In this document: in pieces, positions 1-64,000 of the stretch
How positions within the stretch are numbered: the first letter of the stretch is position 1
Layout of the letters: the number at the start of each line of letters is the position of its first letter
Virus record (IMG/VR): IMGVR_UViG_3300032050_000004
Coordinates: 1 to 64,000 of that record
Length of the DNA: 64,000 nt
Strand: one strand, 5' to 3'
The notes under the pieces: generated by a model
Seen by the model: only the letters and a program-made list of their open reading frames with translations
Databases searched by the model: none
Told to the model about the DNA's origin: nothing
Made by a program: the position numbers and the translations under genes

Positions 1-414
1 CTTGTAATTGATATTGTAATCACCTTCACCACCATTTATGTTCAGAACTTTATCCTTGATAAACTGAACTTCTTTTTCATCAAGCAACACTTCCATATCG
101 CTTGAAACTCTTTCGCACCATTCACTTTCTGAACTCTTTGAAAATTCTAATTCTTCTTCATCATCACTCAAACGAATTTCCACATTACCTGCTTCACCCA
201 TATAGTGTCCGTCAGACGCTTCGTAAAAATCCACCTTGCGATAAATAACATCATCAATGTAATCTCTAATCTCAACACAATCAATCTCTGAACCTTTATC
301 ATCATAAATCTGAATAGAGGTATCATTCATACTATCTCCACCACAACTGAACTCAAAGTTTGCGTAATCAACCCCTAACTCTTTCCATATTTTAATAATT
401 TCCTTTTCTTCCAT
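1..414 (-). CDS. Conserved phage hypothetical protein, DUF6878-like (3' end runs off the window)
   Basis: ORF not in the track. Starts at ATG 414 and reads MEEKEIIKIWKELGVDYANFEFSCGGDSMND; the F.F.GGDS motif and adjacency to a DUF6915-like gene support the call. Confidence 0.5.
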   Translation of the reverse strand, partial: MEEKEIIKIWKELGVDYANFEFSCGGDSMNDTSIQIYDDKGSEIDCVEIRDYIDDVIYRKVDFYEASDGHYMGEAGNVEIRLSDDEEELEFSKSSESEWCERVSSDMEVLLDEKEVQFIKDKVLNINGGEGDYNINYK

Positions 415-430
415 AGTGTTTATTTTTTTT

Positions 431-841
431 TTATTGTTCTTGTGTAGTTAGTTTAAGTTTATTCATCAATTCCTTTGCGTTTTCAGTCGCTTCGGGGTTC
501 TCTACATCTTTCACTCCGTTACACATCCACGCTTGAACTTCCAAGTGTTTAAGGTAATCTTGTGCCGTAGGAACAAACTTCATTCTAAAATCCTCTGCTA
601 TATGAAGCATAGCAATATCAATCGTATCAACACTCTTTCCATCAGAGTTCACAATGTTATATCCAAAGACCTTTGGAATGATTGTGTAAGCGAACCAAGT
701 GTTGTGGGTTAAGCATCGTGAAGAATTATTATTCATACTTGCTTTTGGACTATCAATCAGTTCGTGAATAGCAATGTAATCTTCTACTTTACCACCCCAG
801 CGTTTTACGCTGGATTTTGAATGAATTAAGGGGTTAGCCAT
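431..841 (-). CDS. DUF6915-like protein
   Basis: N-terminal MANPLIHSKSSVKRWGGKVEDYIAIH matches the H..SS.K.WGG..EDY..IH signature; His-rich core. Confidence 0.65.
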   Translation of the reverse strand: MANPLIHSKSSVKRWGGKVEDYIAIHELIDSPKASMNNNSSRCLTHNTWFAYTIIPKVFGYNIVNSDGKSVDTIDIAMLHIAEDFRMKFVPTAQDYLKHLEVQAWMCNGVKDVENPEATENAKELMNKLKLTTQEQ

Positions 842-862
842 ATTTGTTTTTTGTTTTTTTTA

Positions 863-1156
863 TTAGTCCCATATTTGAGAAATCTCTCTGCGAAAAGGAT
901 TGTATTCAACTTGCTTTCCTAACACCCAATCACCTTTATTAACCTTCAATGTATTGTGTTCAGCAAATTGTCCATTAGGTTGTTCGTGTCGCAAATCACT
1001 ATCTTCCAACACTTCCACTTCTGCAAAGTGTGTATGATTTTCTTCAATTTTGAACTTACCATACAAAGTGTGTTGGTTTGCACCCTCACCTTTGAGGATA
1101 ATCGTTTTCTTTTGGGTTTTTTTCTTTGCTTTCATTTTATCGTGTTTTTTAATCAA
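863..1156 (-). CDS. Conserved phage hypothetical protein with His-rich beta motifs
   Basis: GEGANQHTL, HEQ...EHNTL and QVEYNPF motifs; class-1 promoter immediately upstream. Confidence 0.5.
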   Translation of the reverse strand: MIKKHDKMKAKKKTQKKTIILKGEGANQHTLYGKFKIEENHTHFAEVEVLEDSDLRHEQPNGQFAEHNTLKVNKGDWVLGKQVEYNPFRREISQIWD

Positions 1157-1336
1157 TACTTTTTTTAATTGAAAAGGTTTAAGAAAATTATATTTTTTTT
1201 AATTTTTTTTCTTCAACCTTTATGTTATTCAATACTTTTTTTAATTAAAAAGGTTTAATAAAAAAGATATTTATATGAACCTTTTTTATACATAAATATA
1301 AGTTCTAAAATAATAAATAAAGGTGTAACATAAACC

Positions 1337-1435
1337 AAAAATGTAAATTAGTTTTTGAATATCGTATATCTCTTTGGGATTTGACCCCAGTTTTCCCCGG
1401 GATCGCCTGCGGGAAACATCTTGGATACAGCGGGA
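1337..1435. repeat. Phased intergenic element copy A (right half-site plus arm)
   Basis: ATGTAA 1341, N16, CGTATATCT ending 1371; CAG/CGG/CTG at 1388, 1398, 1407, 1428. Confidence 0.85.
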
Positions 1436-1436
1436 T

Positions 1437-1470
1437 AAAAAAAAAGGGCTCGGAAACCCGAACCCTTTTT
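1437..1470. terminator. Bidirectional intrinsic terminator
   Basis: A-run, GGGCTCGG/CCGAACCC hairpin, T-run. Confidence 0.8.
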
Positions 1471-1841
1471 CATTTAATTTTCTTAATCTAAACACACATT
1501 GTTGTTTTTACAAACTTCCTTGTTTTAAGGAAATTACGAATAATTGTAATTTTAGAGGTAAGTCCATTCACCTTTCGATGATTTCTGACACTCTCCATCA
1601 TTTCTTCGTGTATTCGCAAATTAGCATTGTCATAGTTCGCAGTTTTTAAGTTACTTCCAAACATTGACTTAATAATAATTTCGTTTTGTTCGTCTATGCT
1701 TCTTTTCATTTTAATTATTTTAGTTTGTTTCAATACGGATTTTATTAGAAAAGGTTGAACGAAAATAATAAAATTTTATAATTTATTATAATTTTATTTT
1801 AATTAAATCTAAATCATCTCATTATCAAACTATTTAATTAA

Positions 1842-1935
1842 GAAATGTAAATTACTTTTTTCAATTCGTATATCTGATCGAAAATAACCCCCTGTTTTCA
1901 CCAGACACGGGCTTCTGAGTTCCAGAAACGGGTAG
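1842..1935. repeat. Phased intergenic element copy B (right half plus arm)
   Basis: ATGTAA 1845, N16, CGTATATCT ending 1875; CTG 1892, CAG 1902, CAG 1923; terminator at 1941-1973. Confidence 0.85.
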
Positions 1936-1993
1936 AAAACAAAAAACCCCCAACTTTTCAGTTGAGGGTTTTGTATTCACCTTTGATAAATTA

Positions 1994-2878
1994 CTAATAC
2001 TTTATTTTTTCAGTAATAGGTTTAATGTATTCATACAATTCATACTTAACACATAAGTTTACTAATTTGCCTTTTACCGAATAAAACTTTTCTTCATCTT
2101 CACAATTTTCAAATATACTTTCTAAAAAAGTATCCCTTCTTGTTTCATCAGTAATAATATCTGCAACATCTTCTTCTAATTCATTATCCCATTCTTCGTT
2201 TGAATAATAAGATAAACTCCAACCCAAATGTTCACTCATATCACCATCACTTTTTATACTTAAAGCAAATTTAGTTGCTTCGTAACCATTAGGTAAATAT
2301 TCTTTGACCAAATTACCATTGTCAAATACATAAATCCCACAATTATTTCCAATATCCTCATCAGCAAACTTCACTTCAAATAATAAATCAGGATATAATT
2401 CTGCAAGTTTATGAATGACTGGAAAAGGAGTTGACCACGCAGTATCGAATGAAATTGAATTTTCGCTTATTTGATAGTTGTCATAAGAATTCCATTTAGT
2501 TCCCCAATTAGCAATACTCCAACCATACCAATTAGCGTGTCCATATTTTTCAATGTTATCTAATGATATTTTTGCTTCCTCAAAATCTTGGGGAGAAAGC
2601 CTTTCATTTAAAAGTTGCTTTACACCCTCAACATCAGTAATGCCTTGTTCTTTAATCCAACTCCACTCCAACATTTCAGTAAATCTTTGAGTGTTATTTA
2701 TCAAAATACATATAGCATTATCAACATTACTTCCTGATGTAACCCTCAACGAAGGTGGCATAGGGAGAATTTTGTCAAAGTCAATTAAATTTTCATCTTC
2801 TTTTATGAAATCTAAAACTTCTTTTACCCTTTGCTCACTTCCTTTAATTGTGAGGATATTTGTAATGTGATTAGGCAT
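1994..2878 (-). CDS. DUF1281 / YubB (Api92-like) ferredoxin-like fold protein
   Basis: MPNHITN.L.I.G start, WYGWSIANWGTKWN and FDTAWSTP signatures. Confidence 0.8.
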   Translation of the reverse strand: MPNHITNILTIKGSEQRVKEVLDFIKEDENLIDFDKILPMPPSLRVTSGSNVDNAICILINNTQRFTEMLEWSWIKEQGITDVEGVKQLLNERLSPQDFEEAKISLDNIEKYGHANWYGWSIANWGTKWNSYDNYQISENSISFDTAWSTPFPVIHKLAELYPDLLFEVKFADEDIGNNCGIYVFDNGNLVKEYLPNGYEATKFALSIKSDGDMSEHLGWSLSYYSNEEWDNELEEDVADIITDETRRDTFLESIFENCEDEEKFYSVKGKLVNLCVKYELYEYIKPITEKIKY

Positions 2879-3916
2879 AATTTATTCTATTTTTTAATTA
2901 AAATTATTATTCTTCACTCTCTCCTACACCTACATCAATATAATCTATAACTTCCATACCATCCATTTTGGGGAGAAACAACTCCTCATCAGTATATTTA
3001 TCTTCCTTACGGAAACAAACCACAACTGAACCATCAACATCATCCAAATCAAATTTTGTATCATCAAATTCAATTAATGCTACAATAGTAACTACTGCTC
3101 GTTTAAGTGCCATAATTATTATTTTTTTTTAATCAATACGTTTATATTGAAAAAAGGTTTAAAATCTAATGAATAACCTTGAAATGCTCGTCATCAGTTA
3201 GGTGAACCCAACGAAATTCCATATTGTTATTTGACGCTATTCTCAATCCCAGCCAAACACCCGTTTTATTTTCAAAAAAAACCCGTTCCGTTATTGCTTC
3301 AACCACCCATTTCTCTTCTTTATGAATTGTCTTTTCTTTTGCAATTTCTGATATTGGTTCGAGTTTTACTTTATCACCTGTTCTTATATCTAACATAATT
3401 ATTTATTCTATTATCATTACGGATAAAATATAGAAAGGTCTAAAATAAAATTAATTATCTTTATTTTCAATAATTGAAACCATTTCTTTTAAATGATTTT
3501 CCAAATTGATAAGTTCATTTCTTATGTTTTGAATTTCCTCTAATGCTTTATCATATTTTCTGTTTGAGGTGAAAATGACTATTCTATCGCATTGAACTGG
3601 TATTGTCTTATTTGAAAGAACAATGATGTTTTGTTTAAGCTGATTGCTTCTTGTCATTTTATGTTGAGTTTGGTTTTTGTTTGTTCGATTATTTTTAAGC
3701 AAAAATCCTTCGCACTTTGTGGTGAACCATCAACAAACTCACAAGAGAAAGTATGATAATTAACTTCACTCACATAAACCTCATAAACAATAAATGAAAA
3801 TTTTAACTTCTCTATTTTAAGTGTACCATAATGCAATCTTGAATATCCGTTGAATTTTGACTTATCAAAATTGTCAAATTCAATTTTATAATTATCCATT
3901 TTATAGATTTTGTGTT

Positions 3917-4363
3917 TTACAATTTAGCAAGAAGAACATCCTCGTACTTGTAGTGTTTAGTCCCTTGTGTTTCCAAGAAATCAATCCTGTTCTTGAACCT
4001 TTTATTCATTGTATCCACAATAGTATAAACCCCACTCTTATGTCCTGCACCACTAATATACACCTTATCCCCATAATTGAAAACTCCTCCCCATCTTTTG
4101 AGCAAATCCCTTGAAACTGCAATCCATTTATGTTCCGACGCTTTATTTGGATTGATTTTGTACATACCAGCAGTTACCAAAGGGTCTTCATCACATTGAT
4201 TTACCACAGCATTATACATAGTTGCAGTTACCTTTACTGAATTTTGACTCTTAATTAAATCCTCTAATTGGTTAAGACGCTCATCATTTTCTTGTTGAAC
4301 GACCAACATATAAGTTGTATTTATAGCACTCAATACCATAAGGATATATACGGCTTTTTTCAT
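3917..4363 (-). CDS. 3D-domain (MltA-like) peptidoglycan hydrolase with N-terminal membrane anchor
   Basis: VTATMY, IAVSRDLL, YGDKV and VDTMNKRFKNRIDFL (three-Asp motif); hydrophobic N-terminus. Confidence 0.8.
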   Translation of the reverse strand: MKKAVYILMVLSAINTTYMLVVQQENDERLNQLEDLIKSQNSVKVTATMYNAVVNQCDEDPLVTAGMYKINPNKASEHKWIAVSRDLLKRWGGVFNYGDKVYISGAGHKSGVYTIVDTMNKRFKNRIDFLETQGTKHYKYEDVLLAKL

Positions 4364-4416
4364 AGTGGTTGGTTTTTAATCAATACTGATAAAAAACAAA
4401 AAGGTTTAAGAAAATA

Positions 4417-4525
4417 AAAATGTAAATTATCTTTTTAGGATCGTATATCTTGTCTGGAATTTGACACCTAGGGCCAGCAGTCCCGTCCAGTCAATTTCAG
4501 GATTCCACCAGAGAAAATCAGGACA
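4417..4525. repeat. Phased intergenic element copy C (right half plus arm)
   Basis: ATGTAA 4420, N16, CGTATATCT ending 4450; CAG at 4478, 4488, 4498, 4509, 4519; terminator at 4525-4561. Confidence 0.85.
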
Positions 4526-5513
4526 AAAAAAAAGAGAGCCAATTTCTTGACTCTCCTTTTTGAGATACGCAATGTTTTTCAATTCAAGTAATCAAACCCA
4601 AAGTGAATAAATCCCATTTCAATTAAATCATCATCAGACATCTTTTTAGGGTTTCTCCAAAAGTTAGGTTCTTGTTTATTCTCATCCTCTATAAGTTCAC
4701 TAATCCTTTTCAAAGCACCTTCATAGGTGAATTTCTTATCACCATCCGTTCTTTCAGTTTCAATAAACTCATATTTAATTCTCATATTAATCCATGTTTT
4801 GTTTAGCAAATTCAATCAATTTTTTAGCAAGTTCATCATCCAATTCATCCGTTACATCTTCATTATCCTCATCACGAATTTCAATTTCTTTGACAAAATA
4901 ACTATCGTAATCATCGTTGATAGTTACATGATAACAAGTATCCTCAACTTCAATTTCAAACTTGTGTGTTCTATTGATTACCTTGCTTATCAGTTCCATT
5001 GTTTATACAATTTTATAGTTTGTAATTTCTTCATCACTTATTTGGTCAAAAACATAATCTTTATCCAAACCCCTTACCGAAACCGAATCCACAATTTCTC
5101 CTTGTTTGTTAACCCAAATCTGAATATAAAAAGGTTCAGTATACCAAAGGTTGTTTTTTGCAACAGCACTCCAAGTTGTTTTGTGATGGTCAAATTCCTT
5201 TTTGCTAATGTTCATAGTGTTTGGTTTTTTTAATCAATACGAATAAAAAATAGAAAGGTTTAATTTTTTAGATTATTTTTTAATATATTTGTCATAAAAA
5301 ATTCCAAATCTGCCCAAAGTAGTTTTTCAGGAATCAAATTTGTATCTACACAACTCTTTTCATGTTTTGAATACATATATTCTATGAAATCACTCCAACA
5401 TGATTTGCAAACATTTCCAATAGATTGATAAGTGTTATTACAATTTTTGTTTTCACACCCTATTCTTGAACATTTGTTAAAATCCATATTAATACCAATT
5501 AGGATAGAAAAGG

Positions 5514-5858
5514 TTACTCCTCTTTTGCTTTTTTAAATTTATATTTTTTAATTGTGGTTCTTCCTAAACCAAATTTTTCCATTGTTTTTTTAACAGTGTT
5601 AGTTTTTGTGAACTCATAAATTTGTTCTTTGACCTTTTCAGATACGAACTCTACTTTCATTCCAGTATCAGTCAAATTTTCATTTTGACAATGATAATTA
5701 ATAGTTGATTTTGAACACTTCAATTTTTTTTGAATATCACGATAAGAATAACCTTCGTTTCTTAATTTTAAAATATCTTCTTTAATTCCCCTTCTACCAT
5801 TTTCGTGCAATCGGTCTTTATTGGAATTGTTAATTACAATTACGTGTTTAGTTGCCAT
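5514..5858 (-). CDS. Helix-turn-helix DNA-binding protein
   Basis: ILKLRNEGYSYRDIQKKLKCSKSTINYH is a classic HTH; a second HTH-like segment lies near the C-terminus. Confidence 0.7.
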   Translation of the reverse strand: MATKHVIVINNSNKDRLHENGRRGIKEDILKLRNEGYSYRDIQKKLKCSKSTINYHCQNENLTDTGMKVEFVSEKVKEQIYEFTKTNTVKKTMEKFGLGRTTIKKYKFKKAKEE

Positions 5859-5909
5859 ATTTTGTTTTTTAATTTAAATTAATGTCTAAAATATAAATTA
5901 AGGTTACAA

Positions 5910-6125
5910 TTAAGATTGTAAAAATCTTTTGTCCTTAACAAACTTCAAATGTCTTGCTTCATCCTTTGTCAAACCCACGAACTCACTTGGGGAGAATGAA
6001 ATCTCATCGGGGTAATAGTCAAAGAGATATTCTTCCACCCCATTTTCCAAAGTAACGTGAACTTGGGGCATAGGGTCAAATAAACTTTTAGGCATTGCCG
6101 TAATTCGTGCTGAAATTATTTTCAT
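5910..6125 (-). CDS. Conserved small phage protein
   Basis: LFDPMPQV...LFDYYPDEISF..SEFVGLT pattern; clean ORF behind a class-1 promoter. Confidence 0.55.
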   Translation of the reverse strand: MKIISARITAMPKSLFDPMPQVHVTLENGVEEYLFDYYPDEISFSPSEFVGLTKDEARHLKFVKDKRFLQS

Positions 6126-6467
6126 AGTTATCTTGTTTTTTAATCAATACGTTTTTAGGGAGAAAAGGTTTAAGATTTATAAATTATAAATGAGTAAAAC
6201 TCCCACAACCCATACATTGAATATAAGGTTTACCGCTATCTTTTATGGTAGGACTTTCCTTTGGTAAGATTATCCATTCAGTACCTTTGCAATCGTAACA
6301 CTCGCAATTAGGTAATCTCTCATCAAGGGTAAGCTGGTTAGCTATTCTTTCAGGATATACTGATTTTAACACATCAGCTTCAGGAATTTCTACTAATACC
6401 GATTGATAGAACTTTGACATAATTGATTTTTTAATCAATACGAATCAAAGTAAAAAAGGTTTAATTT

Positions 6468-6731
6468 TTAATTTAAAATTATTTGAAAAAATTGAAATCT
6501 TTCCGACTTAAATGCTTTTATATTATCGGTAGGATTTATTTCATCACCATTTCTATCAACTATGGTAACTGCCATTTCGTTGGTATTTAAGGAATCGGTG
6601 ATATACTTTAACTTATAAACTCTGTTCTTTTGGATCCACCTATCAGGTGTGAATTTTGGTAATGAATCATCTATACAAAATGCGAAAACATTAACGAAAG
6701 AAGCTGGTGCTATTAAATCTGCCATACCCAT
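6468..6731 (-). CDS. Hypothetical protein with late-type TATTTAT upstream
   Basis: ORF track; ATAAATA on + at 6741-6747; divergent from the DUF5856-like gene. Confidence 0.5.
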   Translation of the reverse strand: MGMADLIAPASFVNVFAFCIDDSLPKFTPDRWIQKNRVYKLKYITDSLNTNEMAVTIVDRNGDEINPTDNIKAFKSERFQFFQIILN

Positions 6732-6785
6732 ATGTTTATTATAAATAGTTTTTTTTTCGGTCTATTTATAATAAAATTAAAAAAA

Positions 6786-7157
6786 ATGCACCACAAAAGC
6801 GTAATAAAAATAATGAATTTTCAGCAACAAATGAGAATTCTTCATTGGCAAACCACTTCTTTTGCTCGTCATAATGCCTATGGTGGCATATATGATAGCA
6901 TAGATGATTTATTAGATAGATTTGCTGAAATTTGTATGGGTAAATACGGAAGAATTGAGCTTAATGATGAAATTTCTGAGCTTAAACTTAAAAACATGAA
7001 AGACCTTTCCATAAATTCTTATTTAAATGATTTTTGTGAATTTCTTGTTGAATTAACCGGTGAATTTGACGATGAAAAAGATACTGATGTGTTAAATATC
7101 AGAGATGAAGTTCTTGCTGAAGTAAATAAATTAAAGTATTTACTTACTCTTAAATAA
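6786..7157 (+). CDS. DUF5856 ferritin/Dps-like four-helix protein
   Basis: LHWQTTSFARHNAYGGIYDSIDDLLDRFAEICMGKYGR and C-terminal LNIRDEVLAEVNKLKYLLTLK; TATTTAT at 6763; terminator at 7177-7206. Confidence 0.75.
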   Translation: MHHKSVIKIMNFQQQMRILHWQTTSFARHNAYGGIYDSIDDLLDRFAEICMGKYGRIELNDEISELKLKNMKDLSINSYLNDFCEFLVELTGEFDDEKDTDVLNIRDEVLAEVNKLKYLLTLK

Positions 7158-7587
7158 TACACTATGATTTAAGCTGAAAGGGGAGGAAGTTTTTCCTCCC
7201 TTTTTCATTTTTATATTTTTAATATGATACTATAACCCTTTCAAGTTTTTCTACAACCATACAATTACCAACTTTTTCTGCTTTCATTTTTGCAATCCTT
7301 AATGCTCTTTCATAAGTCATTTTTGCACCGTCAACTTTAATAGTGTCAATTACATCTCTGCGAGTAGTCATTACTGTTTTGACAAGTCGAATTATTTGTA
7401 TCGCTTCACAAACAACTGAAATGTCATTAATAGTTTCATTTTTTGAAACTGCAATCTCTGTAGTTTCCAATTTAGAGCCGAATAAATCAAACGAGTTTTC
7501 CATTTTTTCCTTTTTTTAATCAATACGCTTTTTAATTAAAAAGGTTTAAGCTGAATCGAACTGACTAAACCTAAACTTTTCAAATTT

Positions 7588-7730
7588 AGTTATACGAAAG
7601 AAAAAAGATATTTTACACTTTATAAAAATGTAAATTAGTTTTTTAAGATCGTATATCTGATTATAAATATCCACCAGTTTTCACCGTCGACTGCCAGAAA
7701 TTTCACCGTAAACCAAAATACCGAGTTTGG
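7588..7730. repeat. Phased intergenic element copy D (both halves, 9-bp spacer)
   Basis: TACG 7593, N16, TTACAC 7613; ATGTAA 7628, N16, CGTATATCT ending 7658; CAG 7675, CCG 7684, CAG 7695, CCG 7706. Confidence 0.85.
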
Positions 7731-7824
7731 CACATTTTTACTTCCGAAAATGTCTTGTAAAAGATTAACATAAAAAAGAAAAAGCCGCATCTCTGCGGCT
7801 TTATCAATATAATCATTCCTTTGA

Positions 7825-8418
7825 TTACACAATCTTTATTTTACGATTATCAATGTAAATGAATTTTACATTATCAATCCCCACATTGAAAGTTCCAAAT
7901 GCCTCATCACCTCTAATTCCCAAATTGTAACTTCCTTTTGTAGATTTAATCAAAAATGTTTTTAATTGCTCTAATTGAAATTCAGTCGCCTTAACTCCAT
8001 CAACATAATACTCCGTAAAAGTACTCTCGTTTGAATTAGGATTAGTATAAACCCTCAAATACTTAATTGCAGGATTATCTTTCTTTACAGCAATAACATA
8101 GTTATCTCTGCCGTCAGATGATTCCACATAAGTTGATTCAGGTTTATATTCACCCTCAATACCCTTTTGCTCCCTTTGATTGTTACCTTTAGTAGAAGCA
8201 CTTGTATTGCAACCAAAACCCCACTTTGAAACTTTACGAACTCTACCAATAAAAGGATTACCCCTTTTATTCATTTTAGGTTCAGTGTCCGAAACCATAC
8301 TTCCATAAGTATGACTACCACCACGAACATTTTCCATAAAGGAAATAAATTCATCTTTACTCATTACTTCGTGAGAAATCTGATTGCAGATTTGCTCCAT
8401 TCTTTGTTCTTTGGTCAT
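7825..8418 (-). CDS. Conserved phage hypothetical protein
   Basis: 197-aa ORF containing TEPKMNKRGNPFIGRVRK...NNQREQKG; class-1 promoter at 8443. Confidence 0.6.
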   Translation of the reverse strand: MTKEQRMEQICNQISHEVMSKDEFISFMENVRGGSHTYGSMVSDTEPKMNKRGNPFIGRVRKVSKWGFGCNTSASTKGNNQREQKGIEGEYKPESTYVESSDGRDNYVIAVKKDNPAIKYLRVYTNPNSNESTFTEYYVDGVKATEFQLEQLKTFLIKSTKGSYNLGIRGDEAFGTFNVGIDNVKFIYIDNRKIKIV

Positions 8419-8561
8419 TTTGCGATTTTTTTTAGGTTAATATCAATACGGATTTTTTTGTAAAAGGTTTAATAAAACCCCCACATATATAATACGCAGT
8501 AACACCACCAAATCTTTAGTGTAAAATTAAAATATTTTTTAACTTATTGAAAATCAGTATA

Positions 8562-8593
8562 AAAGAAAAAGTCCCGGACTTCGGGACTTTTTT
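8562..8593. terminator. Bidirectional intrinsic terminator
   Basis: AAAAAGTCCCG-GACTT-CGGGACTTTTTT. Confidence 0.8.
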
Positions 8594-8989
8594 CTAACCA
8601 CTATGAAACACAATAAACAATTATAGAACCGAAACAAATATACACAAATTACTTATTCTTAACACTATAACTGTAAGATGAAAAAATAGTCCTATTGACA
8701 AATTCTTTTGTGCTTTCGCTAAATTCAAAACATTTCAATCCGTGAAGAATATTTTTTTCTCCAATACAATCCACTTCTTTCATAAGAAAGGTAATGAATT
8801 TCTCATACACAATATCTTCTCTCATATTATATCTTTTGCTGATGTGAGCAGAAACCTTTTTTAGAGTTGGATGCTTTGTAACATAATCCTCAATCACTTT
8901 TCTTTGGGTAATCATATTGAGTTTAGTTTTAGTTTTACTTACAATACGGATAATTAAAAAAAAGGTTTAAGAAATTATTTTACAGTTAA

Positions 8990-9203
8990 ATCCTGAAGAA
9001 CAGTAAAAAACTGGATAATTTAATTTTTAGATATACGATTGTTAAAAGTTATTTTACATATTAGGAGCAATTCATTTTACATATTAGGAGCAATTCATTT
9101 TACATATTGTAAAATGTAAATTAGTTTTTTCTTTTCGTATATCTGATCGAAAATGTGCCTGCTGTTCGAGCTGGAGCATCGCCTCAAGTTCAGGAATTAC
9201 AGC
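8990..9203. repeat. Phased intergenic element copy E (both halves; spacer contains a 23-bp tandem duplication)
   Basis: AGATATACGA 9029; TTTTACATATTAGGAGCAATTCA at 9052-9074 and 9075-9097 plus a partial third copy; TCGTATATCT 9135-9144; terminator at 9204-9233. Confidence 0.85.
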
Positions 9204-9257
9204 AAAAAAAAATCCCCGCTGATTTGCGGGGATTCTCAATTCTATAACAATGATATA

Positions 9258-9557
9258 TTATTCTTCTTCTTTGTATTCTCCTAATTCACTTTTAGGAGCC
9301 ACCAAAACATTACCGAGTATTTTAAGATTTTTCAAATTGTTTTTTTCACAATATACCTTACTTGCTATTTCATTTAAAGGTAAGTCAAAATACAAACCCT
9401 TACTATTCATTACCATAAATTCATCTCCGCAAGGCATTATACTAATCGAACCCGATACAATATCTTCTAACTCTTCTTTGGAATATTCCAAATCATTTTC
9501 GGGTGTACTATCAATTATTTTACTTTCACAAGTTATTATTTTTCCCATAGTTTTCAA
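9258..9557 (-). CDS. DUF3846-domain protein (divergent paralogue)
   Basis: YSKEELEDIVSG...MVMNSKG...LPLNEIAS...ILGNVLV parallels the DUF3846 pattern. Confidence 0.55.
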   Translation of the reverse strand: MKTMGKIITCESKIIDSTPENDLEYSKEELEDIVSGSISIMPCGDEFMVMNSKGLYFDLPLNEIASKVYCEKNNLKNLKILGNVLVAPKSELGEYKEEE

Positions 9558-9568
9558 TTTTACTATAT

Positions 9569-9931
9569 TTATTCAGGAATAATTAATTGCATAGCTTGTT
9601 CGTAGGTCATATCCATTTTTGTAATCGTTATTTTTGAAACAATTAACATTTCACCATTATCTTTTGAGGTGGGAAAATATACAAACAAACTATTATTTAT
9701 TTCTGCATCTGATAAAAAACGAGCATAATATGCACTTACATCACTTGCATCTTCCTTGACATCATAGAAATCATTATAACGAATAAAACCGATACGAAAG
9801 ACATTTCCTTGCCCTTGTATCAGTTTAACCATAACTGGATGTTTGAAATCCTTTGGCTTTGAAACGTTTTTATTTTGCCCATACGTATTGGTAGAGAAAA
9901 GCAAAATAAAAATAATAAATAATTTTTTCAT
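9569..9931 (-). CDS. Secreted hypothetical protein
   Basis: Signal peptide MKKLFIIFILLFSTNTYGQ. Confidence 0.55.
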   Translation of the reverse strand: MKKLFIIFILLFSTNTYGQNKNVSKPKDFKHPVMVKLIQGQGNVFRIGFIRYNDFYDVKEDASDVSAYYARFLSDAEINNSLFVYFPTSKDNGEMLIVSKITITKMDMTYEQAMQLIIPE

Positions 9932-11273
9932 ATTTTTTATTTTAACATATAATCCAAATAACTATTGCTGCAAAAATAACTTGTATAAGGGAGAAAGTTA
10001 GGATTGCCTCTAATCCTTCTTTCCAATTTTCTTTGAATGATTCTATCATTTTTATTTAATTTAATTAGGTTTATTTATTGATATTTTTTTTAGGGAGAAA
10101 CCAATCTACATCCTGCTCATAGTATTTTGTAGTTGATAATACTTATCTACAACCTCATTAATCTTGCTCATATCACCATAGTGAATGTTTTTCAAATTAA
10201 TAAAATGTGTCTTATTTGAACCTTTCAAACGATAATTGAATTTTACTTCACTCCCATCCTCAAACTCAATAAACGAAACATCCTTTTTGAAGATTTGCTG
10301 AATAATGTGAGCTGCTTGATATAGTTTCATATAAGTTTTTTTTAGTAAGCTGACAAACTTCTATTTTGTATTTGTTCAAATGTAGTAGCACTCCACTCGT
10401 CGTGCAATTCATTCGTTTTTTTGTGATAATATCTTGCTAAAACCTCTGCTATCTCTTCTAATTTTGAATTTTCTTGCCAATCTGTTATTGTGCAATCATT
10501 TCCAATTCTTGATAACATTCCACCACCTAAATAATTTTGGTATGCCGTCATCTTTTCTCCCTCAAAACCAAATGAAGACAAATCAATTTCAACACCACCA
10601 CCACGATAATCTACTTTTTCACGAAGAATACTGCTTTCTATAATTTCTTTGATTTTATCGTTTTTCATATTATCAATACGAATTAGGGAGAAAAAGGTTT
10701 AAATAATATTTCTCTTTTTTGATACGTCGATCAAATCATCACACTTCTCAATCATCTCTACCATATTCTCGATTTCAATCCCATCACAAATTGTCAACTT
10801 TCTCAATTTATCCAATGATTGTTTTAGGGTATCCTTTGTCTGATTCAGCAAATCCAAATCAACAGCAAGTTTTGATTCCACATCCCTACGAGTTTCACCA
10901 TCATTTGAACAACGTAACTGCAAAGTCCTCAAAGATTTCTCAAACCCATCAGGCCTAAATGAAATTTCACCCACCTTAATCCACGCCTTTGCCTTTATAA
11001 TTTCCGGACACGGTTTCTTGTTCACCATCTCGTAAGCACTCGTGTACTCCGATTTCAACTGCTCAAAATTGTCTGTCTTGTTCATTTTAAATTTAGATTT
11101 ATTTAATTGTTTAGTTTACAATGCTTTAGCTAACTCATCAAATACATAATACCATAGGGCAATAAGTCCACCCCAATAAACTATGCTAATTGTAAAATTA
11201 TAAATAATTCTTTTATGTTCCATCTTTAAAGAGGTTTTTTATAAGTTTTAAAATAAAATATATAATTTTTAAT

Positions 11274-11546
11274 TTAATCTATTTCCCCCTCATCAGCGAG
11301 TAACACGTCCCCAACAATCACATCAGTCATCCCATAGTGTTTTTGGAAAATCTCCGTTGCCTTTGAATTTATCTCAAAACCATTCAATTTACCCTCCTCG
11401 TTCAAAACAAGGAATTTATTTCCCACACCCACAATTTCAATATATCCATCAACGAACCCCTGTAGTTCCTTCAGTGAAAATCCATGCCCCTTTTTGCTGG
11501 GATAAACTTCACTAACATCCCCGTTTGCTTTCATTAATATTCCCAT
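11274..11546 (-). CDS. DUF3846-domain protein
   Basis: SLKELQGFVDGYIEIV...LNEEGKLNG..IN.KAT...DVIVGDV. Confidence 0.8.
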   Translation of the reverse strand: MGILMKANGDVSEVYPSKKGHGFSLKELQGFVDGYIEIVGVGNKFLVLNEEGKLNGFEINSKATEIFQKHYGMTDVIVGDVLLADEGEID

Positions 11547-11588
11547 AGTTTTATCTTTTTAATCAATACGTTTTTTAATTCAAAAGGT

Positions 11589-12044
11589 TTAATTCTTAAC
11601 CCAATTTAATTTATATGTAGGGTTATATCTTCCTTCCGAACAATTTCCACAAGATTGACTTTTGTTTGTTTTTCTGAACCTTGTAAATACTTTGTTGCAA
11701 CCACAACAAGTCGCTGAATAATTTCCTTTGACAGTTTCTACTTCATTTGAACTATAACACCTTTCGCCATCACATCCAATCTGAATTGCTTTCGCTCTCC
11801 AAACTTCATTATGTCCTTCCTTCGGACAAAGTGCGTGAGCAATTTCGTGCAAGATTGTATTCTTAACCCTACTCATTTCGTTTAATTCAGTCAAATACAC
11901 TGATAATGTAATTCGCTTTGAACGATACTTGCAACAACCAAACCTTCTTTTTGCATTGTCAAATTCAAATCTCCAACCCTGCTGAACTATTCCGTGTTTA
12001 GTCATAAGTTGAATTGCCAAATCTTTTGCTTCGTTGAGTTTCAT
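11589..12044 (-). CDS. SprT-like zinc metalloprotease
   Basis: FEFDNAKRRFGCC, TILHEIAHA (HExxH), H...W, and C-terminal CxxC zinc-ribbon motifs. Likely start is MKLNE at 12044. Confidence 0.85.
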   Translation of the reverse strand: MKLNEAKDLAIQLMTKHGIVQQGWRFEFDNAKRRFGCCKYRSKRITLSVYLTELNEMSRVKNTILHEIAHALCPKEGHNEVWRAKAIQIGCDGERCYSSNEVETVKGNYSATCCGCNKVFTRFRKTNKSQSCGNCSEGRYNPTYKLNWVKN

Positions 12045-12121
12045 AATAGGTGGTTTATACATTCAATACGGATAAAATAAAAAAAGGTTTAAGACCACCA
12101 CAAAACTATTTTCAAAAATTT

Positions 12122-12275
12122 AGATATACGAATATGAATATTTAAATTACATTATCAAAAATGTAAATTAGTTTTTTTAATTCGTATATCTTGTTTGGGA
12201 TTTGACCCCTGTAAACGCCAGATCCGGGCTAGGAAACAGGTTCTAGCGGGAGAGATTGGAAATTATGCGGGAGAG
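12122..12275. repeat. Phased intergenic element copy F (both halves, 8-bp spacer)
   Basis: AGATATACGA 12122, TTACAT 12147, ATGTAA 12161, TCGTATATCT 12182-12191; CTG 12209, CAG 12219, CTAG 12229. Confidence 0.85.
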
Positions 12276-12541
12276 ATAAAAACAAAAAACCCACAACTTC
12301 CGTTGCGGGTTTCAAGCGGGGGAGAATCTCAACCCCTATTATTTAAAGTATTTCTCTGTCTTTCATACTTTTTCCATCAGTTTTATTTGAAATTCCACTT
12401 TCTTCATTAATTCTCTTTGACAATCATCACACCTTTCCCTAAAAAACAATTTGAGATTAGGTTTATTATTATCACAATGTTTGCAAGGTTTCTTCCAAGC
12501 CTTGTCAAAGGCATTATCAGTAATCATACCTTTCATATCCT

Positions 12542-12754
12542 TTATTTTTCTTTTTCGTAACCAATTCCTTTGAAATTATAGTTTCCATTCTTTATTTCAG
12601 CAATATCAGCATCTAATGCTTGCTTATAATCGTCCCTTTTCTTTTCTGCATCCTTACAACTCATACAAATTACATCCTCGTTATACATTGACATAATTGT
12701 AACTCCATTTGTTGATTGGTGACATCGGTCACAATTTTCTCGGTACATTGACAT
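12542..12754 (-). CDS. Small Cys-rich (CxxC...CxxC) conserved protein
   Basis: CDRC...IMSMYNEDVICMSCK...GNYNFKGIG. Confidence 0.6.
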   Translation of the reverse strand: MSMYRENCDRCHQSTNGVTIMSMYNEDVICMSCKDAEKKRDDYKQALDADIAEIKNGNYNFKGIGYEKEK

Positions 12755-13290
12755 AGGTTTTGTTTTTTTTATTTATCAATAAATTCTAAACTTTTATAAG
12801 CAATATCCAATACTGCACCATTATCAAATCTTACTGCTACAAATGTATCCCAACTACCCCACATACCTACTTTATAATTTGGTATAGTTTTTCCACTTGA
12901 ACCCTCAATACATCTTGAATCATACCTTGTCAAATCAACTTTAAGTTTCACTTTTTTGGGTTTACCGCCTATTTGCATATTTCTTCTTTTTTGGTTATGC
13001 TATCAATACGAATAAAATTAAAAAAGGTTTAATTAAAAAACACAAATCATTAAAAAAACAATCGCAGCCAAAATTTGCATTCTATTCAATCCTTTTGAAA
13101 CTCCCTCTCTGCTCATAAAACTTGTCTGAACAATCATAACCAATGCTGAAACTGAAATTATCTTGTCAATCAATAAACACTCATCCCAAGGATGTTTTCC
13201 GAAATACAAAATAGAGAAACAATAAGCAAAATATCCTATGATTGAAAGATGAACTCTGAATGTTCTGAATTGAAGGTTTGTAATCATATC

Positions 13291-13731
13291 TTATGAATTA
13301 GAATTGCTCTTGTAAAATATATTGTATTGAATAGGTAGTCCTTGTGTTGAATTACACACATTCACAGTAGCAATAGAATCGTTTATATTGTAAGTAGAGA
13401 TAAATGGGTGTTCAAATAGATTGCCCGAAACTCTTTTTATTCCACCCTCAAAATAATAATTGAAAGTAAGATTTATTGAATTATCCTCATTTTTGAAATA
13501 CACACAATTCCCAAGTGTTCTTTCTTGATAATCTACATAATCCACAATTCTGTTAATCTTGTAAGGTTTGATATTATGTAGTTCATAATTTTGACCTTGA
13601 TAATTTACTTTGAAAAATAGATTAAAATCCAAATTATCTGAACCATAAACTCTTTCAGGACTGGTCAAAGGTTCTTTCTCGCAAGACGAACAAAGAAAGA
13701 CAATAGATAGAATTATTAGTAGGTTTTTCAT
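13291..13731 (-). CDS. Bacteroidota-type lipoprotein
   Basis: Lipobox MKNLLIILSIVFLCSSC-EKE. Confidence 0.7.
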   Translation of the reverse strand: MKNLLIILSIVFLCSSCEKEPLTSPERVYGSDNLDFNLFFKVNYQGQNYELHNIKPYKINRIVDYVDYQERTLGNCVYFKNEDNSINLTFNYYFEGGIKRVSGNLFEHPFISTYNINDSIATVNVCNSTQGLPIQYNIFYKSNSNS

Positions 13732-13778
13732 AGTGGTTATTTTTTAATCAATACTGATTTTTATTAAAAAGGTTTAAT

Positions 13779-14057
13779 TTAATCCCACTTTCTTACCATA
13801 TAAACATACGATGTATCAATATCCTCCAATTTGAAATTGGGGTTAGTCCTTCTTTGATTATCTACAACTTTCAAATCCATAGTATAGCACCAATCTTTTC
13901 TTTCTTGCTCACTCAATTCGTGTCCTACAAAGAATGAACTGCTCGCATAACCGAACTTTGACTTATCCAAAGTGTAGCAATGATTGTAAACATAATCTTC
14001 CTTTGTGCAAGATGAAAGAGTAAAAATTACTCCGATGATGATGATAAGTTTTTTCAT
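13779..14057 (-). CDS. Bacteroidota-type lipoprotein
   Basis: MKKLIIIIGVIFTLSSC-TKED; class-1 promoter at 14075. Confidence 0.7.
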   Translation of the reverse strand: MKKLIIIIGVIFTLSSCTKEDYVYNHCYTLDKSKFGYASSSFFVGHELSEQERKDWCYTMDLKVVDNQRRTNPNFKLEDIDTSYVYMVRKWD

Positions 14058-14464
14058 AGTGGTTGGTTTTTTAATCAATACGTATTTTATTAGAAAAGGT
14101 TTAAAATAAATATGATTAAATATCATATCTACTTATGTCAAATCCATAACCCATCTCACTACAAATTTTATTTACCCTTGAACAAATATGATATTCAGGT
14201 TCAGTATCATTTACCTCACTATGTTTCTCTGAAATCTTTTTCATACCCTCTGAAATCATTTGTATAACCTCTTCTTTTGTTACACGATACTTTCCTTTTA
14301 CTTTCTTTTCAATCTTCACAACAAGCGAATGACACATCTTATCACCCGATTTTGTAAACATTTCATAACTTGGGATTGATTGTTTGGTTGTGGTTTCCAT
14401 TGTGTTTAGGTTTTTCTATCAGTACGGATTGGGGAGAAAAAGGTTTAATTTACATAGATAATTT

Positions 14465-14662
14465 TCCACCAGTCGTCACCCTGAACTCACCAGTCATCCA
14501 CAGGGAGAGAATTAAAAACAGATATACGATCTTTAAAAGTTATTTTACATTTTTAGGGGAGAGATAAAAATGTAATTTAGTTTTTTCTATTCGTATATCT
14601 CTTGTGGAAATTACCACTGCTGTGGAATCAGGTGAATCGCCGCACGAGGCAGGATTAACAGC
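14465..14662. repeat. Phased intergenic element copy G (both halves, 19-bp spacer, two arms)
   Basis: CWG at 14470, 14481, 14491, 14501; AGATATACGA 14520; TCGTATATCT 14591-14600; CNG at 14620, 14629, 14640, 14650, 14659; terminator at 14663-14694. Confidence 0.9.
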
Positions 14663-14890
14663 AAAAAAAAAGACCGAACTTTCGTTCAGTCTTTGTCAAA
14701 CACCATTGGTGCCATTCCTATTGTTGTCGGGTAATCATCTTATTCATATTTGTAGTCCCCTTCGAATTTAAAACCCGAACTGAACCACCATAAAGATAGT
14801 CTTAATGACCAATACATATTCCTTCCGTGCATCCTTCCATTTACATAGCATTCGTATGCTTTCTTGATTCGATAACGATTTATTTTCATA

Positions 14891-15067
14891 TTAATTTTCC
14901 TCCTCCAATAATTGTTTAATTGATTCGATACATAAACTCATTTCGTGTTGAGGTGAACCCCCTTCTTCTATTTCACTTTGACATAATTCTACTAATCCAA
15001 TAACCTCATCTTTAAGGTTTGGGTGTTCGCTAATAAATTGCTTTGCAAATTGAATTACTTCTTTCAT
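14891..15067 (-). CDS. Small hypothetical protein (58 aa, not in the track)
   Basis: MKEVIQFAKQFISEHPNLKDEVIGLVELCQSEIEEGGSPQHE...; class-1 promoter at 15084. Confidence 0.6.
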   Translation of the reverse strand: MKEVIQFAKQFISEHPNLKDEVIGLVELCQSEIEEGGSPQHEMSLCIESIKQLLEEEN

Positions 15068-15481
15068 AGGTTTTATTTTTTAATCAATACGGAAATAAAT
15101 TAAAAAGGTTTAATTATTAAATAAAAAAAGGGTTCGGTAACCAGCCGAACCCCTAACCATAAAAAACCACCTATGAACCACGAACTTTCTTTATTTCCTT
15201 GCCTTTTCTATCAATACTAATTTAATTTGAAAAGGTTTATTTTTTTTTATTTTTTTTATACTTGCTTTTCTAATAATTATATTTTATTTTAGTTAAAGAT
15301 TAAGCATTACTATTATTGTTTGCTTTAGTCATAGTGTTTTGTTTTGTCCGTAGCCCGTTTAGTCACGGGCTATGGTTTTTTTAGAAGGTGTTGATTGTGT
15401 GAATGAATGAACAAATCATAAATCCACCCAACACCATAACCACAAGCAACTCAATGGTGTATTTAATTTTATTTTCCATTT

Positions 15482-15676
15482 TCAATAGAAATTATAACAT
15501 CCATAACTTTTTACACTTTTGTTCCTCGAATACTTCTTAACATTTGAAGATGAATGTTTTTGAGTTTTTTGTTTGAATTTAGTTATGCTTGAATACGCAG
15601 CACATTGCTCTGTTGAACTACAAGAACTCAAAAACCAAACCGAAATAATTGCCGTTACAATAATTAATTTTTTCAT
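15482..15676 (-). CDS. Small lipoprotein with SC....C.AY motif and basic tail
   Basis: MKKLIIVTAIISVWFLSSCSSTEQCAAY. Confidence 0.65.
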   Translation of the reverse strand: MKKLIIVTAIISVWFLSSCSSTEQCAAYSSITKFKQKTQKHSSSNVKKYSRNKSVKSYGCYNFY

Positions 15677-16191
15677 ATATATAAAGTTTTTAGTTTTCAA
15701 ACAAATAAAACATACCAAAATTGTGTATCCCAACAATGCTTACAACCACATTTCCTTTATTGTCTTTGGGAGCATTCTCAACCATAAATTGAACTGCCCT
15801 CATTTCAGCAATCTTTTGAATAAACTCTTTTAGAGAATTGCTAATTTCGTTATTTTCGTTTTCTTCTTTCATAGTTTTAGGTTTTTAATCAATACGGAAA
15901 TAAATTAAAAAGGTTTATTAGAATCGTAAACTAATTTCATATAGAAATCGCTCACTTCATCCATATCATCAGATTGAAATACTACATTATACCAATCTGA
16001 CCGATATTCACCACCCGAAGTCATAAACATTTTATTATCTTCTTTATTAAGATAAATTACAAATTTCTTTTCAGTATTTGATAGAGGAGGATTTGGGTTA
16101 AATTCTTGTTCTTTGGTCTTTTTCATAGTTCTTGGTTCTTACAATCAATACTTATATTATTAGAAAAGGTTTGAATTAAATTGAAATTTTT

Positions 16192-16430
16192 CTCCCTGAT
16201 AAACATCCTGATTTTTACTGGATCAATCCTGAGAACTGGCGTTTTACAGGGGAGAGTTTTATAAAAGATATACGATATTAAATTTCTAATTTACATTTTT
16301 AGGGGAGAGATAAAAATGTATTTTACTTTTTTTAATTCGTATATCTTGTTTGGAATTTTTCCGCCTTCCAGCTCGAGTTCAGGCTGAGGAGAGGCTCAAG
16401 CGGGAGAAGTCAAAGTTCAGCGGGGGAGAA
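16192..16430. repeat. Phased intergenic element copy H (both halves, 19-bp spacer identical to copy G)
   Basis: CWG at 16196, 16208, 16218, 16229, 16247; AGATATACGA 16266; TCGTATATCT 16337-16346. Confidence 0.9.
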
Positions 16431-16725
16431 TAAAAACGAAAACCCCCACCTCTTGCGAAGCGGGGGTCTTATTTTATTTAGCGGGGGGAGTGCCATATAA
16501 GGCGAGTTCCATTTTCCCCTATCGAAGTGCCGTTGGGTCAATTCGGCTTGTCTATATCGGCTCGGATTTTAATGCCCTGCCTATCGGGAACCCTTTTAGT
16601 TTCTATATATTTTATAAAGATAATTATTAAGATTTAATTTCGGGGGGACTCTTGTTCATCTATATTCGGATTAAGCAATGTTTTGATTTTTTTTATCATA
16701 TAGGGTTATTTTGAATTTACTATCG

Positions 16726-16905
16726 CTAATATCGAAGTTTCGCACGTTTCATTCCTTTCGCAGCAGCCACACTTGGTCGATGCTTGTGATTGTTATATTT
16801 ATGTTTTCCCACATCACGATACGCCCAACAAGTTTCAGTAGATGCACAAGAAGTCATTGTAAGACCATATCCGATAATCATTACAGCAAGAAGGAGTTTT
16901 TTCAT
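16726..16905 (-). CDS. Small lipoprotein (59 aa, not in the track), paralogue-like to 15482-15676
   Basis: MKKLLLAVMIIGYGLTMTSCASTETCWAYRDVGKHK...; class-1 promoter at 16931. Confidence 0.65.
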   Translation of the reverse strand: MKKLLLAVMIIGYGLTMTSCASTETCWAYRDVGKHKYNNHKHRPSVAAAKGMKRAKLRY

Positions 16906-16976
16906 AGTGTTTGTTTTTTTTGTTATACTATCAATACTTTTTTAATTTAGAAAGGTTTAAGATATTTCAATTTTAT

Positions 16977-17246
16977 TTACAAATAATCACTTCCGTTATT
17001 GAGTGTTGTTTTACTTTTAATGAACTCCATTACTTTGTCAGCATAATAAGATGAAGTCAATTCGTTCAGATAGCTCAAAGTTTTCCAATAAGCATCATAT
17101 TCATTTGTCATAAAATTTCCTCCAACAACTTCCTTTTTACTATTGTAGTCAAGTGCTTTAATTGAAAGTGCATTTCCGTTCAAGTCAACCTTGATAATTC
17201 CTCCAACCGCATATTCTCCAATCTTAAATGATTTTGTTGCTTTCAT
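16977..17246 (-). CDS. Hypothetical phage protein
   Basis: ORF track; class-1 promoter at 17262. Confidence 0.55.
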   Translation of the reverse strand: MKATKSFKIGEYAVGGIIKVDLNGNALSIKALDYNSKKEVVGGNFMTNEYDAYWKTLSYLNELTSSYYADKVMEFIKSKTTLNNGSDYL

Positions 17247-17756
17247 AAGTTTGTTTTTTAATCAATACGATTTAATTAGAAAAAGGTCTAATTTTTATCA
17301 AAGAATTATAAATTAAACCACTAATCATAATTGATATAATCATATCGAACCAAACAAATAAAAACAAATCATCCCTTGTTGGTGTTTGAAATAATAAGAT
17401 ACTCATACAACAAATTGTATTTATTAGTAAAATACCAATCAAGGTTGCACCAATGTAATTTGACAAAGTTCTTTCCATATTTTTTTATTTTTTAGATTAG
17501 ATTAAAAAAGGGATATTGTTAATACCCCTTTTTATGTTTATCCTTTCTTGAATAAGTTTTTTTATCCCGATACACTTTTTCTTTGTGTATGTTATACATA
17601 CCCATTTCAAGCATAATATCTCGATGGATACCCTTATCCACTTTCACTTTTTCCTTTGCAGTATTTACCTTTTTCATTGTGTTTTAGTTTTTGTTGGTTC
17701 ATAGTTACAATCAATACTAATAAATTGTAAATAGGTTTAAGAAAAACAAAAAAAAT

Positions 17757-17890
17757 CCCCCCCAGAAACCAGCCCGTTTTTCTGGCTATGCTATAATATA
17801 GATATACGATATTAAAAAGGTATTTTACATTTTTTGCGTTATGCATTTTGTGTAATAAAATGTATTTTATTTATTTCAATTCGTATATCT
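17757..17890. repeat. Phased intergenic element copy I (29-bp spacer) at the minus-to-plus strand switch
   Basis: AGATATACGA 17800, TTACAT 17825, ATGTAT 17860, TCGTATATCT 17881-17890. Confidence 0.85.
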
Positions 17891-18016
17891 GAAATTTACA
17901 ATATCCAATTTTCAAGCACAAACACCTCAAAATATAATTTCATTTATTTTAATTTACCTTAAACCTTTTCCTATTAAATAAGTATTGATAATATAACCAA
18001 CAAAAAAACTACGAAA

Positions 18017-18664
18017 ATGAAAACCACCAACAAAACACTTAATGAACTTATCGCAAAGATTGTTTCAGTTTATGGATGTGATGAACAACAAGTATTGCGA
18101 CTAATTGAAATTACAACGGATATGTCAAAGGGTGCAAAATTTGCAACAATCAAAGATTATTCATCGGACAAATCTGAACATTCTGAAATTGCAAATCATT
18201 CTATTATCTTAAACTTTTCATATAAAAATATGAAAAAAGATGATAAAGAAACTTTGAGAACTTTTGATGTTAATTTAGTTGATGTAAATAAATTCAATTA
18301 TGATAGTATTGATACAAAAGGTATGGAATTGAGTGCATATAAAAATGAAGTAAGAAATTCACTACAAAATGCACTTTATGAAATAAATAACCCTAAACAA
18401 GTTGAAAGGGTAAATAATGATGATTACTTGAATGATATTTTAGTGTTTAATTGGAATACTGAAAGATTGTCAATAATTGGTCAAGGGGTAAAAAAAGAAA
18501 CAATAGTTGAAGGAGAATATAAAAAAGTAAAGTCAGCACCTTTGACAATAGCAAAAAAGTTGATAATGAAACAAGCAAATTTAAGAGTTGATAAATATCG
18601 TAGGTATGCAATAGACAATTTAAGTATTGTTAATTTGCAAGGGGAAAATTTGGAAATTCAATAA
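18017..18664 (+). CDS. Hypothetical phage protein
   Basis: 215-aa ORF behind a plus-strand class-1 promoter (17959); terminator at 18678-18705. Confidence 0.65.
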   Translation: MKTTNKTLNELIAKIVSVYGCDEQQVLRLIEITTDMSKGAKFATIKDYSSDKSEHSEIANHSIILNFSYKNMKKDDKETLRTFDVNLVDVNKFNYDSIDTKGMELSAYKNEVRNSLQNALYEINNPKQVERVNNDDYLNDILVFNWNTERLSIIGQGVKKETIVEGEYKKVKSAPLTIAKKLIMKQANLRVDKYRRYAIDNLSIVNLQGENLEIQ

Positions 18665-18774
18665 AACAAGGCAAATTAAAAGGGGAAAAAATTTCCCCTT
18701 TTTTTATATTAAATCTTAAACCTTTTTAATTAAAATAAGTATTGATATTGTAACCAACTAAAAAACTAAACACT

Positions 18775-18975
18775 ATGAGCAAGGTAAGATTAAAAAAATT
18801 CGCAGTAAATTTCTACAACAATCTTTTGAAGGAAGAAAAAAGAATAGAAATCGAAGCGTATCGCGAAAAGGAAGCAATCGAAATTGCAACTTTGGAATTG
18901 GACATCAAATGTTCGCATTGGACTGAAGAATTAGCAGAGTATTTTACACTACAAAAGGTTGAATTGGTCAAGTAG
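18775..18975 (+). CDS. Small hypothetical protein
   Basis: Class-1 promoter at 18716; terminator at 18996-19029. Confidence 0.55.
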   Translation: MSKVRLKKFAVNFYNNLLKEEKRIEIEAYREKEAIEIATLELDIKCSHWTEELAEYFTLQKVELVK

Positions 18976-19030
18976 GTTTGATAGGTTAAACTTGAAAAGG
19001 GGTTGAACGAAAGTTCGCCCCTTTTTTTTG

Positions 19031-19240
19031 TATCCTGAAATTTCCCGTCAAATCCCTGAACCCGACGGTAAAAAAACAGGTACGATAAAAAACAGATATA
19101 CGATATTAAATTTCTTATTTACATTTTTATAAGGGGTTTGAAAATGTATTTTACTTTTTTTTAATCGTATATCTTATTTGGAAATTTCTCGATCAACTGC
19201 CGGTTCCGGGCTGGAAAATTTCAGGATTGAACCCTGAGAA
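19031..19240. repeat. Phased intergenic element copy J (both halves, 19-bp spacer)
   Basis: CNG at 19035, 19045, 19056, 19066, 19077; AGATATACGA 19094; TCGTATATCT 19165-19174. Confidence 0.9.
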
Positions 19241-19397
19241 ATTTTTTTTCAAAAGATGATAAAGATTGGGATAGAAAATACGTATTACTATTATAAGGGG
19301 TTAATGAAAAATAAATTTTCATACCCACCAAAGATTTGGTTAGGTAAATACGTATTACTATTAGAAGAAGTCAAACAATATAAAACTCAAAAACAAA

Positions 19398-19793
19398 ATG
19401 AAAACAAATGTAGAACAACTTGTAAAGTTTGAAAATGAAACAATGAAATCATTAAATGAATTACGACCTATTGTATTTGACCTTTTTGGTAAAGGTGTAT
19501 TGGGGGTAAAAATGTTTCAAGATGAAAATTACCTTCAAATAACCAATTACACTTGGGGTAGTGAAGAATACATTGAGAAGTTGAATAAACTTGTAACTCA
19601 TTATGAATTTGCCAAAACTTTTTGGTACAATAATTTTAATGTACAAGAAGCAATAGACAAGTATAATCATTATTGTTGTGGTGTACTTATGAGAGAAGCA
19701 GAGAAGAAAAGAATTTTAACCTATGTTTATTTTATTTGGATGCTAAATATGGTAAGTGGAGAATTAAGGAATATCATTGTTTCAAGCAATTAA
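19398..19793 (+). CDS. Hypothetical phage protein
   Basis: ORF track; tandem variant promoters AAAGATT...AAATACGTATTACTATT at 19261 and 19330; terminator at 19814-19843. Confidence 0.55.
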   Translation: MKTNVEQLVKFENETMKSLNELRPIVFDLFGKGVLGVKMFQDENYLQITNYTWGSEEYIEKLNKLVTHYEFAKTFWYNNFNVQEAIDKYNHYCCGVLMREAEKKRILTYVYFIWMLNMVSGELRNIIVSSN

Positions 19794-19845
19794 ATGGAGT
19801 TTGGTAATTTGACAAAGGGGTTGAGAAATCAATCCCTTTTTTTAT

Positions 19846-19940
19846 TCCTGCTGTCCTCCTGTATCCGCCGCAGGTTACTGGCTGTTTACAGTAGGTATTT
19901 ATAAACAGATATACGAATACTAATTACTTATTTACATTTT
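19846..19940. repeat. Phased intergenic element copy K (left half plus arm only)
   Basis: CWG-rich arm 19848-19891; AGATATACGA 19907; TTTACATTTT 19931. Confidence 0.8.
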
Positions 19941-19946
19941 GTCTAA

Positions 19947-20028
19947 TAATTAGTACCCTTATTTTATGCTATTAAAGGGGTATATAAAGCCATATAATAA
20001 ATACCCTATTGTATAAGGGTGCTAATTA
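19947..20028. repeat. 16-bp inverted repeat with nested inner inverted repeat
   Basis: TAATTAGTACCCTTAT (19947-19962) versus ATAAGGGTGCTAATTA (20013-20028), one mismatch; inner AAGGGGTAT/ATACCCT. Confidence 0.7.
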
Positions 20029-20195
20029 AGGTTGCTATTTAACCACCCTCGTATCAAAAATTAACCGCTAAATTGCCCCCTTGCGGATGCCGGAGCTACT
20101 AAATTCATGTTTTTTCACCCATTTTTTCCAGAAACTATTTCAACCAATAACTTATTGATAATCAAATAGTTATAAAAAACCTTTCAAAAACTTTA

Positions 20196-20460
20196 AGACC
20201 CCTTTTCAAAAAAATTTTCCGCCCAAAAAAATTTCGTCAAATTCCAAACCAAGAAACCCCTCAAAAATTTTTTCCTAGAAATTTTACTTCAAAAAAAGGA
20301 TCAACCAACAAAAGTTTAAATTTATTTAAATAAAAGTACTCATAGTACCAGAATCAAGAAAAATATAAACTGGTCAAATCCCAATCAAAACTTCAAATCC
20401 AAAAGTGGCTCAAAAATTTTTTTACCCAAAATTTTGTCTGAAAATGGGATCAACCAACGG
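20196..20460. repeat. Imperfect ~50-bp A/T-tract repeats (3 copies here, a 4th at ~24205-24258)
   Basis: Consensus CAAAAATTTTTTCCTAGAAATTTT.(G)TC.AAAAAAGG.TCAACCAA at ~20261, ~20410 and ~24211; weaker copy at ~20205. Confidence 0.7.
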
Positions 20461-21334
20461 CAGACAATAAAGAATTTTTATATATTGTTATCAAAGAGGC
20501 AATTGTAACATCGTGTAATACTCTTTGGTCTTTATTATAATATTTTTTATTATGGAACAATTTTAATTTAGTCTGGTCATAATTTTCTCTACAAAAGACT
20601 TGCCATTTTATTTTTTCAATATATTTTTCTCTTTGAGCAACAGTCATTTTCTTTTTGGAACGTTCCAGATAATTATTAATATATTCTGGGCTAAGTCTTT
20701 GCATGGTGTATGTATTTGCCCATATTAAATATCTAAAATCTAGCTCTGCTATTTCTTCGCATTTTTTACCTGCATATTTTCCTTCTAACATAACGTTTCC
20801 ATCCTTAAATTCAAAAATATCAAATGGAAATAATTCAGATTCGCTTGTTGGTATTTGTTTAAAATCATAAAAATAAATTCTTGGTAATCTACCGGAAAAT
20901 ATAGTCAGTTTAAAAATTTCGTAAATAATTTCTGAAGTGGTATAACCACATAATTTATCATTTTCTTGTTCAAAAAATTCATTATAATAAACATAATTAA
21001 TAAATGGACAACCTTTGTGAAATTTCAAACTAAATTTAGACGTATAGTTATAAATTCCCAAATTTTTAAAAAGATCAATTATAAATTGGTTTTTTTCTAC
21101 ACCTTTACTTACTTCATCAAAAAGAACTCCCATATCGAATCTGAGTCTATTTTTATCTCTTTTATCCTCATAATATTGATCATCGTCCATAAATTCATCA
21201 GTTGTCATAATTTGATAAGGAGCATTATTTTTGGTCAAGACTTCACGGATATAGTTTAATATATCTTCTTCTTTCATTTTAGACAGTTGATATGCTTCAT
21301 CATTAATAAAATAAAATTTTTCAGGATATTCCAT
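20450..21334 (-). CDS. Hypothetical protein with a GKY.GK..E+...D.RYL.W (DUF3820/ExoX C-terminal-like) motif
   Basis: EGKYAGKKCEEIAELDFRYLIW. Confidence 0.4.
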   Translation of the reverse strand: MEYPEKFYFINDEAYQLSKMKEEDILNYIREVLTKNNAPYQIMTTDEFMDDDQYYEDKRDKNRLRFDMGVLFDEVSKGVEKNQFIIDLFKNLGIYNYTSKFSLKFHKGCPFINYVYYNEFFEQENDKLCGYTTSEIIYEIFKLTIFSGRLPRIYFYDFKQIPTSESELFPFDIFEFKDGNVMLEGKYAGKKCEEIAELDFRYLIWANTYTMQRLSPEYINNYLERSKKKMTVAQREKYIEKIKWQVFCRENYDQTKLKLFHNKKYYNKDQRVLHDVTIASLITIYKNSLLSAVG

Positions 21335-21957
21335 TTTGTTTAAAATTAACTGGTTTTAATTGAATTATTTATTTGATTATGTTTATAAGCTTTATCAAAC
21401 AGCCCTTCAATTATTTCTTCATATTCAGGGGATTCAAATTCCGGAATGGTAATAAAACTTTCAAAATCATTTTTATTTAACCAATCTAATTTTTCTGTAT
21501 CAATTTGACCGAGTCCAACAGGACCTAATGCCATTTCAAAATACATTTTGCTACCATTGAAAGACATTTCATCAAATGTGGAATTGGAAAGCCACAATTC
21601 TAATCTTTTTTCTAATTCTTTTTTAATTTGATTTTTTCTTTTTTTTGTCATTTTTTTTTATTTTTTATAAATTATTTAATTTTTCTTTTCTTTTTCCACT
21701 TTTTCAATTTAGGACAATTAAGATCAAGTGTTTGAATTTTGGATTTATAAACTTTTTTTGATTTAGGAATAGAAGATTTCATAGAATTAAGATTTCTATC
21801 AAAATCAGCTTCTAATTTGGTTTTTGACTTTCCTTTCCTATCTCCAATTTTATCAAGAGGGATAATGGATTCGTATATTTTACTTATCATGGTTTTACAA
21901 ATATAATAAAAACTTCATTTCTCTGGAATTTGACCTTTCTTTTTATTATTTTTAAAT

Positions 21958-24177
21958 ATGAAAAAAAGTAAAAAACCGAATGGTTATTGGACTAAGGAAA
22001 GGTGTCATCAAGAAGCTTTAAAATATAATAGCATAAGTGATTTACAGAAGGCAAATGGAAGTGTTTGCCTTATAGCTCGCAAAAATGGTTTCATGGAGGA
22101 AATATGTAGCCACATGGAAAGGCTAATAAAACCTAATGGATATTGGAACAAGGAGAGGTGTCATGAAGTGGCCCTAAAATATGAGAGCAGGGTTGAATTC
22201 CAAAAAAAAGACCATAGTGTTTACCAAGCGGCCAGAAGAAAAGGTTTTCTTGATGATATATGTGGACACATGGAAAAATTAGTTAAACCTAATGGATATT
22301 GGACACAAGAAAAATGTCACGAAGAAGCATTAAAATATAATAGAATAGTAGATTTTCAAAGAGGATCCTCATCGGCCTATCATGCTGCTTTAAAAAAAGG
22401 ATTTTTAGATAAAATATGTGGTCATATAAATTATGTATGTACCCCACATAAAAAGGTTGATTATGAACATCATAAAAAAATTGCTCTAAATTATAATAAT
22501 AGGCGTGATCTTAATAAGAACCATCCTTCTATTTATCAAATGATAATAAAAAGGGGATGGAAAGAACTTTTAGACCACATGGAATATATTTTTTTACCTA
22601 ATGGATATTGGACAAAAGAGAAAATTAGTGAGATTGCATTGAAATATGATAACTTCAAGGATTTTAAAAAAAATGATTTAAGGGCTTATGAGGCTATGTG
22701 TAAAAAAGGTTGGAAGGAGGAGTTGTGTCAACATTTCAAAGAAAATCCAAATGATTGGACAAAAAAAGAAAACTGTATAAGAGTTGCTTTAGAGTGCATA
22801 ACAAGAAGTGAATTATATAAAAAATTTCCCGGTGCATATCATTCAGCATTAAAAAATTGTTGGTTAGATGAAATATGTCAACACATGGGTCCCAAATCTT
22901 CATTAAATTATAGATATATATATGCATTTGAATTTGATGATAATCACGTATATGTTGGGTTGACGCATAACATGAACAAAAGATTATTAGATCACATTTC
23001 TGGAAAAAACTCCAAAAAATCTCAAGCGAATAAGCACTGGGAAAAAACAGAGTCTTGTTTTGAATTTAAACTAGTATACCCTGAAAGCTTTGATATGAAT
23101 GAAGCAGGATTGAAAGAAAATGAGGCTATAGAATTTTACAAAAAAAATAATTGGATTATTTTAAACAAAGCAAAAGCCGGTGGTTTGGGGGGGATGAAAG
23201 AAATCAATACTGAAAAGAATTTTTTAAAGATAGCATCAAAATACAAAACTTATTCAGAATTAAAAAGTAAAATTACCTCCCATTTTTTAACTAAGGCTAT
23301 AAAAAATGGATGGTTAGAAAAAACAGGTCTTATAGATGATAGAGTTAGAAAGTGGAATAAAGAGGATGCTTTTGAAGTTGCAAAAACCTGTAAAAACATT
23401 GCTGATTTACAAAAAAAATATAATGGTTTGTATAAGTATCTTAAAAAAGAGAATTTTTTAGAGGAAGCAATGTCACACAAAGTCATTAGAGTACCTTATT
23501 CGCAGAAATATACTCTTGAACAATGCACCGAAACTTGTGCTAAATTTAACAGTAAAAATGAATTTCGTAAAGCTGAATATGAAATGTATGAATGTTGTAG
23601 ATCAAACAAATGGCTTAAACTTATCAAAACTAAGATCGAAATAGAAAATAAATTGAATTATAAACCAAAATTGGCAATTAAAATAAATAAAAAAATAGAA
23701 TCTTATGATTTTGAGAATATAATAGAAATCGCTAAAAGTTATAATAAAAGATCAGATTTCAAAAATGATTATCCGGATATATTCAAAAAAGTAATTAAAA
23801 GTTGTCATAGAAATTTAAGAAAACAAATAATTGGTCATATGAAAAACGACTTGGATGGAAGAAGTAAGAAAAAATCAATCTGGACTTACGAAAAATGCTT
23901 GGAAGAGTCCAAAAAATACGATAGCAGGTGGGCTTTCCGGAAAGGCAGCAAGACCGCTTATGAACAATCAATTAAGAATGGTTGGGTTGCCGAATTTTTT
24001 CCTGAAATCAAGAAAAACAAATCCAAATGGACCTACGAAAGGTGTTTTGAGGAATCCAAGAAATACAAGACGAGAATCGAATTCATAAAGAGAAGCAAGA
24101 CTGCATATGTTAATGCATTCAAAAACGGATGGATTGACGACTTCATTCCCTCTTTAAGGAAACTAAAAGCAAAATAA
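21958..24177 (+). mobile_element. Free-standing GIY-YIG homing-endonuclease-like gene with 12 tandem helical repeats
   Basis: Central YIYAFEFDDNHVYVGLTHNMNKRLLDH; six W(T/N)KE.C...A.KY....F......Y..A...GW repeats on each side. Confidence 0.8.
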
Positions 24178-24261
24178 AGCTAATAAAAAATCCCAAAACC
24201 CAAAAAGCCCCGAAAATTTTTTCCTAGAATTTTTTTGTCAAAAAAAGGTTCAACCAATTAA

Positions 24262-24699
24262 TTACAACCCATCAACAAAGTATTCAATTTCAAAATCAAT
24301 ACCCAAATGATCAAATTTACCGATTTCCTTATCATTGAGTATATCTTGCATTATATCATCAAAAAGACCTGTGTATTCTGAGTTTACCCTGTCTTTTTCC
24401 TGTTGCGTGGAGTTTGTTTTTTTAGGACCTTCAAGTTGTAATTTAAAGAAAACATTAATATTATTAGAAAAATGAACTTGAGTGGTGATGGACGTACCAA
24501 CACCATTTAGATATTCATTTACAAATCGGTCTTCAGATCTTTTTTTAACAATTCTATTAAATCCCTGCTTTAGTATCTCATCTCCGATTGATTTAGAAAT
24601 AGAAGCTGCTGCCATTTCCAAGTTCTCATTTTCGGAAAATGCATTTTCATTTAAATGTTTCCTGATGGTGTTTTTAATAAATTGTCTTAAATTTCTCAT
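24262..24699 (-). CDS. Tagged hypothetical protein (MRNLRQFIKNTIRKHLNE)
   Basis: Shared N-terminal tag; ATAAATA on + at 24704. Confidence 0.6.
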   Translation of the reverse strand: MRNLRQFIKNTIRKHLNENAFSENENLEMAAASISKSIGDEILKQGFNRIVKKRSEDRFVNEYLNGVGTSITTQVHFSNNINVFFKLQLEGPKKTNSTQQEKDRVNSEYTGLFDDIMQDILNDKEIGKFDHLGIDFEIEYFVDGL

Positions 24700-24755
24700 G
24701 GTTATAAATAGTAAGGAATTTGACAAAATAAAAAAACCCACGTTTTTGGCGTGGT

Positions 24756-25886
24756 TTAAACTTCTCCGTATTCTATATTGCCCAATCTATTTAGCCAACC
24801 TTTACCATGAACGGCAAAAGTATCAGAGGATTTATATCTGATGGCTCTTTGTTTTTTTATTTGTTTGAATAATTCTTCTTGGTTTTGTTTATTGGCTATT
24901 TTGATCCAGATAACAGAAAAGGGATCATCAGCCGAAGAAATATCAACCCCCATATTCATTAGGGCATTTCTAAGGGATTCTTTGGTTCCGGAAGAACCTT
25001 GGTTTACGCAACCATCATATAAAATATTAGCTATGGACTGATTTGAAAAATGATGAAGGTTGTTTTGATCCCAATAATCTTTCTTATAGATTTTCAATGC
25101 ACTGTCATAGGACAGGTTTCTCATATCTTCTGCTTTTGGCAATCTACCAAGGTATTTTGCTAAAATAGGAGCTGAGATACCATATTTGGTTCCGACAAAT
25201 CTTTTACCATAACCTTTAATATTGATCCAGTTTCCTTTATCTTTTCTATCACCTGAATAACCAGCTTCATATATTTTAACATGTTTTTGGGCTTCATTGA
25301 AAGAGGATCTTCTTGTAGATGTTGGTAAAATTCCACTTTTTTCTTTAGTATCTTGGGGTTCTTGTATTTGTTCTTGATCTTGGTTTTGGACAACTTGAAC
25401 AAATTCCTTTGCCATAACCGGATCAATTTTGTTTTGAGGAGATCCAACCAAAGTAGAAAGAGAAGCTACACCCAAAAACACTGCAGCAGTAGAGATTATA
25501 ATTTTCCTTCTAATTTCTTTAGGAAGGTTTTTAATCTTCTCTAAGAACTTATAAAAATACTCTTGGACTTTTTCTTTAGGTAGTTTATCAACGAAGGATT
25601 TAATTTTCTTTGCTAGTTCGTCTGCAAAAGTTTCTTTTGAGGATGCTCCGGACAAATCCCATTGAAAAGTCAAAGGTAATTCATCTGGAGTGCCCTTTTT
25701 AATTTCTGGATCCCATTCATAGGTATTTGGACTTGTCCATTTACCATTTTCTTTAAGGAGGGAATATAAACCGTCAAATATCTGGTTAAATTCTCTTTCC
25801 AGCATTAAACTCTGAAAATCCTTATCCATAGAGATTATATTTTCTCTGATAAGGGATCTTAGTTTATATTCAGAATTTTTTTTCAT
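24756..25886 (-). CDS. Glycoside hydrolase family 108 lysozyme with tagged N-terminal extension and one TM helix
   Basis: EAGYSGDRKDKG, GTKYGIS, IYKKDYWD, LYDGCVNQG, C-terminal GKGWLNRL; likely start is MKKNSEYKLRSLIRE. Confidence 0.85.
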   Translation of the reverse strand: MKKNSEYKLRSLIRENIISMDKDFQSLMLEREFNQIFDGLYSLLKENGKWTSPNTYEWDPEIKKGTPDELPLTFQWDLSGASSKETFADELAKKIKSFVDKLPKEKVQEYFYKFLEKIKNLPKEIRRKIIISTAAVFLGVASLSTLVGSPQNKIDPVMAKEFVQVVQNQDQEQIQEPQDTKEKSGILPTSTRRSSFNEAQKHVKIYEAGYSGDRKDKGNWINIKGYGKRFVGTKYGISAPILAKYLGRLPKAEDMRNLSYDSALKIYKKDYWDQNNLHHFSNQSIANILYDGCVNQGSSGTKESLRNALMNMGVDISSADDPFSVIWIKIANKQNQEELFKQIKKQRAIRYKSSDTFAVHGKGWLNRLGNIEYGEV

Positions 25887-26017
25887 AGTCTCAAATAAAT
25901 AGGATAAAAAACCTTTAAAAAAAAACAAATTTTCATAGAAAAAAAACACAAGATACAATAAAAAAAATTATATTTATTATATAGACAAAACAATTTTCCA
26001 AACACTATAATTTAAAA

Positions 26018-27442
26018 ATGAATAATAATGCAGAGAGCAGGTTAAATGATCTTGAGAGTTTTTTAAGTGAATCAGCGATAATTTCAAAAGCAGATTCAAA
26101 GGGCAAGATAACTTATGTAAATAAAAGGTTTGAAGAAGTTTCTGGATGGAAGCTTGAAGAGGTATTGGGCAAGGACCACAATATTGTAAATTCCGGAAAG
26201 CATCCAAAAGAATTTTGGTCGGAGATGTATAGGGTTGTTACAAAAGAAAAAAAGGTTTGGAATGCAGTATGCACCAATATTTCAAAAAGCGGTGAATTAT
26301 ATTACGTTGATACGTTCATAAAAGGGAGTTTTGATACTGAGGGTAATTTGACTGAATTCATGTCTATTAGACAAGATGTTACAGACCTTAAGAAAAAGGA
26401 ACTAGAAATTCACAATAGAATGAGTGCAATAAATAAATCTAACGCAGTTATTGAGTTTGATTTAGAGGGTAAAATTATTTTTGCCAATAATTTATTTATA
26501 GAAACTATGGGATATTCTTCACAGGATGAAATAATTGGGAAGCATCACAGAATTTTTATAGACGATGAATACGCAAAAAGTGATGATTATTTTCTTTTTT
26601 GGAAAAAGTTAAGAGATGGTATATTTTTTTCTGGTGAAATTTCTAGAATTCGAAAAAATGGGTCTTTAATATATTTACAGGCCACTTACAATCCGATTAT
26701 TGATGTAGACGGTAAGATTTATCGTATTATGAAAATTGCCATTGACATTACTAATTCATATGAGCAAAAGAAAGAAATCGAAAAGAAAAACACTTATTTA
26801 GAACATGCAGCAAAAATATTGAGACATGATATGCATTCTGGTATCAATACTTATATGCCAAGAGGTTTAAGTTCTTTAGAAAGGAGATTAAAACCTGAAG
26901 ATATTATATCATTAAAAATTGAGGCACCAATTAAAATGATTAAAGAAGGTTTAAAACATTCTCAAAAAGTATATAAAGGTGTTTATGAATTTACAAATTT
27001 AGTTAAAAAAGATGTTGTTTTAAACAAATCGGAATGTGATTTAAAAAATATATTATCTGATTACTTATCATCAACAGCCTATAGTAGCCAAGTTATTATT
27101 GATAGTTTACCAACCATTGAAGTTAACGAAGCTTTATTTTGTACTGCAGTTGACAACTTGATTAGAAATGGTTTAAAATATAATGATTCGGATACTAAGT
27201 TTGTTAAAATATATTCAGAGGGAAATTATATTTATATACAAGATAATGGTAGGGGAATCACACAAGAAGATTTTGATCACTTATCTAAACCATATATCAG
27301 AAAAGAAGGGCAAAAAGAATCTGGTACTGGTTTAGGGTTAAATATTTGTGTTGCAATTTTAGAGGAACACGGATTTGTTATTACCTGTGAGAAAAATGAA
27401 ATAGGAACAAAAATGAAAATAAAAACAAAACAAACAAAATAA
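26018..27442 (+). CDS. PAS-PAS sensor histidine kinase
   Basis: Two PAS/PAC domains; H-box ILRHDMHS; N-box DNLIRNGLKY; G1 DNGRGI; G2 GTGLGL. Confidence 0.92.
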   Translation: MNNNAESRLNDLESFLSESAIISKADSKGKITYVNKRFEEVSGWKLEEVLGKDHNIVNSGKHPKEFWSEMYRVVTKEKKVWNAVCTNISKSGELYYVDTFIKGSFDTEGNLTEFMSIRQDVTDLKKKELEIHNRMSAINKSNAVIEFDLEGKIIFANNLFIETMGYSSQDEIIGKHHRIFIDDEYAKSDDYFLFWKKLRDGIFFSGEISRIRKNGSLIYLQATYNPIIDVDGKIYRIMKIAIDITNSYEQKKEIEKKNTYLEHAAKILRHDMHSGINTYMPRGLSSLERRLKPEDIISLKIEAPIKMIKEGLKHSQKVYKGVYEFTNLVKKDVVLNKSECDLKNILSDYLSSTAYSSQVIIDSLPTIEVNEALFCTAVDNLIRNGLKYNDSDTKFVKIYSEGNYIYIQDNGRGITQEDFDHLSKPYIRKEGQKESGTGLGLNICVAILEEHGFVITCEKNEIGTKMKIKTKQTK

Positions 27443-27455
27443 AAAAAACAAAAAA

Positions 27456-27893
27456 ATGATAGAATCAATTTTATTAGTAGATGATGAGGATTTATTCCAC
27501 TTAGTATTTGAGGACGCTTGTTCATTACTTGATATAAGTTTGTCTTTAAACTCATTAAATAGTTCTGACGAAGCTGCTAAACTATTTCAAAAATGGTTTC
27601 AAAGTGGTAATGATAATAATAAGCCTGAATGCGTATTTGTTGACTTAAACATAATTGGTAGTTCTTTTGATGGTATTGAGTTAATTAGAAAAATTAATTT
27701 TGAATATGGCAATAACGTAGTTGTAGGTATTATTTCATCATCAAATGAACCGGAAGAACAAGCAAAAGCAGTTCAGGCTGGTGCTCAATTTTGGATTATT
27801 AAATCTGACGATATTGAGCCACGTTTAGATGAGTTCAGAAAAGATTTTGAAGGTTATAAAAAAAGAACCTTACCATTTAAAGTTTATAAATGA
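27456..27893 (+). CDS. Stand-alone response regulator receiver (CheY-like)
   Basis: LLVDDED; phosphoacceptor VFVDLN; ISSS; conserved K in WIIK; no output domain. Confidence 0.9.
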   Translation: MIESILLVDDEDLFHLVFEDACSLLDISLSLNSLNSSDEAAKLFQKWFQSGNDNNKPECVFVDLNIIGSSFDGIELIRKINFEYGNNVVVGIISSSNEPEEQAKAVQAGAQFWIIKSDDIEPRLDEFRKDFEGYKKRTLPFKVYK

Positions 27894-28564
27894 TAAGATT
27901 AAACCAAAATAGTGAAGATGAGTTAATTAGAATTCTTGATTCCAAAAGTATTGGACTTGAGGGGAATATTATTAAATTATTTGAAACTGATAATGATGAA
28001 TTTAAGTCGTACTTAACTAGGTGTGTAGAAAAGGATAAAGAATCAAGACGTAAAAGATTAGAGATAACAAAAAAAGTTCAAATACAAAATAATGAGTTAT
28101 CTAATTTAAATCTAGAAAATCAAAAAATGTTAGAAAATCTTCAGTCAACATTAAAAGAAGCTGAAGAACAAAAAATAAAAATTAAAGCACAAAACGAAGA
28201 GTTAATTGAATGGAGGGTAGAAAACGAAAAAATTCAACAGGATCTACAGAAGGAAATGATTAAATCTGAAAATGCAAGAATCCAAGCAGAAGAAGCGAAG
28301 AAAAACGCAATAAATGATTTAGATATACTCCAAAAAAGAAACCAAACAGAACTTATTTCCACAATCGTTAAATTTTCCTTATGCATCATTGTTGGTGTTG
28401 GCATTTTTACTACAGGGGTATATATCTTTACTGTTATACAGGGCAAGGATACTCAAATTATAGGTGCCGTTTGGTCAAATACATTTGGGATTCTTTTAAC
28501 CAATGCTTTTTCTATTGTTGGAACCATCATGGGTGTTAAATATGCTTTGGAAAAAAAAGATTAA
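27890..28564 (+). CDS. Coiled-coil protein with two C-terminal TM helices, translationally coupled to the receiver
   Basis: ATGA overlap; heptad-rich E/K/Q core; two hydrophobic segments. Confidence 0.7.
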   Translation: MIRLNQNSEDELIRILDSKSIGLEGNIIKLFETDNDEFKSYLTRCVEKDKESRRKRLEITKKVQIQNNELSNLNLENQKMLENLQSTLKEAEEQKIKIKAQNEELIEWRVENEKIQQDLQKEMIKSENARIQAEEAKKNAINDLDILQKRNQTELISTIVKFSLCIIVGVGIFTTGVYIFTVIQGKDTQIIGAVWSNTFGILLTNAFSIVGTIMGVKYALEKKD

Positions 28565-28610
28565 AGTATAAAAAAATAGAAATTTGGTTGGCGGGGCTTC
28601 GCCTTTTATT

Positions 28611-29582
28611 TTATATACAGGACTTTATGAATTCAACAATTTCAAAAGCAGAGTTATTGAAATTAGAATTATCTGGCTGAGAGAATTTTATCCATTTATC
28701 TAATTTCGATTGGTCAATTTTATTGGTGATATAATATCCTTTATCAGAAAGAGATTTAGCATTAAATTTCTGTTCGAATTGATTTTCAATAGGAATAGAC
28801 CAGATTTTCTTATTTAGATACAGGGCTTCAGAAATAGTAGAAAAACCTGAATTGGTTATGACTCCATAACAATTTTTAAATTCTGAAACAAATGATGTCC
28901 TATTAATCGGCATCAAAACGATGTTATTTTTTTTATATCTATAACTTTTAACGTCAGGGTGAAATACCTGAAATCCAGAAATTTCTTCTGGTAGTTCTAG
29001 ATTTTTAAAGCAATCAATAATATCTTTTAAATTCCAATGAGATAAATAAACTAGAACAAATTTGCTTTGGGATGTATTTTTAGTAAGGTTTAGATCTATT
29101 ATTGGTCCAAATACATTTTTATTTTTATCTGGAAAGAAATCTATTGAAATATTAATATCAGTTGGAGAGAAAAAATTTAGGAAAAACTTTTTAAATGGAT
29201 TTTTGGTTTTCTTTTTTATAAAATTCTGGTTGCTTATACCGATTGATTTGATGTTATTTAATTTAGCTCCGTAAGCAGTTATAGGTTCAAAATCTGAAAT
29301 TACCAAGTCATAATCTTTGAAATTAACTGTTTTTAAATCTTGGGAGAATTGTTGTAAGTCAAAGTTCTTAAAAGATTTGAGATAATTAATTTTACCTGAT
29401 TTTTTAAATAAGAGGTCAAATCCCTTAAATTCATATTTAAGATTTAATATATAGGATAATTTATTTTGCTTACCGGATACCAGAATATCAACTTGATGAT
29501 TTTTTTGTAGAAGGGATATGATTTGGGTACTTCTGGTTATATGACCATTTCCAGTTCCTTGTATTCCATATAATATTTTCAT
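28611..29582 (-). CDS. MJ1255/VC2487-family glycosyltransferase (GT-B)
   Basis: MKILYGIQGTGNGHITRS, VISDFEP, GFSTISEALYL.K, P...QFEQ..NA. Confidence 0.85.
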   Translation of the reverse strand: MKILYGIQGTGNGHITRSTQIISLLQKNHQVDILVSGKQNKLSYILNLKYEFKGFDLLFKKSGKINYLKSFKNFDLQQFSQDLKTVNFKDYDLVISDFEPITAYGAKLNNIKSIGISNQNFIKKKTKNPFKKFFLNFFSPTDINISIDFFPDKNKNVFGPIIDLNLTKNTSQSKFVLVYLSHWNLKDIIDCFKNLELPEEISGFQVFHPDVKSYRYKKNNIVLMPINRTSFVSEFKNCYGVITNSGFSTISEALYLNKKIWSIPIENQFEQKFNAKSLSDKGYYITNKIDQSKLDKWIKFSQPDNSNFNNSAFEIVEFIKSCI

Positions 29583-30328
29583 TTGGGGTGTTTATAAATT
29601 TTCCAATCGGAGTCAATGTTTTCAAGTTCTAAAGAGGTTAAATTTTCAACCCAATCACCGGAGTTCATATAAACAACTTTATGATCTTCGAAAATGTATT
29701 CTTTAATATTTGGTTGATGTATATGGCCATTAACAACGTAGTCAAATTTCTTTTTTGATGCGGTTTCACAGGCAATACTCTCATAGTCTTTTATATATTT
29801 TATTGCAGTTTTTACGTTTCTTTTGACATGTTCAGATAGGGAATATTCTTTAATACCTATTTTTCTGCACAAGTTATTATAAACTTTATTGAATTTAATT
29901 AGATAGTCATAACCTTTTCCTGCTATTTTGGAAATAAATTTTCCAAATTTGTATTGCATAGCGATATCAAAAACATCACCGTGAAATACCCAGTAATATT
30001 TTCCATTTATTTCTAATTCTAAACTATCTAGTTTATGTAAATTATTTATTTCGAGAATATCAAATTTTCTCAAAAATTCATCATGGTTTCCGGTCAAATA
30101 ATAAATTTTTGTACCGTTGTGTAAAAATTTAAGTATTTTTCTAATTACTTCGAAGTGTGAATCTGGAAAATATTTTCTCTTAAAATTCCATCCATCTAAA
30201 AAATCGCCAAGGATGATTAAATTCTTTGGTTCTATGGATTTTAAATATTCACAAAGTTCTTCAGCGTGACAACCGACTGTACCTAAATGGACATCACTTA
30301 TGATACAATACTCTAATTTTCTTTTCAA
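29579..30328 (-). CDS. UDP-2,3-diacylglucosamine diphosphatase-like (LpxH-like) metallophosphoesterase
   Basis: ISDVHLG, GDFLDGW, GNHD, HGD, GHIH, NSGDWVE; TTG start. Confidence 0.85.
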   Translation of the reverse strand: MKRKLEYCIISDVHLGTVGCHAEELCEYLKSIEPKNLIILGDFLDGWNFKRKYFPDSHFEVIRKILKFLHNGTKIYYLTGNHDEFLRKFDILEINNLHKLDSLELEINGKYYWVFHGDVFDIAMQYKFGKFISKIAGKGYDYLIKFNKVYNNLCRKIGIKEYSLSEHVKRNVKTAIKYIKDYESIACETASKKKFDYVVNGHIHQPNIKEYIFEDHKVVYMNSGDWVENLTSLELENIDSDWKIYKHPK

Positions 30329-30467
30329 TTTTTAAGTTTTGTTTTTCGATCATAAATAATAGTTAATAACGGATAACTAATTATATTAACGATAACTTAA
30401 TAAACGAATTTTTCTATAATATAATAGAGATTAAAAAGAAAAGTATTTAAATGAACGGGTATATATT

Positions 30468-31031
30468 TTAAGATTCATTACTAAACCTTAGCATACCTTC
30501 ATCGTCAATATAAAGATCTACTTCTTTTAAGTTATGAGCTGCAGTCATTAATTGATTTTCATTTTCGTAGGTATAGTCAAAAAAACCTGAACCGTGTCTA
30601 TTTCTGGTAAGCCAAATATCATGTCCCAGACGTTCTAAACCATTTTCATTCACAGCTTCATTTACAGCTTCAATTCCTGCTAATTTTATAAACTTTTTAA
30701 TATCAAGATAAGCTTGAATCAAAGAGTCTGTGGTAATATAATCTTTACTAAAAGAATCAACTCCTTTGGATTTAAGTTCTTTTTGCATTCTGATGATTTT
30801 ATCTATTTCGCTTTCATCTTCATCATCGTCGTCATCATCGTCAAAATCATAATCTTTTTCTGAATTCCCTGTATCTTTTAAATTTTCTTCTTCTGTCCAA
30901 AGTGCAGCTTCTAAATAGCCGTTCATAATTTGTTTTATTTCAGATTCGGTCAAATCATTCATATCTTCATTTTCTTTAAGGATACCGGCAAGAACTTGCA
31001 TTCTTTTTATTTCATTGATAAGATTGCTCAT
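30468..31031 (-). CDS. Tagged protein (EIKRMQVLAGI) with GHDIWLTRNRHGSGFFD domain
   Basis: Shared tag, acidic linker, and a conserved phage motif GHD.WLTRN.HG.GF. Confidence 0.65.
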   Translation of the reverse strand: MSNLINEIKRMQVLAGILKENEDMNDLTESEIKQIMNGYLEAALWTEEENLKDTGNSEKDYDFDDDDDDDEDESEIDKIIRMQKELKSKGVDSFSKDYITTDSLIQAYLDIKKFIKLAGIEAVNEAVNENGLERLGHDIWLTRNRHGSGFFDYTYENENQLMTAAHNLKEVDLYIDDEGMLRFSNES

Positions 31032-31258
31032 AAAAATAAATAGGATTCTAAAATACGTTTTACAAAAAATTAAATTTTCATATTATTTATCAAAAAAAAC
31101 AAAACAAAATGGGAAGAAGAATAAAAGAGGGTAAAAAACCCGGAAACAAGAAAAACATAGCAAAAAACGCTAAGAGAATAAAAAGCAATATTGAGATCCT
31201 TAAGGGGTTAAAATAAAAAAAATAAAAGCCGTCCAATGGGATGGCTTTTATAATTTAA

Positions 31259-31765
31259 TTATTTTAATAAATCTTGGATGGTTTTATCTTTTATGTTACT
31301 GCTTCTACTGCTTCCAAAATAATAACCTGCAATAAGCATAAAGATATTTGTAACAGATGTTACTACGCTAAAAGTTATATTTTCGCTGGGTTTAATATTT
31401 CCCGTTAGCACTAAAATAAATAAAACACAAGTAAATACCGTAAAAGTAAGAGCTATAAGTGGTCCAGTATTTTTAGATAACCAACTAGCATCTGGGGATA
31501 CATTTAAAGCAATTTCTTTAGCTCTAGCGTCTTTACGATCTTCCAATTCCAATCTTAAATATTCCAAATCTTGTTCTAAAAATTTTAAAGCAGTTTCTTT
31601 TTGTTCTGGCGACAATTCGTCAGATCCCATTATTATATCTTTTATATTAGAGGCTGCACCAACCCAATTCCCTGTAGCTATTTTTCCAACAGTATCAATT
31701 AATTTAGTTGAATTGGAAGAAGTTAGGAATTTACCTAGTTTGGTTTCTTTAAATGGTTTACTCAT
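31259..31765 (-). CDS. Holin-like membrane protein (GTA 3TM holin-like)
   Basis: ELEDRKDARAKE, two TM helices, YYFGSS; late-type motif upstream. Confidence 0.55.
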   Translation of the reverse strand: MSKPFKETKLGKFLTSSNSTKLIDTVGKIATGNWVGAASNIKDIIMGSDELSPEQKETALKFLEQDLEYLRLELEDRKDARAKEIALNVSPDASWLSKNTGPLIALTFTVFTCVLFILVLTGNIKPSENITFSVVTSVTNIFMLIAGYYFGSSRSSNIKDKTIQDLLK

Positions 31766-31836
31766 GATAAGTTAGTTATATTTATAAATATATTTTAAAA
31801 TAAATTCATATTTATATTTAATATAGATATATTGAA

Positions 31837-32682
31837 ATGAAAAATAAAAACTTATTGTCTGAAATACATAGAATGAAAGAATTGGCTGGGATTATTTCAG
31901 AGTCCAGTATGTTAAATGAGGATTATTTGGAATTAAAGTCCATAGCAAAACAACTATATACTTTATTAAAAAGTAAAGGATATGATGTTCGCTTAGTTGA
32001 GAACAGCAGTAAAAGTAAATATGCTGGTGGCACAACTTTGGCTGGACAAAAGTATCTAAACAACAAAGGTGGCAGTGTGGAGATACATCAATTTTCCGAT
32101 GTTGAACAAATTGGTGTTTTTGTACCTGCTTATACCATAATGTATCAATTTATAAAAAATCCAGCAAACCATAAATATGTAGAATCCGTAATAGCAAAAA
32201 ATCGTCCGGATCTTGTGGGAAAAAACATAGGACTAGATGATACTGAAAAACATTGGACTCATATAAAAAATTTCATGTACGGAAAATCTGGAAAAATTGC
32301 TGAAATTTCAGATTTCATGAAAGATCAAGGAATAAGACAAACCATAGGTGCTTTAGGTAAGGAATTACAAAATGCAATTAAGTCAAAATACCCAACTATG
32401 TTATTCAGTTTTGAAGACGATGCAACTGGGTATTCAATGTATTTTGCTGAACCAAAAACAGCTAAGGGTGGTATTAAAAATCCAAATCAGCGTCCTAATG
32501 CACCGAAGCCTGAGGGCAATGACCAACAAAAAATGGCAGCTGAAGATTCTCAGATAAATGAAAGAGGTTTGGCTTTTAACCAAAAGACTTTGACTCCTAG
32601 GACTGACGGAAGTGATTTACCATATCATGCACCAGTAACAACAAACAAACCTCATCCAAATAGAAAAAATAGATTCAAATGA
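31837..32682 (+). CDS. Tagged hypothetical protein (MKNKNLLSEIHRMKELAGIISE)
   Basis: Tag; TATTTAT at 31809. Confidence 0.65.
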   Translation: MKNKNLLSEIHRMKELAGIISESSMLNEDYLELKSIAKQLYTLLKSKGYDVRLVENSSKSKYAGGTTLAGQKYLNNKGGSVEIHQFSDVEQIGVFVPAYTIMYQFIKNPANHKYVESVIAKNRPDLVGKNIGLDDTEKHWTHIKNFMYGKSGKIAEISDFMKDQGIRQTIGALGKELQNAIKSKYPTMLFSFEDDATGYSMYFAEPKTAKGGIKNPNQRPNAPKPEGNDQQKMAAEDSQINERGLAFNQKTLTPRTDGSDLPYHAPVTTNKPHPNRKNRFK

Positions 32683-33089
32683 AAAATAAAAATTTATTAA
32701 GCGAAATACGCAGGATGCAAGAACTTGCCGGAATAATTACTGAGGGTAATGTAAATGAAAATTGGTATAGTGTAAAAAAATGGGATGATGCAGGTCAAAA
32801 GTATGTTAGTCATTTAGGTGGAAATATTGATGGCTTGAAAGAACAGCCCAAGTTCAAAGTAAAAGATGTTGTAAAAATCAAAGCATATCAAAAAGAGTAT
32901 ATGGCTCAAATCATAGGAATTTTTGCGAATTATGATACTCAGGAAATATTATATGGAGTGAGGATTTTTTCAGATCCTACAATTCCAACAAGTAGTACAT
33001 CGCTTGATAAAATCGAAGAAGTTGATATAATTGAAAAATTGTCTGAGATACCAGATAATATAAAAAACAATCCAAAATTCGAGAAATAG
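32679..33089 (+). CDS. Tagged hypothetical protein (MKNKNLLSEIRRMQELAGIITE)
   Basis: First 22 aa nearly identical to the upstream gene, remainder unrelated; start overlaps the upstream stop. Confidence 0.65.
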   Translation: MKNKNLLSEIRRMQELAGIITEGNVNENWYSVKKWDDAGQKYVSHLGGNIDGLKEQPKFKVKDVVKIKAYQKEYMAQIIGIFANYDTQEILYGVRIFSDPTIPTSSTSLDKIEEVDIIEKLSEIPDNIKNNPKFEK

Positions 33090-33186
33090 TATAATAATAC
33101 ATACATTATAATAATTTGTATAAAACCCTGTATTTTACAGGGTTTTTTTTATTAGATATTTTTATTAATTTAATAAAAAAAATATT

Positions 33187-33738
33187 ATGTATAATCCTTG
33201 GAAAACCATTAAAACAAAAAATGTTTATGAAAATAATTGGATAAAGGTTGAGGAGAGTGATGTTATTGCTCCGTCTGGTAAAGACGGTATTTATGGGGTG
33301 GTTAGACCTAAGAATTATGCGATTGCTATTTTACCTTTGGACGAAGAATATAATACATGGATTGTAGGTCAATACAGATATACAACAAATAGTTACGAAT
33401 GGGAATTACCTAAAGGTGGCTGTCCTATTGATGAAGAGGGACCAATGGAAGCAGGGAAAAGAGAATTATTAGAGGAAACTGGTATATCTGCAAAAACTTG
33501 GCAAAGGGTATTGGTTTCTAACCTTTCAAATTGTTTTACGGATGAGGTTTCATTTTCATATGTGGCAAAGCATTTAAGTTTTGGTGAATCAAATCCAGAC
33601 GATAGTGAAATATTAGAGGTTATAAAAGTAAAATTTGAAGATTTGGTTAATATGGCATTAAACGGGGAAATAAACTGTGCTCTTTCACAAGCAACAATTT
33701 TTGCAGTAAAAATAATGATTGATAAAAAAGAAATATAA
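33187..33738 (+). CDS. NUDIX hydrolase (ADP-ribose pyrophosphatase-like)
   Basis: Nudix box GGCPIDEEGPMEAGKRELLEETG; GQYRY...WELP. Confidence 0.9.
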   Translation: MYNPWKTIKTKNVYENNWIKVEESDVIAPSGKDGIYGVVRPKNYAIAILPLDEEYNTWIVGQYRYTTNSYEWELPKGGCPIDEEGPMEAGKRELLEETGISAKTWQRVLVSNLSNCFTDEVSFSYVAKHLSFGESNPDDSEILEVIKVKFEDLVNMALNGEINCALSQATIFAVKIMIDKKEI

Positions 33739-34051
33739 AAAATTTTAAATATGAAAATAGTTTACGGAGAAAAATCCTATATGTCTGGAGGAGACAATCA
33801 TCTTATGGAAGATGGATATGATTATATGTTATTTCGTCAGGATTGGAACGGATCTGAAAAAATTTATTTTAACAAAGGGGATATAGATCATATTTATGAA
33901 AAGATAAATGAAGGAACCATATTAATTCATCGTAATTATTCGATATTATACTGTAAGAACGATGAATTGTTTAATGAAATTGAAGATCTTGGATGTTTCA
34001 GTATGGTTGTAGATTGAGAAAAATTTATATTGGCGAAATTAATATAATATT

Positions 34052-34390
34052 TTATTTTTCATCACAATCATTTTCTTTTGATTTTTTATTTGTAGCTGCA
34101 TTGAATTGATATCCGAAAATAATCAATACTATATTTTTTATAAGCTCAAACAAATTATCGCTCATTTCTGGGGTAAGAAGTGGCTTTTCTGATATAATCA
34201 GCTTATCAGCAACAAAAAGTCCTGTAAGAGTTGTAAGTAAAAGTGAAACGAATCTGGTCAACCATTCTTTATCATCAAATTTATGGATTTTTGTATTCAT
34301 ATATCTGACTAGAAAAACTATGAAAGCAAGGGAAATTATAATTCCTATATGATCAAATATTAATTTGTGATAAGATGGTTCCATTAACAA
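34052..34390 (-). CDS. Three-TM membrane protein
   Basis: Three hydrophobic segments; IIFGYQF; late-type motif upstream. Confidence 0.55.
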   Translation of the reverse strand: MLMEPSYHKLIFDHIGIIISLAFIVFLVRYMNTKIHKFDDKEWLTRFVSLLLTTLTGLFVADKLIISEKPLLTPEMSDNLFELIKNIVLIIFGYQFNAATNKKSKENDCDEK

Positions 34391-34432
34391 TAAATAGATT
34401 TATTTTAATATTTATTTAAAAATATAGATAAT

Positions 34433-34858
34433 ATGTCAAATAAAATTACATTAAGCGAATTAAGAAAACTTATAAAACAAGTAATAAATGAAGGTCCATA
34501 TGATGATATAGATTTCGGTTTTTTAGATCAAGAAGATCAAGAAAAAAATGCTTTGAGGATTCAGGCATCTGAAGAATTTTATAATAAAATGGTTAAGGAT
34601 TTAGATATTTTGAAAGAAATATATCGTTTGTTCACTTCTTCTAATGGTGAAGAAAATGCATTTTCAAAGTTTAAAGATTCACAATACTATAGCAGGGTTG
34701 AACATTATATGGAAGATTTATATAAAAATGTTGAATACAGAAAAAAATTTGGAGATGGGCAGTTATTAAAAATATGTGAATCAACTTTTGAAAAATTCTT
34801 TAGTGCTGCTTATGAAGCTGCCAAAAAGAGACACGAAAGAAAACAAAGTGAATTATAA
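34433..34858 (+). CDS. Tagged hypothetical protein (ELRKLIKQVINE)
   Basis: Tag; TATTTAT at 34409. Confidence 0.6.
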   Translation: MSNKITLSELRKLIKQVINEGPYDDIDFGFLDQEDQEKNALRIQASEEFYNKMVKDLDILKEIYRLFTSSNGEENAFSKFKDSQYYSRVEHYMEDLYKNVEYRKKFGDGQLLKICESTFEKFFSAAYEAAKKRHERKQSEL

Positions 34859-34888
34859 GAAAACCCCTCAAATTGAGGTATTTTTTAT

Positions 34889-35740
34889 TTAAGATCCAGA
34901 AACCCAAAAATCTATTTTAGATACTTTTTCACCTGTTGTTTTTTCAAACCATCTTTTTACTACTTCTTTAATATCTTTATCGCTCATGGTAAAATTCATT
35001 TTGACAAGTCTAAAAAGAGTGTCATCAGCATATAAATAATTATTTTCCTTTTTTATACCCAGAACTTCAGATTCTACTTCGAGGTCAAAAACAAATTCGT
35101 CATTCTTATCGAAGTATTGTATTCCGTAAACTTTTTTACCCAATTTATCAACTGCATATGATTTGGATTTTAGTTCACCCAAGTCAAAATCTAAGAAATC
35201 ATAAACAAGATCTTCATCACTTTGTATTTCTAATTCTCCAGAAGAAATTCTATCTAAAACACTCTTTTCGTGAGGTTGCAGACTCTTTTCTCCATATTTT
35301 GCCACCTTGTCTAATATATCATCAAGTAAATCATCTTGATAACCTTCGTTTATGGATTTTTGTTTTTTTAATCTCTCTGTTTTCTTTTTAGATTCTTCTT
35401 TTTTACTTTCTGCATATTCCAAAGCTCTTTTCAATCTACTTTTAGTTTCCGGATCTTTTGCGTTTTCAAAAGCAGCTCTTACTCTTTGGTGAATAAGATT
35501 TATTATTTGAGATTGTCTTTTGTGTGATTTGGACTTAAAACTAGGTTTATTAAGTGTATCGGCTATATCTTCTTTTGTTCTAAATTTTATTGAAACTGTA
35601 TCATTAGGATTTTCATCTGTATATAATCTTCTACCAGAACCTTTTGGTTTTTTGCCTGTACCTACTTCAGGATCAGATTCATTTAATTCAAATGATTCTT
35701 TAATAATTTGTCGTATATATTCTCTTAAATTTGACTCCAT
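34889..35740 (-). CDS. Tagged hypothetical protein (LREYIRQIIKES)
   Basis: Tag; conserved phage motif PEVGTGKKPKGSGRRLYTDENP.DTVSIKF. Confidence 0.65.
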   Translation of the reverse strand: MESNLREYIRQIIKESFELNESDPEVGTGKKPKGSGRRLYTDENPNDTVSIKFRTKEDIADTLNKPSFKSKSHKRQSQIINLIHQRVRAAFENAKDPETKSRLKRALEYAESKKEESKKKTERLKKQKSINEGYQDDLLDDILDKVAKYGEKSLQPHEKSVLDRISSGELEIQSDEDLVYDFLDFDLGELKSKSYAVDKLGKKVYGIQYFDKNDEFVFDLEVESEVLGIKKENNYLYADDTLFRLVKMNFTMSDKDIKEVVKRWFEKTTGEKVSKIDFWVSGS

Positions 35741-35780
35741 AGTAATAAATATTAAATAAAATTAAACTATTTATTTCTGT

Positions 35781-37703
35781 ATGAATTTACGTTTAGAAAT
35801 AAGAGAGATAATAAAATCCATTTTAAATGAGGGAAAAAACCCATTTGAAGTAATGGATTATTATTTAAAAAATGAACCTGCTCTTATAAAAAAACTTACC
35901 ACAAAAGACAATGCTTTATTAAAGAGATTAGCTTATTTGGATATTGAATACAATCCGGAAAAATTAGAAGTTGGTAAAATATTTCCTTGGATATTAAACT
36001 TATGGAAAAAGGGCGATCCTGTTATTTTAAATTTAATATCTGGTACTCCAGATGCCAATTTACTTAACAAGTTTAAATCCTCTCAGGAATTATTTAATAA
36101 AGGTTCTTTTAAAAAATCTATAGGTGTTACTGATATTCAAAAATTCAAGAATGTAAATGATTTTATAGAAAAGGTAAGTGCAGCATTTATTGAACCTACT
36201 GAACTACCGGCTTTTGCAAATTTTAATGCTGATGAGATTAATAAAGATATTAAGGAAGGTATAATTGCAAGAACTAATTTATCTAATGACAATTTCTTTA
36301 TCATAACTCCATTAAAGAAAAAAGGAGCTTGTAAATATGGAAATGTTCATAATAAAGAAAATCAATGGTGTACTTCTAAGGTTGAAAACAACGCTTTTGA
36401 TTCTTACAAAGATGGTATTCTTTATATTTTTATGGATAAAAAAGATAATCTTAAATCTAAGTATCAGTTATTTTACAAAGAGGGAAGATTTCAATTCATG
36501 GATGAATTTAACAGACCTTTTAATTATGAAGGGTTTTTTGATGAAAACATAGATGTTTTTCAAAAGTTGTTTCCAAGCGTAGTAAAAAATTTAGAAAACA
36601 AAGAAGAAGGAGATCCAAAACTATTTAGTCAAATTATTAATTATTTTCCAAGATATTATAAAGAAATTTATTTTACGAATATAGAGAAATTTTCAAAAGG
36701 ATTATTAGCAGATTTAATTCAAATAAATCAAGGTAAAATAAATCCTGAAGAATTCTTCTCAAGTGAAAAAGTTGAGGAAATAGCGGGATTTGAATATGAT
36801 GATTTTACAGTATACAAAGATAGAATTGTTTTTGATTGTAGTTTAGATTCTATTAATGATGTATTACCAAATTATTTTTGGGCTTATAAAAATGGATATC
36901 AGTACTATGAATTTAATTCGGAAGAATTTGATTATATGTACAATTACATAAAAGAAGAAGATAAACCCAAATGGATAAGTGTCATAAAAATTTTTGATAA
37001 AGATTTTAAAGATGATGAATTCAACGATGATGGGACACTATATAGATCAATTACTGACGGGGTTACTGAAAAATACTTTGATAAACTTTTATACAATTTT
37101 TCTGGAGCATATGAAGAGGCAGTAAATAACGCACAATCAACATGGATTGATGGGGTTATGGATAAATGTCCTTTTGGAATTAGAAATGATTCGATAACTT
37201 TTGAATATAAAAAAGTAGCAGAATATTGTTTGCAAAGTAGCTATCTAAATCCAGAAAAATTTTTTGATATTATAGAGCGATGGATGGACAAAGAAGGAAT
37301 AACTGATGATAATTATTATGATTATTTTAATAATCAAATAGATTATAGTGAGGCAGAAAAAGCACTATCAGATGGTATAGATGAAATTATTGAAAATATA
37401 AAAGACGATGAAGAGCTTCAAGGAAGTTTAATAAACAAGGAAAAATTGGATAAGTTTATTAAAGATCTTAAATTTATAAAAGGATACAATGAATATTATT
37501 TAGATACAGAATTTGCTAGGATTAAAATTAAAAAAATAGATTTAGAAAATGACAGAATATTTATTCAATATTTTGAATTAAAAAATGATAAAAAACATGA
37601 AGGTTGGATAGGTATAGATGATTTACCTAGATATTCTACAACTCCAATGTTATTTGAAATTAAAAAAATAAGAGAAATTATAAGAGAATTATTAAATAAA
37701 TAA
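35781..37703 (+). CDS. Large tagged protein with tag-like helices at both ends
   Basis: N-terminal LRLEIREIIKSILNE; C-terminal EIKKIREIIRELLNK; internal ACKYG...QWCTS...KYQL...QFMD block. Confidence 0.65.
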   Translation: MNLRLEIREIIKSILNEGKNPFEVMDYYLKNEPALIKKLTTKDNALLKRLAYLDIEYNPEKLEVGKIFPWILNLWKKGDPVILNLISGTPDANLLNKFKSSQELFNKGSFKKSIGVTDIQKFKNVNDFIEKVSAAFIEPTELPAFANFNADEINKDIKEGIIARTNLSNDNFFIITPLKKKGACKYGNVHNKENQWCTSKVENNAFDSYKDGILYIFMDKKDNLKSKYQLFYKEGRFQFMDEFNRPFNYEGFFDENIDVFQKLFPSVVKNLENKEEGDPKLFSQIINYFPRYYKEIYFTNIEKFSKGLLADLIQINQGKINPEEFFSSEKVEEIAGFEYDDFTVYKDRIVFDCSLDSINDVLPNYFWAYKNGYQYYEFNSEEFDYMYNYIKEEDKPKWISVIKIFDKDFKDDEFNDDGTLYRSITDGVTEKYFDKLLYNFSGAYEEAVNNAQSTWIDGVMDKCPFGIRNDSITFEYKKVAEYCLQSSYLNPEKFFDIIERWMDKEGITDDNYYDYFNNQIDYSEAEKALSDGIDEIIENIKDDEELQGSLINKEKLDKFIKDLKFIKGYNEYYLDTEFARIKIKKIDLENDRIFIQYFELKNDKKHEGWIGIDDLPRYSTTPMLFEIKKIREIIRELLNK

Positions 37704-38108
37704 TTATTTTTTTGACGAGAAAAAAATATCTTTAGCAACAAAAAATCCTTTCTTTTTTTCAAGGTATGTAACTTGCCTTCCTTTGTCAAAGTCAAAATGC
37801 CATACGTTTTCTTCATCTTTTAAATATATAACATCAAAATAATTATGAACTTTTTCATAATCGGTTTCTATTTGGTATGTTGTATGGACTTCGTAGCATT
37901 TATTGTTCTCTAAAAAAAATATGATATTGTTCAGCTTTACACCATCAACAGTATGAATATAATCTGGAAGATCATCCATTATCTCTATGTTCTTATTTAA
38001 TTTGACTGAACTTATTATCTCATCATGTGATTTTCCAAAATATTTATAGCCTTGAGATATTGATAAATAGGGGATTATGATAAAAAGAATAATAAATATT
38101 TTTTTCAT
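37704..38108 (-). CDS. Secreted hypothetical protein
   Basis: Signal peptide MKKIFIILFIIIPYLSISQ. Confidence 0.55.
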   Translation of the reverse strand: MKKIFIILFIIIPYLSISQGYKYFGKSHDEIISSVKLNKNIEIMDDLPDYIHTVDGVKLNNIIFFLENNKCYEVHTTYQIETDYEKVHNYFDVIYLKDEENVWHFDFDKGRQVTYLEKKKGFFVAKDIFFSSKK

Positions 38109-38188
38109 TTCTTAATTTATTTAGGAGACTAAATTAATAAAAAAATGATAATAAAAAAACATATAATATTTATTTAAAAGTTAAATAA

Positions 38189-38476
38189 ATGAATAAAATA
38201 GAATTAGAATATAAATTAAGAAATCAGATTAGGTCTATTTTAAGAGAATCTGTATCAGAAAATAGAGAAATTGCTTTAGGTCATGAAGAAATTGATGCTT
38301 TAGAAAAAACTCTAAAACCAGATGAGTATGTTTGGTTAGATGACAGAACCGGTAATTTAACTGGTGAAAAAGTAACAAAAAAAGAATATCTAAAAAGGAT
38401 GTTGAGACGTGCAGTAGATGATAAAAAGTGGGACAAAGTCCAATCTGCTATTTTATTTTTAGATACTCAAATTTAA
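38189..38476 (+). CDS. Tagged small protein (KLRNQIRSILRES)
   Basis: Tag; TATTTAT at 38167. Confidence 0.6.
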   Translation: MNKIELEYKLRNQIRSILRESVSENREIALGHEEIDALEKTLKPDEYVWLDDRTGNLTGEKVTKKEYLKRMLRRAVDDKKWDKVQSAILFLDTQI

Positions 38477-38580
38477 GAAAAAAATTTTTTTTAACAAATT
38501 GCGGTTTTTAAAAATTGGTTCATATTTATGTCCAATTATGTTGAAAAGACCTAGCCGACACACGAAGATTTATAAACCAA

Positions 38581-38620
38581 AAAAAGAAGAATCCCTTCCT
38601 AAAAGAAGGGATTTTTTTTT
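38581..38620 (+). terminator. Intrinsic terminator
   Basis: AATCCCTTC-CTAAAA-GAAGGGATT followed by a T-run. Confidence 0.75.
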
Positions 38621-38653
38621 GTCAAATTGTAACCTTTAAAAAAAATAAATTAT

Positions 38654-39484
38654 ATGAAAAACACAGAAATCTACAATGAATTAGTCCAAAAGATGAGAGA
38701 ATTCTTTTTGGCAAAGAACTTCAAAGAAGTTCCTGCACAGTCACGTCTGTCAATTTTAGCAGCGTGTGAAAATCCACATTCAGTAAAAACATTTGAATAT
38801 GGTGGTTTATTATGGCCCTTACCACAAACAGGTCAAATGTGGTTGGAATATGAACTTCTTAAAAATCCAGATTGGAATGGTGTTTTTTGTATTTCTACTT
38901 CTTATAGAGAAGAAAAAAATCCAATTCCCGGAAGACATGAATTGATTTTCCCAATGTTTGAATTTGAATCTAAGGGTGATATGAAAGTTCTTTTAAAATT
39001 AGAGAGTGAATTATTAGCACATTTAGGATTTGATTCTCCAATAGAAGTTAATTATGAAGATGTTTGCGAGGAATATGGTGGAGTAAAAATTTTAGAAAAT
39101 GAGCATGAAACAAAAATGTGGGAAGAAAAAGGATCTGTAATTTCACTTCAAAATTTCCCTTTAAGAACAAATCCTTTCTGGAACATGAAACATAATTCAG
39201 AGGGTATTTTCAATAAAGTCGATGTTATATTATACGGTCAAGAGACAATAGGATCTGCAGAGAGAAGTTGTGATGTAGAAAAAATGAGAGAGATGTTTTA
39301 TACCATTGAAAATGGTGGTTATTGCAATAAACTTTTTGAATTATTCGGTAAAGAGAGAGTAGAAAATGAATTAGAAGAGTTCTTAAATTTATATTTCTTT
39401 CCGAGATTTGGTGCTGGAATTGGTATGACTAGATTGGCAAGAGCATATCAATTAATGAAGGAAGAGAAATTAGTTATGGCATAA
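38654..39484 (+). CDS. Class II aaRS (Asn/Asp/Lys) catalytic-domain-only paralogue, asparagine-synthetase/EpmA-like
   Basis: Motif 1 MREFF...F.EV; motif 2 YREE...RH...F.M.EFE; motif 3 RFGAGIGMTRL; 276 aa with no anticodon OB domain. Confidence 0.85.
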   Translation: MKNTEIYNELVQKMREFFLAKNFKEVPAQSRLSILAACENPHSVKTFEYGGLLWPLPQTGQMWLEYELLKNPDWNGVFCISTSYREEKNPIPGRHELIFPMFEFESKGDMKVLLKLESELLAHLGFDSPIEVNYEDVCEEYGGVKILENEHETKMWEEKGSVISLQNFPLRTNPFWNMKHNSEGIFNKVDVILYGQETIGSAERSCDVEKMREMFYTIENGGYCNKLFELFGKERVENELEEFLNLYFFPRFGAGIGMTRLARAYQLMKEEKLVMA

Positions 39485-39534
39485 TAAATAATCCCCCCCA
39501 AGAAATTGGGGGGTTTTTTTATCTATTTATTTGT

Positions 39535-40104
39535 ATGAATTTATTGCGTAAAAAAATTAAGGAGATTATTCAGGAAATTTATTTGAATGAATTTACTGAC
39601 GATGAATATGCAACTATAAAATCCCAATATTCTGATAAAAGAATAATTTTAAGTCATGAAAATGAAATTGACTTTTATCCAAGAGATGAACATCAAAGAA
39701 TAACTTATAAACCCAAAGGTTTGTGGTATGGATTCGGAACTTCTTGGCTAGAGTGGGTCAGATCCGAAATGCCAGACTGGGAAAAAGATTATAAAAGTAT
39801 TTTCTTATTGGAAATTAATGAAAGTTCGGTTTTAAAATTAAGCAGTAAGGAAGAATTGATAGAATTTACTAAAAACTATTCTCCTTCACACAATTCAATA
39901 GGACCATCTTCAACATCTTATTCTGAAAGAAATTTGATTGATTGGTCAATGGTTGCAAATAAATATGCTGGCATAGAAATAAATCCTTATATCTATTCAG
40001 CAAGGATGGATGAATTTACAAATTGGTATTATCCATGGGACGTTGCTTCAGGATGTATTTGGAGAAAAAGTGGTATAAAATCAATTAATAAAATTGATTT
40101 ATAA
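39535..40104 (+). CDS. Tagged protein with conserved KP.GLWY / IDW..VA.KY.GIEI / WDVASGCIW domain
   Basis: Tag LRKKIKEIIQE; TATTTAT at 39524. Confidence 0.6.
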   Translation: MNLLRKKIKEIIQEIYLNEFTDDEYATIKSQYSDKRIILSHENEIDFYPRDEHQRITYKPKGLWYGFGTSWLEWVRSEMPDWEKDYKSIFLLEINESSVLKLSSKEELIEFTKNYSPSHNSIGPSSTSYSERNLIDWSMVANKYAGIEINPYIYSARMDEFTNWYYPWDVASGCIWRKSGIKSINKIDL

Positions 40105-40105
40105 T

Positions 40106-42514
40106 TTATTTTTCAATAACAAATCTTGATTGAAGAGTTTTTTCATCACCCAATATTACTAATTGATATAATCCATTACTTAATTTATTGAGGTCAAAAA
40201 CTAAATAATTTATATCTTTCAATAAATTTAAATTTTGACTAAACACCTCTCTTTGATTAGTATCATAAATTTTTAACAAATAATTTTCTTCTTTTTCACT
40301 AAAAATATTTATTTGAACTAGACCGGTAGAAGGATTGGGAAATAATTCCAAATGTTCTTTTGGGGTACTTTTTATTTCTCTGCAACTAAAATTTATAGGT
40401 AATGCTTTATTGAAACTTTGACCACAATCGTTTTTACTTTTTACTCTAATTCCATTTGTAGAATTTGAACCGAAATTTACATTTACATTTGTAAATGGAG
40501 TTGTCAATTTATTTGTGGTGGATGTAATTCCACCAGCAGTTATAGTTGATCCGAAAGGAGCTATCCACTCGTAATTAATTGCATTATAAACTGGTAGAAT
40601 TGAATATTGAACATTTTGTTGACCGGCACATGGATTTGCATTTCCTGTAATTACTCCGGGTAATTGAGGTATTGATTTTATTAATTGAATTCGATTGCTA
40701 CTAGATCCACATACATTACTTCCGTTTACTTGCAATGTAACATCAGTAAAATTATTATCAAAATTGATATAGACGGAATCTGTTCCTTGTCCAAATGCAA
40801 TAATTCCTCCATTACCTATAAAACTCCAATTATACTGAACTCCTCCAACTTCATTTACGCTATAAATCTCAGCAGAATTACAAACTCCATAAAAATTGCC
40901 TTTAATTTTACTCGGAGTAGATGGTGCAGTTTTTACCCAAACAAAAAGGGATTCAGCAGGAGAAGTTCCACAAGAGTTATTTGCTGTAACTACCAAATGT
41001 CCATTGGTAGTTCCAGCATTTACGCTAATTGAATTTGTATTTGAATTTCCGACCCAACCACTAGGTAAAATCCAAGTATAAGAAGTTGCTCCGGGAACAG
41101 CAGTACAAGTATATGTAGCTGTATTACTAATATTTAAACAAATAGTTCTCGGTCCTAATATTGTATCTGGTTTAGTTGGACATGGTAAACAAGGCGACAA
41201 ACAACTTGATGTGTTAATGTTGTTTAACATTAAATTTGTTGGTTGTGGACCGAATCCGTTATTAAAATTAATTCCAACACTACTTAACAAATGACAATAA
41301 GACATTATTGTTCCACCATTGCTTGGTATTGGTCCCACTAAACACGAACCACTAGAATAACCAGCTGTTGGACCACATCCATCTATTGCGGTGTTATTAC
41401 CATTCCAAACACAATCATGTGTGTGTCTTGAACCTAATAGATGACCTTGTTCATGACTTAAAACATTTACTGTCCAAGAATAAGTTGGAACCACTTGATA
41501 AGTTGTATTGATATCGGAATATGCCATTTTGTATCTCGATTGAGATGAGCATAAGCCATCGACGTAAGCAATTCCTCCACTACCTGTATATCCAACTAAA
41601 TGTGCAAGATCACCATTGAAAGAAGTTCTATAGTTTCCAAATTGATTTAAGAAGTCACCAGTACTTGGTCCTGTATAAGGATCTGTTGTTGTCCAAACGA
41701 AAATAGTTGATAAATTAATATTTATTCCATCGTTTGCATACAGTGTTGCAACTTGGTTAAAAGCTCCTTGAATATATGTGTTTACGTTTGCAACATTTCC
41801 TTTATTTAAAAAAATATCATAATCAACCTCATAATAAAAATCTACACAATTTATTGAAGTCGTATTTATTGGATATTTAGATATTTGATTATTTGAAATT
41901 TTTCCGGGAACATTCAAATAATCACAATTATAATTTGGGATGTCGACTAAATTTACATCTCCATACATAATATATCGATCTTCTTTTAATAATTTACCTA
42001 TTGTTACATTATCAAAATCGTCGCTATAAAATCCAATAATTTCATTATTAGAAAATGTAAATGATGCAATTGAATAATAATTTCCATTCACTATGCCACG
42101 ATAGTGAACAATAGTATCTTTAATTTCAAAACAAGAGTTTTTATCTGTACTTAAATAAAAATCATCAGATAAAATATCTGTTTTATATAATAATAATTCA
42201 ATACAATAATTTTCTACTACAGGTATTTTTAATCTCAGTAAATCAGGTTGAGATTCTATTATTTGATTTTTTACAGAGTTGTCAATGCTTAATAATGTAT
42301 AATCTCCAAGTTCATTGAAAATGTTTTCTGGCTCTCTTTCCCTAGACAATTGAAAGGGTTCAAAAGTTTGAAAATAATTATTTGCATCTACCAGAGTATT
42401 AATTTTCTTTGACACTTGTCCAATCTGTTCTCTATCTTTAGAATATGAATCTATTGGTAAAAAGACAATAAATATCCATGCAATTAAATTGCTAAGAAGA
42501 CTAAAATTTTTCAT
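40106..42514 (-). CDS. Secreted M12/reprolysin-like zinc metalloprotease with PKD-like repeats and a T9SS type A C-terminal domain
   Basis: Signal peptide; HEQGHLLGSRH followed by Met-turn IMSY; three Ig-like repeats; CTD LFPNPSTG...YDTNQREV...LNKLSNGLYQL...RFVIEK. Confidence 0.88.
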   Translation of the reverse strand: MKNFSLLSNLIAWIFIVFLPIDSYSKDREQIGQVSKKINTLVDANNYFQTFEPFQLSREREPENIFNELGDYTLLSIDNSVKNQIIESQPDLLRLKIPVVENYCIELLLYKTDILSDDFYLSTDKNSCFEIKDTIVHYRGIVNGNYYSIASFTFSNNEIIGFYSDDFDNVTIGKLLKEDRYIMYGDVNLVDIPNYNCDYLNVPGKISNNQISKYPINTTSINCVDFYYEVDYDIFLNKGNVANVNTYIQGAFNQVATLYANDGININLSTIFVWTTTDPYTGPSTGDFLNQFGNYRTSFNGDLAHLVGYTGSGGIAYVDGLCSSQSRYKMAYSDINTTYQVVPTYSWTVNVLSHEQGHLLGSRHTHDCVWNGNNTAIDGCGPTAGYSSGSCLVGPIPSNGGTIMSYCHLLSSVGINFNNGFGPQPTNLMLNNINTSSCLSPCLPCPTKPDTILGPRTICLNISNTATYTCTAVPGATSYTWILPSGWVGNSNTNSISVNAGTTNGHLVVTANNSCGTSPAESLFVWVKTAPSTPSKIKGNFYGVCNSAEIYSVNEVGGVQYNWSFIGNGGIIAFGQGTDSVYINFDNNFTDVTLQVNGSNVCGSSSNRIQLIKSIPQLPGVITGNANPCAGQQNVQYSILPVYNAINYEWIAPFGSTITAGGITSTTNKLTTPFTNVNVNFGSNSTNGIRVKSKNDCGQSFNKALPINFSCREIKSTPKEHLELFPNPSTGLVQINIFSEKEENYLLKIYDTNQREVFSQNLNLLKDINYLVFDLNKLSNGLYQLVILGDEKTLQSRFVIEK

Positions 42515-42625
42515 TATTAAAAATATTAAATTATTAAATACAAATATACAAATACAAATTCAAACAAAGAACAAATGAAGTTCTAAGTTACGACACATAT
42601 ATAATGAAAAATACCCTAAAAAAAA

Positions 42626-42925
42626 TTATAACGATTCTTCTCCAGAACCAGAGTTGTTCTCGTTTTTGTTTTTAGAAGTCAGATATTTGTCGACAGATGC
42701 AATTCCGAATGCACCTAGTGTAATCCACAAAAATCCGTCATAAATAAATTCATTAATGTGTAATTGTTGTCCCATTGCTCCTGTAACTATGTCTACAACG
42801 AAGCAAACAACCATCATGATGAAAGAACTAAATCCAACAACTGATTTTTCATTAATATCGTTGTCATCCATAAACATTTTCTTGAAGAAGTTTTCTACTT
42901 TCTTCTGATTTTCTTTAGTAGTCAT
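42626..42925 (-). CDS. Two-TM membrane protein
   Basis: Two hydrophobic helices; late-type motif upstream. Confidence 0.55.
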   Translation of the reverse strand: MTTKENQKKVENFFKKMFMDDNDINEKSVVGFSSFIMMVVCFVVDIVTGAMGQQLHINEFIYDGFLWITLGAFGIASVDKYLTSKNKNENNSGSGEESL

Positions 42926-42991
42926 TGTGTTTTGTTTTGTTTTGTTTTGTTTAAATAAATATAGAGAAATAATTAAAAAAAAATATGTAAA

Positions 42992-43618
42992 TTAAGCAGA
43001 GTAGCCAAATTCCATAATACTATCTCCGTTACCGTAAATGTTTTTTGCTTTTACTTTTTTAGACAATATTTTAAAATTATTACCTAAATGTGCTTTTCCG
43101 TGATCGACAGCATATTGCCTTACAGTTGTAACCCAGTCTCCATCATTTATTACAGATAGTTTTTCATCTTGTTTTGGAGTTTCCTTGAGTCTTTTTAATT
43201 CATCATAAATGAAATCATAATATTGGGAAGAATTTTGCCAATTACCTACACCATTGGGTAACTTTCCATATTTAAGTATAAAAGCTTTATGTTTTTCTAA
43301 TTCATCTATTTTTTCCGATATTGTCAAAATTCTTGGAATAGATCTATAAATAGTAACAGTAGCATTGGGTTTATCTTTCAAAGATTGAATTATGCTTACT
43401 GCCAATTGATCGTTTGGATCTCCTGTACCAAAATATCTTGCTGCATTCGAAGTGTAAATATCTTCACCAAAAGAGTTGGTCATATTATAAATTGGACTGG
43501 AGTATGAATCGCTGGCATGTGGTGCCTGATGTTCTCCTCTATAATCAAAAGGTCCAAGATTACTATAAACTTCTTTTATAGTAGAACGTATTAAATTTAT
43601 TAATTTAATTTTAGACAT
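42992..43618 (-). CDS. Tagged protein with TIYR...GDWVT...YA domain (possible ART-like fold)
   Basis: Tag LINLIRSTIKE; VTIYRSIP, INDGDWVT..RQYA..HG, GDSIMEFGY. Confidence 0.5.
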   Translation of the reverse strand: MSKIKLINLIRSTIKEVYSNLGPFDYRGEHQAPHASDSYSSPIYNMTNSFGEDIYTSNAARYFGTGDPNDQLAVSIIQSLKDKPNATVTIYRSIPRILTISEKIDELEKHKAFILKYGKLPNGVGNWQNSSQYYDFIYDELKRLKETPKQDEKLSVINDGDWVTTVRQYAVDHGKAHLGNNFKILSKKVKAKNIYGNGDSIMEFGYSA

Positions 43619-43647
43619 CTCAAATAAATAGTGTCTTAAATATTAAA

Positions 43648-44028
43648 TCAATATGTGCTCAAGTTAAATTCCTGAGAATAATTTCCGGATGTTGATAGTA
43701 TTATACAACGATAATTTCGGTATGGAAACAAGGAATTATAATCAACATAAGTTGTAATTGGGGTATTAAAAAACATGGGGGTAACAATTTTCCACCATCT
43801 TCCATTTATAAATTCTGTTCCAAAACTATTATCTTGAACCAATAAATAATAACCATTGTTTTGTGGACAAAAAAGATAAAAATTAACCCTTACAATAGCT
43901 GGTGAATAAAATTTATTAATAGTATAGTTATTGTAATCTACTCTTTCGTTGCAATAATAATCATCATCTATGTAACATGAATTTACAAACACAGATAAGA
44001 ATAATAATATACCAAATAATCTTTTCAT
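43648..44028 (-). CDS. Lipoprotein
   Basis: MKRLFGILLFLSVFVNSC. Confidence 0.6.
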   Translation of the reverse strand: MKRLFGILLFLSVFVNSCYIDDDYYCNERVDYNNYTINKFYSPAIVRVNFYLFCPQNNGYYLLVQDNSFGTEFINGRWWKIVTPMFFNTPITTYVDYNSLFPYRNYRCIILSTSGNYSQEFNLSTY

Positions 44029-44062
44029 TTTTTTACTAAATATAACTATAAAAATAAAAAAA

Positions 44063-44329
44063 TCATCTAATAGTATCTCCTTCTTGCCAGTAACTGGAAA
44101 GCCAAGTTGGAATTTTCACATAAACATATCTTTTCTTTTCATAGTTATACATAGAGACATTAGAGAAATTTTTATCACCTTCATTAATGGATATGATTAC
44201 ATATTCTCTGTATTCATCTACCCTGAATTCATCTAAAAGTTTATTTGATGTTTTTAACCCTTTAGTATCTCTACAACTAAAAGAAATCAATAAAAAAATA
44301 AAAAAACTTATTAATATTTTGTATTTCAT
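44063..44329 (-). CDS. Lipoprotein
   Basis: MKYKILISFFIFLLISFSC. Confidence 0.6.
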   Translation of the reverse strand: MKYKILISFFIFLLISFSCRDTKGLKTSNKLLDEFRVDEYREYVIISINEGDKNFSNVSMYNYEKKRYVYVKIPTWLSSYWQEGDTIR

Positions 44330-44527
44330 TTTGAATAGATTTGATAGAATTTAGGACAATAATTTGTTTAAGTAAGTATGATTATGTGATTGATTTACAA
44401 ATAAATAGTTTAATATTATAATTATTTCCAAAATAAAATGATATTTATAGGTGTCAAATTTGGGTGAACAATAGTTTATTGTAGGCGAATAGTTTATTAT
44501 CTTTGACTAAACTTTAAAAAAAAGACC

Positions 44528-45388
44528 ATGAAAAACAAATTAATTCTTTTCGGCTTAATTACTATGATTTATAGTTGTGGGCCAGATTATAAACTCGAAG
44601 TTGAAAATTTAAAAAACGAACAAGACAGTTTATTATCTATTCAAATGCAAAAGGATTCTCTTATGAATTCTTATATAAATGATTTTAATGAAATACAATT
44701 AAGTATAGAATCTTTAGCTCAACAAGAAAAATTACTGGTTGAACAATCTAAAAGCAATGAACTTAAGCTAGATGCAAAAACTAAAATATTAAACAACATT
44801 GAATCATTTAGAAAGATTATTGATCAGAATAAGAATAAAATTTCATCACTTCAACGAAAAATTAAGAATTATAGTTTAAAAATTGATGAGCTAGATAAGA
44901 TGATAGCAAATTTAAATTTACAACTATTAGAGAGAGATTCTAGCATAGCTTTATTATCTGAAAACATAAATAAATTAAACTCAAAAATTGCTAGTGTTGA
45001 ATTAGAACTCACAAATTCAAAGAATGATAATGAGCAAAAGAAGCAAGAAATAGCTGACAAGACAATAAAATTACACACTGCTTATTATACAGTTGGTACT
45101 TACAGGGAATTAAAAGACAAGAAGGTATTATCTAAAGAAGGTGGTATTCTAGGTTTAGGTTCCAGCAAATCTTTCACTAGTGATTTGAATAATGAATCAT
45201 TTACAAAAATTGATTATACCTCTACTAAATTAATAGATATTATTTCTAAGAAAATAGAGATAATTAGTATACACCCATCTGATTCCTACAAAATAATAAA
45301 CAATGGCAAACAAATAATGGCTATTGAAATATTGGATCCGGAAAGATTTTGGCAAGCATCTAAATATTTAGTGGTTGTCAAAAGTTAA
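44528..45388 (+). CDS. Bacteroidota coiled-coil lipoprotein (Cbp1-adhesin-like)
   Basis: Lipobox IYSC; long coiled coil; AYYTVGT..ELK...V..KEGG.LG and HP..SY...D...FW..SKYLVV tail. Confidence 0.65.
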   Translation: MKNKLILFGLITMIYSCGPDYKLEVENLKNEQDSLLSIQMQKDSLMNSYINDFNEIQLSIESLAQQEKLLVEQSKSNELKLDAKTKILNNIESFRKIIDQNKNKISSLQRKIKNYSLKIDELDKMIANLNLQLLERDSSIALLSENINKLNSKIASVELELTNSKNDNEQKKQEIADKTIKLHTAYYTVGTYRELKDKKVLSKEGGILGLGSSKSFTSDLNNESFTKIDYTSTKLIDIISKKIEIISIHPSDSYKIINNGKQIMAIEILDPERFWQASKYLVVVKS

Positions 45389-45773
45389 AATAAAAAAAAT
45401 TTTTTTTATCCCCCCTACACAAAATAGGGGGATTTTTTTTTGATATTTATTTCCGTGAACGAATTTTTAAGAACAAAAATCAGAGATATAGTTTATAATG
45501 ATTACAATCATTTGATAATTGATTCTGCCAGATATCTAGAGTTCGAGGATTTAATTATAAAAGAATTATATCACAACCATTATTTAGAGGAAGGTTTTTC
45601 AATTGAAACAATTGTAAGGTCAATCTCTAATAATATAAAAAAATATTAAATTCAAATTATTTGGTTTTTATTGATAATCAATATTTTATGTAAAACTTTG
45701 ATTTTCTGTAAAAAAACAATAATTTTGGGTTCATATTTATAATCAATTTACAATCAAATTAAAAACATTTAAG

Positions 45774-46895
45774 ATGAAAAAACTTATTTTATTATTATTT
45801 GCATTTTGTCTATATCAAACTGCAAATGCTCAAACAGAAACCCTTGTATTAAAGAAATTTGACAAATGGTCATTTGGTTTTAACATAGGTGCAACAAACC
45901 CTAATTCTGACGCAACAGACAAAAAAACTTCTTTTAATGTTTTGAGTCCGAAATTTGCCTATGGATTTACACTCAGCAAACAGATTTCTCATTTCAGTGG
46001 ATTTGAAATTAATTACACTACTGGGAAAATGGGAGTTGACTATTCTCCATATACATTCGAGTCTAAATTTCAACAGATTGACGGGAGATTTAGATTAAAC
46101 TTTACAAATGGTCAAATATTAGCTAACTACAAAAAAACTCAGATATACGGATTTGTAGGTGTAGGTATGATCAACTATCAAACCTCATTGTTTAATGATT
46201 CCTCTGTAACAGAGTTAAAATCTGACTGGGTACACGTTATTCCATTTGGTTTCGGTTTTAAGAAAAGGATGGGACAAAAATCATCTTTGAATCTTGAATT
46301 CGCATATAATGGGATGAATACAGACATTTTAGATGGAAATAAAGTTGCTGGTAGTGAAAAAGACGGATACACAAATGTTAAGTTGGGATATCAATATACT
46401 TTTGGAAAGAAAAAGAAACCACTTGAGTGGGATGAGCCATTATCATATTTTAAACCACTTGCTGAACACAGTGTTGATACTTTAGTTATCATAAAAAAAG
46501 AAACTGTAGTTGTTGGTGATACATCTGGAAAACAACCGATAAATTCTTTGACTATTTTTTACGACACTGGTGATCATTTGATAAATGGAATATATTCTCA
46601 GGACCTTAATAAGATTTTAAGTCAGCTAAAACAAAACAAAGATGGCTGGATAGAAATTCTTGCTTTCTGTGATTCCACTGGCTCTGAAAAGACCAACAAC
46701 AAACTAGTAGTGCAGAGATCAAGAATTATAAAAGATTATTTTATAAATAACGACATTGATGATGATAGAATCAAGGTATATAATTATGGAATGGAGTTTG
46801 CAAAAGATCCCATACTGTCAAAAGATAGAAAGGTTATCATTAGATATTGGAAAAGCCTAGGAGAAAAAACCAACAGCAGTTGGTACAGAAAATAA
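45774..46895 (+). CDS. OmpA-family outer membrane protein (beta-barrel plus peptidoglycan-binding domain)
   Basis: Signal peptide; beta strands ending KLGYQYTFG; C-terminal FYDTG...FCDSTGSEKTN.KL..QR..I..YF...DRKV. Confidence 0.8.
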   Translation: MKKLILLLFAFCLYQTANAQTETLVLKKFDKWSFGFNIGATNPNSDATDKKTSFNVLSPKFAYGFTLSKQISHFSGFEINYTTGKMGVDYSPYTFESKFQQIDGRFRLNFTNGQILANYKKTQIYGFVGVGMINYQTSLFNDSSVTELKSDWVHVIPFGFGFKKRMGQKSSLNLEFAYNGMNTDILDGNKVAGSEKDGYTNVKLGYQYTFGKKKKPLEWDEPLSYFKPLAEHSVDTLVIIKKETVVVGDTSGKQPINSLTIFYDTGDHLINGIYSQDLNKILSQLKQNKDGWIEILAFCDSTGSEKTNNKLVVQRSRIIKDYFINNDIDDDRIKVYNYGMEFAKDPILSKDRKVIIRYWKSLGEKTNSSWYRK

Positions 46896-47475
46896 AAATT
46901 GATTGTTATTGATTATTTGATTTAAATTGGTTCGAATAAAGGGTGGAATTCCACCCTTTATTTTTTTATATATTTTATTATTTTTTTTAAATGTTTTTAT
47001 TAAATGAAATTATAAATACCAATAAAAGTGAATTAAAAATATCTGAAATACTTTGTCTTTATGACATCGATCATAATTGTGAATTCAAGAAAGGAGATTT
47101 AGTCTATTTTGATGATTATGAATTATTGGATTTATATAAATTTTTTCAAACCTTGAAATATGAAGGTAATAATTATCTTGATTTTATCAATTTTGGTGCA
47201 TTATTTAACTTATCCAAATCCATGTTTGATTACATAAATTGTATCGGTGAAATAAAAAAAATTTCTTTTAATAAGTTAAAATACACAAAAGGGAAACAAT
47301 TGAAAAAAAAATATACTGTTGAAATAAATTATCCAGATGGTAAAGTTCTAAAGTTCAACAATATAAAATATCTTAAAATCTTTCCAAATCTGTAATTGAT
47401 TTAGTAAATTTGAACTGTTGCCTGTTTATTTGTTTTTGAAAAGGACCGGGAGTTAATGCTTTCTCCCGGTTTTTT

Positions 47476-47504
47476 TGTAACTTTATTTCAACTATTTACG
47501 TTTA
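47476..47504 (+). promoter_or_regulatory. Class-3 ECF-like promoter TGTAAC-N17-CGTTTA
   Basis: Directly after a terminator and 5 nt before an ATG; second copy (N16) at 55939-55966. Confidence 0.5.
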
Positions 47505-47509
47505 AAGTT

Positions 47510-47605
47510 ATGATAAAAGTTCTAAAAAAAATCTACCGTTATCTTGAATTCATTGAGAATGAAAGAATTAAAGCTATGATCTATTCTGGTCGTGGCTGGG
47601 GTTGA
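47510..47605 (+). CDS. 31-aa small ORF (not in the track)
   Basis: MIKVLKKIYRYLEFIENERIKAMIYSGRGWG, lying between the class-3 promoter and the next gene. Confidence 0.45.
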   Translation: MIKVLKKIYRYLEFIENERIKAMIYSGRGWG

Positions 47606-47617
47606 TAAAAAGAAAAT

Positions 47618-48379
47618 ATGCACAATTTTAACGATTTCGATCAAATAATCAACAAGGTTGATTTATTTGTTCTTGAGCCTTCATTTTCTCAAGAAAAATC
47701 AAGAAGACTTAATAAACTACCAAGTGATTATATTGATGATAGGGGCATTTTAAGATTATGTTCTTATCTCATAGCTTTTAGCCAAAATTCAAATTCTGAA
47801 TTAGTTGATAAACTCATCAAGTCCGGAAACATTGATAAGGTTTTTCAGAACTTTGAGATCGATGAAGTTATCAAAATGAATCCTTGTGATATTGTTGAAC
47901 AGCAATGGGATTTGATTAAAGTTATGAGACAACAGGGTAAAATTTTTCACATTATCATGTTGGCTAGAAAAATTAAAAAAATAGGTAATTTATCAGATAT
48001 TTTTAACAATAACAGAATACCAAAAAGAATAGAATCAAAATCTGACATTGAAGAATTCTGGAAAGGATTTAATGAATTACAGAATATATTAAAAGATAAT
48101 AAAATTCCTTTTTTTCAATCAACTACCTCATTACTTCATTTTTTATTAGAGAGTGGATATGATTGTGTAAAGCCAGATCTTGTTGTAATGAAGGTTGGTA
48201 AAAAATTAGGAATTGTTGAGAGCGTAGAATCAGATGAAAATTTGAGGACAGTTGTAAGAACAATACAAGAATATTCTCTTGATCGTGGATTACGTCCCTC
48301 AGTAGTTGATTTTTATTTTTTAATTGATGAAGGTCAAAAATGGGCTAAGAATTTCGTCAGAAATGAGTTTTATAAGTAA
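47618..48379 (+). CDS. HhH/3-methyladenine-glycosylase-like DNA-binding or repair protein
   Basis: TSLLHFLLESGYDCVKPDLVVMKVGKKLG (KPD motif) and a helical N-terminal half. Confidence 0.5.
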   Translation: MHNFNDFDQIINKVDLFVLEPSFSQEKSRRLNKLPSDYIDDRGILRLCSYLIAFSQNSNSELVDKLIKSGNIDKVFQNFEIDEVIKMNPCDIVEQQWDLIKVMRQQGKIFHIIMLARKIKKIGNLSDIFNNNRIPKRIESKSDIEEFWKGFNELQNILKDNKIPFFQSTTSLLHFLLESGYDCVKPDLVVMKVGKKLGIVESVESDENLRTVVRTIQEYSLDRGLRPSVVDFYFLIDEGQKWAKNFVRNEFYK

Positions 48380-48382
48380 TAT

Positions 48383-49237
48383 TTAATTTTTTATTTTAAT
48401 TGCTATAGAATTTAATCTTTCTCCTTTTATGTTTACATAACCCTTTTGACCTAAATTATAGTTTAATTCATTATATTTATCATCGTTCATCAATTGATGT
48501 TCGTAAATAATTATTTCAGGATGTAAATGATCATATTTAATTATTTCATTAACAATATCAAAATCAAGACCCTCTAAATCTAAGTGAAACCACCTTGGTT
48601 TATAATTTTCCAGTATTGAAAATACGCTTTCTGAATCTATTTTTTGTTCAATAAAATTATCAAAAGACATAGCTGAGTTTTTGGCCTGATCTAATAAAGT
48701 TGTGCTGCAATATCCTCCACAATTTTGCTCTGCAAAAAAACTAATTTGACCACCGTTTGTCGTTAAAGCTTTATTTACTATTTTAACATTTTTTTTATTT
48801 ATATAAAATGAATTCAATTCTTTAAAAGCATAATCTAAAGGTTCGAATAAAATAGCATTTAATTTATTATTTAAAATCATATCAACCCATTCTCCACTTG
48901 TTCCATCATGAGCTCCAGCAACTACACCTAATGCGTTGTTGTTTATATGTGACCAAATATCAAAATAATTTTGTACTGTATCACCATCAACAAAATTATC
49001 CACATCTCTTTTTAAGAGAATATTTTCATTTTTATCTGTTATTACAACATAGCATTCCTCTAGAAAACTATGACTTTGTGCCCACATATTAGCTATCATT
49101 TCTACTTCCCAAGTAATTTTATTGCTTATTCTATTTATAGCTTTAACTTTTATTGGATAAATATCTATACCATAACTATCTTTTGTTTCTATTCTAACAC
49201 CTCCGGTCAAAATTGAATAGTAATTTATTAGTTTCAT
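48383..49237 (-). CDS. FkbM-family methyltransferase with N-terminal extension
   Basis: VAGAHDG, ILFEP, NKALT, HLDLEGLDFDIV, PEIIIYEH. Confidence 0.8.
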   Translation of the reverse strand: MKLINYYSILTGGVRIETKDSYGIDIYPIKVKAINRISNKITWEVEMIANMWAQSHSFLEECYVVITDKNENILLKRDVDNFVDGDTVQNYFDIWSHINNNALGVVAGAHDGTSGEWVDMILNNKLNAILFEPLDYAFKELNSFYINKKNVKIVNKALTTNGGQISFFAEQNCGGYCSTTLLDQAKNSAMSFDNFIEQKIDSESVFSILENYKPRWFHLDLEGLDFDIVNEIIKYDHLHPEIIIYEHQLMNDDKYNELNYNLGQKGYVNIKGERLNSIAIKIKN

Positions 49238-49282
49238 ATTTATTATTTAAATATATATTATTAGTAAGTCATTTTGCATTAC

Positions 49283-49648
49283 TCAGTATTGCAAATCGTC
49301 TGTATCAATAGTGCAATTTGCAACACTGACACTTTCATTTTGTATTTGAACATTTGGTAACTGACTATATTCAAAAAAGGTATAATTTACTTCTCTTTTG
49401 CTTATTTTTTCTTTTTTACAATATCCCTTCTCAATCAATTCATTTATAGCAGTTCTTAATCTTCTTTCTCCGAATTTTATCTCAATTGAGAATTTGCTAA
49501 GGTAGAACTTCCAGTAATCTGGTTTTTTTAATACTTGAACCATTACATAAATTGAATCTGCTGACAGATCAGAATTTAGGAGGCTATTGCTTATTAAAGT
49601 AAAATTATCAGCGTTTTTTCCTTTTTTCGTTCTAAAGATCCTTTTCAT
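49283..49648 (-). CDS. Winged-HTH resembling a phage replication-initiator N-terminus, probably truncated
   Basis: NFTLISNSLL..LS...L.KPDYWKF...GERRLRTAINELIEKGY; no C-terminal domain. Confidence 0.55.
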   Translation of the reverse strand: MKRIFRTKKGKNADNFTLISNSLLNSDLSADSIYVMVQVLKKPDYWKFYLSKFSIEIKFGERRLRTAINELIEKGYCKKEKISKREVNYTFFEYSQLPNVQIQNESVSVANCTIDTDDLQY

Positions 49649-49712
49649 TCATCTAATATAATAAAAAAATAACTTCTTTAAAAACTTCTTTTTAATTCTA
49701 TATTTATATTAA

Positions 49713-50594
49713 ATGAAAAGAAAAATTTTAGAAGCCGTTATATCAAGTGCTAAATCAAAGCCCTTTTTGGAAGAATTGAGATTTTTTTTTGAGGACAATG
49801 ATAAAATTAGTTTTAATCAACTAGCTTCAATGGCAGCAAAATATGGTATTGAAGTGGTGAATTATGATACATTTTATGATGAGTTACCGGAATTGTGGAA
49901 AAAAGGTCAAATACCACATAAAGGTATAGAGATATTCGGACTAGCTAATCCAGTAACAAAGAGACCTAGATTGGTTGTTACAATTGACTCAATTAATAAA
50001 AAAAAATATAGTTTTATTTCAATAGTTGTAAGTCATGAATTTGTTCATGCTGGTCAAATGGATAGATTAAAACCGGGATTTATATATATTCCACCCAAAA
50101 CAGTTTATGATTTAAATGTTTACTATTCTGACAAACAAGAAATAATGGCATGGTCTAAAACAATAGTTGATGATTTGATTCAAACCTTCAAACCACAAAC
50201 TTTTGAGGAGGCTATGGAAAAATTACCTAAAGGACATTATTATAAAAAAATAAAAGAAGTTTTTAAGGATGATCCAAAGGTATGGAACAAATATTTAAAG
50301 AACATTTATAATTATTTAAGAATGGAATTCGAACCAGTAGAAGAAAAATCTGATTTAAGTGAATTAAGAAAAAAAATCAGAGAAATCCTTTCAGAGGATG
50401 AAAAAATGAAAATTAACTATGCTTATTTTCAACAATTACTTGACAAGAGTAGGACTGATTTAAAAAATAGAAATTATTTACAAGGAATTTTAAATTCAAT
50501 ACGTAAAGCTGGTGGTATGGGAACCAAAAGACAATATGCAGTATTGAAAAGGTTTGAAACTGGTGATACAACTCCTTATTCATCTAAAAATTAA
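49713..50594 (+). CDS. Zincin-like (HEFVH) protein with an internal tag and C-terminal module
   Basis: VVSHEFVHAGQ...QEIMAW; internal SELRKKIREILSE; TATTTAT at 49701. Confidence 0.6.
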   Translation: MKRKILEAVISSAKSKPFLEELRFFFEDNDKISFNQLASMAAKYGIEVVNYDTFYDELPELWKKGQIPHKGIEIFGLANPVTKRPRLVVTIDSINKKKYSFISIVVSHEFVHAGQMDRLKPGFIYIPPKTVYDLNVYYSDKQEIMAWSKTIVDDLIQTFKPQTFEEAMEKLPKGHYYKKIKEVFKDDPKVWNKYLKNIYNYLRMEFEPVEEKSDLSELRKKIREILSEDEKMKINYAYFQQLLDKSRTDLKNRNYLQGILNSIRKAGGMGTKRQYAVLKRFETGDTTPYSSKN

Positions 50595-50599
50595 AAATT

Positions 50600-51220
50600 A
50601 TGTACCACTCAATGTCAGGACAAGATAAATGGGTTCTTGAAACTTTAAATTTCAAGACTAATGGTTTTTTTGTTGATTTGGGTGCTCTTGGAGGAATTGT
50701 CAATAGTAATACTTATACCATGGAAAGTGAATATGGGTGGAGCGGTATCTGCGTAGATAATAGTTTAGATCATTGGAATAGTCTTGTAACTGGTAGAACA
50801 AGCAATAATTTTTATACTACAATCTATAATTATCATGGTCAATGTTTGATAGATGAAAACGGAAAAATTATTACCGATGAATTTGCTACAGGCACTACGG
50901 TAGATTGTGTAACTTTTGATGATATTATGACTCAAGATGGTTATGCTGGTTTGATTGATTATTTATCCGTAAATGTTGGTGGAAGAGAAGAAGAAGTAAT
51001 TCTCTCAATTGACTTAAATAAATACGAATTTCAATTGATATCTGTACAAATAAATAAACACAAAACACCTCATAAATCCGTAGATGATACATTTTTATAT
51101 CTATGGAATAATGGATATGAACGAATGGTCGTAGGGGCATTAGGACAAGATTCTACCAGAGATTGCTATTGCAACCCATATGAAGACTGGTACTTTAATA
51201 AAAAATATATTACAATTTAA
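50600..51220 (+). CDS. FkbM/Methyltransf_21-family methyltransferase
   Basis: SGQDKWV, GFFVDLGA, SNTY.ME..YGWSGICV, IDYLSVNVGG.E. Confidence 0.8.
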   Translation: MYHSMSGQDKWVLETLNFKTNGFFVDLGALGGIVNSNTYTMESEYGWSGICVDNSLDHWNSLVTGRTSNNFYTTIYNYHGQCLIDENGKIITDEFATGTTVDCVTFDDIMTQDGYAGLIDYLSVNVGGREEEVILSIDLNKYEFQLISVQINKHKTPHKSVDDTFLYLWNNGYERMVVGALGQDSTRDCYCNPYEDWYFNKKYITI

Positions 51221-51224
51221 AAAT

Positions 51225-51704
51225 ATGAAAAGTTTAAACAATACAATCAGAAAAATAATTAAGGAAACTATAGATACTGCAGGTAATTTTGAAACTAAAA
51301 TTACTAAAGGTGTTTATATCCGTGGTTTAGAGAAATTTTTTGATATTGAAAAGAGTGATCTGGATTATGATTGCGACTTTTCAATACTTTGGAGTTTGGA
51401 TATTGAATCTAGGTCTTGGGGTTTAAAATCAATTATACCAAATGTTTCAAGTATAAGAGGTACTATTAAATGGAGAGTAATAAAAGATCTTTTAGAGAAA
51501 GAAGTTTACGATTTTATTAAAAGTAAAAGCAATTATGAGGATGAAGATTATTTGGAGGGTGAAATGGAATTTAACTCACTAAATAAATTCGAAGGAAAAG
51601 AATGGATAATTTTAGATGAAGATTTTAAAATTAAAGATAGTGGTGAGCTTTTTCCTTCAGAAATAGATATAGATTTCTATAAAATGGAAATAACCATCTC
51701 TTGA
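51225..51704 (+). CDS. Tagged hypothetical protein (LNNTIRKIIKET)
   Basis: Tag at the likely start; W.LDIE.RSWGLK motif. Confidence 0.6.
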   Translation: MKSLNNTIRKIIKETIDTAGNFETKITKGVYIRGLEKFFDIEKSDLDYDCDFSILWSLDIESRSWGLKSIIPNVSSIRGTIKWRVIKDLLEKEVYDFIKSKSNYEDEDYLEGEMEFNSLNKFEGKEWIILDEDFKIKDSGELFPSEIDIDFYKMEITIS

Positions 51705-52402
51705 TTATAATTGTAAATTAATTAAATTTATTTTATGTTATTAATCAGTTTTGCTATAATAAGCCCACTTATTTGTTTGTTGTTATTATTTTGGCACAAA
51801 ACCAATTTTTTTACCACTTATGGTAAACTTTTTGGTTTAACAAAATTTTTAAAAATTGATTTATACGAGGAAAAGAAATTAAGAAATTTGGATTTAACAT
51901 ATCCTCTTTTTTTGGCTACTAGTTATACTGGTTTTTTTATAAGATTGATTTCTTGCGTAGTGTGTTTAACAACTTGGTTGTCTATAATATTTAGTTTTAT
52001 TTTTTATTTAATATTTTTAGATATATACATTTTACTACTTATACCACTAAACACTTTACTTGGTTTAGTATTTTATTTAAAAATTAAAAAATTGATATAG
52101 TATGGTCATAGAAAATTGTAACTCATTTAACTATTTGATTCTAGCTATGAGTCCTGAAATTAGACAGATAGACGTAATTAAGGAATTTCAAAATTGTATT
52201 AACGAATTTGCTGGAATGTGTGGTTGTGAAGGAGAAGCAAAAACTATAAAAAGAAATGAATGTGAATTAAAGTATCAAGATATAATTCTTAATAACATGT
52301 CAGAAATAAAACAAGCATTATTAGATTTTGATAATGAATTTACTTTTAATACGACTTATCCAGAACAAAAACTTTTGGCTTTTATTTCAAAAATAAATTA
52401 AC

Positions 52403-52819
52403 TTATTTTATGTTAATATGGTCTCTTTTATTCCAATAAGAAGCAGGACCATAATAAGTGCAAATTTCTTCTCCGGGTAAAATCTTTCTTTTAGCTTTAT
52501 ATTTAAAGGTTCCTCTATTTTCATCTGTTTCCCAATAAGCATTAGAATCTTCCGAGTGATTGTAAATGCATCCACAACCAAAAGGAATTACTTGTTCTTT
52601 CCAATCTATTGATGCTGGGAATAAAAATCTATAATCATTCAATAATTCTTTATTACAATCCTTCTTTTCTTCTCCTCTTTGAAATAGAGTGAAATAAGGA
52701 GTTTCCTCTATTAATTCATCTTTTTCAATTGTTTCTGATGCAAAAACGCCCCAACCATGAATGGGTGATCTATCGATATAGATTTTAGTCGGTAATTTTA
52801 TCATTTTTATAAAAAACAC
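52403..52819 (-). CDS. SET-domain lysine methyltransferase
   Basis: SPIHGWGVFA, IYNHS..SNA, A.R.I..GEEI..YYG..YW. Confidence 0.9.
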   Translation of the reverse strand: MFFIKMIKLPTKIYIDRSPIHGWGVFASETIEKDELIEETPYFTLFQRGEEKKDCNKELLNDYRFLFPASIDWKEQVIPFGCGCIYNHSEDSNAYWETDENRGTFKYKAKRKILPGEEICTYYGPASYWNKRDHINIK

Positions 52820-52849
52820 ATATTTATAATAAAAATACAGTAAAATTTA

Positions 52850-54373
52850 ATGTATTCAAAAAATCAAATAAAAAAATTAATTAAGGAACAAGTCAAATTC
52901 ATATTTGAAAATGATTTGCTTTTGGAGGCTGATTATAAAAGAAAAATATTAAGTAAATTTACAATACCAGAATCTACAGCTGAATATGTATCCGAAAGAT
53001 TAGGTAAATTATCATTATGGTTTTTAAATGCTTTAGAAAAAGAAGTATTTGACTCTAAGGAGGATTTTATAAAATATATAAATGAAAGACCTTTTTGGAT
53101 TAGATCTAATTATGATAATACTATAATAAAAATTTTAGATTGGCTTAGACACCCTTTAATTGCTGGTACGGTTGATTTGAAGAATTTGACATTACAACAA
53201 GCTATAGAAAATTCAGAAAAATTTCATGATGAATTAAAGACTTTAGGTGGTGAAATAGATTATAAAGAAGAGAATAAAAAATTAGTTCAGTATGATAATA
53301 AGTTTTATTGGGCTGAAATACCCGGAAATTATTCTGATGAAGAATGCAAAAGAATGGGTCACTGCGGAAGAACATCAAGAGGAGATATGTTATTTTCTTT
53401 AAGATCTGACATACCTTATGGAAAAGGACACACATTAAATGATTCACATTTGACTGTTGCGTATAATTCAACAGATGGAATAATTTATCAAAGTAAGGGA
53501 AAGAAAAATGCTAAACCATCTCAAAAATATTTTCCTTATTTTTTCGATTTGATTATGAGGTTGCCAGAATTTAACGGTTTTGGAAGAGAGTATGCAAGTT
53601 CTGAAGATATAAATTTTGATGATTTCTCAAATGATCAATTAATAAAATTGTACAACAAATTTCCCAAAGCATTCAGTACCTATAAGTCACAAAAAATTTT
53701 ATTTGATAGGGGAATAATTAAAGAAATTACAGCTAAGAGTAAAATAATTTTAGATCTTGATGTGGATGATATTGATAGTTATATTCAAACTGGAAGAGAT
53801 TTAAGGAATGATATAATAAAATTAATACTTCAAGATCCTTATGATTTATATGATCCTTATTATGAACACTCTAATTGGAAGTATTCTATTGATTATGTCG
53901 ATGAAAAAAATAAAAAAACAATATTAGAATACATTGAAAAGAAATTCCCTAATATAGATATAAGTTCAAATGATATTGAAGAAATAATAAAAGAAAATGA
54001 GGATGAGCTTGATGATATAATTAGAGCAATCAATAGAGCCTCTGGAGATTGTGAATCATCAGACTATCAAAATTATTGTTATAAACAATTGAAGAATACT
54101 TTAGAATTTTGGGGTAATGTAGAGGAACTAGATGATACTGGTGCTAAAATTGAAGTTGATATTGAACAAATTCTTGATAATGTTGATGCAGAATATGTTT
54201 CTGATGCTATGGAAAGATGTGATGATGACAGAGAATGTGCTTTTCACGAATTAGTTTCAAATGGAGATATAGATAAACCTAGATTTTATTTAGATGATAG
54301 ATATACACCATCTTGTAATAGAGAAGATTTTAATTCTTATCTAGTAGATTCATTAGATTTTGAACTTTCATAA
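52850..54373 (+). CDS. Large tagged protein with a PcfJ-like domain
   Basis: Tag IKKLIKEQV; EECKRMGHCGR...LFSLR...HLTV; acidic C-terminal half; TATTTAT at 52821. Confidence 0.55.
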   Translation: MYSKNQIKKLIKEQVKFIFENDLLLEADYKRKILSKFTIPESTAEYVSERLGKLSLWFLNALEKEVFDSKEDFIKYINERPFWIRSNYDNTIIKILDWLRHPLIAGTVDLKNLTLQQAIENSEKFHDELKTLGGEIDYKEENKKLVQYDNKFYWAEIPGNYSDEECKRMGHCGRTSRGDMLFSLRSDIPYGKGHTLNDSHLTVAYNSTDGIIYQSKGKKNAKPSQKYFPYFFDLIMRLPEFNGFGREYASSEDINFDDFSNDQLIKLYNKFPKAFSTYKSQKILFDRGIIKEITAKSKIILDLDVDDIDSYIQTGRDLRNDIIKLILQDPYDLYDPYYEHSNWKYSIDYVDEKNKKTILEYIEKKFPNIDISSNDIEEIIKENEDELDDIIRAINRASGDCESSDYQNYCYKQLKNTLEFWGNVEELDDTGAKIEVDIEQILDNVDAEYVSDAMERCDDDRECAFHELVSNGDIDKPRFYLDDRYTPSCNREDFNSYLVDSLDFELS

Positions 54374-54399
54374 AAAAACCGGATATTACTCCGGTTTTT
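54372..54399. terminator. Bidirectional terminator between convergent genes
   Basis: AAAAAAACCGG-ATATTACT-CCGGTTTTT. Confidence 0.75.
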
Positions 54400-54470
54400 G
54401 CTGAGGTTACCCTTCAGCGTTTCGTCAAGCAGCAGTAGCGATTGCTCTTGACAGGTCCTAAGACAAATTC

Positions 54471-55340
54471 TTAATTACCACCCATGGTAACACTAAAACC
54501 AGATTTAGTCATCGTTTCTTCACCACCTGCTTTATCAACTATTTTTATAGTTTCTTCAAAAGAACCTGAACTTTGTGCTTTTGAATAAGTGGCAGAAACA
54601 ACACTCCTGCCCTTTTCCAATAGATCTTGCCATACATTAAAAACACTTTCCTTGTATTCTGGACCTGCTTCTGAATCTATAACAGTTCTTGTGTTTGCAT
54701 GTATGTTTTGAGCTTTTTGTAAAGCTGTTTGAACAACATCTTGAACATCATTACCAAAACCATTCATAGTTGTTGTGTGACCATCTCTCAAATCAACTAA
54801 TATTTTAATTGCTTTCATTCTTTGCATATCATCACTAGTATTGACCCATATTTTTTTTGTATCTTCTAATATTCCGATAGCAATGTTTAATTCATGTTTC
54901 GGTATTGGGGTTCCGGTTGCTGCTGCTTTAGCAACTGTGCAAAATACTATCAATAAAACAAAAACTATAATTGTTATAATTATCAACTTGAAAAGTAAAG
55001 GATATTTATTTGAGAAATTCTTTAATAACTTTACTGCTGCACCTATTGTCCAACTTATGAATTGTTTTACTTTTGAAAGTATACTAAATCCAACAGAATA
55101 AGCTTGTAATAAAAAAGTGTTAAGATAATTAGCTATCTTATCTACAAAATTTGTTTTTAAATCTGTAAATATGTTTTCACTAATTAATTCAGAATCCAAT
55201 ATTTCATAAAATTCTTTTTCAGTAATTTTGTTTTCACAAAATAAATTTACAGACTTAACAGGAACAAAATTTTCATTATTTAACCTAATTCCAGCTAATT
55301 CTTGCATTCTGCGTATTTCTTTCAATAAAACCTTATCCAT
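54471..55340 (-). CDS. Tagged protein (EIRRMQELAGI) with a central TM segment
   Basis: Tag; hydrophobic LIIITIIVFVLLIVF; ATAAATA on + at 55345. Confidence 0.6.
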   Translation of the reverse strand: MDKVLLKEIRRMQELAGIRLNNENFVPVKSVNLFCENKITEKEFYEILDSELISENIFTDLKTNFVDKIANYLNTFLLQAYSVGFSILSKVKQFISWTIGAAVKLLKNFSNKYPLLFKLIIITIIVFVLLIVFCTVAKAAATGTPIPKHELNIAIGILEDTKKIWVNTSDDMQRMKAIKILVDLRDGHTTTMNGFGNDVQDVVQTALQKAQNIHANTRTVIDSEAGPEYKESVFNVWQDLLEKGRSVVSATYSKAQSSGSFEETIKIVDKAGGEETMTKSGFSVTMGGN

Positions 55341-55403
55341 ACTGATAAATATTAATAAATAAATGGTTTTTTACTTATATTTATATTATATAAATTTTGA
55401 ACA

Positions 55404-55892
55404 ATGGATTTAAGAAAAATTGTTAGACAAATAATTAAAGAAGAGGCTGAATCCCAAGAATTACAAACAGATTTTGGGGATAAAGACAAAGCTAGAAGAG
55501 CTCTAATAGCTCTTTCAAAGGGTTTGATACCTGATCAAGAAATAAAAGTACAAGGAAGCTTAAGTCCTGAATATCCTGATGAATCAGGTCATTACAGTGA
55601 AGATGGAGAAGTTGAGATTGAATATAGTTTTGAGGGTTCTAAATATTTATTAATATTATCAATAACTGGAGATTACTATTATAAAGAGGGTTTTGGAGGT
55701 GATTATTGGCAACCACCTGATGAAGGTGAATGGTCTGACGAAGACATTACATTAAATGATGATGAATTTAGTGTAGGAGATCAAGACGATAACGAATATA
55801 ATTTCAATGTAGATGAATTGGGGTCAACATTTAAGAGGGATATGGAGAAATTTCTTTTAGGATTTTACGACGCAATGGATTCTTCACTATAG
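55404..55892 (+). CDS. Tagged acidic protein (MDLRKIVRQIIKEE)
   Basis: Tag; TATTTAT at 55378. Confidence 0.6.
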   Translation: MDLRKIVRQIIKEEAESQELQTDFGDKDKARRALIALSKGLIPDQEIKVQGSLSPEYPDESGHYSEDGEVEIEYSFEGSKYLLILSITGDYYYKEGFGGDYWQPPDEGEWSDEDITLNDDEFSVGDQDDNEYNFNVDELGSTFKRDMEKFLLGFYDAMDSSL

Positions 55893-55982
55893 ACAATTTA
55901 CAATCAATTGATTATCAATAAGTTACAATTTTAATAATTGTAACTTTTTTTTTATTTTTTCGTTTAAATTGAAAAAATTGGA

Positions 55983-56837
55983 ATGAAGTTAAATAAAAAT
56001 TTTATTGGTATAAATTACTTTCAAACTACAGCTATTCAAGAGAAACTTATAGAGATTCTGATGGATAAGAAAATGCTTCAACCTGTTTTAGAGATTGCTA
56101 ACTGGGATGAGCAAGATATTATTACTAGAGAAAAAAGCTTAAAAGAACTTCATAATAATACAAATCATAAATTTTTTTATATCACCAAAAAAGTTCAAGA
56201 ACACAGTGAGCTAATAAAATTTGAAAAAGTTAATTTAGGTTGGTTTAGAAATCTAAAAAGCCAAATGTCAACTTATATTCTAAACAGACATGAGTTTTTT
56301 AGATTTAAAGTTGTAGAGAAAAAAGAAATCTATATTTTACATTTCTATAAAGATCCACATTTATCGGATGAGGAATTTGATTTCTATAGAAATATGAATT
56401 TTCCACTTGCTGAATTCAATGGTTATAAATTTGATACTTTTAAAATTTATATTGATGAAGAAAAGTATCCAGATGGATTTATGCCAGAAAATGAATTGTG
56501 GGGTCAAAATCCAATAAATAAACAGAGATTTGTAAAATTACTTTTGTTTGTAGAATTGTCAGAACCTACAATTGAAATTGTAAAAGATAATCAAAAAGTT
56601 AAATTAGACGATTCATGGGAAAAATCCATGGATGGTAAAGTAAAGAATGAATCTGGAGTGAATGTAATTTTGGTAAACACTATGTGGAACAAAGTTATTA
56701 TTAATGATTCTGGATTTTCAGTAAAAGGTCACATCAGAATTCAACCTTATGGACCCGGAAGAACTCTTTATAAACCAATATGGATTGACGAGTTTCAAAA
56801 AAGTGGATATATCAGAGGTATTGAAAAACTTAAATAA
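55983..56837 (+). CDS. Conserved phage protein with C-terminal VKGH.R.Q..G...K.IWI motif
   Basis: ORF track; class-3 promoter at 55939. Confidence 0.55.
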   Translation: MKLNKNFIGINYFQTTAIQEKLIEILMDKKMLQPVLEIANWDEQDIITREKSLKELHNNTNHKFFYITKKVQEHSELIKFEKVNLGWFRNLKSQMSTYILNRHEFFRFKVVEKKEIYILHFYKDPHLSDEEFDFYRNMNFPLAEFNGYKFDTFKIYIDEEKYPDGFMPENELWGQNPINKQRFVKLLLFVELSEPTIEIVKDNQKVKLDDSWEKSMDGKVKNESGVNVILVNTMWNKVIINDSGFSVKGHIRIQPYGPGRTLYKPIWIDEFQKSGYIRGIEKLK

Positions 56838-56838
56838 T

Positions 56839-57624
56839 ATGATAAAGCTAGAAGAAGTATTGCAAATTCCTACTTATACAGGTAGCGAGGAATTAATGGT
56901 AGAATTTATTAGGGGATTCTGTGTTGAAAATGGTTTTGAACACTATCTTGATAAAAAAAACAACATTTATGTTACTAAAGGAAAAATAAATGAAGATGAG
57001 TACTATCCTTGTATAGTTGCTCACACAGATACAGTCCATCGAGATCAAGAAGATCTCATATTGAATGGTGAAAATATTACAATTAAAAATTTGTTGACCT
57101 CTGAAGGTAAAACAAAACTTATGGGATGGAATTCATTGAGAGATGTACCAACTGGTATAGGTGGTGATGACAAATGCGGTGTTTATATTTGCCTTAAGAT
57201 GTTATTGGAACTTGATACAATTAAGGTAGCATTTTTTGTGGAAGAGGAAACTGGTATGCATGGTTCAAAAAATGCCGATAAAGATTTCTTTAAAAATGTT
57301 GGATATGCTATTCAATTTGATGCTCCTACAGCAAATTGGTTTTCCCAAACTTTATTGGGAGAAAAACTTTGGACACAAGATTTTTTTGATGTGGTTAAAC
57401 CAGTTCTTGAAAGTAATTTAATTGATAATATATCAAAAGATCCTTACACCGATGTTTATCAATTGAGAAAGAAGTTTAATATTTGCTGTGCGGTTTTTCC
57501 AACAGGATATTACAATCAACACACTGTAAGAGAATACGTAATTCCTGAAGAAACTGAAAACTGTGTAAAAATTGGCTTAGAGGCTGTAAAATCCTTGGGT
57601 AATAAAAAATATATATATTCCTAA
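56839..57624 (+). CDS. M28/M20-family zinc peptidase
   Basis: AHTDTV, GGDDKCG, EEETG, QFD, GYYNQH metal ligands; likely start is MIKLEE. Confidence 0.85.
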   Translation: MIKLEEVLQIPTYTGSEELMVEFIRGFCVENGFEHYLDKKNNIYVTKGKINEDEYYPCIVAHTDTVHRDQEDLILNGENITIKNLLTSEGKTKLMGWNSLRDVPTGIGGDDKCGVYICLKMLLELDTIKVAFFVEEETGMHGSKNADKDFFKNVGYAIQFDAPTANWFSQTLLGEKLWTQDFFDVVKPVLESNLIDNISKDPYTDVYQLRKKFNICCAVFPTGYYNQHTVREYVIPEETENCVKIGLEAVKSLGNKKYIYS

Positions 57625-57830
57625 CTATTTTCTTGGACCATAATGATTGTTATGGTTACAATTCCTACTATGTATGTGATTTTTTTTAGGATAATAACTA
57701 TGCCAGTAATTGCTGTTACTTAATCTCCACTCAATACGTAAATATCTTTTAGGTTTTTTTATAGATGTTTTATTTTCAGCAACACAACCTGAAAAAAAAA
57801 TTACAAATAAAAAAAATAAAAAAAACTTCA

Positions 57831-58616
57831 TTAAGCAATGTATTGATTCAATTCATATCTACCAGATTCCATTCTATAAATCTGAATATGCAATTTTTTT
57901 CTAGATGGTTTACCATCTTTTTCTAAATCAAAACTCGCTTTTTTTGTATCTCCGTAATTTATTCCACCAATGCCAAAAAGAAAAAATTCTCTTTCTTGAT
58001 CGACGATCTCAAATCCCTTTTTAGTCGTTTTTTCAAGAACACTATCTAGTGCTTGAGCTAAACTTTCAAAATAAATCTCTTCAGATTTAATTTCTTTGAA
58101 CAATGCTTGACCTTGAGTGGCAGCAGCTTGAGCACCAGATGCTGCAGCAGCTGGATCAGCCAAATTAGGTTTGAAAATATAAGCCTTGAATTTGTCGTTT
58201 CTTTTTTGAACTTGCTTAGATTGAGGATCTGTGATTTGATAAGCTAATTGAAAATCTTTTATTTCACCGTCTTTAGGTCCAACTAATTTGCTACCAGCTA
58301 CAAATTTTTGTATATCTCCGGCAAAAACCGGATTAACTAAAATATTAAAACCACCAACTGGATTTCCATTATAAAACATTATTACATTTTTTGCTTTTGG
58401 ATTTGATGCCATGGCAAATTTTGCAAGGTTAGTAGTTGCATCATTAAGGTTTTTAGAGATAGCTATTTTATATCCTAATGTTTTAAAATATTTCTGTATT
58501 GCTGGAAATGTTTGCGTATCGAACTTCTGTTTAAATGCAGCAGCATCGACTTCTTGTAAAATTCCAGCCAATTCTTGTAATTTTTTCTTAAAATTTTCAG
58601 TTAATTTCATTTTCAT
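57831..58616 (-). CDS. Tagged hypothetical protein (KKLQELAGILQE)
   Basis: Tag; Ala-rich linker followed by a second FKE-like site; ATAAATA on + at 58631. Confidence 0.6.
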   Translation of the reverse strand: MKMKLTENFKKKLQELAGILQEVDAAAFKQKFDTQTFPAIQKYFKTLGYKIAISKNLNDATTNLAKFAMASNPKAKNVIMFYNGNPVGGFNILVNPVFAGDIQKFVAGSKLVGPKDGEIKDFQLAYQITDPQSKQVQKRNDKFKAYIFKPNLADPAAAASGAQAAATQGQALFKEIKSEEIYFESLAQALDSVLEKTTKKGFEIVDQEREFFLFGIGGINYGDTKKASFDLEKDGKPSRKKLHIQIYRMESGRYELNQYIA

Positions 58617-58675
58617 AATACCTTATGAAAATAAATAGTATAAAAAAAGAGGAATTTCTTCCTCTTTTCTGTTAT

Positions 58676-58957
58676 TCAAACATATTGATTGTCTCCGAAA
58701 TAGGTATCTAAGAATGTCTGGTATTCCATAATTTTTAGATTGGGATATTTAGATAATTCCCTTTTTGATATGGATGGATTTTCTCCTAAAACCAAACAAT
58801 CAATTCTTTCATCTAATGTATTAAATATCCTACCACCAAAAGCAAATATATATGGTGTCATTTTGCTTAGTAGAGGATTTTTAATCTTTCCATCAAAATG
58901 AATTCTAAGATCCTTTAGACCATCTGTAGAATGAGTTTTTACTTTTTTCTTGGACAT
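58676..58957 (-). CDS. Small BRCT-like protein
   Basis: IHFDGKI...FGGRI...IDCLVLGENP..SK...L.I; likely start is MSKKK. Confidence 0.55.
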   Translation of the reverse strand: MSKKKVKTHSTDGLKDLRIHFDGKIKNPLLSKMTPYIFAFGGRIFNTLDERIDCLVLGENPSISKRELSKYPNLKIMEYQTFLDTYFGDNQYV

Positions 58958-58958
58958 T

Positions 58959-60077
58959 TTAATAGAAATAAACGTCAACATCGAATCCTTTTCCAGTTGA
59001 GCTTTGACATCCTTCATCATCCAAAATGCCGTAATCACCGTAACAGATATCCCAAACGAATTGCTGATTAAAAACCTTACCAACAATAATGCTCAATTTT
59101 TTTTCATCGAAAACTTCACCGGGATCCAACTCAAAAGATCCTTCAGAATATGCACCCCTGTCTACGGAACCCGTGTATAGATAACCTTTTCCCTTGTTGT
59201 CTTTCTTGTTTGGAACAAACTCGTCGTAAAAGCTTTTTTCCAGTCCCTTATATGTAACATTCCTTGTAATCTCCTCAACATAATCTCCATTCTTATATAC
59301 TGTGACATTTAACACAGAACTGTCAGAGTAGCATGCTTTTTCTTCGTGTAGAACATCATCTTGATCATACCATTTTCCAAAGTGAGTGTCTTCAGCCTCT
59401 TCATCATAATCAAAGTTCCAAAGATGATCCGAAAGTTCTGACTGAGCATCTGAATCTTCATCAGCGAATTTTGCCTTCCAGTACTTATATTGAGTATCGG
59501 TCATTTCAGCTACGCAGTTTTCCTTGCCGTAACCATAAACATGGAAGTCGATTTTGTAAACATCTGTTGAGGTATCAGAATTACTATTGTTATCATTTGA
59601 TAACATAGAATTAAATTCTTTTTCATCAATAATGTTGATACTAGAAATCTTTTTTGCTTCTTTCAATTTACTTCCAGCTTTTTCGCCAATAACAAGATAA
59701 TTTAGCTTATCACTTACACCACTAAGAATCTTGCCACCAAGGTCTTTAACTTTTTGCTCTGCATCTTTACGTTGCATAGTTGTCAAAGTTCCCGTAAAAA
59801 GAAAGTTTTTACCCGAAATTAAATTAGATACATTTTCAGCTTTAGTATCTAAAGTATTTTTTTTCTTGGTCGTAGTTTTAGAAACAGTTTTTTTCACCAC
59901 TTTTTTAGCAGGTTTTTTTACGACCTTCTTTGCTACCTTCTTAGCAACTTTTTTAGCAGGTTTTTTTACGACCTTCTTTGCTACCTTTTTAGCAACTTTT
60001 TTCGCTGGTTTTTTTACTGCTTTTTTTGCTGGTTTCTTAGCAACTTTTTTCGCTGGTTTTTTTGTTGTTTTAGCCAT
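58959..60077 (-). CDS. Histone-H1-like tail + BRCT + acidic domain protein
   Basis: KKPAKKVAKK repeats; FLFTGTL...RKDAEQKVKDLGGK..SGVS.KLNYLVIGEKAGSKL; acidic C-terminal domain. Confidence 0.8.
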   Translation of the reverse strand: MAKTTKKPAKKVAKKPAKKAVKKPAKKVAKKVAKKVVKKPAKKVAKKVAKKVVKKPAKKVVKKTVSKTTTKKKNTLDTKAENVSNLISGKNFLFTGTLTTMQRKDAEQKVKDLGGKILSGVSDKLNYLVIGEKAGSKLKEAKKISSINIIDEKEFNSMLSNDNNSNSDTSTDVYKIDFHVYGYGKENCVAEMTDTQYKYWKAKFADEDSDAQSELSDHLWNFDYDEEAEDTHFGKWYDQDDVLHEEKACYSDSSVLNVTVYKNGDYVEEITRNVTYKGLEKSFYDEFVPNKKDNKGKGYLYTGSVDRGAYSEGSFELDPGEVFDEKKLSIIVGKVFNQQFVWDICYGDYGILDDEGCQSSTGKGFDVDVYFY

Positions 60078-60115
60078 TTTGTCTATTTGTTTTTGGATTT
60101 GTTTTTTCTGTTTTT

Positions 60116-61009
60116 TTAAAAGAAATGTATTTCTGCATAGAAACCTTTTCCGGTTGAATCATAGCAACCTTCATCATCTAAATATTCTCCGTCATATATA
60201 ATTCCCCAAACAAACCTATCGTCAATAATTCGACCAATATTCAAACTTATTTTAGAAACATCAAAATTCTGTCCTTCGGGCAATTCAAACTCTCCATAAC
60301 TATACATGCCACGATCTGATGAATGAGTATAAAGATATGCTTGACCTTTATCATTTTTTTTATTTATTACAAATTCATCATAAAATTCTTTTTTTATCTT
60401 ATCATCTGTAACATCAATTTCAATTTCTTCTATTTCCTGATCATTCTTGAAGACGTTTATTACAAGTCTGGTACCTTCAGTATAATATGCTCTTTCAGCA
60501 TGAACTATAGAATCTTGATCATACCATTTACCAAAATGAGTTTCTGGTATTTCTGAGTCGTAATCATAATTCCACAAATGATCCTTCAATTCCTGTTGAG
60601 CATCATAAGAATCTTTTTTATATTTCTTTTTCCAATATTTTATCTGTGTATCATTCAAGCTGGTCACACAATTTTCGGCACCATAACCACCAATATGGAA
60701 TTTTATTTTATACTTGTCTTGTGTTTTGATTTCTGGAGTAATTATTTTTTTCTTAGCAACAGGTTTTTTATTTACAGTCTTTACAACTTTTTTGGAAACT
60801 TTTTTTGCTGTTTTTTTTACATTTTTTTTTGCTGTCTTAGTAGCTTTTTTTACTGTTTTCTTAACAGTTTTTTTTGCCGTTTTTTTTACGGGTTTAACTG
60901 TTTTCTTAACTGCTTTTTTTGTAGTTTTTTTAGCTGGTTTTGCCTTTTTAGCTGGCGAAGCTTTTTTTGCCGGTTTAGTTTTTTTCGGCATTGTTGCTTT
61001 TGTTGTCAT
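60116..61009 (-). CDS. Histone-H1-like tail + acidic domain (paralogue of 58959-60077 lacking BRCT)
   Basis: KKAKPAKK/KKTVKK repeats; shares FH..GYG.ENC...Q.KYWK...DHLWN.DYD...HFGKWYDQD with the neighbour. Confidence 0.8.
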   Translation of the reverse strand: MTTKATMPKKTKPAKKASPAKKAKPAKKTTKKAVKKTVKPVKKTAKKTVKKTVKKATKTAKKNVKKTAKKVSKKVVKTVNKKPVAKKKIITPEIKTQDKYKIKFHIGGYGAENCVTSLNDTQIKYWKKKYKKDSYDAQQELKDHLWNYDYDSEIPETHFGKWYDQDSIVHAERAYYTEGTRLVINVFKNDQEIEEIEIDVTDDKIKKEFYDEFVINKKNDKGQAYLYTHSSDRGMYSYGEFELPEGQNFDVSKISLNIGRIIDDRFVWGIIYDGEYLDDEGCYDSTGKGFYAEIHFF

Positions 61010-61013
61010 GGTT

Positions 61014-61499
61014 TTATTTTGTTTGAGAATAGTATGGATTAACAATTGGATTCATACTTGCTTTATTATAAGAGATATTTGCAACTGATATTTCTTCAAT
61101 TTTAGTATAATCAAAATTAATGTTTTGATTTTTTATAAATTTTACAATGTGATAAAAATTGTGGTGATCTGAAGGCGTTTTGTCTTCAATAGATGTTATG
61201 TAAGGTATGTTAGAATTTGCTTCGGAAACGACTGGTACCATACCAACTAGTTCAATGTTTTCAAAATTTTTTGACTTATAAACAACATAATATCCAGAAA
61301 CAGTATCTCCTGAAATTTTCCAACTGATTAATAAATTATTTCCAATATCTGAAATTTTTGCACTTCTTACAAATGTTTGATTAGGATTTATTATGTGATA
61401 TTGATTCAATATAGACATTATACTGCCCTGATTGTATTGGGCAAATGAATTATAGAAACTACCTACTAATAATAAAAAAATTATAAATGTTTTTTTCAT
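61014..61499 (-). CDS. Secreted hypothetical protein
   Basis: Signal peptide MKKTFIIFLLLVGSFYNSFAQ; Ig-like strands. Confidence 0.55.
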   Translation of the reverse strand: MKKTFIIFLLLVGSFYNSFAQYNQGSIMSILNQYHIINPNQTFVRSAKISDIGNNLLISWKISGDTVSGYYVVYKSKNFENIELVGMVPVVSEANSNIPYITSIEDKTPSDHHNFYHIVKFIKNQNINFDYTKIEEISVANISYNKASMNPIVNPYYSQTK

Positions 61500-61595
61500 G
61501 ATTCAATTACTTATTTGTAAGGGCTAAATTAGTAATTTTTCACAATAGAGCCAAATATATTAAAAATGGGCTATTTATATTAAAGGTACAAAATT

Positions 61596-62321
61596 ATGAA
61601 CTTGAAAATAGTTGATATTTTAAGAGAAGGTTTAAAAGACAAAAATAATTCACAAGTTGCTGATTTTAAACCAGTTAAGTTGGGTTATAAATACGATGAA
61701 TTAAAAGAATTTATTGATAGTGAAACTATGGATATTCATTATAACAAACATTATAAAGGATATGTAAAAAAATTGAATGAGCTTTTGAAGGAAAAGGGTT
61801 TTAAATTAAAAAAGGATGATGGAATAATCAGTTTAATATCTAGGGTTAATGGCTTGGGGAAAAAAATAAAAAATCAAGCTGGTGGTGTATATAATCATGA
61901 ATTTCTTTGGGAAATCATGACCCCTGATAAAGAAAAGAGAATTTTTGATGGTGAGATTAAAAAAATTATAGAGAATCAATATGGATCATTAGAAAAGTTT
62001 ATAGAAGAATTCTCTAATGAGTCAAAAAGCAAATTTGGTTCTGGTTGGTGTTGGGCAATTTTGAAATCTAACAACAGAATAAAAATAATGACCACGTCCA
62101 ATCAGGATAATCCAAAAATGAATATTTTTCTAACTAAGGATAAAAACGAAGAAGGTAATATTATTTACAAACCAATAACAGGTAAAATAATTTTAGGTCT
62201 AGATCTTTGGGAACATTCATATTATCTTAAATACAGAAATAAACGAGATGACTATATTAAAAATTTTTGGAAAGTAGTTAATTGGAAATACATAAACGAT
62301 CTAATAAAAAAAGAGTCCTAA
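61596..62321 (+). CDS. sodA: Fe/Mn superoxide dismutase (Mn-type signature) with tag-like N-terminus
   Basis: ETMDIHYNKH, AGG..NH, FGSGW.W, NQD, DLWEHSYYLKY.N.R.DY. Confidence 0.92.
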   Translation: MNLKIVDILREGLKDKNNSQVADFKPVKLGYKYDELKEFIDSETMDIHYNKHYKGYVKKLNELLKEKGFKLKKDDGIISLISRVNGLGKKIKNQAGGVYNHEFLWEIMTPDKEKRIFDGEIKKIIENQYGSLEKFIEEFSNESKSKFGSGWCWAILKSNNRIKIMTTSNQDNPKMNIFLTKDKNEEGNIIYKPITGKIILGLDLWEHSYYLKYRNKRDDYIKNFWKVVNWKYINDLIKKES

Positions 62322-62357
62322 AATTAGGACTCTTTTTATTATAATAAAATCTATAAT

Positions 62358-63602
62358 TTATCTAACGTTTACAGCAGGATTACCAGACGTTGTTTCTGAA
62401 GATGTACCAGCAGAATTTACAGCTTTTACTTTGAATCTGAATTTTAGATTTTTCTTATCAGTGGATAACATCTGATTTACTTCTTGTGCAGACCTTAATT
62501 GTTGCCCAGAGAATGTTGCATTGGTTCCAGCGACTGTTTGTGCCATAGAATTGATTGCTTTCTCAGCACTTCCAGAAATTAAAAGATATGGAGTTACTAC
62601 ATATGAAGTAGCACTTGATGAGGCATCCCAATTAACAGATACGGTTTGTGTGGTTGTATTAGATCCTGAACCCACATTGTTTGAAGTTGTAGTAACATTA
62701 GATGGGGCAGAAGGAAAAATTGGTGTTGAGCAAGGTCCAAAACCAGAAGATAAGTAAGTTATACCATTTGCAAAATAAGGATAAGTGGTACTTTGACCAG
62801 TTGCACCATTCCAATTAAATGGTATTACCAATGAATCTTTAAAACAATTAGAACCTTGATTCAACATGTAAAAATTAGCCGATATTGCTAAATAATAATT
62901 TCCGGGTGTTAGATTTGCTGGTAATTGTACTATACTTTGATCGTTAGATACATAATTTGGAAATATAACTAGACTATCACATACAATACAATTGTTATAA
63001 TAATTATCCATTAAATTTCTCCCGAATTGAGCTATTGTTGTATCAAGTGTTCCACATTGAGAAACTAACCAATCTTTCAATACATTAGGTGCAGTCCCTG
63101 TTGTTGGTGGTGCTCCAAAATATTGAGTGATATATGTTGTTTGACCATTATAAAAGGAAACTGCATATTCAGAGTTGTTTTGAATATTCCAATCTGTTTT
63201 TTTGTTCCAGTTTATTACATTTCCACAAGAATCTAAAATGTAAGCAGTAACAAAATTTGGTATATTATTGAAATCTAAATTGTTTGTGAATTGTGGATTA
63301 TAGCATGGATCGTGAGTAATACCATTTTGACCATAAGTTCCAAAATATGCTACACTAGAACCCATGTTGGCTAAATTGATTGGAAATCTAGCAAGCAAAT
63401 AAGGTTGTCCAACCACAAAATTTGCATTTGAACTTCCGCAATTTAAATAAAAAGAATCTTGAGATGTAACAACACCAGATTCAAATCTTAGTCCCCAATA
63501 AGGACTTACAATGTAAACAGAGTCTATAAGTACATCTGGGTTTTGAGCTTTACCAACAATACCTGTTAATAAAAGCATGAAGATTGATATTAATTTTTTC
63601 AT
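62358..63602 (-). CDS. Secreted protein with a degenerate lysyl-oxidase-like domain and a C-terminal FN3 domain
   Basis: Signal peptide; LARF...AN.G...; DQS...LP..L.PG.YYL.I.AN; PSAPSNV...W.....ATSY...Y.FRVKAVNSAG. Confidence 0.45.
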   Translation of the reverse strand: MKKLISIFMLLLTGIVGKAQNPDVLIDSVYIVSPYWGLRFESGVVTSQDSFYLNCGSSNANFVVGQPYLLARFPINLANMGSSVAYFGTYGQNGITHDPCYNPQFTNNLDFNNIPNFVTAYILDSCGNVINWNKKTDWNIQNNSEYAVSFYNGQTTYITQYFGAPPTTGTAPNVLKDWLVSQCGTLDTTIAQFGRNLMDNYYNNCIVCDSLVIFPNYVSNDQSIVQLPANLTPGNYYLAISANFYMLNQGSNCFKDSLVIPFNWNGATGQSTTYPYFANGITYLSSGFGPCSTPIFPSAPSNVTTTSNNVGSGSNTTTQTVSVNWDASSSATSYVVTPYLLISGSAEKAINSMAQTVAGTNATFSGQQLRSAQEVNQMLSTDKKNLKFRFKVKAVNSAGTSSETTSGNPAVNVR

Positions 63603-63718
63603 TTTTAAATTTTTAATTAAGTTTTCAAATACAAATTACACTTGTTTGAAAAAATAATCAATATTAAATTATTATATATTTTTTATTATATATAATTATT
63701 TTTAAAGAAAATAAAATT

Positions 63719-64000
63719 ATGTCATTGGAAGTAAACACAACAAATTTTGAAGAAATTATAAAAAATAAAGAAGAGTTAGTTTTAGTTGATTTCTGGGCTC
63801 CTTGGTGTGGACCTTGCAAAATTATCGGCCCTTTTTTAGACGAATTATTAATTCAATTCGAAAATAATTTGATAGTAGCTAAAGTAAATGTAGATGAAAA
63901 TCCAGAATTAGCAGCTCAATTCGGAATAAGAAATATTCCAACTATACTTTTTTTCAAGAAAGGTGAAATAGTTGATAAAAGTGTTGGAGTTAGCAATAAA
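63719..64000 (+). CDS. trxA: Thioredoxin (3' end runs off the window)
   Basis: LVDFWAPWCGPCK, KVNVDENPELAAQFGIRNIPT; not in the track. Confidence 0.95.
   Translation, partial: MSLEVNTTNFEEIIKNKEELVLVDFWAPWCGPCKIIGPFLDELLIQFENNLIVAKVNVDENPELAAQFGIRNIPTILFFKKGEIVDKSVGVSNK

What the first reader, a model, noticed from the sequence alone, without database searches (positions are those of the whole stretch)
24262..62321. About 18 unrelated proteins share an N-terminal amphipathic tag ending at (I/L)xE: a modular capsid-cargo addressing system?
Seen: LRxxIxxIIxE-type starts at 24699, 25886, 34433, 35740, 35781, 38189, 39535, 43618, 51225, 52850, 55404 and 61596, and an internal copy in 49713. EIxRMxELAGI-type starts occur at 31031, 31837, 32679, 55340 and 58616. 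What follows differs completely: GH108 lysozyme, SOD, zincin, PcfJ-like and possible ART-like domains. 31837 and 32679 share ~22 aa and then diverge. 35781 has a second tag at its C-terminus. Established: T4 internal proteins use a short N-terminal capsid-targeting peptide removed by gp21 at (I/L)-x-E. Inference: the phage grafts a portable tag onto diverse enzymes so they are packaged, matured and injected at infection. The two tag classes could dock on different scaffold sites.
Basis: partly seen in the sequence, partly recalled or inferred. Interest (0 to 1): 0.8.

Follow-up and report, generated by a model that had tools for sequence, protein, structure and literature searches.

The report
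Capsid-loading leader peptides on phage proteins
A very large uncultured phage puts one of two short leader peptides in front of at least 17 unrelated late proteins. The leaders look like T4-style "pack me into the head, then cut me off" tags, and one of them copies the tail end of the phage's own scaffold protein.

Summary
In window 24-62 kb, 17 genes start with one of two leaders. Class A is [L][R]xxI[R/K]x[I][I/L]xE (12 genes, two of them weak). Class B is EIxRMxELAGI[I/L]xE (5 genes). There is also one internal and one C-terminal class A copy. The protein bodies are unrelated, and the leaders are conserved at the protein level, not the DNA level.

The same phage (overlaps 99.99% identical) encodes a T4 gp21-type prohead protease (Peptidase_S77) with its catalytic His and Ser, an acidic scaffold and a gp23-type capsid protein. 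The capsid propeptide ends in [L/I][I/V/L]xE, the same P4-P1 pattern that ends the leaders at residues 11-23.

15 of 17 tagged genes carry the TATTTAT motif that also precedes the head genes. None carries the early-gene motif.

New here: class B repeats the conserved C-terminal peptide of the scaffold (R[M/W]QxLA[G/N]I) in 12 of 12 related phages. A class B profile finds 518 protein clusters, almost all N-terminal, on at least 78 unrelated bodies. A DNA pattern for it has 0 hits in cellular genomes and 64 in viral contigs.

Best reading: T4-like capsid-targeting propeptides, greatly expanded. Packaging and cleavage remain untested.

The parts
24646..24699 (-). Class A leader, aa 1-18 of a 145-aa protein (MRNLRQFIKNTIRKHLNE)
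   Evidence: Matrix score 21.2 bits. TATTTAT 4 nt upstream of the ATG.
25830..25886 (-). Weak class A-like leader, aa 1-19 of the 376-aa GH108 muramidase-like protein (..LRSLIRENIIS)
   Evidence: 10.1 bits, no Glu in register. GH108 domain at residues 204-297. TATTTAT 8 nt upstream.
34433..34492 (+). Class A leader, aa 1-20 of a 141-aa protein (..LRKLIKQVINE)
   Evidence: 23.0 bits. Late motif upstream.
35696..35740 (-). Class A leader, aa 1-15 of a 283-aa protein (MESNLREYIRQIIKE)
   Evidence: 27.0 bits. Late motif 4 nt upstream.
35781..35831 (+). Class A leader, aa 1-17 of the 640-aa protein (MNLRLEIREIIKSILNE)
   Evidence: 21.2 bits. Late motif upstream.
37656..37700 (+). C-terminal class A copy in the same 640-aa protein (..MLFE|IKKIREIIRELLNK*), preceded by an LxE site
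   Evidence: 18.4 bits at aa 626-636.
38189..38248 (+). Class A leader, aa 1-20 of a 95-aa protein (..LRNQIRSILRE)
   Evidence: 28.6 bits.
39535..39576 (+). Class A leader, aa 1-14 of a 189-aa protein (MNLLRKKIKEIIQE). The body matches phrog_8582.
   Evidence: 23.3 bits. PHROG match.
43571..43618 (-). Class A leader, aa 1-16 of a 208-aa protein (..LINLIRSTIKE). The body matches phrog_2579 (ParB C-terminal-like).
   Evidence: 21.6 bits. PHROG match.
50364..50396 (+). Internal class A copy (LRKKIREILSE) at aa 218-228 of the 293-aa protein 49713-50594. That protein has an HExxH at residue 108. An in-frame Met lies at 50322.
   Evidence: 24.4 bits..
51225..51266 (+). Class A leader, aa 1-14 of a 159-aa protein (MKSLNNTIRKIIKE). 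It lies just after the stop of the upstream gene.
   Evidence: 24.6 bits. No promoter of its own; operon position.
52850..52888 (+). Class A leader, aa 1-13 of a 507-aa protein (MYSKNQIKKLIKE)
   Evidence: 17.5 bits.
55404..55442 (+). Class A leader, aa 1-13 of a 162-aa protein (MDLRKIVRQIIKE)
   Evidence: 25.1 bits.
61596..61628 (+). Short class A-like leader, aa 1-11 of the Fe/Mn superoxide dismutase (MNLKIVDILRE). The SOD domain starts near residue 24-27.
   Evidence: Leave-one-out score only 5.7 bits. The extension is conserved in 27 orthologues at 60-82% identity while the linker varies. It is absent from untagged SODs.
30972..31031 (-). Class B leader, aa 1-20 of a 187-aa protein (MSNLINEIKRMQVLAGILKE). 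The body matches phrog_1915.
31837..31902 (+). Class B leader, aa 1-22 of a 281-aa protein (MKNKNLLSEIHRMKELAGIISE)
32679..32744 (+). Class B leader, aa 1-22 of a 136-aa protein (MKNKNLLSEIRRMQELAGIITE). The body is unrelated to that of the upstream gene.
55272..55340 (-). Class B leader, aa 1-23 of a 289-aa protein (MDKVLLKEIRRMQELAGIRLNNE). It has no (I/L)xE in register.
58551..58616 (-). Class B leader, aa 1-22 of a 261-aa protein (MKMKLTENFKKKLQELAGILQE)

Best explanation
The two leaders are capsid-targeting propeptides of a T4-type head-assembly system.

Proposed mechanism:
1. The tagged genes are transcribed late, together with the head genes.
2. The leader brings the protein into the assembling prohead core.
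3. The gp21-type (Peptidase_S77) prohead protease then cuts after the Glu of the terminal [I/L][I/L]xE at residue 11-23. This frees the mature protein inside the head.
4. The protein stays with the DNA and is probably delivered into the next host cell.

Class B works by scaffold mimicry. It repeats the conserved C-terminal peptide of the phage's own scaffold protein (R[M/W]QxLA[G/N]I). It should therefore occupy whatever site that peptide binds. By analogy with other scaffolds, that site is the inner face of the major capsid protein. Class A is an amphipathic helix that resembles the N-termini of small proteins encoded in the head gene cluster, so it probably uses a different contact.

Shown here: the leaders, their N-terminal position, the protease, scaffold and capsid genes, the shared site pattern, the shared promoter motif, the scaffold-tail identity, and the virus-only distribution.

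Inferred: docking, cleavage, retention in the virion, and injection.
For: 1. Same phage. The window and the head module sit on contigs whose overlaps are 99.95-99.99% identical.

2. Head genes. The module holds Peptidase_S77 (E=7e-30) and a Gp23-type capsid protein. The protease matches T4 gp21 structure 5JBL (E=1e-18). It keeps His and Ser at the two positions where that chain has Ala and wild-type T4 has His and Ser.

3. Site pattern. The capsid propeptide ends in Q[L/I][I/V]xE in 11 relatives and in MLNE in this phage. T4 gp23 has FLTE at residue 65, and its propeptide is 65 residues long (PMC5694885). The leaders end in I[I/L]xE at residues 11-23. T4 ipII and ipIII start MKTYQEFIAE, ipI has ..ITE at residue 19, and gp24 starts MAKINELLRE. 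T4 capsid-targeting sequences are 10-20 residue propeptides that load proteins into the prohead, foreign ones included, and gp21 removes them (PMC5694885, PMC3012670).

4. Regulation. TATTTAT lies within 60 nt upstream of 15 of 17 tagged genes, against 7 of 82 others (Fisher p=1.6e-9). The two exceptions sit in operon positions. No tagged gene has the early motif, which precedes 19 of the 46 genes at w<20000. The same TATTTAT motif precedes the protease, scaffold, small head-module protein and tail genes.

5. Scaffold tail. It reads ..RRMRMLAGIVKPINE* here..ERMKKLAGIVK* in Microcystis phage Mel-JY01..SRWQKLAGIIK* in Flavobacterium phage immuto, and the same motif in 9 of 9 further loci. Wherever that stretch was read (this phage, Mel-JY01, immuto and 8 of the 9 further loci), an (I/L)xE lies about 10-16 residues upstream. 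T4 gp22 has no such end.

6. Portability. The class B profile finds 518 clusters at E<=1e-3. Of the best 150, 141 are N-terminal and 138 of those 141 have Glu at P1. Their 105 bodies of 60 aa or more fall into 78 unrelated groups. Near-identical leaders sit on five unrelated bodies in close relatives.

7. Virus-only. There are 0 matches in 596 Gb of cellular genomes and 64 in IMG/VR. Of those 64 loci, 31 carry an immuto-like terminase, 29 a portal and 12 an S77 protease within the stretch fetched.

8. Cultured relative. Immuto (160 kb) carries both classes: gp083 and gp230 are class B; gp080, gp094 and gp168 are class A; and gp072, encoded in the head module, has a class A-like start.
Against: - No virion proteome, cleavage data or expression timing exists for this phage or its relatives in the sources I could search.
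- (I/L)xE is a common tripeptide. Its weight comes only from its fixed place at the end of the leader.
- Two leaders (55340, 25886) lack it in register.
- The leaders share no sequence similarity with T4's MKTYQEFIAE beyond the hydrophobic P7/P4/P3 and Glu P1 pattern.
- That the scaffold tail binds the capsid protein is an analogy, not a result.
- Leaders and scaffold tails do not co-vary. Some scaffolds have LANI while their phage's leaders keep LAGI.
- TATTTAT is an AT-rich word in a 29% GC genome. It precedes only 29 of 98 class B genes in other phages.
- A superoxide dismutase is an odd capsid passenger.
Confidence: 0.78

Rival explanations
1. The leaders are docking helices that place proteins in the virion or in an assembly intermediate (head, neck or tail), but they are not removed. 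The terminal (I/L)xE is incidental.
For: Late-promoter motif shared with both head and tail genes. Two leaders lack an in-register site. Leader-like starts occur on genes inside the tail/baseplate region: L035:2368 and L035:7972.
Against: Glu at the last leader position is almost invariant: 138 of 141 in the global set. The P4-P1 pattern equals the capsid propeptide boundary. An S77 protease is present. The scaffolds whose tail region was read have a site just before the same peptide.
Confidence: 0.1
2. The shared start is a by-product of cassette shuffling. A mobile module of late promoter plus first codons spreads by recombination and is kept for expression (translation start), with no role for the peptide itself.
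For: Promoter motif and leader travel together, 4-22 nt apart. Near-identical leaders sit on unrelated bodies. Other phages' contigs match only the leader-coding bases and then diverge.
Against: Conserved residues use many synonymous codons, so selection acts on the peptide. Copies also occur inside and at the C-terminus of proteins. The same peptide ends the scaffold protein. SOD orthologues keep the leader while the linker drifts.
Confidence: 0.05
3. The leaders address proteins to some other place in the infected cell, such as a membrane, a phage-made compartment or a secretion route, rather than to the capsid.
For: Class A is a strongly amphipathic basic helix. The genome also encodes proteins with Bacteroidota T9SS sorting domains and signal peptides.
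Against: Class B is not amphipathic and equals the scaffold tail. The T9SS and signal-peptide proteins of the window carry no leader. The leaders have no hydrophobic core typical of a signal peptide. Leader genes cluster near terminase, portal and protease genes in many relatives.
Confidence: 0.05

Closest known systems
T4 capsid targeting sequences (CTS) of internal proteins IPI/IPII/IPIII, Alt and gp24, removed by prohead protease gp21
   Same: A short N-terminal leader (10-20 aa) on otherwise unrelated proteins. It ends in (L/I)xE, with hydrophobic residues at P7, P4 and P3. The gene set around it is the same: S77 protease, gp22-like scaffold and gp23-like capsid protein with a propeptide. 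The tagged genes share a promoter-like motif with the head genes, which suggests late expression. The tagged genes also cluster in a variable region, as in the T-even internal-protein loci.
   Different: No sequence similarity to MKTYQEFIAE. There are two distinct leader classes. The number is far larger: at least 17 in 38 kb and at least 26 in the roughly 240 kb read, against a handful in T4. Copies also occur inside and at C-termini. Class B derives from the scaffold's C-terminal peptide, which T4 gp22 lacks. The replication genes are not T4-like: PolA plus Pol III alpha.
C-terminal shell-binding tails of scaffold proteins (herpesvirus scaffold/protease precursor, P22 gp8); from my own knowledge
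   Same: The scaffold ends in a short conserved peptide, with a maturation-protease site just upstream. Cleavage would release the scaffold from the shell.
   Different: Binding of this tail to the capsid protein is not shown. What is unusual here is that the same peptide is reused at the N-terminus of many non-scaffold proteins.
Encapsulin cargo-loading peptides; from my own knowledge
   Same: A short terminal peptide is enough to address diverse cargo to the interior of an HK97-fold shell. The logic is portable and modular.
   Different: Encapsulin peptides are mostly C-terminal, have other motifs and are not cleaved. No encapsulin shell is involved here. This is a working analogy only.
Propeptides of phiKZ / SPN3US-type giant phage head and ejection proteins
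   Same: Many inner-head proteins are processed by a gp21-related protease. Identical N-termini on diverged paralogues have been noted (PMC5694885).
   Different: Those sites are (S/A/G)xE and the propeptides are often longer than 100 residues. Here P3 is I or L and the leaders are 11-23 residues, as in T4.

Membership tests
T4-type capsid targeting sequence / gp21-processed propeptide | Short (10-20 aa) N-terminal leader shared by otherwise unrelated proteins | tested here: met
   17 genes. The leader ends at residue 11-23. Bodies are unrelated. Globally, 141 of 150 hits are N-terminal, on 78 body groups.
T4-type capsid targeting sequence / gp21-processed propeptide | Leader ends in an (L/I)-x-E protease site | tested here: met
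   15 of 17 in register. Glu at P1 in 138 of 141 global class B leaders. Exceptions: 55340 and 25886.
T4-type capsid targeting sequence / gp21-processed propeptide | Genome encodes a Peptidase_S77 (gp21) prohead protease with its catalytic residues | tested here: met
   L038:19500-20153. Pfam E=7e-30. PDB 5JBL E=1e-18, with His and Ser conserved.
T4-type capsid targeting sequence / gp21-processed propeptide | gp22-like scaffold core, and a gp23-like capsid protein whose propeptide ends in the same site type | tested here: met
   Acidic 503-aa scaffold directly upstream of the Gp23-family capsid protein. The boundary is [L/I][I/V/L]xE in 12 phages.
T4-type capsid targeting sequence / gp21-processed propeptide | Expressed late, together with the head genes | tested here: inconclusive
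   A shared TATTTAT motif links tagged genes to head and tail genes and separates them from the early-motif genes. Timing itself was not measured, and the run data were uninformative.
T4-type capsid targeting sequence / gp21-processed propeptide | Sequence similarity to the T4 CTS (MKTYQEFIAE) | tested here: not met
   Only the P7/P4/P3 hydrophobic and P1 Glu pattern is shared. These are analogous or very distant leaders, not the same sequence family.
T4-type capsid targeting sequence / gp21-processed propeptide | Leader is sufficient for packaging and is cleaved off in the prohead | not testable with these tools
   This needs virion proteomics and leader-reporter fusions.
Scaffold C-terminal shell-binding peptide | Conserved terminal peptide on the scaffold with a protease site upstream | tested here: met
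   The C-terminal peptide is present in 12 of 12 scaffolds; an upstream (I/L)xE was seen in the 11 where that stretch was read.
Scaffold C-terminal shell-binding peptide | The peptide binds the major capsid protein | not testable with these tools
   No multi-chain prediction or binding data were available.
Encapsulin cargo-loading peptide | C-terminal uncleaved peptide next to an encapsulin shell gene | tested here: not met
   The leaders are N-terminal and end in a protease site. The shell is a T4-type capsid.
phiKZ-type giant-phage propeptides | (S/A/G)-x-E cleavage motif, and propeptides often longer than 100 residues | tested here: not met
   P3 is I or L and the leaders are 11-23 residues. 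The motif definition is from PMC5694885.

The most novel reading that the evidence does not exclude
Class B is a transplanted copy of the scaffold's shell-binding tail. On this reading, an uncultured but widespread clade of T4-type phages (probably of Bacteroidota) loads cargo by scaffold mimicry. A universal 22-residue address would then sit on hundreds of unrelated, uncharacterised proteins that are delivered into the host with the DNA. That would be a large, easily searchable catalogue of candidate first-strike effectors. It would also be a ready-made packaging tag for engineering these phages.
Probability: 0.45. Interest if true: 0.8.

Novelty: new variant of a known kind. Interest (0 to 1): 0.66.

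Why it matters
Proteins that travel inside a phage head act before any phage gene is expressed. In T4 they include anti-restriction and host-modifying factors. A leader that can be recognised from sequence alone marks such proteins in metagenomes. The class B profile already pulls out 518 protein clusters, nearly all of unknown function.

The link between the leader and the scaffold's own tail gives a concrete, testable loading mechanism. It also suggests how such tags arise, namely by copying a scaffold end.

A cultured relative, Flavobacterium phage immuto, carries both classes. The predictions can therefore be tested directly, and the tag could be used to load chosen proteins into phage heads.

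Tried and rejected
- I first assumed the 209,832-bp JGI contig was a closed circle and mapped the leftward walk onto it. This was rejected. The leftward loci lie on a different 216,699-bp contig. They do not overlap the tail region that a circle would require.
- Megablast of 20 kb against 50,697 phage records found nothing.
- Pfam, PHROGs, NCBIfam and two language-model look-ups gave no function for most cargo. 'PcfJ' remains only a weak lead.
- tblastn with a 30-44 aa leader or scaffold tail finds only immuto, at E about 1-2. The query is too short for wider reach.
- RNA runs: the two holders are probably DNA, sparse, and kept as contigs. They give no transcript starts.
- No paper on Mel-JY01 is in the library. 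No paper holds the class B peptide strings.
I rebuilt the alignment without them.
- I looked for co-variation between scaffold tails and class B leaders. None was found, and there was little variation to work with.
- A global search for class A was not attempted, because an 11-residue motif of about 25 bits cannot reach significance in these databases.
Full report
**What is in the window**

The window has 29% GC.

Positions 1-20 kb hold small genes, mostly on the minus strand. Nineteen of the 46 genes there are preceded by AACCTTT-N(8-20)-GTAYTGA.

Positions 24-62 kb hold larger genes on both strands. Seventeen of them begin with one of two leaders. Class A has the core [L][R]xxI[R/K]x[I][I/L]xE. 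Class B reads xxEIxRMxELAGI[I/L]xE.

A matrix built from the class A cores scores members 17-29 bits. Nothing else in about 100 genes exceeds 11 bits. Leave-one-out scores are 11-26 for ten members. The SOD (61596) and GH108 (25886) leaders are weak by this measure. The internal copy in 49713 and the C-terminal copy in 35781-37703 are confirmed. A relaxed scan found no further members.

With the first 30 residues removed, the bodies show no similarity (best E=0.01). Conserved leader residues use several synonymous codons, so the peptide is what is conserved, not a DNA repeat. Class A cores are strongly amphipathic as helices and class B cores are not. Pfam confirms GH108 and Fe/Mn SOD bodies. 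Most other bodies have no assignable function.

**Which genome this is**

Window proteins lie on JGI contig Ga0315909_10000020 (209,832 bp) and on IMGVR_UViG_3300032050_000004 (222,069 bp). On the latter, the window is at about 574-64,573 on the plus strand. Overlaps between fetched loci and the window are 99.95-99.99% identical.

Walking rightward passes the following:
- thymidylate synthase, aaRS-like genes, lysis genes and an SNF2 helicase;
- a replication block (PolA, RecA-like, 5'-3' exonuclease, DnaB, RNR);
- very large tail proteins (1790-aa tape-measure-like, 2580 aa, 1739 aa), gp53- and gp51-like baseplate proteins, Pol III alpha and a collagen-like fibre;
- finally the head module.

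Leftward, at least 57 kb of small early-type genes continue onto a different 216,699-bp contig. The genome is therefore probably well over 400 kb, although closure was not shown.

T9SS sorting domains and the cultured relative's host point to Bacteroidota.

**The head module**

L038 carries, in order:
- a 141-aa protein starting MKISKSDLEQLIKEE;
- a 186-aa protein;
- a Peptidase_S77 protease (E=7e-30);
- a 503-aa very acidic scaffold;
- a Gp23-family capsid protein.

The protease matches T4 gp21 structure 5JBL (E=1e-18). It keeps His (ELDHP) and Ser (GISSRG) at the positions where that chain has Ala and wild-type T4 has His and Ser. It finds 2,600 T4-type phage records, the best being Microcystis phage Mel-JY01 at 50.6% identity.

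The capsid propeptide ends in MLNE here and in Q[L/I][I/V]xE in eleven relatives. T4 gp23 has FLTE at residue 65, and its propeptide is 65 residues long (PMC5694885).

The leaders end in I[I/L]xE at residues 11-23. This matches T4 ipII/ipIII MKTYQEFIAE, ipI ..ITE and gp24 MAKINELLRE in length and in the P7/P4/P3/P1 pattern. T4 capsid-targeting sequences are 10-20 residue propeptides that load proteins, foreign ones included, into the prohead, and gp21 removes them (PMC5694885, PMC3012670).

**Regulation**

TATTTAT, usually (C)TATTTAT(T/A), lies 4-22 nt before the start codon of 15 of 17 tagged genes, against 7 of 82 others (p=1.6e-9). The two exceptions sit directly behind another gene. The same motif precedes the protease, the scaffold, the 141-aa protein, the fibre genes and the large tail genes. 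No tagged gene has the early motif.

Tagged genes found outside the window behave alike. One of them is set against the grain inside the early region, at L012:15583-16242. Counting those, I saw at least 26 leaders in about 240 kb, of which 17 lie in the 38-kb stretch of the finding.

**The scaffold link**

The scaffold ends ..EERRRMRMLAGIVKPINE*, which is the class B core. Mel-JY01's scaffold ends ..ERMKKLAGIVK* and immuto's ends ..SRWQKLAGIIK*. In nine of nine IMG/VR loci where a scaffold ORF precedes the capsid gene, it ends ..[S/A/N]R[M/W]Q[M/K/V]LA[G/N]I... T4 gp22 does not end this way.

Wherever the stretch before the tail was read (this phage, Mel-JY01, immuto and eight of the nine further loci), an (I/L)xE lies about 10-16 residues upstream of that tail. 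The protease could therefore detach the tail. The C-terminal class A copy in the 640-aa protein is likewise preceded by LFE.

Each of those loci also has one to three N-terminal class B leaders.

I infer that class B cargo binds where the scaffold tail binds. This is an analogy with other scaffold systems and is not demonstrated.

**Breadth**

- A 32-position profile of class B leaders finds 518 cluster representatives among 1.84 billion (E<=1e-3).
- Of the best 150, 141 carry the leader at the N-terminus. The logo is M-K-x-Q-[I/L]-N-E-I-K-R-M-Q-Q-L-A-G-[I/L/V]-[I/L]-x-E-[S/N]-Q-L-N-E, and Glu is at P1 in 138 of 141.
- A second [L/I/M]xE follows within nine residues in 63 of them. Their bodies form 78 unrelated groups.
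- A few proteins carry two copies, or internal or C-terminal ones.
- A degenerate DNA pattern for EIKRMQQLAGI has no match in 596 Gb of bacterial and archaeal genomes. It has 64 matches in IMG/VR. Many of those matches lie beside immuto-like terminase, portal and S77 protease genes.
- Flavobacterium phage immuto (160 kb, cultured) carries two class B leaders, three clear class A leaders, and a class A-like start on gp072 in the head module. A published comparison places it in a group with a divergent PolA plus a regular polymerase of family A, B or C (PMC11348598). This fits the PolA and Pol III alpha seen here.
- SOD orthologues at 60-82% identity keep MxLKIVDL[IV]KE while the linker drifts. 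Some SODs start directly at the domain. A further group has a different extension that also holds IxE sites.
- No paper in the library contains the class B strings.

**Verdict**

It is a variant of a known kind and not a new principle. What is new is the scale, the two classes, the origin of one class in the scaffold tail, and the wide virus-only spread of an apparently undescribed leader.

Packaging, cleavage and delivery remain to be shown, and a cultured relative makes that feasible.

Noticed in passing
window 1-19000 (for example upstream of 1135, 3113, 4363, 6125, 7503, 11546, 13731, 17246, 18017, 18775): A second, very regular promoter-like element, TTAAACCTTTT-N(12-15)-CGTATTGAT(TAAAAAA), precedes 19 of 46 small genes. 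It continues leftward over at least 57 kb of small genes. It is probably the early promoter of this phage.
   Followed up: partly
whole window; loci L008-L038: The window's contig is 222 kb. The early region runs on into a different 217-kb contig from the same sample set, and a relative has a 385-kb contig. The phage is probably larger than 400 kb, but I did not show closure.
   Followed up: partly
window 40106-42514 (-), 45774-46895 (+), 26018-27893 (+), 28611-29582 (-): Host-like genes sit on the phage: an M12B metalloprotease with PKD repeats and a T9SS sorting tail, an OmpA-family protein, a PAS histidine kinase with a response regulator, and a glycosyltransferase. None carries a leader. 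They point to a Bacteroidota host.
   Followed up: partly
window 58959-60077 (-) and 60116-61009 (-): Two adjacent proteins consist largely of KKPAKKVAKK-type lysine-rich repeats (histone H1-like). An Hc1-family protein lies in the tail region (L035:5849-6034).
   Followed up: no
window 50300-50396: The internal leader of 49713-50594 is preceded by an in-frame Met at 50322 and by ACATTTATAAT, which is close to the late motif. A nested 90-aa tagged product from an internal start is possible.
   Followed up: partly
proteins P0012-P0015, P0019, P0021, P0037, P0053; L114:348-1076: Some metagenomic proteins carry two class B copies (N-terminal plus internal or C-terminal, or in tandem), or only a C-terminal copy on a non-scaffold protein. 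They may be precursors that are cut into two cargo pieces.
   Followed up: no
proteins P0209, P0212, P0221, P0224, P0227, P0230: A second tier of SODs (about 50% identity) has a different extension of about 35 aa (..INLIE..IISEIKKIS..) that also contains IxE sites. This may be another leader type in another phage group.
   Followed up: no
T4 loci L060 and L062: T4's own CTS (MKTYQEFIAE|A) resembles the N-terminus of its scaffold gp22 (MLKEQLIAE|AQ). Scaffold-end mimicry may be a general origin of such tags.
   Followed up: no
window 21958-24177 (+); 38654-39484 (+); 52403-52804 (-): A 739-aa protein with a GIY-YIG domain, a truncated class II aaRS-like protein (further aaRS-like genes lie outside the window), and a SET-domain protein.
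   Followed up: no
L016:3374-5644: A stretch of about 2.3 kb without called genes lies between a 355-aa gene and a 177-aa gene in the lysis/helicase region. I did not examine it (tRNA genes or another RNA are possible).
   Followed up: no

Follow-up and report, generated by a model that had tools for sequence, protein, structure and literature searches.

What does a phage control with a sensor kinase, a receiver that carries no output domain and a membrane protein encoded side by side? This question is raised by a locus in a 64,000-nt stretch of viral DNA (hereafter, the window), in which genes for a sensor histidine kinase (HK), a single-domain response regulator (RR) and a coiled-coil membrane protein (CC), together referred to as the trio, were found on one strand, where the initial annotation had placed them (Table 1). 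In the reading preferred here, whose probability is put at somewhat short of even, the trio would be a redox- or energy-sensing phosphorelay in which RR acts on the membrane protein CC to tune lysis.

The trio and its distribution among phages

The window is part of an IMG/VR virus record of freshwater origin (222,069 bp; contig label G000). Genes for a tail sheath protein (phrog_23, E 3e-62), a DNA polymerase, an RNR and a helicase identify this contig, by its gene content, as that of a tailed phage. Since two T9SS Por_Secre_tail proteins are also encoded on the contig, the host of this phage is probably a member of the Bacteroidota.

Table 1. Positions in the window of the trio, of its neighbouring muramidase-like gene and of associated sequence signals.
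Feature	Position	Strand	Remarks
GH108 muramidase-like gene	24756..25886	-	376 aa from ATG; divergent from the trio
TATTTAT word	25971..25977	+	named in the initial annotation
Sigma-70-like promoter match, TAGACA-18-TATAAT	25982..26011	+	11/12 positions; consensus match only
Sensor histidine kinase (HK) gene	26018..27442	+	474 aa
PAS1 of HK, putative FAD pocket, Aer/MmoS/NifL-like	26081..26389	+	aa 22-124; HMMER alignments to 3ewk and 8dik
Single-domain response regulator (RR) gene	27456..27893	+	145 aa
Coiled-coil membrane protein (CC) gene	27890..28564	+	224 aa
Terminator-like hairpin, GGCGGGGCTTCGCC followed by a T-run	28590..28613	+	26 nt past the CC stop

Two-component genes are typically cellular and the record was assembled from a metagenome, so that the trio might be a passenger taken from a host, or a chimera produced during assembly, with no role in the phage. 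This explanation is effectively refuted. The GC content of the trio equals that of the remaining contig, and the GH108/HK and HK-RR-CC/GT junctions are each spanned by contigs from independent metagenome runs; together with the phage genes on the contig, these bridged junctions speak against the possibility, raised in the initial annotation, that the region is host chromosome in a chimeric contig. The three genes are real and under strong purifying selection, with dN/dS values of 0.119 (HK), 0.053 (RR) and 0.164 (CC), a range of 0.05-0.16 for the trio, at saturated synonymous sites. Moreover, the trio was detected in 138 IMG/VR viral loci (HK identity 67-82%), with thousands of protein variants. 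A scan of species-representative genomes with the same patterns yielded no close relative (best HK identity 29%), and among 401 Bacteroidota genomes the best identities were 32% for HK and 25-37% for RR, with nothing credible for CC.

In GenBank phages, HK gave only partial PAS matches (30-36% identity), several of them in records that resemble host fragments. No RR homologue was found in the GenBank phage collection, and a DNA search of GenBank phages returned as its sole match 243 nt of the GH108 gene, in a 635-kb uncultured phage. Homologues thus lie mainly on phage contigs, which had been proposed as a check of the annotation, and the trio is, on these comparisons, a phage-specific lineage. 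Recent capture from a host was rejected, as no close cellular relative was found and synonymous sites are saturated. The earlier statement that phages rarely carry complete signalling operons is right for GenBank phages, but not for uncultured freshwater jumbo phages, in which the trio is abundant (lake metagenomes of 13 or more studies). No account of the trio was found in the literature on phage histidine kinases, two-component systems and lysis-cassette kinases, as far as its incomplete coverage extends.

The order HK-RR-CC was invariant in every locus with flanks, and neighbouring genes are shuffled. Distant trios are retained at a CC identity of 30-36%, and in some loci an RR-like gene and CC persist where a kinase is not detectable. 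In the window, the ATG of CC (27890-27892) overlaps the TGA stop of RR (27891-27893) as ATGA. Of 45 distinct relatives, 43 retain an RR/CC overlap of 4 nt or 1 nt, in agreement with the earlier description of CC as a translationally coupled third gene. The trio is best read, from this conserved arrangement, as a functional unit.

Upstream of the trio, the -10 element of the sigma-70-like match ends 7 nt 5' of the HK ATG, so that a leader would be very short or absent. Sigma-70-like sites in the trio region were not commoner than in shuffled sequence. The window contains 97 copies of the TATTTAT word, against 61 ± 9 expected, and the copy upstream of HK to which the initial annotation had pointed is therefore weak evidence by itself. 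Its distance from the HK start (41 nt) and its context are unlike those of a related motif (approximately CTATTTAT(T/A)T), whose usual place in this genome is 10-30 nt 5' of ORF starts, and TATTTAT was set aside as a specific operon promoter. Downstream, the terminator-like hairpin forms the end of the three-gene unit, ahead of convergent genes. A search of sequencing runs found no RNA runs containing the trio locus.

The sensor kinase and its receiver

HK comprises PAS1 (residues ~21-125), a linker helix, PAS2 (~143-245), two DHp helices (245-290 and 302-329) and a CA domain (338-469). Two PAS domains and HATPase_c (374-471; 55.4 bits versus a cut-off of 26.4) were detected with Pfam, all above gathering cut-offs. 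The H box (R269-H270-D271-M-H-S) and the N (379-388), G1 (409-414), F (419-426) and G2 (436-441) boxes, the latter four constituting a GHKL ATP-binding domain, are invariant or nearly invariant family-wide; fully invariant residues are R269-H270-D271, D379, N380, R383, N384, D409, G411, G413, G436, G438 and G440. The domain matches and conserved motif positions bear out the original description of a PAS-PAS kinase with intact H, N, G1 and G2 boxes. In the AF2 model of HK (pLDDT 83.8), H270 lies in the middle of helix 245-290, with helix 302-329 next. No Pfam HisKA-type model matched the DHp region (residues 240-345), even at E 10. The module had also been called soluble. This is correct for the window HK, for which no TM helix was predicted, but not for most related kinases, which have 1-2 N-terminal TM helices and, in some cases, an added GAF domain; solubility is a peculiarity of this sub-lineage.

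PAS1 matched MmoS (3ewk, PAS-A-PAS-B; E 4e-23), Aer (E 9e-13) and NifL (E 1e-9), and a match to the NCBIfam nifL model was obtained at E 2e-30. In Aer, residues of the flavin pocket are G28, H53, N85 and R115, plus T18 (PMC9668731). The equivalent residues of PAS1 are G29, H54, N87 and R118, with S19 in place of T18, and 53 of 58 kinases of the family share the first four. PAS1 thus possesses the residues of an Aer-type flavin pocket and, as the matches to MmoS, Aer and NifL also indicate, resembles NifL/Aer-type sensors as had been suggested. The likeness to BdlA-type sensors that had been suggested as well is unsupported. The pocket residues lend circumstantial support to redox or energy sensing by HK.

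Response_reg was the only Pfam domain in RR (35.0 bits versus a cut-off of 30.2). The receiver signature, consisting of the acidic pair D9/D10, the acceptor D63, S94 and K116, was invariant among 44 sequences, and the C-terminal tail has conserved residues R137, F141, K142 and Y144. RR is thus, as annotated, an Asp-bearing receiver without a DNA-binding output. Its variants form 3862 clusters at 90% identity, all of ~145 aa, and mean column identity in alignment A1 was 89%. The family is divergent, with a best PDB match (3ilh) at E 3.7e-5.

Foldseek searches with the HK model gave NifL as the best match (9qq6, E 6e-26), followed by WalK, LOV-PAS-HK and YF1. NifL signals through binding and not through phosphotransfer. 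A kinase-like protein of this kind, which would undergo redox-dependent protein binding without phosphotransfer and have RR as its binding partner, is consistent with the top whole-model fold being NifL of the NifL-NifA complex and with the DHp region lacking a Pfam HisKA match. Nevertheless, such a mode of action is very unlikely for HK, since a non-catalytic system need not keep the catalytic residues of kinase and receiver, and here H270, the N, G1, F and G2 boxes and the entire RR signature are invariant under strong purifying selection.

The membrane protein and the lysis genes

The AF2 model of CC (pLDDT 85.5) has a small head (residues 1-35), after which a single long helix (36-183) continues into TM1 and is connected to TM2 (189-221) by a loop of 5 residues. 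A C-terminal TM hairpin (~153-185 and 189-221) was indicated by AF2 and hydropathy. Because CC has neither an N-terminal TM helix nor a signal peptide, its coiled coil must be cytoplasmic, and the predicted topology is N-in/C-in with a cytoplasmic head. For the same two absences, CC was rejected as an i-spanin. The cytoplasmic part spans ~150 aa, and for a holin, the total length of 224 aa would be large. CC had no match to any family in Pfam, PHROG, PADLOC or NCBIfam; since known holin families (Pfam, PHROG, NCBIfam) were among those without a match, CC was not filed as a holin. The CC family comprises 206 clusters among 1.84 billion representatives, and its atlas clusters are 96-100% viral. 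A Foldseek search of the PDB with the CC model returned no match at E <= 0.001; the list contained generic long helices and a non-significant match to the HtrII TM hairpin only. Prediction of a complex of RR with CC residues 1-110, based on own alignments, gave a score of 0.23 (mark, 0.32), which speaks neither for nor against binding.

Most related phages have an endolysin gene directly beside the trio. In 21 of the 29 full-flank context classes, a GH19 or cluster-7 lysin is encoded at most two genes from the trio, and in two more at most three genes away; these counts overstate the support for lysis because the context classes are not phylogenetically independent. CC lies upstream of the endolysin with a gap of 10-14 nt in 14 distinct loci, and in L091 the order is HK-RR-CC-endolysin (PG_binding_1+GH19)-Phage_holin_10 (E 9e-19), with 11 nt between CC and the lysin. 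Hydrolases adjoining the trio belong to four unrelated types: GH19, cluster 7 (phrog_33083 endolysin), GH108 and GH46. The position of the trio beside lysis genes in relatives is circumstantial support for a role in lysis.

In the window phage, only the GH108 muramidase adjoins the trio, whereas contiguity with endolysin and holin is seen in many relatives; a GH19 endolysin, Amidase_2 and multi-TM holin-like genes are located ~75 kb from the trio (~101.4-103.8 kb of the contig). The GH108 protein (Pfam GH108, E 1.5e-15; phrog_315 endolysin, E 2e-21) is predicted to have a 127-aa cytoplasmic N-terminal part, an Ala/Gly/Ser-rich TM helix (128-149) and an external catalytic domain. Its gene also adjoins the trio in an independent relative (L101, 93% identity), and in this lineage the protein may work together with the trio. 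The earlier proposal that redox or energy sensing tunes lysis therefore has circumstantial support from the PAS1 pocket and from lysin adjacency in relatives, but not from the canonical lysis cluster of the window phage itself, which lies 75 kb away.

Relatives without a lysin nearby include L018-22, L083/84 and L102/103. In the distant trio of L105, the stop overlaps the start of the next gene, which encodes a caspase-like Peptidase_C14 with a weak match to a PADLOC caspase model. The L105 arrangement and the loci without an adjoining lysin, as well as a sensor-transducer-membrane effector plan typical for such systems, would fit a conflict module that senses disturbance of the cell, for instance by a rival phage, a satellite or the activity of host defences, with CC blocking superinfection (exclusion) or killing the cell early (an abortive-type function). 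This explanation is rather unlikely: no PADLOC match was obtained at E 0.01 for HK, RR, CC or the GH108 protein, a flavin-PAS input points to metabolic state and not to sensing of nucleic acids or capsids, and in one large lineage the trio, endolysin and holin are closely packed on a single strand.

Single-domain receivers frequently act as sinks or connectors, the kinases of most relatives are membrane-anchored, and envelope-related genes occur near the trio, both in the window (an LpxH-like gene and an MJ1255 glycosyltransferase) and in L102 (Por_Secre_tail, OmpA and pectate-lyase genes). Based on these observations, the trio might serve host takeover, either through cross-talk of HK, RR or both with two-component pathways of the host, in which they would supply phosphate, drain it or act as a decoy, or by control of the envelope, T9SS or motility, with CC as an anchor or scaffold only. 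Such a role is unlikely. Mimicry of a host response regulator is made improbable by the identity of at most 37% between RR and any receiver in the Bacteroidota genomes, and the RR-CC coupling is far better conserved than any envelope-gene neighbour.

In the preferred phosphorelay, HK would read the redox or respiratory state of the infected cell via flavin in PAS1, as suggested by the pocket residues. It would then autophosphorylate at H270 and transfer the phosphate to D63 of RR, a step to which the intact, invariant catalytic motifs point. RR, having no DNA-binding domain, would act on the coupled CC, whose hairpin would reside in the inner membrane; action on CC is suggested by the invariant coupling and by the retention of an RR-like gene beside CC where no kinase is detectable. 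Judging by gene neighbourhood only, CC would hasten or delay membrane permeabilisation and muramidase release, which would involve holin and endolysin in relatives and, in the window phage, perhaps the GH108 enzyme tethered to the membrane. As the trio lies inside the lysis cluster in most relatives, these phages probably time lysis by host energy state. The narrower claim that a virus-specific phosphorelay gates holin/muramidase lysis by host respiratory redox state, through a two-TM coiled-coil effector, is put forward tentatively. Points against a lysis phosphorelay are the distance of the canonical lysis cluster in the window phage, the relatives without a lysin nearby, the lack of a holin-family match and the uninformative fold of CC, the missing HisKA match and NifL as the closest fold.

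Significance and relation to known systems

The timing of phage lysis is usually viewed as an intrinsic holin clock, and few sensory inputs are known, among them T4-type lysis inhibition and, for lysogeny, quorum/arbitrium signals. If the preferred phosphorelay is correct, lytic phages gauge the energy state of the host before bursting the cell, and the two-TM coiled-coil partner represents a type of output not previously known for single-domain response regulators. A signal-controlled lysis clock would then be widespread in uncultured freshwater Bacteroidota jumbo phages and, given the abundance of the trio family, could influence the timing of bursts and the release of carbon in populations of freshwater Bacteroidota. 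As the window HK is a soluble protein of only 474 aa, its biochemistry is directly testable.

On the input side, the trio is most similar to Aer, MmoS and NifL: PAS1 aligns with these sensors, the pocket is kept and the HK fold (PAS-PAS-DHp-GHKL) is nearest to that of NifL. In contrast to these systems, HK is phage-encoded and has an intact kinase core, its own cognate receiver and a putative flavin, and its output involves neither a chemoreceptor domain (Aer) nor binding of NifA (NifL). On the output side, the trio resembles the CheA-CheY-FliM system in that a receiver without an output domain must act through phosphorylation-dependent protein binding. However, HK has a PAS-DHp-CA architecture and is not a CheA, and RR would presumably target CC, a novel protein with two TM helices and a coiled coil.

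In Firmicutes, the LytSR/LytST two-component systems control the holin-like Lrg/Cid proteins (PMC3507848). These share with the trio a link between two-component signalling and holin/antiholin-like membrane proteins, murein hydrolase and energy or oxygen state. LytR and LytT, however, are LytTR DNA-binding transcription regulators of chromosomal genes, whereas RR has no output domain and the trio is encoded by viruses; the two systems are unrelated in sequence. Lysis inhibition in phage T4 involves the holin T with the antiholins RI and RIII (PMC11413866) and, like the proposed action of the trio, is a signal-dependent, post-translational timing of lysis by proteins acting on the membrane lysis machinery. 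It differs in having no kinase or receiver, in responding to superinfection and in using unrelated proteins, and for CC an action on holin is only inferred. Retention of a histidine-kinase gene by a phage has a precedent in phiCDHM1, which carries agr genes for AgrB, AgrD and the kinase AgrC (PMC3901668). The agr genes of that phage are host-derived quorum-sensing genes without a phage response regulator, whereas the trio constitutes a complete relay, forms a lineage specific to phages and includes a membrane partner of its own.

Gene organization and putative sensory input of the kinase

Three co-directional ORFs, encoding a PAS-PAS histidine kinase (HK), a receiver-only protein (RR), and a coiled-coil membrane protein (CC), were recovered with exactly the boundaries assigned in the initial annotation (see table). 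The H, N, G1, and G2 boxes reported for HK were all located (R269-H270-D271, N box 379–388, G1 409–414, F 419–426, and G2 436–441). RR contained D9, D10, D63, S94, and K116, with D63 and its single Pfam domain matching the earlier description of an Asp-bearing, output-less receiver. An A-rich spacer of 13 nt separated HK from RR, while the RR stop and CC start overlapped in ATGA, consistent with the translational coupling proposed for the third gene. Based on these short or overlapping junctions and on consensus matches to a sigma-70-like site before HK and a hairpin after CC, the three genes look like a single transcription unit. The word TATTTAT, previously noted upstream of the trio, was common in the window (97 occurrences versus 61 ± 9 expected), and occurred at its typical distance from the GH108 muramidase-like gene divergent from HK, but not from the kinase operon. 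In the whole record, it lay within 80 nt upstream of 77 of 265 genes, with 60 of 83 occurrences in the 10–30 nt bin. A motif near CTATTTAT(T/A)T, found 10–30 nt upstream of many ORF starts, probably represents a phage promoter class.

The PAS1-PAS2 region of HK aligned with the redox-sensing, FAD-binding domain of MmoS (3ewk, E = 4e-23), Aer (E = 9e-13), and NifL (E = 1e-9), which bore out the proposed NifL/Aer likeness; the NCBIfam nifL model matched with E = 2e-30, under its full-length cut-off. Flavin-pocket residues of Aer in common with MmoS are G28, H53, N85, and R115 (plus T18), of which H53 and R115 are uncommon among flavin-PAS domains (PMC9668731). HMMER alignment identified G29, H54, N87, and R118 (with S19) as the phage equivalents. 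Of 58 family kinases, 53 retained these residues; the remaining five are second-copy paralogues. An AF2 model (pLDDT 83.8) showed a PAS-helix-PAS-DHp-CA arrangement, for which NifL was the best PDB fold match (E = 6e-26), ahead of WalK and LOV kinases. From the alignments, conserved pocket, and NifL-like fold, it is reasonable to infer that HK senses redox or energy state via a flavin. A rival reading is that HK signals in a NifL-like, non-catalytic manner; we consider it highly probable that HK and RR constitute a genuine phosphorelay.

Viral origin and sequence constraint

The window covers the first 64 kb of a 222,069-bp IMG/VR virus record (CheckV completeness 87%), whose GC content is even (25–33%). 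This record carries genes for two DNA polymerases, RNR, and a helicase, together with those for a virion structural protein and a tail sheath (phrog_23, E = 3e-62). Near-identical sequence was found in lake and freshwater metagenomes from 13 studies. Contigs of independent sequencing runs bridged the GH108/HK junction (X10 record 1, X5 record 18), other contigs ran from HK-RR-CC into the glycosyltransferase and phosphoesterase genes that lie downstream (X6 record 27, X5 record 23), and a separate 38-kb contig, L101, showed the same gene order with a 93% identical HK. Together, these data excluded an assembly chimera, including the host-chromosome origin considered in the initial annotation, and the view of the trio as passenger or chimera was rejected. 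The downstream glycosyltransferase/LpxH-like pair, also conserved in L101, may serve as auxiliary genes that modify the envelope or lipid A. L101 additionally carries, a few kb from the trio, mobile-element genes absent from the window (see table).

Type IX Por_Secre_tail sorting domains at the ends of two phage proteins (E = 9e-11 and 1.5e-13), together with CHU_C and Por_Secre_tail proteins encoded by relatives, point to a Bacteroidota host; the domains imply that the phage proteins would be exported via the host type IX secretion system.

Scoring of 5547 HK homologues revealed one group at 89–100% identity and then a large group at approximately 80% (477–712 aa). Homologues lay mainly on phage contigs: identical patterns retrieved 138 relatives from IMG/VR (67–82% HK identity, contigs up to 304 kb) versus a best identity of 29% in one genome per prokaryotic species. 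In 401 Bacteroidota genomes, closest matches were 32% for HK and 25–37% for RR, and the CC profile yielded marginal coiled-coil noise only. The RR family comprised 3862 clusters at 90% identity, all of approximately 145 aa and 88–94% identical to the window RR, with no homologue found in GenBank phages. Among 1.84 billion representatives, CC accounted for just 206 clusters at the 50% identity level, and its Atlas clusters were 96–100% viral.

Synonymous differences between window and relatives were saturated (pS 0.61–0.71) and dN/dS, calculated from unsaturated pairs, was low (RR 0.053, HK 0.119, CC 0.164). Constraint rather than recent transfer therefore explains the high protein identity. 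Genes shared with relatives were typically 30–50% identical, RR 90%, and HK 78%; an aminoacyl-tRNA-synthetase-like ORF, 80% identical to counterparts in distant relatives, was as conserved as HK. In lake metagenomes, summed contig depth rose two- to three-fold over the HK core and RR and assemblies fragmented there, because co-occurring related phages have these nearly identical segments in common.

Gene neighborhood and proposed link to lysis

HK, RR, and CC occurred in this order in all viral loci whose flanks were long enough, and none of the window's neighbor genes was present in those loci; neighbors shuffled around an invariant trio. The order was also preserved in loci with CC identities of 30–36%. 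Of 45 distinct loci, 43 kept an RR/CC overlap, of either 4 nt or 1 nt. One marine contig showed, upstream of a CC homologue and with no detectable kinase, a degenerate receiver-like gene (hhalign probability 70%, E = 4e-5) that has the acceptor-Asp strand and C-terminal PF-x-(V/I)-Y-(K/R) tail in common with RR. Given this pairing and the order and overlap kept in divergent loci, RR-CC looks like the core of the module. The sensor end varied: the window HK, the family's shortest form, is soluble as first described, but most relatives' kinases have one or two extra N-terminal TM helices, and many an added GAF domain. Some relatives encode two kinases upstream of RR-CC, with a 204-aa signal-peptide protein between them; the flavin-pocket residues are missing from the second copy, suggesting an additional input of another kind.

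Neighbor genes in relatives included a PG_binding_1+GH19 endolysin (cluster 3; phrog_181, E = 2e-66) and a second protein cluster (cluster 7) matching an endolysin PHROG, in some loci fused to a PG-binding domain. Endolysin genes lay divergently upstream of the trio or 10–14 nt downstream of CC; locus L091 is a one-strand array of HK-RR-CC-endolysin-Phage_holin_10 (E = 9e-19 for the holin). Such a lysin occurred within two genes of the trio in 21 of 29 full-flank context classes (distinct gene neighborhoods), and within three in two more. The window's class has the GH108 gene divergently upstream, an adjacency kept in L101. The GH108 protein has an unusual overall layout, with an Ala/Gly/Ser-rich TM helix reminiscent of a signal-anchor-release segment, and its only nucleotide match among GenBank phages was LR745206.1, a 635-kb uncultured phage (70% over 243 nt). 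The distant L105 trio is followed by a caspase-like Peptidase_C14 gene (E = 5e-20), whose start overlaps the preceding trio stop, and then by a 118-aa ORF and the gene for a GH46 enzyme of lysozyme fold. Inherited synteny on its own hardly accounts for the four unrelated hydrolase types beside the trio, although the context classes are not independent of one another.

These neighbors point to a role in lysis. Against such a link, this phage's GH19 endolysin (198 aa, without the PG-binding domain of relatives), Amidase_2, and multi-TM holin-like genes lie approximately 75 kb away, and some lineages have no lysin near the trio. On balance, the chances of a link to lysis appear roughly even.

Features of the window, the whole record, and related loci
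Feature	Position	Strand	Remarks
GIY-YIG nuclease-domain protein	21958–24177	+	739 aa; many ~55-aa repeats (NGYWTKE.C.EEALKY...); phrog_20046 in five stretches (E = 2e-97)
GH108 muramidase-like gene	24756–25886	-	127-aa cytoplasmic N-terminal domain, TM 128–149, catalytic domain
TATTTAT-type motif (examples among many)	25895–25901 (-), 31036–31042 (-), 35768–35774 (+), 39524–39530 (+), 43624–43630 (-)		
Sigma-70-like site	25982–26011	+	TAGACA-18-TATAAT, upstream of HK
HK	26018–27442	+	474 aa; two PAS, HATPase_c
Depth rise and fragmentation	26900–27900		
RR	27456–27893	+	145 aa; Response_reg alone
CC	27890–28564	+	224 aa; no credible Pfam match
GC hairpin + T-run	28590–28613	+	downstream of CC
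Convergent gene pair	28611–30328	-	MJ1255/VC2487-family glycosyltransferase (TIGR00661, E = 9e-51); LpxH-like (UDP-2,3-diacylglucosamine diphosphatase, E = 5.5e-14)
Class II aminoacyl-tRNA-synthetase-like ORF	38654–39484	+	276 aa; tRNA-synt_2 in relatives
Por_Secre_tail protein	40106–42514	-	sorting-domain match
Por_Secre_tail protein	record 66749–66967	-	sorting-domain match
Canonical lysis cluster	record 101013–103796 (L104 2013–4797)		103- and 114-aa TM proteins on -, GH19 endolysin, Amidase_2
Secreted Endonuclease_NS gene	record 103793–104398		after lysis cluster
Two-kinase loci	L018–L022, L043, L058, L062, L069, L081, ~6000–9400 in each		gene order
Mobile-element genes	L101 69–4582		IS605 OrfB/TnpB-like, three HNH/NUMOD4 homing endonucleases
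Distant trio	L105 3410–6345		

Proposed mechanism and comparison with known systems

Having no effector domain, RR must work via another protein. The predicted structure of CC consists of a small head, a helix of approximately 150 residues that continues as TM1, and a TM2 separated from it by an outer loop of five residues; the coiled coil is predicted to be cytoplasmic because no signal peptide is present. Whether CC is the target of RR seems evenly poised. In the proposed scheme, flavin-PAS HK would report host redox or energy state and phosphorylate RR, which would act on CC in the membrane; CC would then adjust how the membrane is permeabilized and muramidase released, and thereby when lysis occurs. 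Holin triggering depends on membrane energization, so that an energy-state input to lysis is biologically sensible, and a placement of the relay in a late lysis operon would also fit a post-translational output. The complete chain is the favored reading, at slightly short of even odds. Alternatively, the trio may take over host signaling, or act as a superinfection or abortive-type conflict module, for which a PADLOC search gave no match.

The PAS kinase, receiver, and Aer/MmoS-type pocket are parts of known kinds. Literature phrase searches on phage-encoded kinases and two-component systems found no description of their assembly into a complete, virus-specific relay with a novel two-TM coiled-coil protein within lysis genes. 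A jumbo-phage survey mentions only a divergent receiver, never kinase-linked (PMC7824862), and phage phiCDHM1 encodes a host-derived AgrC kinase without regulator (PMC3901668). The trio is functionally analogous, but not related, to LytSR-Lrg/Cid and T4 lysis inhibition.

Follow-up and report, generated by a model that had tools for sequence, protein, structure and literature searches.

Does a phage of Bacteroidota encode cargo of its own for the host's type IX secretion system (T9SS), and what might it gain from doing so? The question is raised by a single 802-amino-acid open reading frame (ORF) at 40106-42514 on the minus strand of the window, the stretch of 64,000 nucleotides that was analysed from an IMG/VR virus record, which was called as an M12-type metalloprotease precursor that is predicted to be secreted. 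The reading favoured here, to which we assign a probability of roughly 70%, is that a lytic-type jumbo phage, T4-like and infecting a freshwater member of the Bacteroidota, took up this accessory gene from Bacteroidota long ago and has retained it under selection, and that the gene's product is a zymogen exported by the T9SS.

Genomic context of the protease gene

The virus record is 222 kb in length, with a CheckV completeness of 87%. It contains two tail sheath genes, a tail fibre gene and genes for a major head protein of gp23 type (match to phrog_138, E 2e-68), another virion structural protein, DNA polymerase, ribonucleotide reductase, a helicase and a homing endonuclease. The phage hallmark genes are distributed along the full 222 kb, and the structural module lies at 160-215 kb, about 120 kb from the protease gene. 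The flanks of the protease gene match phrog_29758, phrog_8582 and phrog_2579; the protease itself matches no PHROG family. The GC content of the gene (0.30) is close to that of the genome (0.293), as opposed to 0.38-0.43 for the loci of bacterial homologues; its GC3 is 0.147 versus 0.188 +/- 0.039 for the ORFs of the genome, and no composition step was found at the gene. The phage origin that an initial annotation of this DNA had assigned to the contig is thus upheld by the length and content of the record and by the phage-family flanks.

Megablast of positions 36000-46000 against the GenBank phage collection returned no match, and tblastn searches of that collection with the full-length protein, with its C-terminal domain (CTD; residues 715-802) and with a second CTD protein of the same genome were likewise negative; the tblastn result is silent on divergent CTDs, which require profiles, and a profile search found one in phage immuto. 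The border sequences of the gene block had no match among 233 loci.

A putative host-type promoter motif, TATATTTG (42541-42548, minus strand), which fits the Bacteroidota -7 consensus TAnnTTTG, precedes the ATG by 27 nucleotides, and several TTTG motifs lie beyond it in the upstream direction. Across the genome, motifs of the TAnnTTTG type are found upstream of 12 ORFs, an 11-fold enrichment. The genes neighbouring the protease carry a different motif, CTATTTAT, which also occurs upstream of ORFs in the structural region at 176-216 kb. TATATTTG is put forward only as a candidate for the protease gene's own promoter, read by host RNA polymerase. A scan for sigma-70 promoters and terminators performed no better than on shuffled sequence, and no terminator-like site was found after the protease stop codon (40106-40108).

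Domain architecture of the predicted product

The predicted product has five parts, all encoded on the minus strand: it opens with a signal peptide and an ADAM-type prodomain, continues with an adamalysin-like catalytic domain and three PKD_6 domains, and ends in a type A T9SS CTD. The Sec-type signal peptide (residues 1-25; 42440-42514), MKNFSLLSNLIAWIFIVFLPIDSYS, has one lysine in its n-region and a 16-residue hydrophobic core followed by DSYS and then lysine; its identification is based on a hydrophobicity and charge heuristic and holds at that level only. In the AlphaFold (AF2) model this region is a helix at residues 4-18, followed by pLDDT below 50 at residues 20-26, and an N-terminal signal (MKNF...SFS, then QD) is kept in all orthologues. 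The signal peptide of the initial annotation is borne out to this extent.

The prodomain (residues about 30-200; 41915-42427), which the initial annotation overlooked, is beta-rich and modelled with pLDDT above 90. Structural alignment by VIA-align matched model residues 58-444 to the prodomain and catalytic domain of ADAM17 (Z 27.8, 322-334 residues aligned), and residues 50-436 to profragilysin-3 (Z 20). An invariant cysteine, C197, follows the prodomain. Because residues 30-200 have an ADAM-type prodomain fold, the product is read as a predicted zymogen.

In the catalytic domain (residues about 217-444; 41183-41866), Pfam Reprolysin_5 matches residues 238-407 with 76 bits against a cut-off of 27 (E 5e-21), and Reprolysin_2, Reprolysin_3 and Reprolysin_4 also exceed their cut-offs. 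The zinc motif HEQGHLLGSRH (residues 354-364; 41423-41455) agrees with the reprolysin-type HExGHxxGxxH signature that had been noted initially, and the Met-turn, GTIMSYC, contains M404 (41303-41305); H354, E355, H358, H364 and M404 are invariant across 81 homologues. The aspartate that directly follows the third zinc histidine in HExxHxxGxxHD is absent, the sequence being H364-T365-H366-D367 (HTHD is invariant in the family), so the protein is classed as reprolysin-like (Pfam Reprolysin_5) and not as a canonical adamalysin. In structure comparisons of the model, the catalytic fold matched snake-venom metalloproteinases, ADAM8, ADAM33 and ADAMTS proteins (Z 19-20, rmsd 2.3-2.7, 183-192 residues aligned). 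The gene is accordingly described as encoding a predicted ADAM/adamalysin-like zinc endopeptidase zymogen.

Downstream of the catalytic domain are three PKD-like Ig-fold domains (residues 446-712; 40379-41179), which give substance to the PKD-like repeats first annotated: three stretches match PKD_6 of Pfam (E 8e-42), a profile match links the region to the PKD_6 array of Aureispira GhpA, and the AF2 model depicts the domains as beta-sandwiches.

The sorting domain and the host

A linker modelled with pLDDT below 50 (residues 712-718) precedes the T9SS type A sorting domain (residues 721-802; 40109-40354). This domain matches PF18962 (Por_Secre_tail) at residues 724-800 of 802, with 34.4 bits (cut-off 27), and TIGR04183 of NCBIfam with 30 bits, or 33.9 bits in a six-frame scan of the genome (cut-off 23). 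The TIGR04183 search was the check proposed with the initial annotation, and its type A CTD is sustained by both models. Since the domain matches exceed curated thresholds, they are not chance resemblances. The CTD is modelled as a seven-strand beta-sandwich (residues 721-800, pLDDT about 88-93), its PNP and G-x-Y columns are conserved in the homologue alignment, and a PDB profile match was obtained to the 75-residue CTD chain 8glk_D.

Several indirect signals bear on the host. The named homologues of the protease, which run to thousands of proteins and, in genomes, to at least 590 loci, are all from Bacteroidota; the protease gene has the TAnnTTTG promoter-type motif; a Shine-Dalgarno-like motif precedes only 3 of the 273 ORFs of the genome; many of its predicted signal peptides are followed by glutamine; and the nearest cultured relative, judged by the head protein, infects Flavobacterium. 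From these signals we infer that the host belongs to the Bacteroidota and that it has a T9SS.

According to a published account (PMC12618676), T9SS cargo requires both a signal peptide and a CTD. At the level of sequence, then, all that phage-encoded T9SS cargo would need is supported here. The proposal of the initial annotation, that the phage encodes cargo for the T9SS of its host, stands as regards the signal peptide, the CTD and the phage contig; a T9SS in the host is presumed.

Conservation and origin

Orthologues were found on two other phage-like contigs, with 72-73% identity and the same gene order, in related phages that are 73-77% identical in nucleotides. Between phage orthologues, dN/dS comes to 0.16-0.21 overall, with 0.05 for the catalytic domain; these values are rough because dS is about 1, near saturation. 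They point nonetheless to strong purifying selection on the protease core. The stretch is present in 20 sequencing runs from 15 studies (lake metagenomes, 2017-2025), and in no RNA run. In contigs assembled from three runs, the gene is free of indels, and of the 9 SNPs there 8 are synonymous. One contig (L026), 99.99% identical, lacks 101 bp in the prodomain region, a frameshifting deletion which, if real, means that the gene is dispensable at least sometimes.

A conserved neighbouring gene, which is tRNA-synthetase-like, has at least 600 matches in IMG/VR; the protease and the other neighbours are absent from the best 80 of these loci, which marks the protease as accessory rather than core. 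Truly syntenic relatives were obtained only by searching for contigs that encode the protein. In a phylogenetic tree, the phage clade is nested among bacterial homologues. Judged by its sequence, the gene is a phage accessory gene ("moron" type) of cellular origin, encoded between phage genes.

Comparison with known systems

A report of T9SS cargo encoded by a phage had appeared in 2020 (PMC7468147), a precedent that the initial annotation overlooked, and the predicted cargo described here adds a solid further example. "Cryophage" (Bellas et al. 2020, PMC7468147), a Bacteroidetes phage of 76 kb that came from cryoconite, likewise encodes products with a T9SS type A sorting domain at their end; in its authors' reading, these genes let the phage hijack the T9SS of its host for enzyme secretion. 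The putative cargos of Cryophage, namely an endoglucanase, a GH39 glycoside hydrolase and a PA14-domain protein, are encoded in hypervariable metagenomic islands, whereas the predicted cargo of the present 222-kb T4-like phage is a protease zymogen whose enzymatic core is under strong purifying selection and whose CTD alone is variable.

The bacterial relatives of the product are M12 proteins of Bacteroidota with PKD_6 domains and a T9SS CTD, named in NCBI as "M12 family metallo-peptidase" or "T9SS type A sorting domain-containing protein", which share its domain order, its invariant catalytic and cysteine columns and 40-47% full-length identity. The phage copy differs in being on a virus, in its 29-30% GC content and in having three PKD units, while many bacterial proteins have four to five units and about 1,060 amino acids. 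A literature search found no biochemically characterised member of this bacterial family. With the ADAM17 zymogen and the ADAM and snake-venom adamalysins (M12B), the product shares the prodomain and catalytic fold, HExxHxxGxxH and the Met-turn (for the catalytic domain alone, Z about 20, rmsd 2.5 and 188 residues with snake-venom metalloproteinases and ADAM8), but identity is only 19-22%; the phage protein is without disintegrin, Cys-rich and transmembrane modules, has threonine in place of aspartate after the third histidine, and continues into PKD_6 domains and a CTD. Two Bacteroides fragilis proteins, profragilysin-3 and metalloproteinase II, resemble it as Bacteroidota proteins with a prodomain and an adamalysin-like catalytic domain (Z about 20, model residues 50-436), although identity is 10-14% and fragilysin has neither PKD domains nor a T9SS CTD; no sequence-level family match of these two proteins to the phage protein was found, nor any sign of a shared substrate or toxicity.

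Flavobacterium phage vB_FspM_immuto and a number of IMG/VR contigs also encode proteins with a type A CTD above cut-off; what these phages have in common with the present one is a head protein of gp23 type or the conserved gene next to the protease. The passenger of these CTDs is a cohesin-like binding module and not an enzyme. The immuto record labels its CTD protein only as "cohesin domain-containing protein".

Alternative explanations

Four other readings of the locus were weighed. The protein might be exported by Sec alone and act in the periplasm, for example on envelope proteins at lysis, with the CTD an ancestral vestige. The CTD is indeed by far the least conserved part, being 32-54% identical between orthologues when the other domains are 76-85% identical, with dN/dS of 0.34-0.96; in one pair it is 32% identical and the other domains 84-85%. 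Such fast evolution could reflect relaxed constraint rather than function. However, the CTDs of bacterial homologues also diverge, to 15-26% identity, so that low values are to be expected even of functional CTDs; each of the three orthologues continues to match PF18962 and preserves the PNP and G-x-Y columns; the tail of roughly 80 residues has been lost in none of them despite dS of about 1; and a second small protein of this genome consists of little beyond a signal peptide and a CTD. Export by Sec alone is considered unlikely. A neutral or decaying passenger gene, derived from a host and with no part in the phage life cycle, would agree with the deletion in contig L026 and with the absence of the protease from all 80 of the best IMG/VR loci that share its conserved neighbour. 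Against this, catalytic-domain dN/dS is 0.05 between phages that differ at about 25% of nucleotides, the SNPs within the population are nearly all synonymous, intact copies occur in runs from a period of eight years, the composition of the gene is fully adjusted to the phage and its catalytic residues are all invariant, and we regard such a passenger as quite improbable.

Ig-like domains are common on phage particles, and the PKD/Ig-like domains and beta-sandwich tail of the protein could by analogy decorate the virion, with the protease cutting a protein surface layer at adsorption. T9SS sorting domains have been described close to head and tail genes in gut phages (De Jonge et al., PMC6949934), and the tail complex of phage N4 was among the Foldseek matches, with a low TM-score. 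The conserved N-terminal Sec signal peptide speaks against a place on the particle, as it would take the protein out of the cytoplasm, the site of virion assembly, and so do the distance of the gene from the structural module, its upstream motif of host type rather than the CTATTTAT of the structural region, and its lack of a PHROG family; a virion-associated enzyme is therefore judged very improbable. Least probable by far is that the locus is host DNA, through chimeric assembly or a provirus flank miscalled as viral. The protein family is overwhelmingly bacterial, and IMG/VR includes some proviruses and misclassified contigs, several proviruses being among the related records. A host-derived contig, which had been named at the outset as grounds for rejecting the proposal, is nevertheless excluded by the flanking phage families and the hallmark genes over the whole 222 kb, by the lack of a composition step, and by the same gene order having been assembled independently in several samples and archives; the highest identity to a bacterial homologue is, moreover, only about 45%.

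Proposed role and significance

Under the favoured reading of a T9SS-exported zymogen, the gene would be transcribed during infection from its own host-type promoter, and the precursor would pass the inner membrane by the Sec pathway. The T9SS translocon of the host would then recognise the CTD, resulting in passage over the outer membrane; the CTD would be removed and the protein either released or anchored to the surface, with the PKD domains as a stalk; and removal of the prodomain outside the cell would yield the active protease. Two speculative roles are ranked about equally. The protease may trim surface proteins such as T9SS-delivered adhesins and phage receptors, so that superinfection, or loss of progeny on infected cells and debris, is reduced; or digestion of external protein may feed the infected cell through the long cycle of a jumbo phage.

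The survey of CTD proteins on phage contigs that had been recommended initially was run on a small scale. It found a CTD match in 14 of 49 related IMG/VR records (about 29%) in addition to phage immuto, and several IMG/VR records have M12 and CTD domains in one ORF. The six-frame TIGR04183 scan also revealed the second CTD protein of the present genome, which had escaped the initial annotation. These sequence matches suggest that T9SS cargo is common in large freshwater phages. Such cargo was called a "unique occurrence" in the 2020 Cryophage report (PMC7468147), and in view of the frequency found here a systematic survey would be worthwhile. A broader proposal, which is tentative and to our minds rather doubtful, is that genes for T9SS cargo form a class of phage accessory genes which is widespread in viruses of Bacteroidota and has gone mostly unnoticed, including those for proteases, cohesin-like binders and small CTD proteins; that the ADAM-like zymogen is a phage "sheddase" which, once exported by the T9SS, clips T9SS-delivered adhesins or receptors of the infected cell, blocking superinfection or releasing progeny; and that a fast-evolving or swapped CTD tunes each cargo to the secretion machinery of its host.

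Resistance of flavobacteria to phages commonly maps to gliding and T9SS genes (bioRxiv 10.1101/2020.10.02.323337; PMC9804748), which would make the T9SS a two-way interface between such phages and their hosts. Conserved, intact and modular, the protease gene lends itself well to testing. For viral contigs, the presence of a type A CTD is in practice a cheap marker of a Bacteroidota host. If the protease is secreted as predicted, the virus would be loading an enzyme of its own into a phylum-specific secretion machine, and thereby rewriting the surface or the surroundings of the infected cell.

Domain structure of the protease

The gene at window 40106-42514 (-) is one uninterrupted open reading frame of 802 codons, in which profile searches recovered the domains that the initial annotation had read from the sequence. 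The reprolysin-type HExGHxxGxxH protease is represented by a Pfam M12 peptidase match (Reprolysin_5, residues 238-407, E 5e-21; three related models likewise exceed their cut-offs), the zinc-binding motif HEQGHLLGSRH (residues 354-364) and the Met-turn GTIMSYC; the PKD-like repeats are three PKD_6 domains (E 8e-42), and the type A C-terminal sorting domain (CTD) of type IX secretion systems (T9SS) is Por_Secre_tail (PF18962) at residues 724-800 (34.4 bits, cut-off 27). The NCBIfam model TIGR04183, which had been proposed as a check of the CTD, scored 30 bits against the protein (cut-off 23) and, when the genome was scanned in six frames, 33.9 bits. The predicted signal peptide has a Sec-type shape according to a heuristic, and in the AlphaFold model of this N-terminus a helix gives way to a disordered stretch. 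Because the open reading frame, Pfam, TIGR04183, motif and N-terminal evidence agree, the original description stands as written.

The catalytic residues show no variation in an alignment of 81 sequences. The residue after the third zinc-binding histidine is threonine, not the aspartate of canonical adamalysins, and HTHD is invariant across the family; for this reason the protein is called reprolysin-like here, not a canonical adamalysin.

An AlphaFold2 model built on 81 homologues (mean pLDDT 87.5) contains a separate beta-rich domain at residues 30-200, missed by the initial annotation, and a short flexible linker (residues 712-718) between the PKD domains and the CTD. In comparisons with the PDB, residues 58-444 of the model align with the prodomain and metalloproteinase of the ADAM17 zymogen, the fold being common to both (Z 27.8, 322-334 residues, rmsd 3.6), and residues 50-436 with profragilysin-3 of Bacteroides fragilis (Z about 20), while the catalytic domain alone aligns with snake-venom adamalysins, ADAM8, ADAM33 and ADAMTS (Z 19-20, rmsd about 2.5). 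From the fold match of prodomain plus catalytic domain to the ADAM17 zymogen and profragilysin-3, the product is most likely a zymogen, consisting of a signal peptide, an ADAM-type prodomain, an adamalysin-like catalytic domain, three Ig-like PKD spacers, a linker and the CTD. Directly after the prodomain is an invariant cysteine, C197, where the consensus of bacterial homologues is C-G-T; it is reminiscent of cysteine-switch motifs, a resemblance offered as a lead.

Phage context and conservation of the gene

The window is the first 64 kb of one contig of 222,069 bp that is classed as a virus in IMG/VR, and the contig is a phage. It is linear, with a CheckV completeness of 87%, 29.3% GC and three tRNA genes, and PHROG scans identified two tail sheath paralogues, a collagen-like tail fibre, a virion structural protein, a DNA polymerase, the large subunit of ribonucleotide reductase, a helicase and a homing endonuclease. 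The gp23-type major head protein belongs to phrog_138 (E 2e-68), and the nearest cultured relatives by this protein are Flavobacterium phage vB_FspM_immuto and Microcystis phage Mel-JY01, each with about 43% identity. A 739-aa open reading frame (window 21958-24177 (+)) consists of five repeats of one PHROG family of unknown function (phrog_20046, E 2e-97).

The initial annotation had considered that the contig might be host-derived, against which speak the phage-family genes flanking the protease (phrog_29758 and phrog_8582 on one side, phrog_2579 on the other), its base composition and its retained gene order. The gene has GC 0.30 and GC3 0.147, compared with 0.293 for the phage genome and 0.188 +/- 0.039 for the GC3 of its open reading frames; the loci of the closest bacterial homologues have GC 0.38-0.43. 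The protease had no match among PHROG families, nor at BLAST level in 50,697 GenBank phage records. The two closest proteins among 5.8 billion (72-73% identity, 802 and 804 aa) are encoded on short metagenomic contigs that are 73-77% identical to the window in nucleotide sequence and repeat its gene order, with a 276-aa tRNA-synthetase-like gene and open reading frames of 187/189, 95 and 134 aa. The two contigs are from related phages that have retained the gene.

DNA nearly identical to the window was present in 20 public runs from 15 lake or fresh-water studies (2017-2025). In contigs of three of these runs the protease gene has no indel and nine SNPs, eight of them synonymous; the sole non-synonymous change, P718Q, is in the linker. 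In a JGI contig (L026; 3300008114, Ga0114347_1000837; 31.6 kb, 99.99% identical to the window) 101 bp are missing from the gene (window 41971-42071), a frameshift that splits it into frames of 161 and 626 codons, and a further 170 bp (window 38664-38833) are missing from the synthetase-like gene. No repeats were found flanking either deletion, and neither deletion was present in the above three runs; they may be rare variants or assembly faults. In two independent runs of 2025 (X16 and X20), contigs break at window 40024/40063 and 42834/42868 with the same unrelated loose ends, bordering a block that comprises the protease and the greater part of the 99-aa gene upstream, which suggests co-occurring phage variants that differ in the protease cassette or its flanks. 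The loose ends matched none of the loci collected.

Divergence of the sorting domain

Among the window gene and its two orthologues, dN/dS (Nei-Gojobori) comes to 0.16-0.21 for the whole gene. By region it is 0.05 (catalytic domain), 0.13-0.16 (PKD domains), 0.16-0.24 (signal peptide and prodomain) and 0.34-0.96 (CTD), all of these ratios being rough because dS is about 1. Within the phage lineage (the window and contigs L016 and L019) the CTD is 32-54% identical and the other domains 76-85%; L016 and L019 share 84-85% in the prodomain, catalytic and PKD parts but only 32% in the CTD (window 40109-40354), which is compatible with a CTD swap. This unusually fast divergence is the main argument for regarding the CTD as a vestigial tail, but in every orthologue the tail has its full length and is still recognised by the family model. 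The divergence may reflect a generally loose constraint on CTD sequence, since bacterial homologues share just 15-26% identity there, or it may be due to domain swapping or adaptation to the machinery of different hosts.

Origin of the protease family

The protease family is very large and bacterial: thousands of matches share its architecture, and the contigs that carry them reach 5.9 Mb. Matching genome loci number at least 590 (best identity 45%), and all named ones are Bacteroidota, including Flavobacteriales, Saprospiraceae, Chitinophagaceae, Weeksellaceae and Lewinellaceae, except for two Acidobacteriota MAG contigs. A maximum likelihood tree (quick search) of the prodomain and catalytic region with 109 rows places the window protease and its two orthologues in a single clade (SH-aLRT 99). 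With support of 80-94, this clade is joined by two further metagenomic contigs, and one of these (L025) has genes for a DNA methyltransferase of a phage family and an exonuclease as well as a Tad3-like gene; the whole group adjoins sequences from Chitinophagaceae and unclassified Bacteroidota. Copies on IMG/VR contigs occupy at least four and at most nine separate positions in the tree, showing repeated exchange between Bacteroidota and their viruses.

Host and predicted promoters

Five independent signals point to a Bacteroidota host: the taxonomy of homologues, the scarcity of Shine-Dalgarno motifs, the type of signal peptide, the kinship to vB_FspM_immuto and a TAnnTTTG promoter-type motif that is enriched upstream of open reading frames. 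Shine-Dalgarno-like motifs precede only 3 of 273 open reading frames, and their near-absence is a trait of Bacteroidota. The genome encodes 23 predicted signal-peptide proteins, many with glutamine right after the predicted cleavage site, as is typical of Bacteroidota. Of the two cultured phages closest in head protein, one infects Flavobacterium.

Three classes of upstream motif stand out. The first, TTAAACCTT followed after about 14 nt by (C)GTATTGAT, is located 20-60 nt upstream of 18-20 small open reading frames (window 863-18775) and is restricted to the first 19 kb of the genome; this bipartite motif looks like a phage-specific promoter class, probably an early one. The second, CTATTTAT, is located 12-38 nt upstream of 31 open reading frames genome-wide, including the neighbours of the protease at 39535 and 42992 and several in the structural region at 176-216 kb. 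The third, TATATTTG, fits the Bacteroidota -7 consensus perfectly and precedes 12 open reading frames, among them the protease, 27 nt upstream of its ATG, which suggests that the protease is transcribed by unmodified host polymerase, independently of its neighbours.

Other predicted T9SS cargo and neighbouring genes

The phage encodes a second CTD protein 2.7 kb past the window end (genome 66743-67291 (-), also L001:6743-7291 and L014:1489-2037), a 182-aa product with a signal peptide, a small N-terminal part (about 85 residues, no family match) and a CTD (PF18962 46 bits, TIGR04183 47 bits). It adjoins a thymidylate synthase-like gene and a gene for a 466-aa signal-peptide protein without a family match.

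A survey of CTD proteins covered 49 IMG/VR records, mostly fragments, picked solely for sharing the synthetase-like gene. CTD matches were present in 14 at E <= 1e-4 and above cut-off in 13. Several of the matches are cohesin-domain proteins of about 637 aa that end in a CTD; such proteins are encoded a few kb from the synthetase-like gene, the distance being 1.2-4 kb for L209:10026-11939, L216:10679-12565 and L180:2167-4077. Flavobacterium phage vB_FspM_immuto likewise encodes a cohesin-domain protein with an unannotated terminal CTD (MW353176.1:12691-13422, 47 bits). Relatives of the M12 domain were found in 47 IMG/VR records, 19 of them with a TIGR04183 match at E <= 0.001; by comparison of coordinates, both domains are in one open reading frame in three records with the CTD above cut-off (703, 738 and 763 aa) and in about a dozen with a sub-threshold tail (about 590-632 aa). 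One complete huge phage (L045, IMGVR_UViG_3300031951_000002; 321 kb, direct terminal repeats, 100% complete) has three tandem M12-family paralogues of 602, 673 and 2,306 aa (L045:9956-20725) and two CTD proteins elsewhere.

Envelope-targeted phage proteins cluster around the protease (window 37704-46895): signal-peptide or lipoprotein-like products of 37704-38108(-), 43648-44028(-), 44063-44329(-) and 44528-45388(+), and an OmpA-like outer-membrane protein with OMP_b-brl and OmpA domains (45774-46895(+)). The neighbouring synthetase-like protein (window 38654-39484 (+), 276 aa) has a class II aminoacyl-tRNA-synthetase core (PF00152, E 2e-12; phrog_29758, E 4e-95) and is too short to be any full synthetase. 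At least 600 IMG/VR stretches contain homologues with 69-84% identity, a conservation that is unusually strong for a phage gene without a known role.

Possible role of the protease

To the extent that sequence analysis can, it supports the interpretation of the protease as phage-encoded T9SS cargo. T9SS cargo is known to require a Sec signal and a CTD and is passed to shuttle proteins after translocation (PMC12618676). In the most likely mechanism, the protease precursor would be synthesised inside the infected cell, use Sec for export and be translocated through the T9SS of the host; the CTD would then be removed, leaving the protease released or surface-anchored on its PKD stalk, and loss of the prodomain would activate it. 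Flavobacterial phage resistance commonly results from mutations in gliding and T9SS genes (bioRxiv 10.1101/2020.10.02.323337; PMC9804748), which indicates that the T9SS-built surface matters to these phages. Speculatively, the protease could trim this surface or, about as plausibly, simply supply peptides to the infected cell.

There are precedents for such cargo. The 76-kb 'Cryophage' has three T9SS-tagged genes, for an endoglucanase, a GH39 glycoside hydrolase and a PA14-domain protein, for which hijacking of the host system was proposed and which was termed a unique occurrence (Bellas et al. 2020, PMC7468147), and T9SS sorting domains occur in gut phage contigs (De Jonge et al. 2019, PMC6949934). 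A literature search found no experimental test of T9SS hijacking by phages and no report of a phage-encoded T9SS protease. Phage-encoded T9SS cargo is already known as a kind and the protease is a well-documented added example. Its value is that it offers a clean, conserved test case, that it is a predicted zymogen whose fold resembles ADAM, and that T9SS cargo seems common among the large phages of Bacteroidota.
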